From: Eledone cirrhosa
Lineage: Eukaryota
DNA length: 64,000 bases
Reading direction: 5' to 3'
NCBI GenBank assembly: GCA_964016885.1
Contig: OZ024744.1
Coordinates: 58,652,001-58,716,000, forward strand
Shown here: one piece after another, positions 1 through 64,000 of the stretch
Numbering within the stretch: position 1 is the first letter of the stretch
Layout of the letters: each line of letters begins with the position of its first letter
The notes under the pieces: generated by a model
What the model was told of the DNA's origin: nothing
Database searches by the model: none
What the model saw: only the letters and a program-made list of their open reading frames with translations
Position numbers and translations under genes: made by a program

Positions 1-641
1 GCATGTCCGAGATGCGTGCAGGGCGACGAAACCGTCCTGCACGCACTCGTCCAGTGTCCGAGCATTGCGACTTGTGGGTTTATGTCGAACACCTGCTGTC
101 ACGTGTAGGACGGATCCAGCTATCAGCTGAGTCCATCGTGAGCATTGCCCCGCCCTCTTCCTTTAGCCGGGAAGGGCAGGCAGTTTGTATCTGTCTGGTG
201 GCCATGGCGAAAGAGATAGTATGGTGGACACGTTTGAAAGGGCTGAAGACGAGCACTTACCTCTTCGGTGATACCCTAAGTAACTTTTTCAAATTTCATT
301 TGAAAAGGAAAATCAGGGTAGAGAGGGAAGTGCTCTCTTCCCACCATTTTGTTGAAAGATGGGTGAGAGAAGCAAGTATGGCCCGAGTGAATGGGCCTAC
401 TCTGAGTATGTGTCTGTAAATTAAAGGTGGAAACTGGGAGAGGGCACTTGCCCTGGTGGTCAGGGCCACTGTGGTCTTTTAATGGGCTTTCTCCACAAAT
501 GTCCCTCGGAAGTCTCCCCCCTATTGGGGAATTTTTCTTTGTTATTTTATTACATCCTCTGTTTTTTTTACACGCAGAAATGCCCATTTGTACCGTCCTG
601 TATTGTCCTGTACTGTCTTTAATGTCTACTTTATGTAAACC
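1..641 (+). mobile_element. 3' end of Tx1/L1-clade non-LTR element, family A (copy 0)
   Basis: ORF2 C-terminus (..EIVWWTRLKG..RVNGPTLSMCL*, stop at 419) and 3'UTR nearly identical to copies at 12.6-18.6 kb and 25.9-31.9 kb. 1-nt deletion near 70. The last ~20 nt including AATAAA are missing; runs into (TTA)n. Confidence 0.93.
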
Positions 642-686
<45 letters not shown>

Positions 687-696
687 GTTGTTGTTA
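642..696. repeat. (TTA)n linker between Tx1 3' end and Dong 3' end
   Basis: Read directly. Similar linkers at 981-1007, 4916-4973, 5163-5180, 6651-6688, 12603-12623, 18651-18686, 25782-25792, 25862-25882, 31913-31934, 33015-33079, 36620-36645. Confidence 0.97.
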
Positions 697-980
697 TTCC
701 TTGAATCTCAGTCATTGATGTTGGTTAACTGGAAAGTCCGTTGGATTGAATATCAAGCCACTACCTGCAGCCTCAGATATTCAGGACGTATCGGAGGGTT
801 CTTGCTGTTCCAAGCAAGCATGCCTTTTGAAGCGTTCCAAAAAGCGTGAAGGGGCCGATTTTCTTTAACCATCCCTGGAAACTTTTGGAGATAGTCCCCA
901 GTGCGCCTATGACAATCGGGATCACTTTGACTTCATGGCAGTTCCAAATCCTTTTCACCTCCCACTTTAGGTCCTGGTAT
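697..980 (-). mobile_element. 5'-truncated R4/Dong-like element, subfamily A (3'-terminal 284 bp)
   Basis: Encodes KRIWNCHEVKVIPIVIGALG..LQKACLLGTARTLRYVLNI*. Near-identical to 1008-1290. Flanked by (TTA)n on both sides. Confidence 0.92.
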
Positions 981-1007
981 TTATTATTATTATTATTATT
1001 GTTGTTA

Positions 1008-4000
1008 TTCCTTGAATCTCAGTCATTGATGTTGGTTAACTGGAAAGTCCGTTGGATTGAATATCAAGCCACTACCTGCAGCCTCAGATATTCAGGACGT
1101 ATCGGAGGGTTCTTGCTGTTCCAAGCAAGCATGCCTTTTGAAGCGTTCCAAAAAGCGTGAAGGGGCCGATTTTCTTTAACCATCCCTGGAAACTTTTGGA
1201 GATAGTCCCCAGTGCGCCTATGACAATCGGGATCACTTTGACTTCATGGCAGTTCCAAATCTTTTCACCTCCCACTTTAGGTCCTGGTATCGGTTAATTT
1301 TCTCCCTCTCCTTCTCTTGCACTCTCGTGTCGAACGGGCAGGCCACATCCACAATCAGACACGATCTTTTTTCTTTGTCCACAACCACCAGGTCAGGTCT
1401 ATTGTGTTCCAGTTTTTTGTCCGTCTGTATCCTAAAATCCCACAGCACCTTCACCTGATTGTTCTCCATCACCGCCTCTGGCCTATGCTCATACCATTTC
1501 TCAGAATGTGGTAAATTGTTTACTTTGCACAGGTGCCAGTGGATCACCCTGCCCATCACATCGTGTCTCCAGCCCTTATAGTGGGTCTGGGCTAGGTGTT
1601 TACACTCGGACACAATGTGAGCCACAGTCTCCTCTCTCTCTCCACAGATCCTGCACAGTGGGCTAGCCTCCTCCTTGTAGATATGGTGCTTCAACCACTT
1701 CGTTTTGAGGGCCTGCTCCTGCGCAGCCATTAGCATTCCTTCTGTAGCCTTTTTGAGGTCTCCTCTTCTCAACCAGTTCCATGTCTGTGGATCTCTAAAT
1801 TCAGTTTTCTCAAAGAAGGTACTATGAAGGGATTTTCCCTTAAGGCTGCTCTTCCTCCTTGATGTTATTTCCTCCTTGGACATCCCCTGGCCTACTGTCC
1901 CCTCCTTCAGTACAGTTCTGAGCATTGGCTCCTTACTATAGGTCACGTATTTGTATAGGTTGTTTTTCTCCATCTGAACACAGTCCTCTATGCTGATAAG
2001 ACCTCTTCCACCCTCAGATCTCCTTAGGTAGAGTCTATCGACATCACTCCTCCTGTGGAACATGTTGTAGATAGTCAATAGCTTCCTAGTCTTCCTATCC
2101 ATTTCTTTTTGTTCAGCAACATTCCATCTCAGAATTCCCGCACTGTACCTAATAATAGACACAGCTCGGGAATTTACTGCGCTTATGGCATTTCTGCTGT
2201 TCAGATGTGACTTCAATACGCTCCTTACTCTCCGAATGTATTCAGTTCTTAACAATTCCTTCATGTTTTTGTTCTTTATGCCATCAGCCTCCAGAACGCC
2301 CAAATACTTGTATCCTTCCTCAGAGTCAATTTCCTTTATCATCTCACCTGTTGGTATCTGGATCCCGTTACTTCTGCTCAACCTACCCCTCTTCATCACA
2401 ATGACTCCACATTTACCAATACCAAACTACATACATATATCACTGCTGAAAATACGGACAGTGTCAACAAGCACATCCAACTCCTTCTCACTTTTCCCGA
2501 AGAGCTTAAGATCGTCCATGAAGAGGAGGTGATTGATGGTAAGCTCTCCCCTTCCCAACTTGTATCCTGCTCTCACTTTTCGCAGCATAATGGTCAAGGG
2601 CATCAGGGCAAGGACAAACAACAGAGGGGACAGGCTATCTCCCTGGAAGATACCTCTCTTGATCTTCACGCTTCCCAAGCATACTCCAGTTGATGTCAAC
2701 TCTGTCTCCCAGGACCCCATACTCCTGCCTAGCAACTGTCTGATGTTATCTGCCACACTGAAGATCTCCAGGCTTTTGGTGATCCAGGAATGAGGCACCA
2801 TGTCAAATGCCTTTCTGTAGTCTATCCATCCCATGGCAAGATCAGTGTGTCTCCTCCTGCAATTCCCCATTACCATCTTATCAATAAGTAACTGGTCCTT
2901 TGTACCACGTGACTTCTTTCGGCATCCTTTCTGTTCGTCCGGTAACAAGTTGTTTGTGTGGAGGTGATGGTAGATTTCCTCAGACACAATGCTCGTCAAC
3001 AGTTTCCACATTACGGACAGACATGTGATAGGTCTATAGTTGGTAACATCATTACCCTTGATTCGGTCTTTCATTATCAGAACTGTGGTACCTTTTGTCA
3101 ACCACTCTGGCACCTCACCCGACACCAAGCAGTCATTGAACATGGCCGTCAGCTTCGGGTGGAGGGATGTTAAATGTTTAATCCAATACCCCTGCACACC
3201 ATCTGGGCCTGGTGATTTCCAGTTGGTTAGTTTTTTGGCCTGCCCCTTAAGAGTTTCAACTGTGATACTCAAATCAGTTTGTTGTTGTGCCTGCTCACCG
3301 ATCTCCCTCTGTACTGTCTCAATCCACCCTGCCTGGGCATGGTGTCTAACATCCTGCTCCCATATTCCTCTCCAGAATGTTTTAGTTTGCTCCGCCCCAG
3401 GGATCAAGTCGTTGCCTCTTTCTTTCCCCTCAAGCTGTCCAAACAGCATCTTCTGGTTGTTGTCGAACATGCGGTTCTGTCTATACTGACTGACTCTGTT
3501 CTCGTATCGCCTGATTTTTGCACTCTTTGCTACAATGCGTTGCTTCAGTTCCTCTATGATAATATTTAGCTTTTTCCTCCTAGTTTTGTATTTTATTTCC
3601 AGCCTATTTTTAGTGCCTATGTTTTTTAGTGTCCCATTCAGTAGTGACTCAAGCTTTCCTATGTCATTTCTCATTTCCCCGATTTGCCCACTCAGTCGCT
3701 TCTTCCACCACGGCTCTGCTCTTTCTTGTCTGTTGTTTCCTCTCGCTTTTATACCAAGTAGTTTCCTCACCGTATTTGCTGTTGCTTTGAGGATATTGTT
3801 GCACTGGTGAAGGCTCCTCCCCTCAAGGTATGGGATGACTTTGTTTACCTTAGCTGTTGTTTCTTTTAACTTTTTCCTGTCTACAAATCTTAGGTTCATA
3901 GGTCTCCCACTATCATTGTTCAATTCATCTACCACTAAATTTAGGATGTCAACCGAATCTTGTCCTAGCCCGTCAGCATTCATCTCCTCAGTGGCCGTAT

Positions 4001-4655
4001 CTCTGTTCCAGGTATTATTTATCTCAGTATTCAGATCATTGTCTGCTTCGGGTGGTTCCTCCGTTCTCAGGACCTCTTCACCTTCATTTCCCACTGGCTC
4101 GCTTGTCTGGCATACTACACCCGCCATCTCCAAGCCATTCTCTCTGCTCAGTTCCTCCAGTTCCAGCTCGCTTATCCATCCATTAGTTCTTATTACCCGA
4201 GCCTGCCCGGCCAATTTTTGTTCATCTAATTTAAATAAACCAATCTCGTTCCAGATGTTATGCATCCGTCTCCTGTAGCCCCTCTCCTTGGGGTTACTTT
4301 TCAGGTAACATTGCATAACAGTTCTATTCAATTCTTTCGTCCAGTTGGTTCTGGCCCCTTTCCTTCTTCTCCTTCCTCCAACATCAGCAGTATTTGGTTG
4401 ACAGTCAGGTTCCTGCTGCTGAGCCAGGGGGCACCTGTTGGGTGAGAGTCTGTCACATGACGTTCTGGTCTCCATTTCACCGTTATTCGAACTGTTTATG
4501 TTCGATATTTAAACACTCTTATCGAGGATTGGCGAATGTATGGTTACATATCCATCTGTGGATCCGCCATTCCACTTGGCCCTTGTGTGGCATTATCACC
4601 TCGCTGTATACGAACACACATAAACAAACAAACACACAGGCAGAAAGGGCCCCAA
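1008..4655 (-). mobile_element. Near full-length R4/Dong-clade non-LTR retrotransposon, subfamily A
   Basis: Single long RT+RLE reading frame; 3' end abuts a (TAA)n tail. 5' boundary uncertain (4550-4720). Confidence 0.9.
1084..4475 (-). pseudogene. R4/Dong-type polyprotein (RT, CCHC finger, restriction-like endonuclease), two lesions
   Basis: RT motifs [63 protein letters not shown] finger, RHD, and RPDLVVVD..IVDVACP..EKEREKINRY (PD-(D/E)xK-type RLE). In-frame TAG at 2427-2429 and 1-nt deletion near 1260. Confidence 0.92.
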
Positions 4656-4725
4656 AAATGAATAAGCATAAGTTTCATTGTAATGTAGTGTTCGAATGTC
4701 TGACTTAGTTTTTGTTTTTTAAGTT

Positions 4726-4912
4726 TCGGAGGGTTCTTGCTGTTCCAAGCAAGCATGCCTTTTGAAGCGTTCCAAAAAGCGTGAAGGGGCCGATTTTCTT
4801 TAACCATCCCTGGAAACTTTTGGAGATAGTCCCCAGTGCGCCTATGACAATCGGGATCACTTTGACTTCATGGCAGTTCCAAATCCTTTTCACCTCCCAC
4901 TTTAGGTCCTGG

Positions 4913-4915
<3 letters not shown>
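4726..4915 (-). mobile_element. R4/Dong-A internal fragment
   Basis: Matches ~791-980, including the same ggtat|ttatta junction; lacks the 3'UTR. Confidence 0.88.
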
Positions 4916-4974
<59 letters not shown>

Positions 4975-5162
4975 GAGGGCGGTGGATTGGCAGTATCGGT
5001 AGAGGGTCGGACGCCATGCTTTCCAGCATAGTTACGTCCCTTTACAATCTGAGTTCAAATCCCGCCAAGGTTGACTTTGCCTTTCATCCTTACGGGGTCG
5101 ATAAAATAAAGTACCAGTAATGCACTGGGTAACTACTGGCCTTGTGCCTAAAGTAGAAACAA
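4975..5162 (+). mobile_element. tRNA-derived SINE with (ATT)n tail
   Basis: A-box-like tggcagtatcgg, B-box gagttcaaatccc, body gactttgcctttcatcc..gtcgataaaataaagtaccagt. Three more copies in the window. Resembles abundant octopus SINEs (from memory). Confidence 0.85.
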
Positions 5163-5180
5163 TTATTATTATTATTATTG

Positions 5181-6439
5181 TTCTTTGAGTCTCAGTCATT
5201 GATGTTAGTTAACTGGAAAGTTTGTTGAAATGAATATCAAGCCACTACCTGCAGCCTCAGATATTCAGGACGTATCGGAGGGTTGTTGCTGTTTCCAGCA
5301 AGCATGCCCTTTGAAGTGTTCCAAAAAGCGAGGCGGGACCAATTTTCTTTAACCATCCTTGGAAACTCTTTGAGATAGTACCTAGTGCGCCTATGACAAT
5401 CGGGACCACTTTGACCTCATGGCAGTTCCAAATCCTTTTTACCTCCCACTTTAAGTCCTGGTATCAATTAATTTTCTCCCTCTCCTTTTCTTACACTCTC
5501 GTGTCGAATGGGCAGGCTACATCCACAATCAGGCACGATCTTTTTCCCTTGTCCAAAACCACCAGGTCAGGTCTATCGTGTTCCAGTTTCTTGTCCATCT
5601 GTATCCAAAAATCCCATAGCACCTTCACTTGATCGTTTTCCATCACCGACTCTGGCTTATGCTCCTACCACTTCTCAGAATGTGGTAAATTGTTTACTTT
5701 GCACAGGTGCCAGTGGATCACCCTGCCCATCACATCATGTCTCCAGCCTTTATAGTGAGTCTGGGCTAGGTGTTTACACTCGGATACAATGTGAGCTAGA
5801 GTCTCCTCTCTCTCTCTCCACAGATCCTACACAGTAGGCTAGCCTCCTCCTTGTAAATATGGTGTTTCAGCCACTTCGTTTTGAGGGCCTGCTCTTGCAC
5901 AGCCATTAGCATTCCTTCTGTAGCCTTTTTAAGGTCTCCTCTTTTCAACCAGTTCCATGTCTGTGGATCTCTGAATTCAGTTTTCTCAAAGAAGGTACTA
6001 TGAAGGGATTTTTCATGAAGGTTGCTCTTTCTCCTTGTTGTTATTTCCTCCTTGGACATCTCCTGGTCTATTGTCCTCTCCTTCAGTACAATTCTGAGCA
6101 TTGGCTCCTTACTATCGGTCGCGTACTTGTGTAGGTTGTTTTTCTCCATTCCTCTATGCTGATAAGACCTCTTCCACCTTCAGATCTCCTAATGTAGAGT
6201 CTATCGACATCACTCCTTTTGTGGAACATGTTGTAGATAGTCAATAATTTCCTAGTCTTCCTATCCATTTCTTTTTGTTCAGCAACATTCCCTCTCAGAA
6301 TTCCCGCACTGTACCTAATAATAGACACAGCTCGGGAATTTACTGAACTTATGACGTTCCTACTGTTCAGATGTGACTTTAATACGCTCCGTACTCTCCG
6401 AATGTTTTCAGATCTTATCAATTCCTTCATTTTTTTGTT
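5181..6439 (-). mobile_element. 5'-truncated, decayed R4/Dong element, subfamily B
   Basis: Frameshifted RT C-terminal and RLE fragments (RSEGGRGLISIE, EGMLMAVQEQAL, CRICG). Matches 33081-34337. (TTA)n on both sides. Confidence 0.9.
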
Positions 6440-6462
6440 ATTATTATTTTTTTTTTTTTTTA

Positions 6463-6650
6463 TGGCCTTTCTCCACAAATGTCCCTCCTAAGTTTCCCCC
6501 CTATTGGGGAATTTTTCATTGTTATTTTTTTTGTTACATTCTCTGTTTTTGTTTTTTTACACTCAGAAATACCCATTTGTACCGTCTATATTGTCCTGTA
6601 CTGTCCTTAATGTCTACTTTATGTAAACCCTTGTGGTTAATAAAGAAAGC
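6463..6650 (+). mobile_element. Tx1-A 3'UTR-only fragment
   Basis: Matches the family A 3'UTR ending ccttgtggttaataaagaaagc followed by (ATT)n; preceded by a T-run. Confidence 0.88.
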
Positions 6651-6657
6651 ATTATTA

Positions 6658-6688
<31 letters not shown>

Positions 6689-9600
6689 GAATGCTATGGT
6701 TGACGGAGGCTCGGCTCTGTAAGGTATTGTAAATTTTGAACACTATAACAATTGTAAATTGTTTAAAACTTTAACCAACTTGTAGACAAAAACACCCTCC
6801 TCCTCGTGAGAGGGGTCTTTCTGCCCGTTATTTGGCCCTTCGGGATTAAATAACTGCTTATTGGGGTTTTGTGCCCAATATTTATTTTAAACAAAAAAAC
6901 AACATGGCTACGAAAAAGAATTTTCATAGGTCACTCCCACTCATTCCGTCTTCTTCTTCCTCAATCGTCACTACAGCAGAGAGAAGATTGTCTCTCTCCC
7001 TCCCTTCTCTTTCGCAAGCGAAGACAGAAAAGAAAAGTCTCGTGCAAAGCGTGCAAGATTTCTCCACGACGACGACAACGACGAAACAGGTGTGCGGGAA
7101 ATACGAAAACCCAGTTCATTCGTCTGACGTCAGGAATAATAGCAGTAGCAGCCGTAATAACAACAGCAACAGTGACAATGAAAACAACAGTAGCAGCCGC
7201 AACAGCATCACCAGCAGCATAAACAACAACAGCATTAGCAGCAGGAACACCAACAACAACCACAGCAACAGCGGCGGAGGCAGTAGTCGTAGTACCTGCA
7301 GCAACAACAAAAGTAACAGCAGCTCTGACGACGACAACAACAACAGCAGCAAAGAAAAACCAATCTCATTTGCAGGTATTGCGAAGAACCTGGAAAAAAT
7401 CCTCATAACAAATGAGGAATTAGAGGAAACGAAGAAGATGGTGACAAAGACTGGACACCGAGCAATCTGCAAGGCAACGGAAAAATTTTTCGAAACCCAA
7501 CAGCACTGTACGGTCACGTACCGTACAGTAAGTACAAAATCCCGTAGGGTTGAAAGAGCCACAGAGGCTCAAATACAAAAAGCCTTGGGATCTGTGTGGC
7601 CGCGGAAAACGCACATCACCCGAGGCAAAAAATATGCCACCGTAAACGGACTTTTTACCACACCCCAGGAGGCAAAGGCTCAATCCGTAGTGACACTAAG
7701 GAGCGAGGAAATGGTGTTGGTGCCCTCCTACTGCGGGCAAAAATTTGTGAGGGTCAAACTGACCCACGTCCGTCCGTCCGTCCCCCCCCCCCGTCCCCCG
7801 GGATGGCCCCTTCTTGGCTGGCCGCGTCTGTCCTCGTCGGAATCGAGGACAAAACAACTGTACTGCAAGTACAGAAAAAAGTAAGAGAAGATTGGGTCGG
7901 CACCTCCATTGAGATGCTAATCCAAACCAACCAGGAGTGCATCGAAGCTATCCCGGATGTGATAGACTTCGATAACAGCACTCAACTTCCCATAAGTGTT
8001 GAGGGCAAACGCCCGAAATGCTTTCGCTGCGGATCGAAGACTCACGTCAGGGCCTTCTGCAACGAGAAGACCCTGAGAAAGGAGAAAACCCCCTCCTTCC
8101 GAAACCGGCTCCACGGCTACCAGCAACAGGACAAGCGGCAACCAGGAACGATAGGTCCGTGGCACCCATACCCACGCCACGGAAATCAAAAACAGCAGCA
8201 GCAGTGGAAATATTAACAACAACAACAGCAATACCAAATGCAGCTGCAACAGAGCCTCCAGTGCAAACATCACCAACAACAACAAGTGAAAGAGTGGAGC
8301 TGGTACTCCTCCCCGACCTCACAGAATCAGACATGGAGTGTGAGGTGGGAGAGGGATGGCAAAGGTCGTAAGAAGGCACAAACGCAGAAGCAGCGCATCG
8401 TCGCCTTTGAAAAGGGAGGAAAGAAATGAGAAAAGGGTAAAGTCTACTGCAAAGAAACTCACAGCAGCAACACCACCAACACCATTACCACCCACACTAA
8501 CACCACCATCACCACCGGCGACAACCGCACCGCCAACAACACCTTCAACACCACCACCACAAGCACCAACATCGCAAACACAACAACAAAACACACACAC
8601 CCAGCAACAACGACAAGAAAATAGCAGAACCACACACCACCCCCAGAAAAACAAATGCACGGCAATAAATACACACAACAAGAAACTAATGACTTACATA
8701 ATTGAACACACAGATATTTCACAAACCGACTACATAATACCAGCACCAATCAAAACGCCAACTAACATAAGACTGCTAAAAATAGCACAGAAACAATACA
8801 CAAATATTAAAACGAAATTCCCCAACGCAGTTGGTGATTTCAGGGACCTAGGAGGAACTATCAATCGAAGAGTATATTCGGACATACTCATAAAAGAGCC
8901 GACGACCAGCCGAAGGGACGATTCAACGGTCCCTTCACCAGACGATCAAGTGAAAAGGGATGGAAAAACCATCCCTCCTCTACGAAAAGTACGGTAAGTG
9001 GTCTTTCCCATCTTTTCCACTCTATTTTAAACATGACCTCACTCAGAATAGGCAGCATAAATGCGCGTGGCTTGGGGTCGTCATGGAAGCAGGGTCACCT
9101 GCTCAACGACCTCAGGTCACTAAACATAGATGTAGTGGCCATCAGCGAGACCAGAATCTCCGAAGCACGGGCCTTCGCACCGATCTTCGGCGGCTACGAT
9201 GTGTACGCATCTCCCAGCCGTCCTGGATCGGGGGTAGGAGTTGCTGTGCTTTTTCGGAGAGGTTTGGATCTCGCCATACGGGCCATCTTCCTGGACCCAG
9301 AGGGTAATCTGATGGTGCTGGACGTGACCAGCGGAGACGGGCAAGCTTTCAGGCTAGTGGCCGTCTATGCCCCGACAGGAGCAGGGCGGCCTGATTTCTT
9401 CCGGCGTCTGGAGACTTTTCTTGGAACGTCCCGCTCTTTAGTGTTAATGGGCGACTGGAACGTGATCTTAGATGCATGCAAGAGCCTCACCAACCTGCTC
9501 AGGCGTTTTGAACTGTCTGACAGGTATCGATTGGATTTCCCGAATGTGCCAATGTGGACTTGGACAAATCGCATATGGTCATCCAGATCATATCTAGATA

Positions 9601-12600
9601 GAGTATTTTGTAGGGAAATGGATAGGTCTAGCATAGGCTGTCCACAATTCAAGATAGTCAGCTACACGGACCACAAATTCGTGATCTGTGTGCTTGACTT
9701 AGATAGGCTTCATAGACGAGGACCCGGCTACTGGAAGCTAAACGCGTCCTTACCAGCGCGCAAGGCTTACAGAGACCGGATTAGCGAACTAGTTAAGCGG
9801 GCGTTGACGGGGGCCATCGTCAACAACAAGTGGTGGTTTGCTCTGAAAAGAGCGATTAGAATAGAATCCGTTAGGTTAAGTAAGGCTTTAGCAATAGAGA
9901 AAAATAGAGCAGAGGGAGAACTAGTTAGAAAATTAGACGAGGCGCTTAGCAAAGGCATTGCGACCGACGTGCTTGCGGCGAAATTGGCCCTTGACCAATT
10001 CTTCAATGCAAAGCACGAAGGCTGCGTTGTCAGAGCAAGGGTGCCTGCTCTCAGACACGAGGGGACGAAAGCCGTTCAATGGGCCAGTGGCGGAGGCGCG
10101 TCGTGGCAACAAAGCCACGATCCGGTCTTTGGTGGACCACGACGGGTGCATGCTACTCGATCCCGGGCAAATGTGTGAAGCTTTTCAGCGACACTTTGCT
10201 CAGCGGGTCGAGGGATGGACTTTAGTGTCTACCTCGACGGACTGCCGCGGCTCTCGGCCACTGAGGCGAAGTGTTGCGAAAAGCCGATAACAGCCGCTGA
10301 AGTAAGGGAGGCAATGACTGGCTGCACAAGGGGTAAATCCCCTGGTTTGGATGGTCTGCCCTATGAACTTTACGTACAGATGCCAGACTTGTTCGGAGGC
10401 CTCTTAGCGGACGTCTACTGAAACTGGCAACAGAACGGGAGAATTCCCAGTTCTGTGAGCCGAGGAACGGTGGCACTGCTGAGAAAGGATCCGAACAAGG
10501 GGGATAACATAGATAATTTCCGGCCCATAACTCTGCTAAACACATAGTTCAAGATTTTGGCCAAGGTGCTAGCAAAGAGGTTGGCGCTTGTCGTTGGTGG
10601 TCTGGTGGGAGAGGCGCAGACATGCGCCATTCCCGACAGATCCATCCACGACAACCTCCACCTCATGCGATACATCGTAGAGAGGGTAGCTAGGGAACCT
10701 GGCATGGGTGGGTCCTTGATCAATTTACATCAGTCGAAAGCTTTCGATAGGGTCGACCATCGTTACCTAGCGGCAGTCCTGAGGGCGGCTGGCTTTGGGC
10801 CCGTCTTCAGAGGCTGGATCGCTGCCATGCACAGCGACATCTGCTCTGTGGTGAGAGTGAACGGTCACCTCTCGGAACCGTTCAACATCATGCGCTCGGT
10901 CCGCCAAGGATGTCCCCTCTCGTCCCTCTTGTACGTATTGACTCTCGAGCCATTACTGCACAGACTGGAGACGTTGAGGGGCGTCCCGCGCGAACTAGGA
11001 TGCGGAAGATCCGTGTCAGCATATGCCGACGATGTCACCGTAGTGGTGTCGAACGCCAAACACATCGAGGCGATCGGCACTACACTAAGAGAATACGAAA
11101 CGGTGACAGGAGCAATGATCAACCAGGAAAAGTCAGTGGGCCTGCAGCTCGGCACCTGGAGAGGCAGGTCCATGCCGTCCATCAGCCTCGTCGGGCGCTG
11201 GACGGACGGACCGGTTAAATTGCTAGGGGTCTGGTTCGGTCCGGACCTCCAGACGGACAAAAACTGGGACGAGGTGACGAGCAGGGTGGCTTCTCTCACC
11301 CAGAAATGGGCGGAGAGGAAGCTATCCCTGAAAGGTCGAGCGGAGGTGGCTAACGCGTACATCACGTCTGTCATCTGCTACCGCCTGACCGTTGTACCTT
11401 GTCCTAAGCCTCGCCTGACTGCGCTGGAGCGTTTTCTCTTTCGCCTTTTGTGGAAGGGACGCGCTCCGATGGTCAGGCGGTCCATCTGTTGTCAACACCC
11501 GCTACGTGGAGGGCTGGGCATGCCGTGGCTGATGATGCGCAGGCACGCGCTCAGGCTACGACATCTCCACCTCTTCCTCGACGGTGATCAGGTGTGGTCG
11601 CCGTTTGCTAGACACGTATTTCCCCAGCTCGTTTCCTTGACGGAGCTGTAGTCCTGGGTCAAGCGAAGACCGAGAGGGAGCGCCTGGAGACTGGAATGTC
11701 TTCAGGCGCTCACAGCCCTCGACCAATCGGCCAATGTGATCGGTGGAAACTCCACCTCGGCGTTCTATAGAGGATTAGTGGAGGGGAAGAACGACGACGT
11801 ACTTGAGGAAACTCTAGGCGTCGACGAAAATCAACTAGCCAATCTCTTTGGAAGAACTTTCGGGCCAGGGCCTATGGACTACTTCCAGAAATCTCTGGCC
11901 TGGCAGTGCTACCGAGGAGCTTTGCCAGTTCGGGATAAACTCTACGGGCATGGAGGTGCCGTCAGCCGGGCATGTGCGAGATGCGCGCAGGGCGACGAAA
12001 CCGTCCTGCACGCACTCGTCCAGTGTCCGAAAATTGCTGACTTGTGGGTTTATGTCGAACACCTGCTGTCGCGTGTAGACGGATCCGGCTATCATCTGAG
12101 TCCATCGTGAGGATTGCCCCGCCCTCCTCCTTTAGCCGAGAAGGGCAGGCAGTTTTTATCTGTCTGGTGGCCATGGCGAAAGAGATAGTATGGTGGACAC
12201 GTTTGAAAGGGCTGAAGACGAGCACTTACCTCTTCTGTGATGTCCTGATTGACTTTTTCAAATTTCATTTGAAAAGGAAAATCAGAGTAGAGAGGGAAGT
12301 GCTCTCTTCCCAGCATTTTGTTGAAAGATGGGTGAGAGAAGCAAGAATGTAAATTAAAGGTGGAAAACTGGGAGAGGGCACTTGCCTTGGTGATCAGGGT
12401 CATTGTGGCCTTTTACTGGGCTTTCTCCACAAATGTCCCTCCGAAGTCTCCCCCCTATTGGGGAATTTTTCATTGTTATTTATTGTTACATCCTCGGTTT
12501 TTGTTTTTTACACGCAGAAATGCCCATTTGTACTGTCCTGTATTGTCCTGCACTGTCCTTAATGTCTACTTTATGTAAACCCTTGTGGTTAATAAAGAAA

Positions 12601-12602
12601 TC
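6689..12602 (+). mobile_element. Full-length but disabled Tx1-A element (copy 1)
   Basis: Same 5' start (att|gaatgc) and 3' end as the intact copy. ORF1 (ATG 6904 to 8997) is frameshifted. ORF2 (from 9033) has deletions near 9476, 10204 and 12349 and stops near 10419, 10545 and 11649. Confidence 0.95.
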
Positions 12603-12836
12603 ATTATTATTATTATTATTATTGAATGCCATGGTTGACGGAGGCTCGGCTCTGTAAGGTATAGTAATTTTTAACCGTTAAAACAATTGTAAATTGTTTA
12701 AAACTTGAACCAAATTGTTGATAAAGACACCCTCCTCCTCGTGAGAGGGGTCTTTCTGTCCGTTATTTGGCCCTTCGGGGTTAAATAACCAGTTATTGGG
12801 GTTTTGTACCCAAAATTTCATTTTAAACAAAAAAAC

Positions 12837-14933
12837 ATGGCTACGAAAAAGAAATTTCATACGTCACTCCCACTCATTCCGTCTTCTTCTTCCTCAATCA
12901 TCACTACAGCAGAGAGAAGATTGTCTCTCTCCCTCCCTTCTTTAAATGTGTCTCTCTCCCTCCCTTCTCTTTCGCAAGCGACGAAAGAAAAGAAAAGTCT
13001 CGTGCAAAGCGTGCAAGGTTTCTCCACGACGACGACGACAGCGACGAAACAGGTGTGCGGGAAATACGAAAACCCAGTTCATTCGTCTGACGTCAGGAAT
13101 AATAGCAGTAGCAGCCGTAATAACAACAGTAACAGTGACAATGAAAACAACAGTAGCAGCCGCAACAGCATCACCAGCAGCATAAACAACAACAGCATTA
13201 GCAGCAGCAACACCAACAACAACCACAGCAACAGCGGCGGAGGCAGTAGTCGTAGTACCTGCAGCAACAACAAAAGTACCAGCAGCTCTGACGACAACAA
13301 CAACAGCAGAGAAAAACCAATCTCATTTGCAGGTATTGCGAAAAACCTGGAAACAATCCTCATAACAAATGAGGAATTAGAGGAAGCGAAGAAGATGGTG
13401 ACAAAGAACGGACACCGAGCAATCTGCAAGGCAGCGAAAAATTTTTTCGAAACCCAAGAGCACTGTACGGTCACGTACCGTACAGTAAGTACAAAATCCC
13501 GTAGGGTGGAAAGAGCCACAGAGGCCCAAATACAAAAAGCCTTGGGGTCTGTGTGGCAGAGGAAAACGCACATCACCCGAGGCAAAAAATACGCCACCGT
13601 AGACGTACTTTTTGCCACACCCCAGGAGGCAAAGGCCCAATCAGTAGTGACCCTAAGGAGCGAGGAAATGGTGTTGGTGCCCTCCTACTGCGGGCAAAAA
13701 ATTGTGAGGGTCAAACTGACCCACGTCCCCCCCGGAATGACCCCTTCTTGGCTGGCCGCGTCTGTCCTCGTCGGAATCGAGGACAAAACAACTGTACTGC
13801 AAGTACAGAAAAAAGTAAGAGAAGATTGGGTCGGCTCCTCCATTGAGATGCTAATCCAAACCAACCAGGAGTGCATCGAAGCTATCCCGGATGTGATAGA
13901 CTTCGATAACGGCACTCAACTGCCCATAAGTGTTGAGGGCAAACGCCCGAAATGCTTTCGCTGTGGATCGAAGACTCACCTCAGGGCCTTCTGCAACGAG
14001 AAGACCCTGAGAAAGGAGAAAACCCCCCTCCTCCCGAATCCGGTTCCACGGCTACCAGCAACAGGACAAGCGGCAACCAGGAACGATAGGTCCGTGGCAC
14101 CCATACCCACTCCACGGAAATCAAAGACAGCAGCAGCAGTGGAAATATTAACAACAACAACAGCAATACCAAATGCAGCTGCAACAGAGACTCCAGTGCA
14201 AACATCACCAACAACAACAAGTGAAAGAGTGGAGCTGGTACCCCTCCCCGACCTTACAGAATCAGACATGGAGTGTGAGGTGGGAGAGGGATGGCAAAAG
14301 GTCTCAAGAAGGCACAAACGCAGAAGCAGCGCATCGTCGCCTTTGAAAAGGGAGGAAAGAAATGAGAAAAGGGTAAAGTCTACTGCAAAGAGACCCACAG
14401 CAGCAACACCACCAACACCATCACCACCCACACCAGCACCACCATCACCACCGGCGACAACCCCACCGCCAACAACACCTTCAACACCACCACCACAAGC
14501 ACCAACATCGCAAACACAACAACAAAACACACACACCCAGCAACAACGACAAGAAAATAGCAGAACCACACCCCACCCCCAGAAAAACAAATGCACGGCA
14601 ATAAACACACACAACAAGAAACTAATGACTTACATAATTGAACACACAGACATTTCACAACAGGACTACATAATACCAGCACCAATCAAAACGCCAACTA
14701 ACATAAGACTGCTAAAAATAGCACAGAAACAATACACAAACATTAAAACGAAATTCCCCAACGCAGTTGGTGATTTCAGGGACCTAGGAGGAACCATTAA
14801 TCGAAGAGTATATTCAGACATTCTCTTAGAAGAGCCGACGACCAGCCGAAGGGACGATTCAACGGTCCCTTCACCAGACGATCAAGTGAAAAGGGATGTA
14901 AAAACCATCCCTCCTCTACCAAAAATACGGTAA
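12837..14933 (+). CDS. ORF1 nucleic-acid-binding (gag-like) protein, ~698 aa
   Basis: ATG in aaacATGg context (the track start at 12804 is a TTG). S/N-rich N-terminus, CFRCGSKTHLRAFC (CX2CX4HX4C) knuckle, P/T-rich linker, conserved C-terminal block. Confidence 0.9.
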   Translation: MATKKKFHTSLPLIPSSSSSIITTAERRLSLSLPSLNVSLSLPSLSQATKEKKSLVQSVQGFSTTTTTATKQVCGKYENPVHSSDVRNNSSSSRNNNSNSDNENNSSSRNSITSSINNNSISSSNTNNNHSNSGGGSSRSTCSNNKSTSSSDDNNNSREKPISFAGIAKNLETILITNEELEEAKKMVTKNGHRAICKAAKNFFETQEHCTVTYRTVSTKSRRVERATEAQIQKALGSVWQRKTHITRGKKYATVDVLFATPQEAKAQSVVTLRSEEMVLVPSYCGQKIVRVKLTHVPPGMTPSWLAASVLVGIEDKTTVLQVQKKVREDWVGSSIEMLIQTNQECIEAIPDVIDFDNGTQLPISVEGKRPKCFRCGSKTHLRAFCNEKTLRKEKTPLLPNPVPRLPATGQAATRNDRSVAPIPTPRKSKTAAAVEILTTTTAIPNAAATETPVQTSPTTTSERVELVPLPDLTESDMECEVGEGWQKVSRRHKRRSSASSPLKREERNEKRVKSTAKRPTAATPPTPSPPTPAPPSPPATTPPPTTPSTPPPQAPTSQTQQQNTHTQQQRQENSRTTPHPQKNKCTAINTHNKKLMTYIIEHTDISQQDYIIPAPIKTPTNIRLLKIAQKQYTNIKTKFPNAVGDFRDLGGTINRRVYSDILLEEPTTSRRDDSTVPSPDDQVKRDVKTIPPLPKIR

Positions 14934-14968
14934 GTGGTCTTTCCCATCTTTTCCACTCTATTTTAAAC

Positions 14969-17900
14969 ATGACCTCACTCAGAATAGGCAGCATAAATGC
15001 GCGTGGCTTGGGGTCGTCATGGAAGCAGGGTCACCTGCTCAACGACCTCAGGTCACTAAACATAGATGTAGTGGCCATCAGCGAGACCAGAATCTCCGAA
15101 GCACGGGCCTTCGCACCGATCTTCGGCGGCTACGATGTGTACGCATCTCCCAGCCGTCCTGGATCCGGTGGAGGAGTTGCTGTACTTTTTCGGAGAGGTT
15201 TGGATCTCGCCATACGGGCCATCTTCCTGGACCCAGAGGGTAAGCTGGTGGTGCTGGACGTGACCAGCGGAGACGGGCAAGCTTTCAGGCTAGTGGCCGT
15301 CTATGCCCCGACAGGAGCAGGGCGGCCTGATTTCTTCCGGCGTCTGGAGACCTTTCTTGGAACGTCCCGCTCTTTAGTGTTAGTGGGCGACTGGAACGGG
15401 ATCTTAGATGCACGCTGGGACTGTGTGGGATTAGCGGATAGGGGTGGAGGGTGCAAGAGCCTCACCAACCTGCTCAGGCGTTTTGAACTGTCTGACAGGT
15501 ACCGATTGGATTTCCCGAATGTGCCAATGTGGACTTGGACAAACCGCATAGGGTCATCCAGATCATATCTAGATAGAGTATTTTGTAGGGAAATAGATAG
15601 GTCTAGCATAGGCTGTCCACAATTCAAGATAGTCAGCTACACGGACCACAAATTCGTGACCTGTGTGCTTGACTTAGATAGGCTTCATAGACGAGGACCC
15701 GGCTACTGGAAGCTAAACGCGTCCTTACCAGCGCGCAAGGCCTACAGAGACCGGATTAGCGAACTAGTTAAGCGGGCGTTGACGGGGGCCATCGTCAACA
15801 ACAAGTGGTGGTTTGCTCTGAAAAGAGCGATTAGAATAGAATCGATTAGGTTTAGTAAGGCTTTAGCAATAGAGAAAAATAGAGCAGAGGGAGAACTAGT
15901 TAGAAAATTAGACGAGGCGCTTAGCAAAGGCATTGCGACCGACGTGCTTGCGGCGAAATTGGCCCTTGACCAATTCTTCAATGCAAAGCACGAAGGCTGC
16001 GTTGTCAGAGCTAGGGTGCGTGCTCTCAGACACGAGGGGACGAAAGCCGTTCAATGGGCCCGAGTGGCGGAGGCGCGTCGTGGCAACAAAGCCACGATCC
16101 GGTCTTTGGTGGACCACGACGGGCGCATGCTACTCGATCCCGGGCAAATGTGTGAAGCTTTTCAGCGACACTTCGCTCAGCTGTTCGGGGGCAGCGGGGG
16201 GCCGGGTAGAGGGATGGACTTTAGTGTCTACCTCGACGGGCTGCCGCGGCTCTCGGCCACTGAGGCGAGGTGTTGCGAAAAGCCGATAACAGCCGCTGAA
16301 GTACGGGAGGCAATGACTGGCTGCACAAGGGGTAAATCGCCTGGTTTGGATGGTCTGCCCTATGAACTTTACGTACAGATGCCAGACTTGTTCGGAGGCC
16401 TCTTGGCGGACGTCTACTGCAACTGGCAACAGAACGGGAGAATTCCCAGTTCTGTGAGCCGAGGAGCGGTGGCACTGCTGAGAAAGGATCCGAACAAGGG
16501 GGATAACATAGACAATTTCCGGCCCATAACTCTGCTAAACACAGAGTTTAAGATTTTGGCCAAGGTGCTAGCAAAGAGGTTGGCGCTTGTCGTTGGTGGT
16601 CTGGTGGGAGAGGCGCAGACATGCGCCATTCCCGACAGATCCATCCACGACAACCTCCACCTCATGCGATACATCGTAGAGAGGGTAGCTAGGGAACCTG
16701 GCACGGGTGGGTCCTTGATCAATTTAGATCAGTCGAAAGCTTTCGATAGGGTCGACCATCGTTACCTAGCGGCAGTCCTGAGGGCGGCTGGCTTTGGGCC
16801 CGTCTTCAGAGGCTGGATCGCTGCCATGCACAGCGACATCTGCTCTGTGGTGAGAGTGAACGGTCACCTGTCGGAACCGTTCAACATCATGCGCTCGGTC
16901 CGCCAAGGATGTCCCCTCTCGTCCCTCTTGTACGTATTGACTCTCGAGCCATTACTGCACAAACTGGAGACGTTGAGGGGAGTCCCGCGCGAACTAGGAT
17001 GCGGAAGATCCGTGTCAGCATATGCGGACGATGTCACCGTAGTGGTGTCGAACGCCAAACACATCGAGGCGATCGGCACTACACTAAGAGAATACGAAGC
17101 GGTGACAGGAGCAATGATCAACCAGGAAAAGTCAGTGGGCCTGCAGCTCGGCACCTGGAGAGGCAGGTCCATGCCGTCCAACAGCGTCGTCGGGCGCTGG
17201 ACGGACGGACCGGTTAAATTGCTAGGGGTCTGGTTCGGTCCGGACCTCCAGACGGACAAAAACTGGGACGAGGTGACGAGCAGGGTGGCTTCTCTCACCC
17301 AGAAATGGGCGGAGAGGAAGCTATCCCTGAAAGGTCGAGCGGAGGTGGCTAACGCGTACATCGCGTCTGTCATCTGCTACCGCCTAACCGTCGTACCTTG
17401 TCCTAAGCCTCGCCTGACTGCGCTGGAGCGTTTGCTCTTTCGCTTTTTGTGGAAGGGACGTGCTCCGATGGTCAGGCGGTCCATCTGTTGTCAACACCCG
17501 CTACGTGGAGGGCTGGGCATGCCGTGGCTGATGATGCGCAGGCACGCGCTCAGGCTACGACATCTCCACCTCTTCCTCGACGGTGATCAGGTGTGGTCGC
17601 CGTTTGCTAGACGCGTTTTTCCCCAGCTCGTTTCCTTGACGGAGCTGCAGTCCTGGGTCAAGCGAAGACCGAGAGGGAGCGCCTGGAGACTGGAATGTCT
17701 TCAGGCGCTCACAGCCCTCGACCAATCGGGCAATGTGATCGGTGGAAACTCCACCTCGGCGTTCTATAGAGGATTAGTGGAGGGGAAGAGCGACGACGTA
17801 CTTGGGGAAACTCTAGGCGTCGACGAAAATCAACTAGCCAATCTCTTCGGAAGAACTTTCGGGCCGGGACCTATGGACAACTTCCAGAAATCTCTGGCCT

Positions 17901-18388
17901 GGCAGTGCTACCGAGGAGCCTTGCCAGTTCGGGATAAACTCTACAGGCATGGAGGTGCCGTCAGCCGGGCATGTCCGAGATGCGCGCAGGGCGACGAAAC
18001 CGTCCTGCACGCACTCGTCCAGTGTCCGAAAATTGCTGACTTGTGGGTTTATGTCGAACACCTGCTGTCGCGTTTAGGACGGATCCAGCTATCATCTGAG
18101 TCTATCGTGAGGATTGCCCCGCCCTCCTCCTTTAGCCGGGAAGGGCAGGCAGTTTTTATCTGTCTGGTGGCCATGGCGAAAGAGATAGTATGGTGGACAC
18201 GTTTGAAAGGGCTGAAGACGAGCACTTACCTCTTCGGTGATGCTCTGATTGACTTTTTCAAATTTCATTTGAAAAGGAAAATCAGAGTAGAGAAGGAAGT
18301 GCTCTCTTCCCAGCATTTTGTTGAAAGATGGGTGAGAGAAGCAAGAATGGCCCGAGTGAATGGGCCGACTCTGAGTATATATCTGTAA
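14969..18388 (+). CDS. ORF2: APE endonuclease, reverse transcriptase and C-terminal Cys/His finger, 1139 aa
   Basis: APE motifs GSINARGL, VAISET, VYAP, GDWN, YLDRVF, TDH. RT motifs KSPGLDGL, NFRPITLLN, DQSKAFDRV, RQGCPLS, YADD. CPRC..ETVLHALVQC finger. The PGYWKLN and LSLKGR motifs are typical of L1/Tx1. Confidence 0.96.
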   Translation: MTSLRIGSINARGLGSSWKQGHLLNDLRSLNIDVVAISETRISEARAFAPIFGGYDVYASPSRPGSGGGVAVLFRRGLDLAIRAIFLDPEGKLVVLDVTSGDGQAFRLVAVYAPTGAGRPDFFRRLETFLGTSRSLVLVGDWNGILDARWDCVGLADRGGGCKSLTNLLRRFELSDRYRLDFPNVPMWTWTNRIGSSRSYLDRVFCREIDRSSIGCPQFKIVSYTDHKFVTCVLDLDRLHRRGPGYWKLNASLPARKAYRDRISELVKRALTGAIVNNKWWFALKRAIRIESIRFSKALAIEKNRAEGELVRKLDEALSKGIATDVLAAKLALDQFFNAKHEGCVVRARVRALRHEGTKAVQWARVAEARRGNKATIRSLVDHDGRMLLDPGQMCEAFQRHFAQLFGGSGGPGRGMDFSVYLDGLPRLSATEARCCEKPITAAEVREAMTGCTRGKSPGLDGLPYELYVQMPDLFGGLLADVYCNWQQNGRIPSSVSRGAVALLRKDPNKGDNIDNFRPITLLNTEFKILAKVLAKRLALVVGGLVGEAQTCAIPDRSIHDNLHLMRYIVERVAREPGTGGSLINLDQSKAFDRVDHRYLAAVLRAAGFGPVFRGWIAAMHSDICSVVRVNGHLSEPFNIMRSVRQGCPLSSLLYVLTLEPLLHKLETLRGVPRELGCGRSVSAYADDVTVVVSNAKHIEAIGTTLREYEAVTGAMINQEKSVGLQLGTWRGRSMPSNSVVGRWTDGPVKLLGVWFGPDLQTDKNWDEVTSRVASLTQKWAERKLSLKGRAEVANAYIASVICYRLTVVPCPKPRLTALERLLFRFLWKGRAPMVRRSICCQHPLRGGLGMPWLMMRRHALRLRHLHLFLDGDQVWSPFARRVFPQLVSLTELQSWVKRRPRGSAWRLECLQALTALDQSGNVIGGNSTSAFYRGLVEGKSDDVLGETLGVDENQLANLFGRTFGPGPMDNFQKSLAWQCYRGALPVRDKLYRHGGAVSRACPRCAQGDETVLHALVQCPKIADLWVYVEHLLSRLGRIQLSSESIVRIAPPSSFSREGQAVFICLVAMAKEIVWWTRLKGLKTSTYLFGDALIDFFKFHLKRKIRVEKEVLSSQHFVERWVREARMARVNGPTLSIYL

Positions 18389-18648
18389 ACTAAAGGTGGA
18401 AAACTGGGAGAGGGCACTTGCCTTGGTGGTCAGGGTCATTGTGGCTTTTTACTGGGCTTTCTCCACAAATGTCCCTCCGAAGTCTCCCCCCTATTGGGGA
18501 ATTTTTCATTGTTATTTTCATTGTTATTTTTGTTACATCCTCTATTTTTGTTTTTTTACACGCAGAAATGCCCATTTGTACCGTCCTGCATTGTCCTGCA
18601 CTGTCCTTAATGTCTACTTTATGTAAACCCTTGTGGTTAATAAAGAAA

Positions 18649-18686
<38 letters not shown>

Positions 18687-18880
18687 TGCTAAAAGGTGGG
18701 TGAATGTAGCATAAATGGTCCGCGTGAATGGTCCTACTCTATGTATGTAGGCTGGTTAACTTGGGGAGAAGAGGGATGCCCTCCCGAATGCCCACGAAGC
18801 TCAATCTTACTGTAAACGCCCGCTGTCCTTGTCTTTGTATTTTCCCCTACATGTCGGCATTGTGGCCATTAAATGAAATC
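18687..18880 (+). mobile_element. 3' fragment of a diverged Tx1 family (C)
   Basis: FAKRWVNVA*MVRVNGPTL resembles the ORF2 end. Terminus tgtggccattaaatgaaatc matches 25793-25861. Followed by (GTA)n at 18884-18931. Confidence 0.75.
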
Positions 18881-18883
18881 ATG

Positions 18884-18932
<49 letters not shown>

Positions 18933-19661
18933 AAATTTCTCTAATGGAGGGAGAGGGGTGATGGTAAATATTTATAAATTGTCTCTTGTCTCAAAGTATG
19001 CTTATAAAATGGAATCCGGCAAAAATGTCACAAGAAAATTTCAATAAACGACTGATTTGATGTTTTGTTTTTGTTTCATTGTTATATTTAAGATATTAAG
19101 TAAAACGTGATTTTATTTTCACACATACATGCAATGTCATTATATAAACTATGTTGTCATTGTGTACATGTCGGATACAGTCAGTTAATGAGCTACTTAA
19201 ATTATTTGTTTAATTATTTTAACTATTACTCATGTTTGTTTGTTTTTTAATGAAATGTGACATTTTCCCTGTTGCCTGTTTTTTCATCCCTGTTTTTTTT
19301 GTTTTTTTTGTAAATATATTTACTGTAAATTTATTTCTGTTCATCTGTTGGCGCAGTTGACCGTTTTTCGTTAGCAAAAAAACAATTTCCTTTCGTTATA
19401 CTCTTACCCGTATGGGACAACTTTAAAAAAAAAAACTCATTTTCTTATATATATGTGTGTGTGTGTGTGTATTGTATGTATAAATTAAAATTTAAGCACA
19501 GAATTGCAGCTTCCACCCATATAAATATTTGCTCTACTGGTTTATATATATATATATACATATATAGTCCAAGAATAAACAAGACTTTCACAGAGATGCA
19601 AAAACAGAAAGTCTTATTAGTTTCATGCTTGGGAAGAAGTAAATGACAGTTAAAACGTATC

Positions 19662-19725
<64 letters not shown>

Positions 19726-19958
19726 AATGTAACGTCCAGTTACTGTAGGTTCACCAGAATGAACACTCGATGCATAGTTTCCAGTAAATATAGAAATATA
19801 GAGGTGCATTACCACAACAGAGGTCTGACAAGCTTTTGACTCCAGAATCGGGTTAGATCGATACAGATCGAACCTTGAGTTTATCAATAGCGAAACGCGC
19901 GTCTCTACTCAATAGACGTAATGAAGACATAACAAATCGTCTTTATTATTATTATTTA

Positions 19959-20153
19959 CTAGCTGGCCCGCCCGGCTAGGTATACCGGCATTCTATCTTT
20001 TCAGGAATCCCCCCTACACTCCAGTGCAAAGATATCGCAGGCCCTCTCAAGTCAGCGGGGAGGGGGGGGGGGGGGGTAGCGCGTGCTCTGATGTTGGGTT
20101 TTTATAGTTTTTAGGATTCCCCAGTTCAGCATCCAGTACGTTAAAGAAAATTG
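19959..20153 (-). mobile_element. Putative non-autonomous Helitron-like element
   Basis: The minus strand ends with a GC-rich hairpin (ccgg..ccgg) then CTAG|T; an A|TC is available at the other end. Confidence 0.45.
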
Positions 20154-20159
20154 ATAGTT

Positions 20160-23100
20160 ACAACAATAAAGGCTGAACAGAGAACACATTTTTTAACTAA
20201 CAATAATTTGTACAACCATAATGGAAATTCCAAGTAACAGAAAATACATAAATTACATTGTTAGAGCCTCAGAGTATACAATATTTTTTGTTCGACCCTC
20301 GGGAGCAAAGATGAAGAAATTGTTTGGCGAGCTCACCCTAGAGCATCCTACATACAATTGACCATGGGAGAAGCATTGATTTCATAGCTCGTCTCACGGA
20401 GAAGCTCTGTAGACGTTGACCTCTGGACACTCCTGTCAGGAGCAGGTAAGCTGTAGTGACTTAGAGGCCTACCACCAATCTCCAAGACACTGTTTTCAAG
20501 ACATGGTGCCTCTGAAAAAGGGACCATCTCTTTTGCAAAGGTGGTTCGCAACGTAGAAACAATCATGATAACAGAGGAGGAGATGGCGGTCGCAAGACAC
20601 ATGGTAACCAGAACTGAATTTTCAGTGTCCTTGAAACCACCAACCGACTTCCTGGAGGAACAAGAGCGACGCACAGTGCCGTACCGCACGATTGCCACGA
20701 AATCGTGTCGTGTGGAGAGAGCCTCGGAGGCCCAAATCCAGAAAGCTTTGGGAACTGTGTGGACACGGAAAACCCGCATCACCTGTGGCAAGAAATATGC
20801 TACTGTGGACGTCCTTTTTGCTACCACCCAGGAAGCAAAATCGCACTCACTAAGGACCCTACGAAGTGATGACATAACATTAGTCCCGTTTTACTGCGGG
20901 AAAAAAGTTGCAACGGTCAAGGTAACCCAGGTCCCGCCCTACGTACCCCTGCCTTGGCTGGTCGTGTCTGTTCTTGCGGCATCGAGGATAGAACAACCAA
21001 TCTGCAGGTACAGAAGTTGGGGAGAGAGGACTGGCCCGGTATTGGAATGGAGATGCTCATCCAAACCGACCAGGGCTGCATCAGTGCTATTCCCGACGTA
21101 ATAGACCTCGGGAATAGCTCCCAACTTCCCAGATCTGTTGAAGGAAGGCGCCCAAAATGCTTCAACTGTGGATCAAAGTCTCACATCAGAGCTTTCTGCC
21201 CACAGAAAATAACAAAGCCCAAGGTCCCCCTCCTTCAAACGCCGGAACTGCTGCCATCAGAAACAGAGCAGTCAGCGAAAAAGTCAGGAGCTTCTACAGA
21301 GAGTGGGAAGACAACGTCCGTGGCTCCCACACCAAAACCACGGACAACAAAATCAGTGATGGCAGCTGCAGCAACAGAAACAGATGCACTAGCTGCACCT
21401 GTGCCAGGAGCAGCAAACTAGGCTCCATCACCACCACCACCACCAACAACAACAACAAAAACAAAGACAAATGAGAGGGTAGAACTCATACCCCTCCTCG
21501 ACCTCTCACAGTCGGACATGGAGTCTGAGGCGGCTGAGGAGAGGAAAGCGGTTGGCTACAAAAAAAAAACCAAAAAAAAAAACCGAAAAACACCACAGCT
21601 CCTCTCTCCAAACCGAAGGCAAAGAAGAATAAAGACTGCAAGGAGACTTGCAGAAACACCACCAAAATCACCATCACCACCACAAGCATCAACACCAACA
21701 ACAACCACACCACCACCAGCATCCCCCAAAACACCAACATCACAAACACAACAAACCACACATACCCAACAGCAATAACAAGAAAACAGCAACAAAACCA
21801 GCCCTCTCCCCAAAAGCCATAAACATTGCACACCACGGACTAATGGAACACATAAAACACCACACCGATATTTCAGACGTAAATTACCACACACCACCAA
21901 CACCAAGAACATTAGCAAAAAACATTAACATTGTAGAAATTGAACTCGAAAACTACAAACAATTAAAACAAAAATTCCCCAACGCAGTTGGGGATTTCAG
22001 GGGCTCACTCTCCTAAAGAATATACAAAGATATCGTCTTGGAGACACCCATGACCAGACGAGGGAACGGTTCTACTGTCCCTTCCCCACACGATCAAGGT
22101 AAGTGATCCTTTCTCACTTACCCCGTTTCTCATCCAACATGGTCGTACTTAGAATAGGCAGTATAAATGTACGTGGTCTGGGGTCATCTTGGAAGCAGGG
22201 TCAACTGCTCAACGACCTCAGGTCACTAAATATAGATGTGGTGGCCATCAGCAAGACCAGAATCTCCGAAGCACGAGCCTTCGCACCGATCTTCCGCGGC
22301 TACGATGTATTCGCATCTCCCAGCCGTCCAGGATCGGGGGGGGGGGGGGTGCCGTGCTTTTTCGGAGAGGCTTGGATCGCCATACGGGCCATCTTCCTGG
22401 ACCCAGAAGGTACGTCGGTGGTGCTGGACGTGGCAGCGAAGGCAATGCTTTCTGGCTAGTAGCCGTCTACGCCCCAACAGGAGCAGGATGGCCAGATTTC
22501 TTCAGACGTCTAGAGACCTTTCTTGGAACGTCCCGCTCTTTAGTGTTAGTGGGCGACTGGAACGGTATCTTAGATGCACGCTGGGATTATGTGGGGTTAG
22601 TATACAGGGAAGGGGGGTGTAAAAGCCTCAACAACTTGCTCAGACGTTTTGAACTGTCTGACAGGTATAGACTGGATTATCCGAATGTGCCAATGTGGAC
22701 ATGGGCAAACCGCATCGGGTTATCCAGATCGTATCTAGATAGGGTATTCTGTAGGGAAACAGATAAGGCTAGTGTAGGTTGTCCACTTTTTAAAGTAGTC
22801 GACTACACGGACCACAAATTTGTGATCTGTGAAGTTGACTTCGATAGACTCTATAGGCAAGGGCCCGGCTACTGGAAGCTGAACGCGTCGTTCTCGGCGC
22901 GCAAGGCTTACAGAGACCTGATTTGCGAATTAGTTAAGCTTGCGTTGACGAGTGCGATCGTCAACAACAGGTGGTGGTTTACCCTGAAAAGGGCTATTAG
23001 AGTAGAATCGATAAGGTTTAGCAAAGGAGTAGTGATAGAGGAAAATAGAGTAGAAGGAGAGTTAGTTAGAAAGCTAGAAGAGTCGTTTAGGATAGGCATC

Positions 23101-25781
23101 GCAACAGACGTGCTTGCGGCGAGATTGGCACTCGACCAATTCTTCAACGCAAAGCATGAAGGCTGCGTTGTCAGAGCTAGAACGCGTGCGCTAAGACACG
23201 AGGGGACGAAAGCTGTTCAATGGGCCCGGGTGGTGGAGGTGAGATGTGGCAACAAAGCCACAATTCGGTCTTTGCCTGATCAAAACGGGCGCATGTTGCT
23301 CGAACCCGAGCAGATGTGTGCGGCTTTTCAACAGCACTTTGCTCAATTGTTCGGGAGCGGCGGCGGGCCGGATCGGTGTATGAACTTCGGTGCATACCTC
23401 GACAGACTGCCGCGGCTCTCGAAGACCGCAGCGCAGTGCTGCGAAAAGCCGATAACAGCAGGTGAAATACGGAGCGCGATGTCTGACTGCACGAGGAGTA
23501 AATCGCCAGGTTTGAATGGTCTGCCCTACGAGCTTTATGTGTATATGCCAGACTTGTTCGGCGACTTCTTAGCAGATGTCTACTGCAATTGGCAGCGGAA
23601 TGGGAGCATTCACAGTTTTGTGAGCCGGGAGCGGTGGCGCTGCTGAGAAAAGACCCGAACAAGGGGGACGTTATAGACAACTTCAGGCCCATAACTCTGC
23701 TAAACGCAGAGTTTAAGGTTTTGGCGAAGGTGTTAGCAAAGAGATTGGCGCTTGTCGTCGGTTATCTGGTGGGAGAGGCGCAGACATGCGCCATCCCGGA
23801 CAGATCCATCCACGAGAACCTCCATCTCATGCGATACATCATAGAGAGGGTGGTTTAGGAACCTGGCACGGGTGGGGCCCTGATCAACTCGGATCAATCT
23901 AAAGCATGTGATAGGGTCGACCATCGGTACCTGGCTGTGGTCCTCGATGCGGCCGGCTTCGGGCCCGTTTTTAGGGGCTGGATCGCTGCGATGCATAGCG
24001 ACATCTCCTCCATTGTGAGGCTGAATGGTCACCTGTCGCAGCTTTTCAGCATCATGCGCTCGGTCCGCCAGGGTTGCCCCTTCTCGTCCCTCTTGTACGT
24101 ACTGGCCCTAGATCCTTTACTACACAAATTGGAGACGATGAGGGGGGTCCCACGCGAACTGGGATGCGGGAGATCCGTGTCAGCTTACGCCGACGACGTC
24201 ACCGTGGTGGTGTCGAGCACCAGACACGTCCAGATGCTCGGCACCGCTCTCAAGGAATACGAAGCGGTGACAGGAGCAAAGATAAACCAGGAAAAGTCGG
24301 TGGGCTTGCAACTCAGCAACCTGGAGAGGCAAGTCCATGCCTTCCGACAGCGTCGTGGGGCGCTGGAGGGAAGGACCGGTTAAATTGCTCGGGGTTTGGT
24401 TCGGTCGGACCTCCAGATGGAGTAAAACTGGAGCGAGGTGACGAGCAGGATGGCCTCTCTCACCCAGAAATGGGCCGAGAGGAGGCTGTCTCTGAAAGGT
24501 GGCGAATGCGTACATAGCGTCCGTCATCTGCTACCTCCTGACCGTCGTACCTTTCCCCCGACCAACTCTGACCAAAATGGAGCGCCTTCTCTTCCGCTTT
24601 TTTGTGGAAGGGACGTGCTCCCATGGTCAGATGATCCATTTGCTGTCACCACCCGTTGCGTGGAGGACTAGGCATGCCATGGCTGATGATGCGCAAACAT
24701 GCGCTGAGGCTGCGACATCTCTGGTGCTTCCTTGACGGTGAACAGGTGTGGTCGCCGTTTGCCAGACGCGCTTTTCCCCAGCTCGTCTCCTTGACGGAGC
24801 TGCAGTCCTAGATCAGGAAAACACCGAGGGATAGCGCTTGGAAGCTGGAATGTCTACAAGCGCTCACCGCCCTCTACCGACTGGGCACTAGTATCGGTGG
24901 AACATCCACCTCGGCGTTCTATAGAGGGTTAGTGGAGGGAAAGAGCGACGATGTTCTCGGGGAGACCCTGGGCGTCGAAGACGATCAGCTGTTCGCTCTC
25001 TTCAAGAGAACTTTCAGACCGGGGCCTATGGACAACATCCAGAAATCCCTGGCCTGGCAGTGCTACCGGGGAGCGTTGCCGGTTCGGGATAAGCTCTACA
25101 GGCACGGAGGTGCTGTCAGCCGAGCCTGTCCGAGATATGCGCAGGGCGACGAAACCGTCCAGCACGCACTTGTTCAGTGCCCGAGGATTGCTGAATTGTG
25201 GAGCTATGTCGAACAGCTTCTGTCGCGTGTAGGACGGATCCGGTTATCGACTGAGTCCATTGTGCAGATAACCCCGCCACCCTCCTTTAAAGAGGAGGAA
25301 ACGCAGGCAGTTTTCATCTGCCTGGTAACCATGGGGAAAGAGATTGTGTGGTGGACAAGATTGAAAGGGTTGAAGACGGACACTTTTCTCTCCGGCCAAT
25401 CCCTGATAAACTTTTTCAAGTTTCACTTGAAGAGGAAAATCAGGGTGGAGAGGCAAGTGTTGTCTTCTAGTAAGTTTGTTGAAAGGTGGGTGAAAGTGGC
25501 GAGTCTGGTTCGAGTGAACGGGTCCGCTCTGAGTATACGCCTGTAGACTAAGGAGTGGGAAAAGTTAGAGAGGGCGCTTGCCCTGGTGGTCAGGGTGGCC
25601 GAGTGACCTTCGGGGGTTTCCCCCTTCTTGAGGAATTTTTGTTTGAATTTTTTTGGATTTCTAGCCCTATTTTGTTATAACCTGTTTACACGACCAAAAC
25701 CCACTTTGTATCATCCTGTACTGTTCTGTGCCGTCTCTAATGTTTTTCTTCGTGTCTGCCCTTGTGGCCAATAAAGAAACC
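20160..25781 (+). mobile_element. Decayed Tx1 element, diverged family B
   Basis: ORF1 homology from ~20510 (ISFAKVVRNVETIMITEEE; CFNCGSKSHIRAFC; KFPNAVGDFRG). ORF2 from ATG 22139 to stop 25546 with many frameshifts. Ends gtggccaataaagaaacc+(ATT)n. 5' boundary uncertain. Confidence 0.9.
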
Positions 25782-25792
25782 ATTATTATTAT

Positions 25793-25861
25793 AAAACCCC
25801 ACTGTCCCAGTCATTTGTATTGTCCCCTATATGTCGGCCCTTGTGGCCAATAAATCAAATC
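25793..25861 (+). mobile_element. ~70-bp 3'-terminal fragment of Tx1 family C
   Basis: tgtattgtcccctatatgtcggcccttgtggccaataaatcaaatc between two (ATT)n tracts. Confidence 0.75.
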
Positions 25862-25882
25862 ATTATTATTATTATTATTATT

Positions 25883-28800
25883 GAATGCCATGGTTGACGG
25901 AGGCTCGGCTCTGTAAGGTATTGTAAATTTTGACCGCTATAACAATTGTAAATTGTTTAAAACTTTAACCAAATTGTTGATAAAGACACCCTCCTCCTCG
26001 TGAGAGGGGTCTTTCTGCCCGTTATTTGGCCCTTCGGGGTTAAATAACTGCTTATTGGGGTTTTGTGCCCAATATTTATTTTAAACAAAAAAACAACATG
26101 GCTACGAAAAAGAATTTTCATAGGTCACTCCCACTCATTCCGTCTTCTTCTTCCTCAATCGTCACTACAGCAGAGAGAAGATTGTCTCTCTCCCTCCTTT
26201 CTTTAAATGTGTCTCTCTCCCTCCCTTCTCTTTCGCAAGCGACGAAAGAAAAGAAAAGACTCGTGCAAAGCGTGCAAGATTTCTCCACGACGACAGCGAC
26301 GAAACAGGTGTGCGGGAAATACGAAAACCCATTTCATTCGTCTGACGTCAGGAATAATAGCAGTAGCAGCCGTAATAACAGCAGCAACAGTGACAATGAA
26401 AACAACAGTAGCAGCCGCAACAGTGACAATGAAAACAACAGTAGCAGCCGCAACAGCATCACCAGCAGCATCAACAACAACCACAGCAACAGCGGCGGCG
26501 GCAGTAGTCGTAGTACCTGCAGCAACAACAAAAGTTACAGCAGCTCTGACGACAACAACAACAACAACAGCAGCAAAGAAAAACCAATCTCGTTTGCAGG
26601 TATCGCGAAGAACCTGGAAACAATCCTCATAAAAAATGAGGAATTAGAGGAAGCGAAGAAGATGGTGACAAAAACAGGACACCGAGCAATCTGCAAGGCA
26701 CCGGAAAAATTTTTCGAAACCCAACAGCACTGTACGGTCACGTACCGTACAATAAGAATAAAATCCCATATGGTTGAAAGAGCCACAGAGGCTCAAATAC
26801 AAAAAGCCTTGGGGTCTGTGTGGCCGCGGAAAACGCACATCACCCGAGGCAAGAAATATGCCACCGTAGACGTACTTTTTGCCACACCCCAGGAGGCAAA
26901 GGCTCAATCCGTAGTGACCCTAAGGAGCGAGGAAATGGTGTTGGTGCCCTCCTACTGCGGGCAAAAAATTGTGAGGGTCAAACTGACCCACGTCCCCCCC
27001 CCCCCCTGGGATGGCCCCTTCTTGGCTGGCTGCGTCTGTCCTCGTCGGAATCGAGGACAAAACAACTGTACTGCAAGTACAGAAAAAAGTAAGAGAAGAT
27101 TGGGTCGGCACCTCCATTAAGATGTTAATCCAAACCAACCAGGAGTGCATCGAAGCTATCCCGGATGTGATAGACTTCGATAACGGCACTCAACTGCCCA
27201 TAAGTGTTGAGGGCAAACGCCCGAAATGCTTTCGCTGTGGATCGAAGACTCACCTCAGGGCCTTCTGCAACGAGAAGACCCTGAGAAAGGAGAAAACCCC
27301 CCTCCTTCCGAAACCGGCTCCACGGCTACCAGCAACAGGACAAGCGGCAACCAGGAACGATAGGTCCGTGGCACCCATACACACGCCACGGAAATCAAAA
27401 ACAGCAGCAGCACTGGAAGTATTAACAACAACAACAGCAATACCAAATGCAGCTGCAACAGAGACTCCAGTGCAAACATCACCAACAACAACACGTGAAA
27501 GAGTGGAGCTGGTACTCCTCCCCGACCTCACAGAATAAGACATGGAGTGTGAGGTGGGAGAGGGATGGCAAAAGGTCGTAAAAAGCACAAACGCAGAAGC
27601 AGCGCATCGTCGCTTTTGAAAAGGGAGGAAAGAAATGAAAAAAGGGTAAAGTCTACTGCAAAGAAACTCACAGCAGCAACACCACCAACACCATCACCAC
27701 CCACACTAGCACTACCATCACCACCGGCGACAACCCCACCGCCAACAACAACAACACCTTCAACACCACCACCACAAGCACCAACATCGCAAACACAACA
27801 ACAAAACACACACACCCAGCAACAACGACAAGAAAATAGCAGAACCACACCCCACCCCAGAAAAACAAATGCACGGCAATAAATACACACAACAAGAAAC
27901 TAATGACTTACATAATTGAACACACAGACATTTCACAACACGACTACATAATACCAGCACCAATCAAAACGCCAACTAACATAAGACTGCTAAAAATAGC
28001 ACAGAAACAATACACAAACATTAAAACGAAATTCCCCAACGCGGTTGGTGATTTCAGAGACCTAGGAGGAACTATCAACCGAAGAGTATATTCGGACATA
28101 CTCATAGAAGAGCCGACGACCAGCCGAAGGGACGATTCAACGGTCCCTTCACCAGACGTTCAAGTGAAAAGGGATGGAAAAACCATCCCTCCTCTACGAA
28201 AAGTACGGTAAGTGGTCTTTCCCATCTTTTCCACTCTATTTTAAACATGACCTCACTCAGAATAGGCAGCATAAATGCGCGTGGCTTGGGGTCGTCATGG
28301 AAGCAGGGTCACCTGCTCAACGACCTCAGGTCACTAAACATAGATGTAGTGGCCATCAGCGAGACCAGAATCTCCGAAGCACGGGCCTTCGCACCGATCT
28401 TCGGCGGCTACGATGTGTACGCATCTCCCAGCCGTCCTGGATCGGAGGGAGGAGTTGCTGTGCTTTTTCGGAGAGGTTTGGATCTCGCCATACGGGCAAT
28501 CTTCCTGGACCCAGAGGCTAAGTTGGTGGTGCTGGACGTGACCAGCGGAGACGGGCAAGCTTTCAGGCTAGTGGTCGTCTATGCCCTGACAGAAGCAGGG
28601 CGGCCTGATTTCTTCCGGCGTCTGGAGACCTTTCTTGGAACGTCCCGCTCTTTAGTGTTAGTGGGCGACTGGAACGGGATCTTAGATGCACGCTGGGACT
28701 GTGTGAGATTAGCGGATAGGGGTGGAGGGTGCAAGAGCCTCACCAACCTGCTCAGGCGTTTTGAACTGTCTGACAGGTATCGATTGGATTTCCCGAATGT

Positions 28801-31800
28801 GCCAATGTGGACTTGGACAAATCGCATATGGTCATCCAGATCATATCTAGATAGAGTATTTTGTAGGGAAATAGATAGGTCTAGCATAGGCTGTCCACAA
28901 TTCAAGATAGTCAGCTACACGGACCACAAATTCCTGATCTGTGTGCTTGACTTAGATAGGCTTCATAGACGAGGACCCGGCTACTGGAATCTAAACGCGT
29001 CCTTACCAGAGCGCAAGTCCTACAGAGACCGGATTAGCGAACTAGTTAAGCGGGCGTTGACGGGGGCCATCGTCAACAACAAGTGGTGGTTTTCTCTGAA
29101 AAGAGCGATTAGAATAGAATCGATTAGGTTTAGTAAGGCTTTAGCAATAGAGAAAAATAGAGAAAAAGGGAGAACTAGTTAGAAAATTAGACGAGGCGCT
29201 TAGCAAAGGCATTGCGACCGACGTGCTTGCGGCGTAATTAGCCCTTGACCAATTCTTCAATGCAAAGCACGAAGGCTGCGTTGTTAGAGCAAAGGTGCGT
29301 GCTCTCAGACACGAGGGGACGAAAGCCGTTCAATGGGCCCGATTGGCGAAGGCGCGTCGTAGCAACAAAGCCACGATCCGGTCTTTGGTGGACCACGACG
29401 GGCGCATGCTACTCGATCCCGGGCAAATGTGTGAAGCTTTTCAGCGACACTTTGCTTAGCTGTTCGGGGGCAGCGGTGGGCCGGGTCGAGGGATGGACTT
29501 TAGTGTCTACCTCGACGGACTGCCGCGGCTCTCGGCCACTGAGGCGAAGTGTTGCGAAAGGCCGATAACAGCCGCTGAAGTAAGGGAGGCAATGACTGGC
29601 TGCACAGGGGGTAAATCGCCTGGTTTGGATGGTCTGCCCTATGAACTTTACGTACAGATGCCAGACTTGTTCGGAGGCCTCTTGGCGGACGTCTACTGCA
29701 ACTGGCAACAGAACGGGAGAATTCTCAGTTCTGTGATCCGAGGAGCGGTGGCACTGCTGAGAAATGTTCCGAACAAGGGGGATAACATAGATAATTTGCG
29801 GCCCATAACTCTGCTAAACACATAGTTCAAGATTTTGGCCAAGGTGCTAGCAAAGAGGTTGGCGCTTGTCGTTGGTGGTCTGCTGGAAGAGGCGCAGACA
29901 TGCGCCATTCCCGACAGATCCATCCACGACAACCTCCACCTCATGCGATACATCGTAGAGAGGGTAGCTAAGGAACCTGGCACGGGTGGGTCCTTGATCA
30001 ATTTAGATCAGTCGAAAGCTTTCGATAGGGTCGACCATCGTTACCTAGCGGCAGTCCTGAGGGCGGCTGGCTTTGGGCCCGTCTTCAGAGGCTGGATCGC
30101 TGCCATGCACAGCGACATCTGCTCTGTGGTGAGAGTGAACGGTCACCTGTCGGAACCGTTCAACATCATGCGCTCGATCCGCCAAGGATGTCCCCTCTCG
30201 TCCCTCTTGTACGTATTGACTCTCGAGCCATTACTGCACAAACTGGAGACGTTGAGGGGCGTCCCGCGCGAACTAGGATGCGGAAGATCCGTGTCAGCAT
30301 ATGCGGACGATGTCACCGTAGTGGTGTCGAACACCAAACACATCGAGGCGATCGGCACTACACTAAGAGAATACGAAACGGTGACAGGAGCAATGATCAA
30401 CCAGGAAAAGTCAGTGGGCCTGCAGCTCGGCACCTGGAGAGGCAGGTCCATGCCGTCCATCAGCCTCGTCGGACGTTGGACGGACGGACCGGTTAAATTG
30501 CTAGGGGTCTGGTTCGGTCCGGACCTCCAGACGGACAAAAACTGGGACGAGGTGACGAGCAGGGTGGCTTCTCTCACCCAGAAATGGGCGGAGAGGAAGC
30601 TATCCCTGAAAGGTCGAGCGGAGGTAGCTAACGCGTACATCACGTCTGTCATCTGCTACCGCCTGACCGTCGTACCTTGTCCTAAGCCTCGCCTGACTGC
30701 GCTGGAGCGTTTGCTCTTTCGCTTTTTGTGGAAGGGACGCGCTCCGATGGTCAGGCGGTCCATCTGCTGTCAACACCCGCTACGTGGAGGGCTGGGCATG
30801 CCGTGGCTGATGATGCGCAGACACGCGCTCAGGCTACGACATCTCCACCTCTTCATCGACGGTGATCAGGTGTGGTCGCCGTTTGCAAGACACGTTTTTC
30901 CCCAGCTCGTCTCTTTGACGGAGCTGCAGTCCTGGGTCAAGCGAAGACCGAGAGGGAGCGCTTGGAGACTGGAATGTCTTCAGGCGCTCACAGCCCTCGA
31001 CCAATCGGGCAATGTGATCGGTGGAAACTCCACCTTGGCGTTCTATAGGGGATTAGTGGAGGGGAAGAGCGACGACGTACTTGGAGAAACTCTAGGCGTC
31101 GACGAAAATCAACTAGCCAATCTCTTCGGAAGAACTTTCGGGTCGGGGCCTATGGACGACTTCCAGAAATCCTTGGCCTGGCAGTGCTACCGAGGAGCTT
31201 TGCCAGTTCGGGATAAACTCTACAGGCATGGAGGTGCCGTCAGCCGGGCATGTCCGAGATGCGTGCAGGGCGACGAAACCGTCCTGCACGCACTCGTCCA
31301 GTGTCCGAGCATTGCTGACTTGTCGGTTTATGTCGAACACCTGCTGTCACGTGTAGGACGGATCCAGCTATCAGCTGAGTCCATCGTGAGGATTGCCCCG
31401 CCCCCTTCCTTTAGCCTGGAAGGGCAGGCAGTTTTTATCTGTCTGGTGGCCATGGCGAAAGAGATAGTATGGTGGACACGTTTGAAAGGGCTGAAGACGA
31501 GCACTTACCTCTTCGGTGATGCTCTGATTGACTTTTTCAAATTTCATTTGAAAAGGAAAATCAGAGTAGAGAGGGAAGTGCTCTCTTCCCAGCATTTTGT
31601 TGAAAGATGGGTGAGAGAAGCAAGAATGGCCCGAGTGAATGGGCCTACTCTGAGTATATATCTGTAAATTAAAGGTGGAAAACTGGGAGAGGGCACTTGC
31701 CCTGGTGGTCAGGGCCACTGTGGTCTTTTAATGGGCTTTCTCCACAAATGTCCCTTGGAAGTCTCCCCCCTATTGGGGAATTTTTCTTTGTTATTTTATT

Positions 31801-31912
31801 TCAACCTCTGTTTTTTTTTACACGCAGAAATGCCCATCTGTACCGTCCTGTATTGTCCTGTACTGTCCTTAATGTCTACTTTATGTGAACCCTTGTGGTT
31901 AATAAAGAAAAC
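25883..31912 (+). mobile_element. Full-length but disabled Tx1-A element (copy 3)
   Basis: Same termini as copy 2. ORF1 from ATG 26098 has frameshifts and a stop. ORF2 28247-31667 has a frameshift near 29165 and stops including TAG at 29823-29825. Confidence 0.95.
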
Positions 31913-31934
31913 ATTATTATTATTATTATTGTTA

Positions 31935-33014
31935 TTCCTTGAATCTCAGTCATTGATGTTGGTTAACTGGAAAGTCCGTTGGATTGAATATCAAGCCACT
32001 ACCTGCAGCCTCAGATATTCAGGACGTATCGGAGGGTTCTTGCTGTTCCAAGCAAGCATGCCTTTTGAAGCGTTCCAAAAAGCGTGAAGGGGCCGATTTT
32101 CTTTAACCATCCCTGGAAACTTTTGGAGATAGTCCCCAGTGCGCCTATGACAATCGGGATCACTTTGACTTCATGGCAGTTCCAAATCCTTTTCATCTCC
32201 CACTTTAGGTCCTGGTATCGGTTAATTTTCTCCCTCTCCTTCTCTTGCACTCTCGTGTCGAACGGGCAGGCCACATCCACAATCAGGCACGATCTTTTTT
32301 CTTTGTCCACAACCACCAGGTCAGGTCTATTGTGTTCCAGTTTTTTGTCCGTCTGTATCCTAAAATCCCACAGCACCTTCACCTGATTGTTCTCCATCAC
32401 CGCCTCTGGCCTATGCTCATACCATTTCTCAGAATGTGGTAGATTGTTTACTTTGCACAGGTGCCAGTGGATCACCCTGCCCATCACATCGTGTCTCCAG
32501 CCCTTATAGTGGGTCTGGGCTAGGTGTTTACACTCGGACACAATGTGAGCCACAGTCTCCTCTCTCTCTCCACAGATCCTGCACAGTGGGCTAGCCTCCT
32601 CCTTGTAGATATGGTGCTTCAACCACTTCGTTTTGAGGGCCTGCTCCTGCGCAGCCATTAGCATTCCTTCTGTAGCCTTTTTGAGGTCTCCTCTTCTCAA
32701 CCAGTTCCATGTCTGTGGATCTCTAAATTCAGTTTTCTCAAAGAAGGTACTATGAAGGGATTTTCCCTTAAGGCTGCTCTTCCTCCTTGATGTTATTTCC
32801 TCCTTGGACATCCCCTGGCCTACTGTCCCCTCCTTCAGTACAGTTCTGAGCATTGGCTCCTTACTATAGGTCACGTATTTGTATAGGTTGTTTTTCTCCA
32901 TCTGAACACAGTCCTCTATGCTGATAAGACCTCTTCCACCCTCAGATCTCCTTAGGTAGAGTCTATCGACATCACTCCTCTTGTGGAACATGTTGTAGAT
33001 AGTCAATAGCTTCC
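31935..33014 (-). mobile_element. 5'-truncated R4/Dong-A element
   Basis: Open frame for the CCHC and RLE region (track ORF 32011-33099; its poly-Ile N-terminus is the TAA repeat). (TTA)n on both sides. Confidence 0.93.
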
Positions 33015-33079
<65 letters not shown>

Positions 33080-33080
33080 G

Positions 33081-36000
33081 TTCTTTGAGTCTCAGTCATT
33101 CATGTTATTTAACTGGAAAGTTTGTTGAAATGAATATCAAGCCACTACCTGCAGCCTCAGATATTCAGGACGTATCGGAGGGTTCTTGCTGCTCCTAGCA
33201 AGCATGCCTTTTGAAGTGTTCCAAAAAGCGGGGCGGGACCAATTTTCTTTAACCATCCTTGGAACTCTTTGAGATAGTACCTAGTGCGCCTATGACAATC
33301 GGGACCACTTTGACCTCATGGCAGTTCCAAATCCTTTTTACCTCCCACTTTAAATCCTGGTATCGGTTAATTTTCTCCCTCTCCTTCTCTTGCAGTCTCG
33401 GGTCGAATGGGCAGGCAACATCCACAATCAGGCACGATCTTTTCCCTTGTCCCAAACCACCAGCTCTGGTCTATTGTGTTCCAGTTTCTTGTCCGTCTGT
33501 ATCCTAAAATCCCACAGCACCTTCACCTGATCGTTTTCCATCACCGACTCTGGCTTATGCTCATACCATTTCTCCGAATGTGGTAAATTGTTTACTTTGC
33601 ATAGGTGCCAGTGGATCACCCTGCCCATCACATCATGTCTCCAGCCCTTATAGTGAGTCTGGGCTAGGTGTTTACACTCGGATACAATGTGAGCCACAGT
33701 CTCCTCTCTCTCTCTCCACAGATCCTGCACAGTAGGCTAGCCTCCTCCTTGTAAATATGGTGTTTCTGCCACTTCATTTCGAGGGCCTGCTCTTGCACAG
33801 CCATTAGCATTCCTTCTGTAGCCCTTTTAAGGTCTCCTCTTTTCAACCAGTTCCATGTCTGTGGATCTCTAAATTCAGTTTTCTCAAAGAAGGCACTATG
33901 AAGGGATTTTTCATGAAGGTTGCTCTTTCTCCTTGTTGTTATTTCCTCCTTGGACATCCCCTGGTTTTTTTGTCCTCTCCTTCAGTACAATTCTGAGCAT
34001 TGGCTCCCTACTATCAGTCACGTATTTGTGTAGGTTGTTTTTCTCCATCTGAACACAGTCCTCTATGCTGATAAGACCTCTTCCACCTTCAGATCTCCTT
34101 AAGTAGAGTCTATCGACATCACTCCTTTGTGGAACATGTTGTAGATAGGCAATAGCTTCCTAGTCTTCCTATCCATTTCTTTTTGTTCAGCAACATTCCA
34201 TCTCAGAATTCCCGCACTGTACCTAATAATAGACACAGCTCGGGAATTTACTGCACTTATGGCATTCCTACTGTTCAGATGTGACTTTAATACGCTCCTT
34301 ACTCTCCGAATGTATTCAGATCTTATCAATTCCTTCATTTTTTTGTTCTTGATGTCATCAACCTCCAGAGCACCTAAATATTTGTATTCCTCTTCAGCAT
34401 CAATTTCCTGTTGGTACCTGGATTCCGTTGCCTCTGCTCAATGTACCCCCCTTCATCACAAGGACACCACACTTACTAATACCAAATTGCATACATATAT
34501 CATTGCTGAAAAATACGGACAGTGTCAACAAGCCCATCCACCTCTTTCTCACTCTTCCCGAAGAACTTAAGATCGTCCATGAAGAGGAGGTGATTGATGG
34601 TAAGCTCTTCCTTTCCCAACTTGTATCCTGCTCTCACTTTTCGCAGTATAATGGTCAGGGGGATCAGGGTAAAGGCCAAACAACAGAGGGGACAAACTAT
34701 CTCCCTGGAAGATACCTCTCTTGATCTTCACGCCTCCCAAAGATTCTCCACTCGATGTTGACTCTGTTTTCCAGGACTTCATACACTTGCTCAACAACTG
34801 TCTGATGTTATCTGCCACCCTGAAGATCTCTAGGCTTTTGGTTATCCAAGAATGAGGTACCATGTCGAATGCCTTTTTGTAGTCTATCCATCCCATGGCA
34901 AGACCAGTGTGTCTCCTCCTGCAATTCCTCATTACCATCTTATCAATAAGTAACTGGCCCTTTGTACCACGGGACTTCTTTCGGCATCCTTTCTGTTCGA
35001 CCGGTAACAAGTTGTTTATGTGGAGGTGATGGTAGATTTCCTCAGACACAATGCTTGTTAACAGTTTCCACATTACAGACAGACACATGTGATAGGTCTA
35101 TAGCTGGTAACATCATTACCTTTGGTTCGGTCTTTCATTACCAGAACCGTGGTACCTTTTGTCAACCACTCTGGTACCTCACCTGACATCAAGCAGTCAT
35201 TGAACATGTTTGTCAGTTTCGGGTGGAGGGATGTTATATTTGTAATCCAATACCCTTGCACACCATCTGGGCCTGGTGATTTCCAGTTGGTCAGTTTTCT
35301 GGCCTGCCCCTTAAGAGTTTCAACTGTGATACTCAAATCAGTTTGTTGGTGTGCCTGTTCACTAATCTCCTTTTGTAGTCTCAATCCACACTGCCTGATC
35401 ATTATGTTCAACATCCTGCTCCCATATTCCTCTCCAGATGTCTTAGTTTGTTCCGCCTCAGGGATCAAGTCATTACCTCTTTCTTTCCCTTCAAGCTGTC
35501 CAAACAACATCTTCTGGTTGTTGTCAAACATGCGGTTCTGTCTATACTGACTGACTCTGCTCTCGTATCGCCTAATCTTTGCGCTCTTTGCTACAATGCG
35601 TTGCTTCAGCTCCTCTATGATAATATTTAGCTTTTTCCTCCTAGTTTTGTACTTTATTTCTAGTCTATTTTTAGTGTCTATGTTTTGTAGTGTCCCATTC
35701 AGTAGGGACTCAAGCTTTCCAATGTCATTTCTCATTTCCCTGATTTGACCATTCAGTCGTTTCTTCCATCAAGGTTCTGATCTTTCTTGTTTGTTGTTTC
35801 CTCTCGCTTTTATGCCAAGTAATTTCCTCACCGCATTTGCTGTTGCTTTGAGGATATTGTTGCACTGGTGAAGGTTCCTCGCCTCAAGGTATGGGATGAC
35901 TTTGTTCACCTTAGCTGTTGTTTCTTTTAACTTTTTCCTGTCTACAAATCTTAGGTTCATAGGTCTCCCACTATCATTGTTCAATTCATCTACCACTAAG

Positions 36001-36619
36001 TTTAGGATATCAACCGAATCTTGTCCTAGCCCGTCAGCATTCATTTTCTCAATGGGCGTATCTTTGTTCCAGGTATTATTTATCTCAGTATTCAGATCAT
36101 TGTCTGCTTCGGATGGTTCCTCCGTACTCTCAACCTCTTCACCTTCATTTCCCACTGGCTCGTTTGCCTGGCATACTCCACTCTCCATTTCCAACCTAAT
36201 CTCTCTGCTCAGTTCCTCTAGTTCCAGCTCGCTTATCCACCCATTAGTTCTAATTACCCGAACCTGCCCGGCCAATTTTTGTTCATCTAATTTAAATAGA
36301 CCAATCTCGTTCCAGATGTTATGCATCCGTTTCCTATAGCCTTTTTCCTTGGGGTTACTCTTCAGGTAACATTGCATAACAGTTCTATTCAATTATTTCG
36401 TCCAGTTGGTTCTGGTCCCTTTCCTCCTTCTTCTTTCTCCAACACCAATAGTATTTGGTTGACAGCCAGGTCCCTGCTGCTGAGCCAGGGAGCACCTGGT
36501 GGGTGAGAGTCTGTCACATGACATTCTAGTCTCCACTTCGCCGTTATTCGAACTGTTTAGGTTCGACATTTAAACACTCATATCGAGGATTGGTGAATAT
36601 ATGGTTACATAACCACCGG
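33081..36619 (-). mobile_element. Near full-length, decayed R4/Dong element, subfamily B
   Basis: Colinear with 1008-4555. Coding region 36536 to 33157 is broken by several frameshifts and stops. Both ends abut (TTA)n. Confidence 0.92.
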
Positions 36620-36645
36620 TTATTATTATTATTATTATTATTATT

Positions 36646-37235
36646 GGTCTAAGCGGACGTATTTTGCTCGCTCACAGTAAGTCGCTTTATTTGCCTGTTT
36701 AAATTATTTGTTGTTAAATATTTCTTGTTGTGTAAGGGATATAAGCCCTTAGACTTTGCCCCGTGAAGGGGAAAGTATAATATTTGGGCCTTTTGGCCCA
36801 AATATTTGAACTTTTTTTTACATGTTAAAAAATTTACGAAGAAAAAAAAAACATGGCTGAGCCTCGCCCCCCAGCGATATGTCGGCTGTCGTGCGACAAC
36901 GACGTAGAAGTTGAGAGGAGCGCTACAGCGAAATTAACACACATTGATAACACAAACACCACCACAAACAAGGTAAACAAAGACACCAATGATACCAATA
37001 AGAACTCTAATTTTGAAAAAAATGACAGTAACAGCGACAACGAAAATACAGATAACAACAAAAAAAATAACAAATACAACAACAATATCAACACCACTAA
37101 CATGAAAACAAATAGCGACAACACCAACAGCAACAATACCAACTGCACCGAGAACAACGGTGTCAACAAAGACAACAATGATAACAGCGACAGTGCTAAC
37201 AACAACACCAACAAGAACAACGACAACATACTGCA
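36646..37235 (+). mobile_element. Probable 5' end of a further Tx1-like family (D): structured 5'UTR plus Asn-rich ORF1 start
   Basis: Starts directly after (TTA)n. ~205-nt leader with hairpins, aaaaacATGg at 36853, N/D/T-rich low-complexity frame like family A ORF1; truncated. Assigned by architecture only. Confidence 0.55.
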
Positions 37236-37239
37236 GCAG

Positions 37240-37370
37240 CTCCTGTAGTTCTTGTACTTAATTCAGCCTCCTGCCTTCCATCACTCGTGAACACGACCCC
37301 AAGATACTTGAACTTCTCCACCTACTTCTGTGGAACTCCATTCACATGCAGAATACACTGCGCAGGCTTC
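37240..37370 (-). mobile_element. RTE-like LINE fragment
   Basis: Minus strand reads VEKFKYLGVVFTSDGRQEAE. Confidence 0.6.
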
Positions 37371-37777
37371 AAGAAGACGAGTGTTTATAACAGATATCTA
37401 TGTTTGGAGCACACTTCCTGTAATTCTTTCTACGGGTGTGCCTTTCAAAAAGGGTCGACTTACAGATGATCAATTTGATGGGTCTCCAAGTTGTTTTTTT
37501 TTTGTTTTTTGTTGTTTTTTTCACAACTTTAATCCTTTAATTTGATAGATTTTCACTATTGGGTTTAAAATCTAGAAACATTATACTATCAAACCTATTG
37601 GTATTGTACCCTGTGGGTCTGGGCAGTCTGCAGTCAAGGGTCTCACAATGTTTAAAACATCCAACATTTTTTTTTTGTTATTATTATAAATAATATGCAA
37701 GAGCGCACGCGCGCACACATCACACACACACACACACACACACGCACACACACACACGCACACACGCACGCACACGC

Positions 37778-37869
<92 letters not shown>

Positions 37870-37974
37870 GCTATATATGAGGGTGTGGTAAGATACCAGG
37901 TGAATCATACTGTTCGGATCTAGCTGTCGAAACGGCCGGAGCTCAGCCGTCGGGGTCCTGACTCTTTTCCTATA

Positions 37975-38025
<51 letters not shown>

Positions 38026-38400
38026 ATAATAAATAATTGTGAAGACTAAAATCCGAAGAGGGCTCAATAAGGGTAAATATATATCAAATATATAAAAACC
38101 ACAGAGCAAATATTTATTAAAATAACAGAGGTAAAAGCAGCGATTATGCTTTTACAGAGCAGAGTATAATATCACATAAGAAACGGAGAAAAAACTCTGC
38201 TTCGAAGAATCGAGACGTATCTGAGGACCTTGTGATTTCAGAGTTAGGTTCGATCATTGCATCGATCGTGCCTCGAGCTGGTCGCCAGAGAAACGATTGT
38301 AATATGTCTAATAAATTTTATTCGTCGCACCACTGATTTTCCGTTTCTTATGTTATATATATATATATATTAGAATTAGTGCTCTGAAATAGCGATATAT

Positions 38401-38873
38401 ATATGAATGTATATATAGTGTATTTGCCAATATACCGTATGCTTAATTAAAAGCATTTTGAAGACCTTACGCTATTGTTTTAAAGTACTGACTATGTCAC
38501 TTACTTCTTTTTTCAACAAACAAAGGGAGATAAGCTGACAGATCTCTATTTCATACTGTTGGTATTCATCAGAGCTTAGCATTCCCCTTCGTCTGTTGAA
38601 AATTATGAATGTTTTTGCTGGACCGGCAACCGTTCTGCATAATCAGTTCCTGATTATTAATGGAATTCTATAAGAATCCAACATTTATAATTTTCAACAG
38701 ACGAAGGGGAGTGCTAAGCTCTGATGAATACCAACAGTATGAAACAGAGATTTGTCAGCTTATCTCCCTTTGTTTGTTGAAAAAAGAAGTAAGTGACATA
38801 GCGTAAGGTCTTCAAAATGCTTTTAATTAAGCATTCAGTGTATTGCCAAATACACTATAAATACATTCATATA
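38401..38873. repeat. Inverted repeat (~200-bp arms, ~65-nt spacer), Penelope-terminus-like, between AT-rich/(TA)n tracts
   Basis: Left arm ~38401-38613 is the reverse complement of ~38680-38873, with a few mismatches and one ~20-nt indel. Confidence 0.88.
38715..38762 (+). ncRNA. Minimal type I hammerhead ribozyme motif (mirror copy at 38531-38578 on -)
   Basis: taagct-CTGATGA-atac(caaca)gtat-GAAAC-agagattt-GTC-agctta: stems I and II and the core are intact. Confidence 0.8.
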
Positions 38874-38896
38874 AATATATACATATATATATATAT

Positions 38897-41388
38897 CTGA
38901 AAAGCGCGCCAAAGCCGGCTGCCAAATAAACTTCCTAAAACGATGCCTGAATAACAACATCATCCCCAAAACTATCAAAAACTTGCACCTACCAACATGC
39001 TTCAAATCACCAGGCCTCAAACGATCACTTAGCTACATACAAAAATTCTGCCTAAGAAAACTCATACAACACCTACACCGCACGCTACAACAACACATAC
39101 GGGCTATTTCCAGCCTTGTACCACAACTCGCTGAAACCCCAGAACCTCTGTCCAGAGTTATCTCCGCCGCTATAGACAGGTCATACCACCATCGCCGAGA
39201 CTACGAGAAAATACGCCTAACGCAAAAATTTCTCAAACTCAGCACGGCTAACCGTCTTAACAACATCCCAACTCTAAGCACTAACAGAGGCGAACAAGAC
39301 GGTACCAACACCGAACCTAGCGGCGCCCCGACCAACAACACACCTGACGCAAAACACCTCGTCACAGACTTGACAGGATCCCTCTTCCGAGAGGAATTAG
39401 ACCTCCTCAGCCTGGGTCCCAAGTTCATATTGAAACAGAGACTGTACGACAAATTATGGCTCGACATAGAAACGAATTTCTGTCGGGCTGCCTACCAACT
39501 AAATTGGATATCGACTCTCGGCAACAACACCACGGAATCTAACAAACCCAGATTCCCGATATACCAACTGGATCGCCCACTCTGTCCACCGCCTGCCAAC
39601 CCCGGGCTTGAAGAAAAACTCTCGAGGCTAAAACATTCCGTATTTAACATCTTACGGAAACAGAAGATAGCCCCAAACCTCTCCAGGACACAACGAGTCG
39701 CCCTGAAGAGCCTACGGAATAGGGAACTTATATACTTACCATCCGACAAAGGTAGAGTTTTGCGTCATCTCTCAAGCCAAATACAACAACCTAGCCTTTG
39801 AACACGTAAGCGACAATGAACTATATACAGAGATCGCGGACATGACTGCAGCCCAGATCGAAAAACTGACCAACTCCATCTGGTTCGACATCTGTAGGAG
39901 AAGACAACTCCCAAATAAAGTTAAGCTCAACTACACCACTAGAAATAGCAGACTGCCCACTTTCTACCACCTCATCAAGACCCACAAGAATAATACTAAG
40001 ACACAAATAAGACCCATCGTCTCTAGCATAGAAGGACCCCTATACAAAATTTCCTGGCTCCTCTCCCAGGTCCTCAAGCCTCTACTCTCCACTTTTCCCG
40101 GGCATGTCAGTAGCTCCGACGAAGTCATACGTAGACTACACAAACTCCAGCCAGAACAACTTAAACTAAACAGATACGCCTTTAGCCTCGACGTTGTCTC
40201 CCTCTACACTACTGTCCCCGCTCACCCAGCTGTCGATTTATTGACGGACTGCGTGGTCGCAGAGGACATCCACTGCTACGGCCTCCATCCAACGGACATA
40301 CACCAGCTTTTGTCCTTCACGGTAGACAAGACGTACTTCACCTTCCACCACCACACATACAGACAAACAACAGGATTACCCATGGGATCCAGCCTATCGG
40401 GCCTGCTGGCCATCACCTATATGAACCAGCTAGAATGCCGAGCCCTCAACACCTGCCATTCCCATACCTTCTTCACCCGATATATAGATGACATACTCAT
40501 CCTTACATCATCCCGTGAGGAGGCGGATAAAATATACACAACATTCTCCAGCATGGACGCCAGTATAAAGTTCAGCATGGAACACCCCGATGACCGCGGA
40601 TCCCTATCCCTACTGGACTTCCAACTCAGGGTAACAGAAGAAGGCAACATCCACACCTGCTTCTATAAAAAGCCGCAAGCAGGGACCTGTTCGTACATTT
40701 CAGATCGGCCCTCCCAGCCGGCGCTAAGTTCGGATACATAAGGAACGAACTAACACATATCCGGAACAAACGCACCGACGCTAGAGACCGAGACACACAT
40801 ACCACACATTTCCTGGAAGTACTCAAACTGAACGGATACACGACATCCACCACAAACCGTGCCAGAAAGAACAGAGGACACCACACCCGAGGTACTAACA
40901 CTTGCTTCCTGAAGCTCCCACACTTCAGTGACGAAACAACAACAGCCATCCGCAGAGCTATCAGACGAGAGGGACTAGATATCCAACTGGCCCACTCAGG
41001 TCCTTCTCTACGCGGACAGCTAACCAAAAGACACTCCACCAGACATGACAACTGCTGCAGACTAGCCAACTGCCCCATCAACGACACAGACCTATGCCAC
41101 CAGGCTTACGTCGTATACAGACTAGAGTGCGACAAATGTAGCAACTTCTACGTAGGTAGCACCACCAGACCACTTCACATAAGAATAAAAGAACACCTCA
41201 ATACTAACGCTTCCTCATTTAAGAAACACCTAGTTAAATGCAAAAACACCAACAAAACCATAACAGTTAGGATAGAAACCAATGAAAGAAACCTCGGCAA
41301 TCTTAGAATTAAGGAAGCACTAATTATAGACAAAACACAACCACCAATCAATAATAGACTAGAACTCAACACCCAATTTATAACTTGA
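38897..41388 (+). pseudogene. Penelope-like element RT plus GIY-YIG endonuclease, two frameshifts
   Basis: FLKRCLNNNIIPK, LLSLGPKF, PSDKG, LIKTHK, RPIVS, SLDVVSLYT, GLPMGSSLS, RYIDD, LLDF. After a frameshift near 40680: VVYRLECDKCSNFYVGST..RIKEH..LRIKEALII..PPIN, TGA at 41386-41388. Confidence 0.92.
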
Positions 41389-41427
41389 TAGAGCATCTAG
41401 CCCCATACTTACACCCCCCTCCCACAC

Positions 41428-41459
<32 letters not shown>

Positions 41460-41756
41460 GCTTACACCTCCATTTATTCTCTCTCACACACACACATACA
41501 CACACAAATACCAATTCTAACACGAGAGAACATCTATCCCCCACATTTACGTATAGACATATCTTCTCACACTCACACACACATACTTACAACTTCACGC
41601 ATTCTCCCACACACTTAAACCCCTTTTAAAGGGAGACTACTCTTTATCCTCCTAACCTTAACTCTTTGACATTAGAGATAGAACAGATACCCTATACCAT
41701 TTCCTGTCAGCATGACTTGGCAAGCTATTTAGAACACTGGATTAACAGCTTTACTT

Positions 41757-41793
41757 CCCTCTGAAGAAGAGATATTATCTCGAAAATTAAGGA
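41757..41793 (+). ncRNA. Candidate minimal hammerhead in the Penelope 3' region
   Basis: cct-CTGAAGA-a-gagat(att)atctc-GAAA-at-TA-agg; stem I is only 3 bp. Confidence 0.55.
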
Positions 41794-41961
41794 CATTTAA
41801 ATAAATCTATGGTAAAAGACTAATTGTCAACAATATCTTTTGCATTTGCCTTCTTTATTCTATGTCCATACCTGCATTGTCTTGGCTTTACAAATACAAA
41901 CGTTTATACCTCATTACACAATGCTTCAAGTGAACCATAACTTCCTCCATATATATATATA

Positions 41962-42780
41962 TAGTTAAATCTTAGACAGGAACAAAAACAGAGAGGCAGT
42001 ACAAATATTATTTTATTAGGTTCACGCTTTTGAGAGTGGGGGTTGGGGAACGACGTATCGGGCCCTTCATCAGGAGTAAAGTGGGTAGGAAGAGAGTTCC
42101 GAGGGTGTGTGGGCGAGTGGTGGAAAGACATTTAAAAAAAGAGAGGGAGAGAAAAGGGAGGAAAAACGATTTTAGAAGTACAAATAAAATAAAATAAACA
42201 TAAAAATAAACAAGTGATGGAAGGGTCTGGGGCGTGTAGGTGTGGTGGCGGGTGGAGTTGGGAGAGGGAGGCGAGGGGGTCCGAGCGGGGAGGGCTGAAG
42301 GTGGTGTTTGTGTATGTGTGTAGGTGTGCATGTGTGTGTATGTGAATGTGAGAGTTGGGGGAAGAACGAGGTTCCATGTTCAGGTAAAGGGTAACCGATG
42401 TGTACATGGGGTGGGGTGTAAGTCGGTGTGTGCGTGCGGATGGAGAGGGGTCAGAGGAGTGGGGAGGGGGCCGTGTGGATTCCGGAGGCTGAGTGTGTGC
42501 ATGTAGGGATACGCACGTGTGTGTTTGTGTTTATACGTGGTGTGGATGTAGGTGGCGTGGTTCGAAAACAAATGTGAGTGTTTGTTCGTGGATAAGTTCC
42601 TAAAGTAGTTCCGTGGAGTTTGCGATAAGATGTTGGATATTTCTCATGTTATAGAGTGGATAGCTGGAACGATGACCGGTGGTGTGGAATCCATTTGTGG
42701 TGGTGCGGAAGTGGAGAGATGTGGGGTGCACGCACAACAGGATGTGTGTTCGTGTGCGTGTGCACAGCCTCGCCTCCTAA
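41962..42780 (-). mobile_element. Probable decayed Penelope-like 3' fragment
   Basis: C/A-rich tail on the minus strand like that of the 38.9-41.9 kb element; degenerate hammerhead CTGATGA-agggccc-GATAC-GTC at ~42049-42072; (TA)n flanks. Confidence 0.45.
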
Positions 42781-42880
42781 CCCGTATTTTATATATATAT
42801 ATATGTGTGTGTGTATGTATATGTGTGTGTGTATATGTTAACGTGTGCTATACATGTATACACACATACACACGCACACG

Positions 42881-42934
<54 letters not shown>

Positions 42935-43052
42935 GAAGGTGGTGTGGTAAGGAACCAGGTGGACCATAACGCACCAGAGTACTCAATACTTAGGGTAGTA
43001 GAGTGGGTAATAGGAAAAACTTTTTCCATATATATATATGCATATCTTACCT

Positions 43053-43243
43053 GAGGCGGTGGATTGGCAGTATCGGTAGAGGGTCGACGCCATGCTTTCG
43101 AGCATAGTTACGTCCCTTTACGATCTGAGTTCAAATCCCGCCGAGGTTGACTTTGCCTTTCATCCTTACGGGGTCAATAAAATAAAGTACCAGTAATGCA
43201 CTGGGTAATTGCTGGCCTTGTGCCTAAAGTAGAAACAGTTATT
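43053..43243 (+). mobile_element. tRNA-derived SINE (same family as 4975-5162)
   Basis: Near-identical along its full length; A and B boxes present. Confidence 0.87.
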
Positions 43244-44221
43244 TCAGACACAATCACATAGTGATTTTTATTTTGTCTTTTGTTGTGTTTTTTTTATTTA
43301 TTTACATTAAAAGACATTAATGTCTGGGATTTGTTGGGGGGGGGGGGGTAATAAAAAAATTGAGGTCATGATAGCAACTTACAAGAGTAGAAAAAAGTTT
43401 TAAGTCTATTATGTAAATATGTCAAGGAACGAGGTACTCTTATATCTAAAGATTACAGTTATGCTTGACTTCTTCACTGATGTTTCTTGAAATTTTGATA
43501 CAAAACAATGATAGAAATAAATATATGAATAAATGAACAAAATCAACAAATAAGCTAATAAACAAATAAATAAACACATGAATGGATAAATAAATAAATA
43601 AATGAAATAGCTTCAAATTTTCACTGAAATATGAGAACATTCTGTAGAGGTAAACGATATGTGGAAATTACTTTTATTCAAATCCAATTTGTATATATGT
43701 GTGTATGTGTGCGTGTGTGTATATATATATATATACATACACTCACACACACACATCAAATATATACATATATATATAACATTGTCCAAGTGGTTCGGGA
43801 TGAAAATATGTTGGTGTTTGGTGTGTGTGTGTTGTCAAAGGAAATATTTCATTTTTATTTTATTTTACTTTGTATGTTTGTCTTGTTTGGGGGATGGTAA
43901 CGAAGTGAAAATATTTCGTCGGTTTTTTGTTTCTTTGCTTGTTTGTTTTTTGTTTGTTTGTTTTTTGTGTGTGTGTTTGGGGGTTTTTTTTTACTTTTAC
44001 GTAAGAACTACAAAATAAAACAAACTAAAACCAAAACCTATTACTTCTCCTTTACATATGAGTAAACAATTTGACAAATCTCCTTAAAAAGAGACGACGG
44101 ACATAGAGAAAGAGAATTCCTTTGAGAACATTATTTGTTAGTCAAGCACATAAATGTAAATGCGTTGTTACCAACAAGTTGTGATGTTTTTGTCAGCCCA
44201 GTGTATTTTTAAGTGTAAAGA

Positions 44222-44545
44222 CGAAGAATGATTTAGTGGTGAAGAGTACTCAACTCACGATTGTAAGGTCACGAGTTCGATTCCCGACGGTGCGTGTTAT
44301 TCTTGAGCAAGACACATTATTTCACGTTTATCCACTCTTCTCAGCTGACAAAAATAAACGAGCTGTGATTATAATTCAAATGACCAGTTTTGTCGCAAAT
44401 TCTGTGTAACATTGAATCTCCTTCGTGAGAACTACTTTACAGGTACGCATGTTTGTGGAATGTTCAAACATTTGCATGTTAATTTCACAAGCAGGTTGAT
44501 TCGTTGTTCGAACAACTGGGTCAGTCGTCGTCGGAACCAACAACA
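44222..44545 (+). mobile_element. Second tRNA-derived SINE family, decayed
   Basis: B-box gagttcgattccc followed by cttgagcaagacac..tatttcacgtt, shared with 47688-47805. Confidence 0.7.
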
Positions 44546-44599
44546 ATATTTTCAAGTATCAGAAGTAGTGAAGAAGCAGATGTCTCATCTGTGACGCCA

Positions 44600-45335
44600 C
44601 AATCAGTGAATCTTTTGCTCTTTCCCACATCATGGCCGTGTTAAATGTGGGGCTCTCTGCTTCCGTTGCTGATCGGAATATAATTCGGAAATACCTGAAT
44701 TTATCCAGTAATTATATTTTCCAACGTGTGGCGTTGGTAATCCTCTGCTGCCTTCATATCCGCGCTCGCTGCCTCGCCATGCCTGACAACGGGGTGAATG
44801 CCGGTCGTTTTTTTTTATTCTCACACCAGCCCCGACTGATGCCTCGTCCGTCGAAGTGCCTAAGGTCTGCTGCAACAAATCATCGTAATCAGCTCGTGCA
44901 TTCTAGCAGATTATAGCTTCAGTCACGGTATCTCCTGCGAGCTGCTTCTCTGTCAACCACGCCATCAACAGCTTTTCCATATTTTCAGGGATAGACGTCC
45001 GTTGTTTAGAAATTATTTTATCGCCTTCAGTATGATGCAGATCGTAGAAGTGCTACGCTCGTACTGCTTCGCCAAGTCGACTACACGCACACCTCCGTCA
45101 TGTTTTTCGATAATTTCTTTCTTTAATTCAATGCACATCTTCTTCTCAGCCCTGTACTTTGCGCTCACTTTCTTCGGACCCATTGGGATGCTGGGCGGAT
45201 GTTACGGCGTTCACTGTTGCGTTCGCTGCGCCAACTATCGGTGGGGTATCTGAAGCTGGCTCGTAACCCGAAATTTAGCTCGCAACTCAAAGCAAAAATC
45301 GTTAATTAGGACACTTGTAAGTCAATGTACCACTG
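44600..45335 (-). mobile_element. Tigger/pogo-like DNA transposon 5' remnant
   Basis: TA|CAGTGGTAC terminus at 45335. ATG at 45183: MGPKKVS..IIEKHDGGVRVVDLAKQYERSTSTICIILK and WLTEKQLAGDTVTEAII (CENP-B/psq-like HTH). Confidence 0.75.
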
Positions 45336-45351
45336 TATATATGTATATATA

Positions 45352-47035
45352 AGAAAGAGCTGGACGATCATCAACGAGATCACAGGGGGGAAGAGAGGGA
45401 GTTAGAGTCAGATCCAAGGAACAGGGCCCGAGGATAGGAAGAGAAAATGGCTATGCCATTTTAAGACCCTACAAGGGGAGCCACCTTCCACAGCTCAGAA
45501 CACTGGGGGGATCAGACAGCTGTTTGAAGAACTGCATATTGAGACAGGGCCCTTCACCAGAGAGGAGTTTCAGAGAGCCAAGAAGATCAAGGATGGCAAG
45601 GCCCATGGAGAAGATGGAGTGGCATCAGAGGTAATGAAGAGGTGTGATTTCGATGATATCATCCTTGGGTTCTGTAACCAGGCACCGGAGAAAGGAGTTG
45701 CCCTGAATCAGTGGAGGATCAGTAACGTCGTCCCGGTGCAAAAGAAGGGAGATCTCTCTAATACCAACAACTACAGGGGGATCTCACTGACGTCACTTGT
45801 GGCAAAGACTCTCAACAGGATGATTTTTAACAGGATCCAGCCCGAGGTGGAGAAGAAGCTCAGGGACAACCAGAACGGCTTCAGAGAGGGAAGATCAACC
45901 ACCAGTCACATCCTGATGCTGGGTAGAAATTTAGAAGGAGCTAGAGCAAAAAGCCTTCCTGTTGTCATGGTTTTCATTGACTTCAGGAAGGCCTTTGATT
46001 CTGTGGACCGTCACTGCCCGATGAAGATCTTACAGGCTTATGGAATCCCAAAGAAAATGGTGGACATGATGTCAGTGCTCTACACTAACACCAAAGCCCA
46101 AGTCATTACACCTGACGGGATGACGGAGTTCTTTGAAATACTGGCTGAAGTGCTCCAGGGAGATACATTGGCTCCCTACCTTTTTATCATCGCAGTGGAC
46201 TATTGTATGCGCCTTACACTTGAGAAACACCAGGACTCGGTCTTTAGTGTAGCACTGGCTCAGAGCAAGAGAGTTAAGGCTAAAAAGATATCAGAAGCTG
46301 AATTTGCTAACGACATAGTTCTAGTGACAAACACAGTGAAGAAGGCAGAGGAGTTGATACAGGAGGTGGAGACTGTGTCGATGAGTGTGGGGTTGAGAAT
46401 GAATGAGATTAAGACAAAATATCTGGTACAGAATATTAACAAGCTAGAGAAGATTATGAATGTAGGCGGGAAGCCACTAGAGTTGGTTGAGGATTTCCTG
46501 TATCTGGGAACAAAGTTTGGAAACATAAAGCATGATGTGGAGGAGAGGAAGAGCAAAGCCTGGGCGGCGTGTCACAGTTTGAGGTCGCTGTGGAAGTCAG
46601 ACCTTCGTAAAGATCTGAAGATCCATCTCTTCGTCGGTACAGTGGAGTCTGTGCTGCTGTACGGGTCTGAGACTTGGACACTGACCAAGAGACTCACACA
46701 GTTGGTGGATGGGTGCTACACAAGAATGTTAAGGATTGCTCTGAACATTAATCAGTATACACTGAGGATGAAGAACTCAGAGCTGTACGGAAAGTTAGCT
46801 CAAAAGTAACACATAGGTGACTGAGGTTGGCTGGACATGTTCACCGACAATCAGAGTTGACACTGCACTCAGTGGTCCTGTGGGAGTTGACACTAGAAGA
46901 GGGAGACCGAGGTTGAATATATTGATGCCATAAGGACAGACACTGGTCTGTTGGAGACGCAGGACATGCTGGCGATGATGAAGGACAGACCACTGGAGAG
47001 AACTCGTCCATGGATCTCGGGAATTTTACCCGCCC
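45352..47035 (+). pseudogene. 5'-truncated RTE-clade LINE reverse transcriptase
   Basis: KKGDLSNTNNYRGISL, QNGFREGRST, FIDFRKAFDSV, VLQGDTLAPYLF, DFLYLG, VLLYGSETW. The catalytic motif has decayed to FAND. Confidence 0.88.
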
Positions 47036-47102
<67 letters not shown>

Positions 47103-47370
47103 ATATATACATTTTTTAACAATTTTCATCAAATCAACGCTCTGTTAATTTATTTTCGAAATGATGTTTCATTAAAAGCTGTTCATTTAGCTTCTGTTTA
47201 GAAGGATGTTGTTGTCAGGGTCATTTAGCTCCATGATACCATGATACACACGCGGTTGCTAGCCACCTTTTTCCCGTCTATAGGGGTCTTTTACCTGATT
47301 TTCTAAGCTATTACTAATAGCAATCGACTGTGTTTAGTTATTTTCAGCGTTTGAGATTTCTACATGTATA

Positions 47371-47489
<119 letters not shown>

Positions 47490-47687
47490 TACATGATCGT
47501 ATTTTTTTGGCTGTGTGAATGATTGTTTAAGCATCGTCTCAGTGTGTTGGTATTAAACGTTAGTTATAGCTCTGGTTCATCCGAACCGTTGAGCACTTTG
47601 CCGCACATTTCGAAGATTGTTTTTCGTTATTTCGTGGGCCGAAGTTCCGATTCTCGATAATTATTTGTATATATACATATATATATA

Positions 47688-47805
47688 AGGCGTGTGGCTG
47701 AGTGGTTAGAGAACTGGATTCACAATCTTGAGGTTGTGAGTTCGATTCCTGGACCGGGCGATGCGTTATGTCCTTGAGCAAGACACTTTATTTCACGTTG
47801 CTCCT
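47688..47805 (+). mobile_element. tRNA-derived SINE head
   Basis: A-box tggctgagtgg, B-box gagttcgattcc, then gtccttgagcaagacact. Confidence 0.75.
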
Positions 47806-47987
47806 TCTACCTGGAGTTGCGACCGATAGATAGTACTAGCAACTGGAAAGACCGACGGAAACATTGTTTCCTCGGTCCGATTTGATGAAAGTCGATCGAT
47901 CCTTTTATATACATATATATATATACATATATAAATTAATAAAATAATGAATAAACAAAGAAACAGTTCCTTATATTAAAAAAAATT

Positions 47988-48127
47988 CATCATTTTACGA
48001 TCGTTTCTAGGATATATATGTGTTAGAGTTGGTATGCATATTCTATAGATCTATGTACAATATTTATACAAACTATCAGAGGGAATATACATACCTACAC
48101 ATATATATGCTGTCTTCAGAAATAATG
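47988..48127 (-). ncRNA. Hammerhead ribozyme motif with ~105-nt extended stem II
   Basis: Minus strand: cattattt-CTGAAGA-[long imperfect hairpin: atatatatgtgt/acacatatatat, ggtatgtatattc/gaatatgcatacc]-GAAAC-gatc-GTA-aaatgatg. Confidence 0.72.
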
Positions 48128-48930
48128 ATATTTGTTTATTGATAAAAACAAAGATTCAATACAATAGGTCTGTTTGGGAACAGGTTTTGAATTGACCAAT
48201 CAGGAGATAGTGAGGGTCAAGATAGTAATATAGTAGTAGGAGAACCTTAAATTATGGGTAGAGGAAGGTAGATTTCAGTTTTGGATGGAAAAGAATATTA
48301 TGAATGAAGGATTATTTTAGGGAAGAAATAGGTCTTATGCTGACCTCAGAGATAATTTTATTTGTTCATTGAATAAAACCAACAAAGATCTAATATATTC
48401 TGTCTGTTTGGTAAGAGGTTTAGAATTAACCAATAGAAAGTTAATAATTGGCCAAATGGTAAAATGGTAGTAATTGAAGCTTATTTTAGGGGTGAAACTA
48501 GGTCAGGTGGTCAGTAAAAGGTATACAAGCAGTTGCTGTTATAAAATAGTAATGCCAATACAAATATCTAAGGTGACCAAAGTTTTAAGATAAGAATGTT
48601 AGTGAAAAAAATACACCTATGAAAAGAATATAAAATTAATTTAATTGATGGGTATATTTATATTGATAAAATTATACTAATACATATAGATATGATAAAT
48701 AAGAGTTAGATGCAGTTGAAAAGTGCTGTTAAAGATGAGGGGAAATTAAACGAATATAAAAATAATATATATATATATATACTTATATATATATATACAT
48801 ATATATACACATACACACATATATATACATATATACATACATATATACACACTCATATATATATATATATATATGTGTACATATATATACACACACATAC
48901 ACACATACATATATATATATACACACACAT

Positions 48931-48979
<49 letters not shown>

Positions 48980-49391
48980 CACACATACATACACACATAC
49001 ATACATACACATATATATACACACACACATACACACTTATATATACATATAATTATTGGGGGGGGGGGGGGGGGCATTACATTTATTAGTGAGAAATAGT
49101 AAATATATATATACATATATATATATGCATATATATATATAGTGAGAAATAGTAAATACATATATGCATATATATATAGTGAGAAATAGTAAATACATAT
49201 ATATATACATATATATATATATGCATATATATATATACATATATATATATACATATATATATATATATGTATATCGTTTATCGTTTTCGGTGCACCCGGC
49301 CGATTAACCCACTCGATATGCAAATTGGACTACTCACCCGTTAATATGCATAAGGTAAGTATATACGTTCAACAATCTGGCAGAAAGGTAT

Positions 49392-49434
49392 ACGTTGCTG
49401 ACGATAGCTAATAAGCTTGAAACTAGTACAGCGT
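49392..49434 (+). ncRNA. Minimal type I hammerhead ribozyme motif
   Basis: acgttg-CTGACGA-t-agct(aata)agct-t-GAAA-ctag-TA-cagcgt; palindromic stem III loop. Confidence 0.8.
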
Positions 49435-49936
49435 TCCTTTGTCAGTGTTGAACAAACGAGCAACGATGGTTGCTAGATACTATGGCTTAATACGGGATGT
49501 TTGTTTACAAACACACCGAGCATTATAATAGATGTTCGGTGAATCTATACGTACATATATATATGTGTGCATGTATATATATATATATACATACTACTGT
49601 ACGTCTGTATACATATATGTATGTACGTGTACATACTTATATTTAAGTAACAGCCGTACTAAGAGTGGGAAATGAAATTTCGTTTCATTTTTTCCGCTAA
49701 TATATATATACATATATATATACACACACATCTACATATATATATATGTGGGGGGGGTGTAAGTGTGTGTGTGTATGGGATATCAAGTTATGGTTATATG
49801 TAATGAAGTTAGAGGTTGTGAGTACTCTGTGTCGTAGATAGTTTTAACGTACAGCTTTGTTTGACTCAACGAGATGCTTCCATAGTTAGGCAGCGAGTTC
49901 GCGGTAATTCATATGCAAGTTATACTTGGAACAATA

Positions 49937-50190
49937 ATAGTGAAAGAATGAAGAGTAACATGGTTGGTTGTACAACAAGGGGCTTTATTTCAAGTACTGA
50001 CAATTGTTTCATTGATCAGGTGAGTATAGAGGTCGCTGATCGCTGATGTGTTGATCAGAGGTAAATAATGTATTTAAGATCGAGTGACGCAACTTCAAGT
50101 GATTAGCGACCTCTAGACTCACCTGATCAATGAAACAATTGTCAGTACTTGAAATAAAGCCCCTTGTTGTACAGCCAACTTTTCATTCTT

Positions 50191-50197
<7 letters not shown>
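49937..50197. repeat. Imperfect inverted repeat (~100-bp arms) ending in (TA)n
   Basis: ~49937-50045 versus ~50095-50197; contains a GAAAC-aatt-GTC hammerhead remnant. Confidence 0.82.
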
Positions 50198-50220
<23 letters not shown>

Positions 50221-50226
<6 letters not shown>

Positions 50227-50606
50227 ATTAAATAAATGGAAACTATATTTATAAAACCATATTTATTTCATTATATATATTTCGGGGATATCATATTAAC
50301 AATATGCTATGCCTTCCTCAGACAAAATACAATATAAACAGTTTTATAGATAAATAGATTCGACATACCGTTATAACACCGACTTCCATTTGAAGAGGTT
50401 TAAGCTGGCAGTCAGCTGCCAGCTTAAACCTCTTCAAATGGAAGTCGGTGTTATAACGGTATGTCGAATCTATTTATCTATAAAACTGTTTATATTGTAT
50501 TTTGTCTGAGGAAGGCATAGCATATTGTTAATATGATATCCCCGAAATATATATAATGAAATAAATATGGTTTTATAAATATAGTTTCCATTTATTTAAT
50601 ATTGTA
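50221..50606. repeat. Near-perfect palindrome, 191-bp arms, 4-nt spacer
   Basis: ..taagctggcag-tcag-ctgccagctta..; no arm mismatches seen by eye; degenerate hammerhead (CTGAGGA..GAAA-tata) in each arm. Confidence 0.93.
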
Positions 50607-50692
50607 AATATACTCCAAATATTTGTCGAGTGCTTTTATATCAGTTATAAATATTTACTAGTTGTAACCCAACAATTTTTAAATATAACTTT

Positions 50693-50727
<35 letters not shown>

Positions 50728-51053
50728 TATAGATATATATATATATATTTATTCATTCATTGATTGTTATCAGGTATTTTGATTTAATTTTTTATTAAAT
50801 TTAATAAGATACTCAACGAATTATGTAGTCTTACTTTCAGTGTAGATTGTCTCTAGTCTTAAGCTTTGATATATCTTAGTGCACACTTATGTGTGTATGT
50901 ATATATTTCATTCACTTTCTTATGCTTAAGGCTCGATTTTATTCTGTGAATTCTATTATCTTGAGCTGTTTTTTGAGACAAGACATATGTTTGATTTTGT
51001 ATCATTCATGAGATCCTTCACTTTGAATGTAATAATAGTAATACACACACACT

Positions 51054-51119
<66 letters not shown>

Positions 51120-51122
<3 letters not shown>

Positions 51123-51217
51123 AGTTTTTTTTTTTTTTCTGTTGATGTTAGCTAAAGCTGAAGCAGAATTGTCAGTATAATTATATAATTATTTCTATAT
51201 ATGAATGGTACATGAAT

Positions 51218-51264
<47 letters not shown>

Positions 51265-51382
51265 GTGTGTGTGGGGGGGGGGGTCATTCATGTACCATTC
51301 ATATATAGAAATAATTATATAATTATACTGACAATTCTGCTTCAGCTTTAGCTAACATCAACAGAAAAAATAAAAAAACTCA
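51120..51382. repeat. Inverted repeat (~97-bp arms) around a (CA)n(TA)n(TG)n core
   Basis: ctgttgatgttagctaaagctg..gtacatgaat is the reverse complement of attcatgtac..cagctttagctaacatcaacag. Confidence 0.9.
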
Positions 51383-52053
51383 ATTATTAATAACATTACT
51401 AAATGTAATGGCACTAATACAATAACATAGTGTTTAAATGACAGTTTAAGTAGTTCCATTGTATATGGGGCAAACGTGTCAACAAACAATGATTCGACCA
51501 TGAAAATGTATATGGGTTTAACAAACCCTTTCAAACTGTAATACAACTAACACTTTAGCCAGAAAGTTAGACACAGCTTTGTCCAAATATATTTTTGATT
51601 TAACATGCAGATGTTTTCATTTTCGTATAAAATAGAAACCTTTCCAGTTTACAAGAGACTACAACCAAAGAACGAATATCCGTAAGCTATCTGTTATAGA
51701 AATATCATTCTCTTTCTAAATGAAAACCTTCGCAATCGTAAATCAGAATTAATGTCGTTTTGCTGACACAAGATTCAGTATATTTTGGAAAACATAAAAA
51801 AAAAACAAATGACGATTTTTAAAGGAAAAAGTCACTTCCCTTGCTTTTTGTCGACACAAAAGCTAATAATCCTTTATATATAAATATATGTGTGTTCATA
51901 TACCTTTTTTGTCCCAATGTACACTGGAATGAATGATAAGAACCTTATTTCACCGAAACTGTAGTGATTTCCAGAGGCTGACTGAGGAGATAGGACTGTC
52001 CGTCTTTCCCTTGTTTTTTCCATTGTCTTTATCCTGTGCGCTTCCTTTTTTGA

Positions 52054-52089
<36 letters not shown>

Positions 52090-52140
52090 ATGTGTGTGTG
52101 TTTTTTTTTTTTGTTTCCAATCTTAATATTTATATATATA

Positions 52141-52441
52141 CTAGACCACCCCCGACCCGTCGGGTCACGTTCACTTAAAAATAATTTTTAAATAATTAAA
52201 ATGTACACAGGCATTTATATAATGTAAAATGAAATTGGGAGGCCCATATATGTGTAGGGGGTGTCTGTGACCTATATACACTGGTCACAGACACATACAC
52301 ATATATATATATACACACACACACATATATATATATATAAATATACATACACGCACCCATATATATATACACACACGTAAACACGCACACTTAGAAACCC
52401 ATCCTATTTAGCAGGAAATATTTGCTACACAAGTTATATGA
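52141..52441 (-). mobile_element. Putative non-autonomous Helitron-like element
   Basis: Minus-strand 3' end: gacccg-a-cgggtc hairpin, short spacer, CTAG|T; internal microsatellites. Confidence 0.5.
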
Positions 52442-52543
52442 TACATATGACTTAATATTCAGTCACCAAATTCGAATTAGATACAGTAATGCTGTATTAC
52501 TTTGAAGTCACGTGTTATAATTTCATTCAACAAAACCAACAGC

Positions 52544-52772
<229 letters not shown>

Positions 52773-52824
52773 GTTTTGGCTTTATTATATAACAAACAAG
52801 CACACAATCACAGAGTTTGAGTAG

Positions 52825-52861
<37 letters not shown>

Positions 52862-53369
52862 CCACGAAAGAGTTAATATTTCTTTCGTTTTCTTTCTCTC
52901 TCTCTCTGCCCCTCTCTCTCCCACTTTCTCTCTTATTTTTCTATCTCTATCTCTCTTCGCCCTCTCAATCACCCTCTCTCTTTTCCTTCTCTCTCTATCT
53001 CCCAATTGGTTAGAACTCTCAGTCTTTCTCCATCTCTTTTCTTGAATTCTCACTGTTTTACCCTAGGTAAATTTTAGGGCCTCCGAGATGTTTAAACGGA
53101 AGGAATAACATTTATCAGCAGAATTACAAACAGATTGGGCTCCGCTAAAAAATGCTCGAGAACAATTTGATGGTTTTAAACCGGGAACCAAATTACGACG
53201 GCCACACTAGAATAGATGAGTTCCGGGCGACCGTCATTCACACAGTTTCCTACCAAATTTCAATCACAAAGTTTGGTTGACCCAAGGCTATGGCCAAGAT
53301 ACCCTGCTGTGATATCGAATCTGAAACCATGTAGTAGAGAAGCAAACCTCTAAAATCCAGATAATCCAG

Positions 53370-55440
53370 CCCGCTGCAGAACTGAGGGGATATTTACCCG
53401 AGCTATGGACCGCTTAATGGTCACGTTTAACTCAGTGTGGGGCGCCTAGCGACCAGTATTCAGGCGGCAGGACAAACCATGGAGACCTATGGAGCCGAGG
53501 GACCTACCACAGCGACATCTCAGATCCCCACAGACATCGGCTCCTACTCGGTGTACAATGGAGATGCGGAATCGTCCAGACTGAGAAGGCTACCAATGTT
53601 GACCACAAGCATGGCATCAATCCAGTCCCTCGAGAACTTTGCGGTTGCAGAAAGTAAGCGACACCTAGAAAATTAATCAGAATGATCAAAGAGAGAGCTA
53701 AAATTTTGACTCGAACGGAAATTGTCCAGTACTTTCTGCTTCCGTCTATCCTCATCTGTATCGGGAAAGAACTGAAACTGTGAATCACATTTTTGTTGGA
53801 GCTATGATCCCAATAACGACCTTTTTAATTGCTATAAAATGGCAAAATAAAAAAGGGCCTTCTGTTGGTTATGTGAACAGGATGAAGCAACAATGTGACG
53901 AACTTCATCCAGAACTAAATTATTTCACAACCAAACAATTACGCCAACAAGCAACGTCTGTCGGGTTGTAAAAATAAAATAAACATCATTGAAAGTGTGA
54001 AACCCTTACAAATAACTGTTTCTACTTTAGGCACAAGGCCAGCAATTACCAGTGCATTACTGGTACTTTATTTTATCGACCCCGTAAGGATGAAAGGCAA
54101 AGTCAACCTCGGCGGGATTTGAACTCAGATCGTAAAGGGACGTAACTATCTTACAAATAACAACACTAAGTGAGCAGTTTCCTAGATCAAGCATACAATC
54201 GAGACGTGTCACAACAGGTTGCCATATTACTGGCTTTTCTCATAGCCAGTCCGACCATCAACATCAAACAACTGCATTATAGAAATAATCTCTTTAAACA
54301 ACCTTGCCACAAAGAAATTTGACACCAGGTGTCACAACACACTTTACTTCGAATGTCTACAATTAACTATGAGAGTGAACCATAATATTAAACAAGAAAC
54401 CAAATAATGAAATTCTGCATGATATCGACGTCATTGAAGGAGAATATTTGCGACAAGTTAACGTCTGTCTATATACCGTAGCAATGATAGTGAAGCATTA
54501 TCTTAGTGACAATAGAGATAGATGTTAACAGAAACAAAACCACACAAAAATGCTATCGTATATTTCAAAAATAGGGGGGGGGGGGAATCGCTGACCTACG
54601 AGAAACTATCGGCCATGTGACAATGTTTATCACATGTAAACAAAAACAAAAAACTACACTTCTCACCAACAAAGAGTGAAAAATAGAATATAAATTATGT
54701 TTGGAGACATTACAGGCAGAACTCTTCAAAACAAGTTGATCATTTTCAAACAAGAATATTTTCAAATAAGAAGAGAGTGGATGAAAAGAAAATGATTAAT
54801 AAAAGATTCAGCCGAAACCAAATATCAGTCTATAGAGATAAGAGGGGCAAACCAATAAATGTCACTGAAGCCCCGTCCCAAAAATACAGAGATCCCTTCT
54901 GGAGAAAAATATGGGTGGGGAACGAAAATAGATTGTCACTGAAAGGTAGAATATAGCAGAGGTATATTTCTGTGATGCTCTACTGTCAATAAACGCTTGT
55001 CCTTGATGCTGAGGATATAAGAAGGATATGTAATTGGTTCACAGGAGGTCAAAAACACTAATTAAAACATTGCTTCTTTGTGGATGACCTGAAACTTTAT
55101 GCCAAGAATATAAATGCTATGAAGGAAAGTCTTGACCTGGTTATGATGTTCTCGAAAAATATAGAAATGGAGTTTTGCCAGGATAAATGTTCATGTATGA
55201 TTGTAAAGCGAGGAAAAAGTACAAGCCAATCTATCCTATGATGATATTAGTGACAAGAAATTAAGAACCTGGGAGTATAAAAGTCGAATAAGAAAAATAA
55301 ATCGATAGCCTACAATGTGATTGCTGTAATTGTGTTAACACCTGGACGCTAGATGAGATTTGAGCTACTAATATTAAAACTAGAAACGTTCTAATTGGCA
55401 CCGGAAATTTCCACAGGGAGTGTGGTTGAAAGAGACCCGG
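53370..55440 (+). mobile_element. Highly decayed R4-like non-LTR element
   Basis: Residual GYVNRMKQQCDELHPEL..KQLRQQA, PFWRKIW, FFVDDLKLYAK and MEFCQDKC motifs; boundaries approximate. Confidence 0.6.
54017..54149 (-). mobile_element. 5'-truncated SINE with 12-bp TSD
   Basis: Reverse complement of the 4975-family 3' part; cttacaaataac at 54005-54016 and 54150-54161. Confidence 0.88.
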
Positions 55441-55887
55441 ACGAACTACTGCAGCATATGCAGAAAGGAATATAAGTCCTTAACAGAAGCTAAAATGTCA
55501 TGATCGTGCCAAACCCGTGTATGAGAAAAAGATGAAGTGATGATAATTCTCCAAAACCAAGATGCAGCCAACATGTATTCATGTATGTATGTATGTGTGT
55601 ATATATGTATATATATATGTATGTATGTATGCATGTATGTTTGTATGTATGTCTATGTCGGGTCACTCTTGAGTGCTACTGGTAACATGTAACCCTGTAC
55701 AACCAGTCTCATGGTCGGGTCGTCGGCGACTAAACCGGCAACCCCATCAAGTTTACTTGGTGGGGAGGGTGATTTAGGACATCCTGCAGGACAAAAAACA
55801 AAACCTGACAAAGGGTTGAAGAACTCATAAGAGTCAACGGCCATCCAAAATTGTGTAAATATGTATATACACATGTACATATGTATG

Positions 55888-55925
<38 letters not shown>

Positions 55926-56695
55926 TGTGTGCAAGTGTATGTATATGCACGGGAACATAGAAAAAGTCGGGCTGGATACCCGATCGCGCGAAAGTGAAGG
56001 ACCCCAAGCCTTTGTCAGGGCATTCTTCTAGGAGAAGGCAACTCAGTAAACAGGGATAACTCCGATATAAAACCTGCGGCTCAGTAGTAACCGATGATGT
56101 TGATCTTTTCTTCTTTTCGGGTTATAGCTACTGTCGATCAGAGAGTGGGATTGGCTCAGTGCACAGCCTTTCCTCACTTTAAAAAATATCTTCATGCACA
56201 GGCACAAAGGAACTAAACCCAGAATCACGTGGGTGCAAAGTGAACTTCTTAACCACACAGCTATGTCTGAATATCCTTCTCTTGTTCATCCAACGAATAT
56301 AGCTTCGAAGCTTTTAACTTTCCAGATTCTTTGGAAAGTTTAATTTCTTGAACCTGTCGTTCTTCTGAAAGCAAGAGAAAAAGATTAAAAAATACCATTT
56401 GAAAAGATTTTTACAAATGTCAATGATTGAAAAACAATGAAAGACAAAACCCGGTTTGATCTATAACCATAAATTTCTATAAATAAACATTTTCTTCTCA
56501 AACCATTCATTTTATGTAATTCAACTTAGTCACTTACATAGCGAGGATTTTTTTTTTTTTTTTTGTCATTTGCTATTTCAATGAGGTGAGACTCTGTGAA
56601 TTGAAAACAAACACAATACACACACAAACAACAGTCAACACCACCACCCTATATATATATATATATTTCTTTATTTGATATATATATTTCTTTAT

Positions 56696-56763
<68 letters not shown>

Positions 56764-56772
<9 letters not shown>

Positions 56773-57020
56773 TAAAATAACAGATTAAAGTTTAAGCAAA
56801 GAATCGCTGCTTTCACTCTTAACGGGATCTTCTGAAACTAACAAAGTCAATCTGTAAATGCAGAAGTGGATATTTCAAAAAACGTTGCAACCGGTTGCAA
56901 CGTTTTTTGAAATATCCACTTCTGCATTTACAGATTGACTTTGTTAGTTTCAGAAGATCCCGTTAAGAGTGAAAGCAGCGATTCTTTGCTTAAACTTTAA
57001 TCTTCTATTTTAATAAATAT
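56764..57020. repeat. Palindrome, ~128-bp arms, no spacer
   Basis: Centre aacgttgcaacc|ggttgcaacgtt at 56892/56893; one small mismatch near the outer ends; left end abuts (TA)n. Confidence 0.93.
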
Positions 57021-57106
57021 TTGCTCTACGGTGCTTATATATTTGATATATATTTATCCTTATCGAGCCCTCTTTGGATTTTAGTCTTCAAATTTATTAT
57101 TATTAC

Positions 57107-57139
<33 letters not shown>

Positions 57140-57220
57140 AGAAGGTGAGTTATATTGTAGAACAATAGAAACTCTTTTAACCATCTTTTAATTTATTCTT
57201 TGTCATATATATATATATAT

Positions 57221-57298
<78 letters not shown>

Positions 57299-57333
57299 GG
57301 TGTTAAAGTTTGCTTGAAGCATTGTGAAATGTG

Positions 57334-57779
57334 TAAAATATGTAGTTTAGAAAGCCACAACAATGCAGATGGGAAATCTCGAGGTAAGAAGTGAGTGAGA
57401 AATAGGAGAAAAGTGAAAATGAAAATGAAAACAAAACAAAGGTAGAAGGGTTATCGTAGTGGAGATTTAATCCCAATATTTCGGGCTCACGCCCATCAAC
57501 GGGGGAAAGTTCCAAAAGGGGGGAACAGGCTAAGCCGGAGAAAGTTGTAGTGTCGTTAAATTTAACGACACTACAACTTTCTCCGGCTTAGCCTGTTCCC
57601 CCCTTTTGGAACTTTCCCCCGTTGATGGGCGTGAGCCCGAAATATTGGGATTAAATCTCCACTACGATAACCCTTCTACCTTTGTTTTGTTTTCATTTTC
57701 ATTTTCACTTTTCTCCTATTTCTCACTCACTTCTTACCTCGAGATTTCCCATCTGCATTGTTGTGGCTTTCTAAACTAC

Positions 57780-57787
<8 letters not shown>
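57334..57787. repeat. Palindrome, 227-bp arms, no spacer
   Basis: Centre gtcgttaaa|tttaacgac at 57560/57561. The track shows the same peptide on both strands. Degenerate hammerhead (gggc-gtga-gccc-GAAA-ta-TT-ggga) in the arms; right end abuts (TA)n. Confidence 0.95.
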
Positions 57788-57827
<40 letters not shown>

Positions 57828-57936
57828 TAAAAGGAATTCCAACATTGTCTGATTTACTCGGTTTATTTACAATCCTTTAAAATTATAATATTATAATGAA
57901 ATAGTATGGTAGAATATTAAATGTTAAATGTTAATT

Positions 57937-57973
57937 GAACAAGTACTTTCATGCTTTCGCAATCTTCAGGTTC
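57937..57973 (-). ncRNA. Minimal type I hammerhead ribozyme in the Penelope 3' region
   Basis: Minus strand: gaac-CTGAAGA-t-tgc(gaaa)gca-t-GAAA-gtac-TT-gttc, ~400 nt downstream of the GIY-YIG stop. Confidence 0.82.
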
Positions 57974-58374
57974 ATATTCAGTGGTGACAGTCAAGTTTGC
58001 AATGTTCAACTGTAATGAGATGGCTAAAATTTGTGCCTTATATACAGTAAACAGGGGCTACAGAATGCTAAGTTTTGCAAACTGTATTTCGACCAATCGG
58101 TGTGTGGTTTCACTAGATTACTAAAGCTGATTGGTTTAGGCGTCACTGTTGGTTGAGGATGTCTAACGACTTCTGTTTGACCCTATCCAAAGCATCAATT
58201 GTTTTGCCATTTTTAGAAATGAGGAAAATAGCATTTTCTAGGGTTTTATAAAAAATCTTCAGTAATCATCAACATCAACATCACTTTTATTATTATTATT
58301 GTTGTTGTTGTTAGTGGTGGTAGTCGACATGGTCGTAGGCGTAGTCATAGTAGGAGTAATACTCCTAAGCATTA

Positions 58375-60730
58375 TTATTGTTCATTTAGCTTGGGTTGGA
58401 ATTTATCAATAAAATTATTTTCTTTAATTTTTCTCTTGATTTCACTTGGGCTGTGTAATTTGTAGAATGGAAATATTATAAATATTTTCTGACCACATGT
58501 TGCTAGATGGTTACTCAGGGGTACCTGGCGGACATTTGGGTCTCTGATTTGCTGTTGGTGCACCCGTGCGCGATCCGATAGTGCATTTCCAGTTTGACCG
58601 ACATATAGTTCTTCACAATTCGGGCATTTAATGCAGTAAATTAGATTTCTGCTTTTGCAGTTCATATTTGCATTTGGGAATATTTTTCCAGTTTTTGTTT
58701 TCATATATTGACCGGCGTGTATGGATTGACATGTGCTGCATCGATTATCATTGCATTTAGATACAGTGAATGATTGGTCTTTGTTGTTAAGGTCAAACTT
58801 TGCCTTTGTTAGTAATTGCTTCAAACTTTTCGGCTGTCTTTTACTAAGAGTCAAAGATCGATCTGTGATTAAACCTTTTAATTCATTACTTTGAGCAATG
58901 ATCGGTAGGTTTGTTTTGGCAGTGTAGAAGATATTCTGGTGACATGGGTTATGTGTCATTATAAATGGTATGACAAGTTCTTGGTTTCTTCTACCTTGTA
59001 TAGGTATTTTTATAGCCCACTGTATGCCATTTTCTATAAGTAGAGATGGGTATTTTTGTTTGAGCAAAAATTCTCTCAGTTCTGTTAGGCGTTTGTTCCT
59101 GGTATTCGTATCTTCTACAATGGTACAAATTCTTCTGGCTAGGCAGTATGGGGTGTTGCGTTTTGTATGAGGTGGATGGCACAACTTAAAATTCAGATAT
59201 TGATGGGTATCTGTGTGTTCATAGCATATATCCGTGGTAATGGTGGTGTCGTTTTTGATTACCATTATATCTAGGAATGGTAATTTGGTACTACTCATCT
59301 CTTTTGTAAATTGGAGAGATGGGTGTAGGTTATTCAAGAGGATATTGAACACATCCAGATATTCTAGAGATTCTGTCCAGATGATGAAATAGTCGTCAAG
59401 GTATCTCTTCCAAGACTTTTCAATGTATTTTCTAAATTCAGTGGTATATTTTTCCTCTATTTCTTGGTAGAGTTGTTGTTCTAAGTATCCCATTACAGAG
59501 TTCGCGTAAACGGGAGAAAACTTTGTTCCCATCGCTGTGCCTCTTGTTTGGATGTAATTCTTTCTATTGAAGAAGAATGTGTTGTTTTCCAGAATAAGTC
59601 TGACTGCGTCTAATATAAATGGCACTGTGAATCTGGTGGGAATCACTTCTCTATGTTTTTCCACCCAGTATTTAACCGCCTTTATTCCTAAATTATGTGT
59701 AATGTTGGTGTAAAGGCTTAACACATCAAAACTAAGTAGAAGTGAATTCGTTTCCGTGGTTTTGGGAAGATGGGACAGGAAGTCGATGTCATCCCGGATG
59801 AAACTGGGTATGTGAATACATAGTGGTTTCAAAATAATGTCAACAAAATTGCTTAGACGGTGAGTAGAGCATGTTGGACCAGCTATAATAGGTCTTTTGG
59901 GCGTAGTAATTTAATGTACTCACTTTTTTGTTCTTTTACTGCCAGTTGGATTTCTTTTGAATTATGAATTTTCGGTAAGCCATAACAGTTGCTGGGTTTT
60001 GGCTCAAAATTGGTGATGTAGTCTCTTTCATTATCAGTAAGTGAGTTGTAGTATTTTGAAGCCAGGTTGTTGATCTTCTTCATGATGTTGTGGTTTATAT
60101 TTGACGGATTTAATGGTAGAATGTTGTGTCTTTCAGTTGTTCCTCAACCAAATCTTTGTAGTATTCAGCATCCATTATAACAATTGCACCCCCTTTATCT
60201 GCTTGTTTAATTATTATTGTTTTATCATTTTGTATTCGTTTAAGTGCAGACATTTCCGATTTGTTAATGTTTGGCCTAACATTAGCATTACGTCTAAGAG
60301 GAAATTTAGACAGGATATCAATATATTGGTCGAGATAGACATTTCTTCCTTTTGGCGGAGTGAAATTTGATTTATTCTTTACTGGTGATTCATCACTTTC
60401 ACTACTTTTATCAACGAAGAATTCTACAAGTCGTAATTTATGACAGAATACTTGGGTATCCTCCTTCAGTTCTTGGTGGTTGACTGTTGGAGTCGGTGTG
60501 AATTTCAGTCCTTTTGACAGAATTTGCATTTCATCATTGTCAAGATCTCTTTTGGATAAATTAATTATTTTAGGATCTACGTGTTTTGGGTATGTTTCCT
60601 CCTGGAGTTTTTCTTTTTCCGGTTTTTGTTGTCCTGACGTTAAAAAATGGATTTTTCTCTGTTCTATATTTAAATTCCTGTTGGTGTTTGCTTGATGAAC
60701 TTTTGCTCGTGATATTATACTTAGTTTCAT
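58375..60730 (-). pseudogene. Penelope-like element RT plus GIY-YIG endonuclease, disrupted
   Basis: LSKGLKFTPTP, IIIKQADKGGAIVIMD, YGLPKIH, SFDVLSLYTNI, GTAMGT, RYLDD, LPFLD, NLIYCIKCPNCEELYVGQT, RKIKENNFI..PKLN. Stop at 60110 and frameshift near 59890. Confidence 0.93.
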
Positions 60731-61290
60731 TATGTTTTTTGTCCTATTATGGTATTATGTATATTATTTTTCCATTTCTTGTTAGCATTATTTTTAACAA
60801 TCCAGGAAAATGACCTAGGTTTGCTTTCAGATTTAGATCGTTTTGTTTTTTTTGCCCAGTTTCTTGTGGGTAATCTCTGTTGAGATCTTGAAAGTGATCT
60901 GGTTATTCTACGGTTTTTTTTCCCTAGAAAAGCAATACATTGAGAGACAAAATAATAAAGTTCTCACGTCAGTTTTGACGATGATTATTCCAGTTGTTCA
61001 ATCAAAGGAACTGCCGCCACCTTCCACCGTGGTATTGAAGTATTCCTTATTCTACTGACACTTCGTATTATGAGTGTAAATCGTAAAGCAAGAATTAAAG
61101 TTTCATAATGTGTGCGAGTGCTAGAGCTTTGAATTACTAGTACAGTATATCTGTTTACATGTCTGTGTGTATATATATATAGGAATTTCGAGACTAACTA
61201 GAAACACACTTATATATATATATTTTAAAAAAATGAAAAGAATGACTTCACTTGTAGTTCTAAACAAATTGATTTAATTTTATAATATAA

Positions 61291-61838
61291 CTAGCTGAGG
61301 TGCCCGGTAATACCCGGGGGCGGGAGTATTCCCAGTTCCCATTAAAATACCCAATGCCTCTCAGACCAAAAATGAAATCAAAATATAGGACAGATAATGA
61401 AAAGCGAAGACAAATTCATTTACGAAACAATAATACAAACAAATATTGTTGATTGCATTGGTCAGGCGAAAAAATGTTTGTCAGAGAAGTTGAGTGTTGC
61501 TATAAGGAAAACAATAGAACCCCCATTAGGGTGTCTTAATATTATTGAAACTTGCTGAAATTTTGTGAATAGGCATCATATCTTGTCATTTACCTATGGT
61601 TTAAATTTCATATAAATCGAAGAGAAAAAATTAAGCAAAAAATTAAGCGGGGGTTTTCAGCGGGAGTTTGAACTCTAGGGAACCCTTTGATTAAATTGAA
61701 ATATACGTAAGAAATCAGATGGGCATGAGCCCCACACACGTGTCAAGTTTCATCAAGATATGTTTGGTAGTTTTTGAGTTTTAGGTTCACAAACAAACAG
61801 ACAGAAATTGCCATTTATGTATATTATGAGTTGCTAGA
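61291..61838 (-). mobile_element. Putative non-autonomous Helitron-like element
   Basis: Minus-strand end cccgg..ccggg hairpin plus CTAG|T. The opposite end has caagtttcatcaagat..acaaacaaacagacag then GA|T, an arrangement I associate with invertebrate non-autonomous Helitrons. Confidence 0.6.
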
Positions 61839-62118
61839 TCTAGTAAGTTCTTTGTTAACTTCGGTGGGAAGATTTTTAAAGATTCCTGGAGAACTTTCTC
61901 GCATTCGTCGGTGGTGATTGTCAAACTGAGATTGGGTTGTGTTGTGATGTGTGACTCTATATATAAGAGAGATTTGGATGTGTCTGGGGCGTGGGTGTTA
62001 ATGAGTGTGGAAGTGAACGAGTGTTGATGAAGATTTAAAGGAATTAAAGCATACACATATACACATACATATATATACAGAAAATAGTGAATGTACATAT
62101 ATATATATACACAGCAAG

Positions 62119-62236
62119 ATAATTGTTTCTACTTTAGGCACAAGGCCAGCAATTACCCAGTGCATTACTGGTACTTTATTTTATCGACACCCGTAAGGAT
62201 GAAAGGCAAAGTTAACCTCGGCGGGATTTGAACTCA
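62119..62236 (-). mobile_element. 5'-truncated SINE (4975 family)
   Basis: Reverse complement match from the B-box to the tail. Confidence 0.85.
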
Positions 62237-62239
62237 AGT

Positions 62240-62621
62240 GGAAAATGATTTATATCTGGATTTTGCAAAGGCTTCAGACAAAGTTAGTCATAGGACTATA
62301 TGCTACACACTTCGTGATCTCAGTTTAGTCGGAAAATATAAAAGTAACTGTATAACTTCCTGAAAGGCAGAAGTTATGAATCATACTCTCTCGAAATTCA
62401 TCTATCCCGGGCTGGGGTGCTACATGAGACAGTTTTGGGTCCCTTATTGTTTGTAATAACTCTATCATGATTGTTACACAGTCACCTTCATAAACTATGC
62501 CGATGATATCAAAATACCAAAAGCAATAAAAAGCCTGGGAACAATAAAGGCTTACAGAAGAGCCTCAATGTTATAACCAGATGGACCGAAGAAAACAAGG
62601 TGAAATTCACCTGAGTAAAGT

Positions 62622-62679
<58 letters not shown>

Positions 62680-63900
62680 ACATCATCAGGCGTTCTCAGC
62701 CGAAATGGACTCAACAATTGATCCTCTAGTGGGTCTGTCGTTCATTGCCGTTGCCAAGTGCTGGATTTCAATACCAGTATCTCTAGAGATGACATCGGGA
62801 TAGGAGAGCTTGTGACCCCTGTTATTAGTGACCGCTTGTGGTTTCCAAAGCACTAATGGAGACACAGCCTCATAGGTGGCACGATGGCAATGGTCAGCAA
62901 ATCTTACTCTCCTTTTACGTACAACATCAGATATGCGTGGGAGGCCGGCATATATTTCTCTCAAAGTCAGATGTCGCCAGCTTATGTTCTGAATGTGTTG
63001 AAGTAGGCGAGTGTAAGTGTCATCAAGGTGCTCTTGTTTGGGTGAAAACGTCCGTGTTTCACTTCCATATAGCAAGATTAGTTGAATTGTTACTTGGAAG
63101 AGTCTGATTTTGGTGTGGTTGGAAAGATTTGAGCCCCAAACTCAATCCATCTTATTGAACACTGACCATGCTTGGGCCCTTCTGTGGTTAAATCCTTCTC
63201 AGAGTCCATGATCCAGGACCCAAGATACTTGAAATCCTCGACTTGCTTGCAGAGACATTCTGTTTGAAATTCTACCCTTGTATGGCATCCCAGCAAGACT
63301 TGTGGAAGCAATTAAGGCTCTGTATCTCAACACAAGTGCCAGTATCATCACCCCTGATGGCCCAACAGAGTTCTTTGACATCTCAGCAGGAGTGCTGCAG
63401 GATGACACTCTTGCCCCATTCCTCTTTATCATTGCACTAGACTATGCCCTGAGACTCTCCATTGACAAAATCAATAACAAAGGTATAACCATCAAACCCC
63501 ACTTGAGCTCTAGGCACCCCTCCAAACATCTCACTGACCTCGAATTTGCAGATGACATTGCACTTCTTGCAGATTGCCTAGAAAATACACAACAATTTTT
63601 GACATCTCTCCAGGAAGCAAGCCGCCTTGTTGGCCTTCATCTCAACGAGGGTAAACCAGAGTACATATCAAATTGTACAGGCAACAGGATCAAAGTAAAG
63701 TTTCAATTGCTTCGCCAATAAGTCATCCAGCACACCAGACCATGTATATACACGGAAAAAACTGTAATACAGGAATCAGAAACTGGATGGCAACTGGGAA
63801 TTGTAATGAGTAATAACGCATAATTCCATCAATATGTTACCAAAATACCAAAAACATACGCGTGAAGATTACCGGAATGGACTTTGAGAACTTTCAGACC
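62240..63900 (+). mobile_element. Old CR1-like LINE RT remnant interrupted by an RTE insertion
   Basis: IYLDFAKASDKVSH, VLGPLLFV, YADDIKI, WTEENKVKF..KFQ|LL reading across the TSD. Right boundary approximate. Confidence 0.7.
62626..63693 (-). mobile_element. 5'-inverted RTE-clade LINE insertion with (TGA)n tail and 12-bp TSD
   Basis: 3' part on - (KQVEDFKYLG, LLYGSET, tail seen as (CAT)n). Upstream RT part on + (YGIP..VLQDDTLAPFLF..FADDIALL..GLHLN). agtaaagtttca at 62614-62625 and 63694-63705. Confidence 0.9.
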
Positions 63901-64000
63901 ACGAACATAAGAGGTCATATTTGTTCTCTAGAAAACCCTATTTGAACTAGAAGCAATCCAAAAGAACTACACAAAATGATTGATTCCTTGCACCAGATGA

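Follow-up and report, generated by a model that had tools for sequence, protein, structure and literature searches.

Anatomy of the array

The window is a 64,000-nt stretch of Eledone cirrhosa DNA (GCA_964016885.1, OZ024744.1:58,652,001-58,716,000, forward strand), in which positions 1-37235 form an array of retrotransposon pieces (Table 1). We identified 16 pieces, namely, nine L1/Tx1-like elements (APE), six Dong/R4-like elements (RLE), and one SINE, which together cover 35,258 of the 37,235 bases (95%). The SINE had been overlooked in the initial annotation, which had described about 15 LINE pieces on (TTA)n linkers with no exception in orientation. Both statements were borne out, since we found 15 LINE pieces and 15 TTA runs, and all nine APE pieces lie on the + strand and all six RLE pieces on the - strand. 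If the 14 insertion events were free coin tosses, this polarity would arise about once in 8,000 cases, a figure of simple arithmetic for events that are not fully independent, because the polarity of a linker passes to each of them.

The 15 TTA-phase runs of at least 9 nt in the array are accompanied by no TAA-phase run, and the remainder of the window holds 5 TTA-phase runs and 1 TAA-phase run. A TTA run adjoins 25 of the 31 piece ends (12/15 5' ends and 13/16 3' ends), the piece boundaries having been set with the TTA runs in view and matching copy-to-copy alignments in the multicopy cases; outside the array, only 0.6% of positions have such a run at a distance of 13 nt or less. Copies diverge by 0 to 10% and their breakpoints vary, thus fitting repeated independent insertion. 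No telomere-type unit was present among 68 TRF rows and the array linkers are TTA, so the locus does not have the repeat of a telomeric insertion. Ordinary-looking genomic DNA lies beyond the array edge at 37 kb.

A unique-looking gap had been placed at about 18.9 to 20.2 kb. Its AT-rich part was confirmed, but the sequence from position 19957 onward is separate and stands behind a (TTA)4 run. The last 220 bp of the AT-rich part resemble the end region of a Penelope-like element at 38 kb (0/200 shuffles). We found no support for positions 19957-20230 as a 5' UTR of C1, since 263 to 286 of 500 shuffles reached the score obtained against family B or D. The array copy of the SINE sits in a linker in ATT polarity. 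Three further copies outside the array, out of four in total, are all at non-TTA sites, indicating that landing in the array does not call for strict specificity.

Table 1. Features of the array, in window positions
Feature	Position	Strand	Basis or remark
B0, 3' part of APE family B, runs off window	1-642	+	copy alignment
(TTA)n linker, tail-to-tail	643-686		repeat run
A1, 5'-truncated RLE subfamily a, 294 bp	687-980	-	copy alignment
(TTA)n linker between A1 and A2	981-1000		repeat run
A2, near full-length RLE subfamily a	1001-4725	-	domains, translation
A3, exact copy of first 190 nt of A1, shared 5' breakpoint	4726-4915	-	alignment
(TTA)19 linker, head-to-head	4916-4973		repeat run
SINE-like repeat	4974-5161	+	further copies outside the array
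(ATT)6 linker	5162-5179		repeat run
A4, 5'-truncated RLE subfamily b	5180-6437	-	copy alignment
(TTA)3 and T run, head-to-head linker	6438-6462		repeat run
Bf1, 188-bp 3' stub of APE family B	6463-6650	+	copy alignment
B1, full-length APE family B, broken frames, (ATT)n both sides	6689-12602	+	domains, alignment
B2, full-length APE family B, both ORFs open	12624-18650	+	domains, ORFs
E, 197-bp 3' stub of diverged APE family	18687-18883	+	followed by ATG(GTA)16
AT-rich gap with (AT)28	18933-19942		last 220 bp like end region of Penelope-like element
(TTA)4 run	19943-19956		repeat run
Possible 5' end of C1 or another repeat	19957-20459		no likeness to B or D 5' UTR
C1, APE family C, broken frames, ends in (ATT)3	20460-25781	+	domains, alignment
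Bf3, 69-bp 3' stub of E-like APE family	25793-25861	+	copy alignment
B3, full-length APE family B, broken frames	25883-31912	+	domains, alignment
A5, 5'-truncated RLE subfamily a	31931-33014	-	alignment, domain match
(TTA)21 linker between RLE copies A5 and A6	33015-33079		repeat run
A6, near full-length RLE subfamily b, broken frames	33080-36619	-	domains, alignment
(TTA)8 linker, head-to-head	36620-36645		repeat run
D, 5' UTR and ORF1 start, further APE-like family	36646-37235	+	5' UTR likeness

The APE elements belong to the L1 group

B2 has the layout of the L1 group, with two ORFs, of which ORF2 carries an N-terminal APE, an RT, and a C-terminal zinc motif (APE-RT-zf-RVT). ORF2 matched human L1 ORF2p at an E value of 2e-52 versus 1e-21 for R2, in line with this placement. 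ORF1 proteins of the Tx1 clade have RNA-binding domains and a CCHC knuckle. A knuckle of this kind, CX2CX4HX4C, was read in the translation of B2 ORF1, which in this respect is Tx1-like; its Atlas neighbors carry zf-CCHC and ZCCHC3-type RNA-binding domains (0.89-0.93), and Pfam gave no match to ORF1. In a tree that takes in B2, P0003, and the elements of G001, a MAG containing host DNA, but no named Tx1, Kibi, Koshi, or Keno reference, B2 grouped with P0003 and the G001 elements with a support of 99/100.

The full-length B copies are 96.3 to 97.1% identical in pairs, and neighboring ones differ at 3 to 4% of positions, spread evenly along their length. C1 is about 75% identical to family B, B0 lacks its last ~17 nt including the poly(A) signal, and D was assigned solely by the likeness of its 5' UTR to that of family B (score reached by 0/1000 shuffles). 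D is cut short by an RTE-like fragment on the - strand. As initially noted, nearly all APE pieces end in (ATT)n: it comes next at seven of eight 3' ends, the eighth being followed by ATG(GTA)16, and this flank is common to APE families that are about 75% identical to each other. Five of seven firm 5' junctions, from three families, are in phase ATT.

The RLE elements resemble Dong/R4

A2 harbors a single ORF encoding an RT, then a CCHC knuckle, and then a PD..D..K endonuclease, interrupted by one in-frame stop and by a frameshift near its end. Pfam found RVT_1 but not Exo_endo_phos in the RLE elements, and their endonuclease gave weak matches to that of R2 (E 0.007-0.027). The order of domains, with a PD-(D/E)xK-like endonuclease and no APE, is that of Dong/R4, and the C-terminal motifs are presumably like those of Dong-R4. 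Domain order and TAA flanks, rather than a tree with named references, thus suggest that the family is of the Dong/R4 type; among the 120 of 229 homologues listed, none bore a clade name.

Identity is 99.0 to 100% within subfamily a, which comprises the youngest copies of the array, 95.5% within subfamily b, and 89.6 to 92.3% between the two. The surviving 3' ends were said to run into (TAA)n, and indeed all five run into (AAT)n, some via one to three AAC units. The four independent 5' junctions with a linker all end in phase TAA, and sense-strand TAA stands at four of five independent 5' ends, the fifth being that of A2, which is flanked by a 190- to 210-bp direct duplication consisting of the A1/A3 sequence and a linker. 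Rfam reported no ribozyme in positions 1-38000, the 16 weak matches all being under the gathering score and the strongest lying on AT/CA microsatellites. A loose HDV descriptor had no match in A2 or A6, a result of little power since the same descriptor matched 1 to 11 of 30 shuffles.

A sister APE lineage forms arrays without TTA

In G001, the APE elements form long, single-orientation, head-to-tail arrays on 16 contigs, with about nine different types of linker and no poly(A). The comparison is a distant one, ORF2 being only 41% identical to that of the window APE, and binning favors array contigs. None of the 66 element ends has (ATT)n, and the Dong-like pieces of G001 sit outside the APE arrays, indicating that neither TTA nor an RLE partner is needed for the APE to stack. 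A microsatellite linker is likewise missing from all 66 ends, and the recognition of (ATT)n is therefore no trait of the lineage.

The array C17 has one ~17-nt linker at its 5' boundary, between its units, and at its 3' boundary; in C5 and C9 the linker continues into the 3' flank, and C19 and C4 have no linker at their 5' boundaries. Truncated units (5') stand directly behind the linker. Duplicated targets with varied 5' truncations, as in double insertions of the R1 type, thus occur both in the window and in C17. Linkers follow subfamilies and reappear on several contigs, so that subfamily-specific targets or carried-along ends would also account for them. Array units are 96 to 100% identical, two copies sharing one truncation. 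Sense-strand TAA stands at the 5' side of four of five Dong-like clusters. A telomeric role of these arrays finds no support, since the array C19 is bordered on either side by ordinary AT-rich DNA. At 64 metagenome loci, long matches were mostly 21 to 35% identical and no TTA/TAA run of at least 15 nt was present; viral contigs gave no match by protein or by pattern.

Origin of the array

The reading that we favor, and consider probable if by no great measure, is that two independent selfish LINE classes, a Tx1-like (ATT)n branch and a TAA-targeting Dong, insert in (TTA)n linkers without any partnership. The array would have grown by repeated, independent target-primed insertions into these short linkers, the RLE acting as a Dong/R4-type TAA targeter that invades them and the APE as a Tx1-like head-to-tail stacker. 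The array branch of the APE would prefer (ATT)n, so that its tail and its target duplication would both be (ATT)n. RLE RNA ending in (UAA)n would prime on the TTA strand and APE RNA ending in (AUU)n on the AAT strand, the opposite polarity then resulting from the complementarity of the tails. Such complementary-strand priming is what standard target-primed reverse transcription predicts; likewise, we infer which strands are nicked, in what order most insertions took place, and that the APE prefers (ATT)n. As every insertion leaves the repeat on both flanks, the locus would go on supplying targets, and the duplication around A2 supports the earlier proposal that insertions re-create their target. 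The proposed convergence of APE and RLE on one repeat stands as regards the unrelated endonuclease classes, the shared linkers, and the opposite polarity, but not as regards (TTA)n recognition by the APE, given the sister lineage.

The (ATT)n preference is also opposed by the (GTA)16 after one APE stub and by the 5' end of C1, which is not placed at TTA, and the SINE in its linker likewise speaks against a need for strict specificity. The array contains no isolated (ATT)n with an APE copy away from other APE tails, and each (ATT)n upstream of an APE could be the tail or the target duplication of an earlier one. An APE without fixed target might instead re-insert where earlier copies have their 3' end, either recognizing that end as its own or base-pairing through a read-through 3' flank. 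It would thereby copy some 15 to 20 nt of the founder's site, here (ATT)n, with Dong as a secondary parasite of the linkers. We regard this as a possible but less likely course. It accords with the sister arrays, in particular the linkers of C17, C5, and C9 and the truncated units, with the youth of RLE-a, and with the fact that every head-to-head TTA linker in the window is readable as an APE tail linker split by an RLE. However, the subfamily-bound G001 linkers, the linker-free boundaries of C19 and C4, and the distance and binning bias of that lineage weaken it, as does the use of ATT in both array halves and by four APE families.

More doubtful is a version in which the target is carried in the RNA: about 15 to 20 nt past the poly(A) signal would pair with the nicked strand, each branch homing to its founder's site, and the (ATT)n branch would make fixed-polarity TAA targets that Dong exploits.

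It is improbable that the array is a coupled system, tolerated or used by the host, in which APE and RLE converged on a shared safe harbor or a dual-strand small-RNA cluster. The strict opposite polarity of 15/15 LINE pieces, their convergent arrangement, the 95% coverage, and the SART/TRAS precedent in telomeric repeats would suit it, but the polarity is explicable without selection, the APE lineage arrays without Dong while Dong-like pieces lie outside those arrays, and frames are open in only one of four long APE copies and in neither of two long RLE copies. Host roles of the array, be it as safe harbor or as small-RNA source, are hypothetical.

That a small founder cluster expanded chiefly through unequal exchange or tandem duplication is very improbable and, for the window, largely refuted. 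B1 and B2 are full-length head-to-tail neighbors, an APE/RLE-a junction is present twice, and the highly similar G001 units include the pair with one truncation; yet the evenly spread differences between neighboring B copies argue against it, as do the interleaving of two RLE subfamilies with no fewer than four APE families and their differing breakpoints. A segmental duplication of the two similar junctions was rejected, since their sides diverged unequally (22/642 versus 4/1083 differences; Fisher P = 8e-7).

Least credible is an assembly chimera of separate loci joined at microsatellites: a short repeat stands at every joint and sequencing run X1 is very rich in both families, but linkers of 11 to 65 nt are crossable by single reads, junction phases are consistent, the A1/A3 duplication is as one insertion predicts, and copies 96 to 97% alike were kept apart rather than collapsed. 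Four of the 24 listed sequencing runs were aligned to positions 19930-33020; among the pieces listed, none spans this interval or bridges an APE/RLE junction, and among the 21 of ~8,550 loose-end rows listed, none falls at an element end. In run X8, coverage of the RLE part at 88% likeness was very thin and that of the APE parts deep, which may reflect no more than a diverged RLE.

Should the preference of the APE be borne out, ATT would join the microsatellites targeted by Tx1-like elements, and the array would offer a clear natural example of an APE and an RLE that use complementary strands of one repeat. Because both frames of B2 are open, its target choice is directly testable. The sister arrays with their many linkers likewise make it testable whether the endonuclease or an RNA-borne 3' flank determines the target; the latter, if true, would amount to LINE targeting programmed by the flank, in which a second LINE class lives on the linkers, and would be relevant to LINE-based insertion tools.

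Comparison with known systems

The locus had been put forward as an undescribed system, a claim that we do not uphold, since Dong on TAA, Tx1 on microsatellites, APE/RLE convergence, and double-insertion arrays are all published. A literature search, largely of open-access papers and without Repbase Reports or the target alignments of PMC4494074, turned up neither a Tx1 element that targets ATT nor an array in which Dong and Tx1 are mixed.

Dong elements of the R4 clade, named Dong in Bombyx mori, DongAg, and DongBg in a snail, target TAA, the snail element included (PMC3812793; PMC3774820). Bombyx Dong has been shown to carry an HDV-like ribozyme at its 5' end. The window RLE shares with them the single ORF with RT, CCHC knuckle, and C-terminal restriction-like endonuclease, the sense-strand TAA at both ends, and the 5' phase TAA, as in the Bombyx Dong junction primer (PMC3812793; PMC3774820). 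It differs in that no HDV-like ribozyme was found at the 5' ends of A2 and A6 with our low-power descriptor, in its interleaving with an APE family, and in the long duplication around A2.

Among Tx1 elements, Kibi, Koshi, and crocodilian families target (TC)n, (TTC)n, (TTCC)n, and (TTTC)n, and a family is called microsatellite specific if repeats flank more than 20% of its genome-wide copies (PMC4494074). Like Kibi and Koshi, the window APE is an L1-group APE-RT element with a microsatellite on both flanks, and its TTA is one base apart from the TTC of Koshi; in contrast, its unit is ATT and its sister lineage is without microsatellites. Keno (APE, Tx1 clade) and Utopia (RLE) both target U2 snRNA genes (PMC4640811) and thus are an APE and an RLE using one target in parallel, although this target is a gene rather than a microsatellite and the accessible text reports no opposite-strand mixed array (PMC4640811).

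SART and TRAS insert in opposite orientations in insect telomeric repeats and form arrays (PMC10088271). As in the window, two families are opposed in one short tandem repeat, but both are R1-clade APE elements at telomeres, while the window combines one APE with one RLE and has ordinary-looking DNA from 37 kb on. Finally, double insertions with the target duplication as linker are known for R1 of Drosophila and for tandem SINEU-3 (PMC5932611; PMC4494074). The head-to-tail copies with duplicated target between them, the tail-to-internal junctions, and the varied 5' truncations are common to these and the window, in which, however, the linker is a microsatellite also used by a second, unrelated class.

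Anatomy of the array

Within positions 1-37235 of the window, Pfam, self-BLAST and tblastn searches delimited nine APE-type pieces, all on the + strand, six RLE-type pieces, all on the - strand, and one SINE (+), together covering 94.7% of the interval. This arrangement is as the initial annotation had described it, although the SINE had been overlooked, as had the fact that the APE stub E ends in (GTA)16. The array held 15 TTA-phase runs of at least 9 nt but none in TAA phase, compared with five and one, respectively, in the remaining 26.8 kb of the window. A TTA run adjoined 25 of the 31 piece ends (background, 0.6%), the piece boundaries having been drawn with the TTA runs in view and agreeing with alignments where several copies were available. 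The remaining six lacked one: A2, Bf1 and C1 at the 5' end, and A3, E and D at the 3' end. The host is an animal whose DNA is AT-rich and rich in microsatellites, and the SINE together with the repeat content may point to an octopod.

When contigs from 4 of 24 sequencing runs were compared with positions 19930-33020 of the window, both LINE families proved highly abundant in run X1; no spanning piece and no element-end flanks were among the pieces listed from these four runs. Single-base indels in the APE copies C1 and B3 (23626, 27584, 27854, 28239 and 29166), at which other copies in the runs differ, could reflect either errors in the window sequence or genuine mutations.

Beside the array pieces, the window contains Penelope-like elements and RT fragments (see table). 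The second half of the array may have started from the Penelope-related remnant. Two hammerhead-like core motifs form an inverted pair at 38572-38721, and the RT fragment at 37.3 kb is, judging from its motif, presumably RTE-like.

Coordinates of repeats and other features in the window
Feature	Position	Strand	Remark
SINE-like copy	4974-5161		copies 95-99% alike
SINE-like copy	43055-43243		
SINE-like copy	54011-54149		
SINE-like copy	62119-62236		
Direct duplication flanking A2	788-1009 and 4723-4944		190-210 bp
UTR hairpin region, families B/D	12624-12842		
UTR hairpin region, families B/D	25883-26104		
UTR hairpin region, families B/D	36646-36858		
Penelope-related remnant	19723-19942		immediately before (TTA)4 at 19943
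Penelope-like element (RT + GIY-YIG)	38875-41388	+	outside array; short TTA/TAA runs near ends
Penelope-like element (RT + GIY-YIG)	58375-60754	-	outside array; short TTA/TAA runs near ends
RT fragment	37236-37500	-	no TTA linkers
RT fragment	45406-46809	+	Pfam; no TTA linkers
RT fragment	63233-63721	+	Pfam; no TTA linkers

The two LINE types

In the APE copy B2, ORF1 is open over 714 codons (stop to stop) and encodes a CCHC knuckle; its Atlas neighbours carry CCHC and ZCCHC3-type RNA-binding domains. Its ORF2, also open, encodes APE, RT and zf-RVT domains and matches human L1 (E 2e-52) better than R2 (1e-21). The element belongs to the L1 group and appears Tx1-like. B1, B2 and B3 are 96.3-97.1% identical to one another and C1 is ~75% identical to family B, while E and Bf3 are stubs of one further family and D is linked to the others by its 5' UTR only. 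(ATT)n directly followed seven of eight APE 3' ends, in agreement with the claim that nearly all end this way; a poly(A) signal lay a few bases before it in six of the seven, and these ends had no poly(A) tail. Five of seven firm 5' junctions were in phase ATT.

The 5' UTRs of B and D form two hairpins at matching positions just upstream of the start codon, kept despite low sequence identity. Some 500 bp upstream of C1 (19957-20459) match no assigned piece, and since the depth of ~20150-20400 in run X1 greatly exceeds that of the adjoining ORF1 of C1, this stretch may be a separate repeat.

The RLE element has a single ORF, which encodes RT, a CCHC knuckle and an endonuclease of the PD..D..K type with a weak match to R2. 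Copies of subfamily a (A1, A2, A3 and A5) are 99.0-100% identical and those of subfamily b (A4 and A6) 95.5%, with 89.6-92.3% between subfamilies. As had been proposed, the pieces end in a TAA repeat where the 3' end survives: (AAT)n followed 5/5 such ends. TAA closed all four independent 5' junctions that have a linker, in the phase of a Bombyx Dong junction primer (excerpt of PMC3774820); Dong targets TAA in silkworm, mosquito and a snail (excerpt of PMC3812793). Weak tests detected no HDV-like ribozyme in this element.

Polarity and growth

LINEs insert by target-primed reverse transcription, from which we infer the nicked strands for both elements. An RNA with a (UAA)n tail would use the nicked TTA strand for priming, and one with an (AUU)n tail the AAT strand; such complementary tails would thus give opposite orientations and renew the target on both flanks. 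It follows that opposite polarity needs no cooperation between APE and RLE elements. One SINE copy lies inside an array linker in ATT polarity, yet three of the four window copies sit at non-TTA sites, ending in a short ATT-like tail, so that tail-to-target pairing alone may set polarity. The last bases of the SINE resemble the APE 3' end, and the APE element may therefore be its mobiliser.

Read on the - strand, the left end consists of a TAA run, the first 190 nt of A1, the entire A2, a TAA run and whole A1; A1 and A3 have the same 5' breakpoint and are identical over 190 bases. This order is what would result if A2 had inserted once into the linker that lies upstream of A1 and the second nick had fallen 190 nt within A1; the repeated sequence would then be a target duplication. 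As a target duplication it would be unusually long; alternatively, local duplication by recombination may have produced it. Non-LTR arrays are known to arise by double insertion, in which the duplicated target becomes the linker (excerpts of PMC5932611 and PMC4494074). Two similar APE/RLE-a junctions were rejected as one segmental duplicate (22/642 versus 4/1083 differences; p = 8e-7).

Possible target preference in the APE lineage

In the window, each (ATT)n that precedes an APE 5' end can be read as a tail linker left by a previous APE copy, or as such a linker split by RLE copies, C1 with its ambiguous 5' end being a possible exception; recognition of (TTA)n by the APE enzyme therefore cannot be shown from the window. 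On balance we lean toward an ATT preference of the APE branch, rather than self-stacking, because four APE families in both array halves use ATT and other Tx1 families target microsatellites, namely, (TC)n, (TTC)n, (TTCC)n and (TTTC)n (excerpt of PMC4494074). Self-stacking of APE copies, the second reading, is less likely.

Close APE relatives with DNA context came only from animal-host contigs, a contamination, in the bacterial MAG G001 (43 of 45 homologous loci; ORF2 40-44% identical), and in an RT tree of 43 rows B2 and the homologous protein P0003 grouped with them (support 99/100). A survey of 35 regions on 16 contigs, a sample that may under-represent solitary copies because binning favours array contigs, covered 66 element 3' ends: orientation was uniform on each contig, (ATT)3 occurred within 40 nt of 0/66 ends, and about nine distinct short linkers followed the poly(A) signal. 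Dong-like fragments lay on four contigs, all outside arrays, with TAA on the sense strand 5' of four of five clusters. Since these arrays lack (ATT)n and the Dong-like pieces lie outside them, the APE lineage stacks with neither a microsatellite nor an RLE partner to help it.

On contig C17 one ~17-nt linker flanks the array on each side and separates its units, and on C5 and C9 the linker extends into the 3' flank. A simple reading of these linkers is opposed by C19 and C4, where the linker is missing at the 5' boundary, and by the recurrence of one linker on several contigs of a subfamily. The boldest reading, in which targeting by the APE lineage is flank-programmed and Dong makes use of its linkers, is improbable.

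The G001 arrays (C3-C15 and C17-C19; L065-L105, L108 and L120-L154) are head-to-tail Tx1-like arrays in animal host DNA, up to ~71 kb long (C9), with units of 5-7 kb, many with open ORF2, a short linker particular to each subfamily and no poly(A). Their elements have a UTR hairpin that looks similar to those of families B and D. Three further MAGs (L106, L107 and L109) hold L1-group LINE DNA with animal-like microsatellite flanks. This Tx1-like lineage merits study of its own.

Comparison with known systems

Dong-R4 and L1-Tx1 are listed among the active or expanded families of cephalopods, and excerpts of the two reports (PMC13282606 and PMC8967140) make no statement of their targets. Neither an ATT-targeting Tx1 nor a mixed Dong/Tx1 array came to light in the open literature searched; Repbase, subscription papers and the PMC4494074 supplements may hold such a case. 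The locus had been put forward as an undescribed system, but its component behaviours are already published, Dong on TAA among them. Keno and Utopia, like the elements here, are APE and RLE elements at one common site (excerpt of PMC4640811), and SART/TRAS likewise lie in opposite orientation within one repeat (excerpt of PMC10088271). The array is real and clean, but assembled from known parts.
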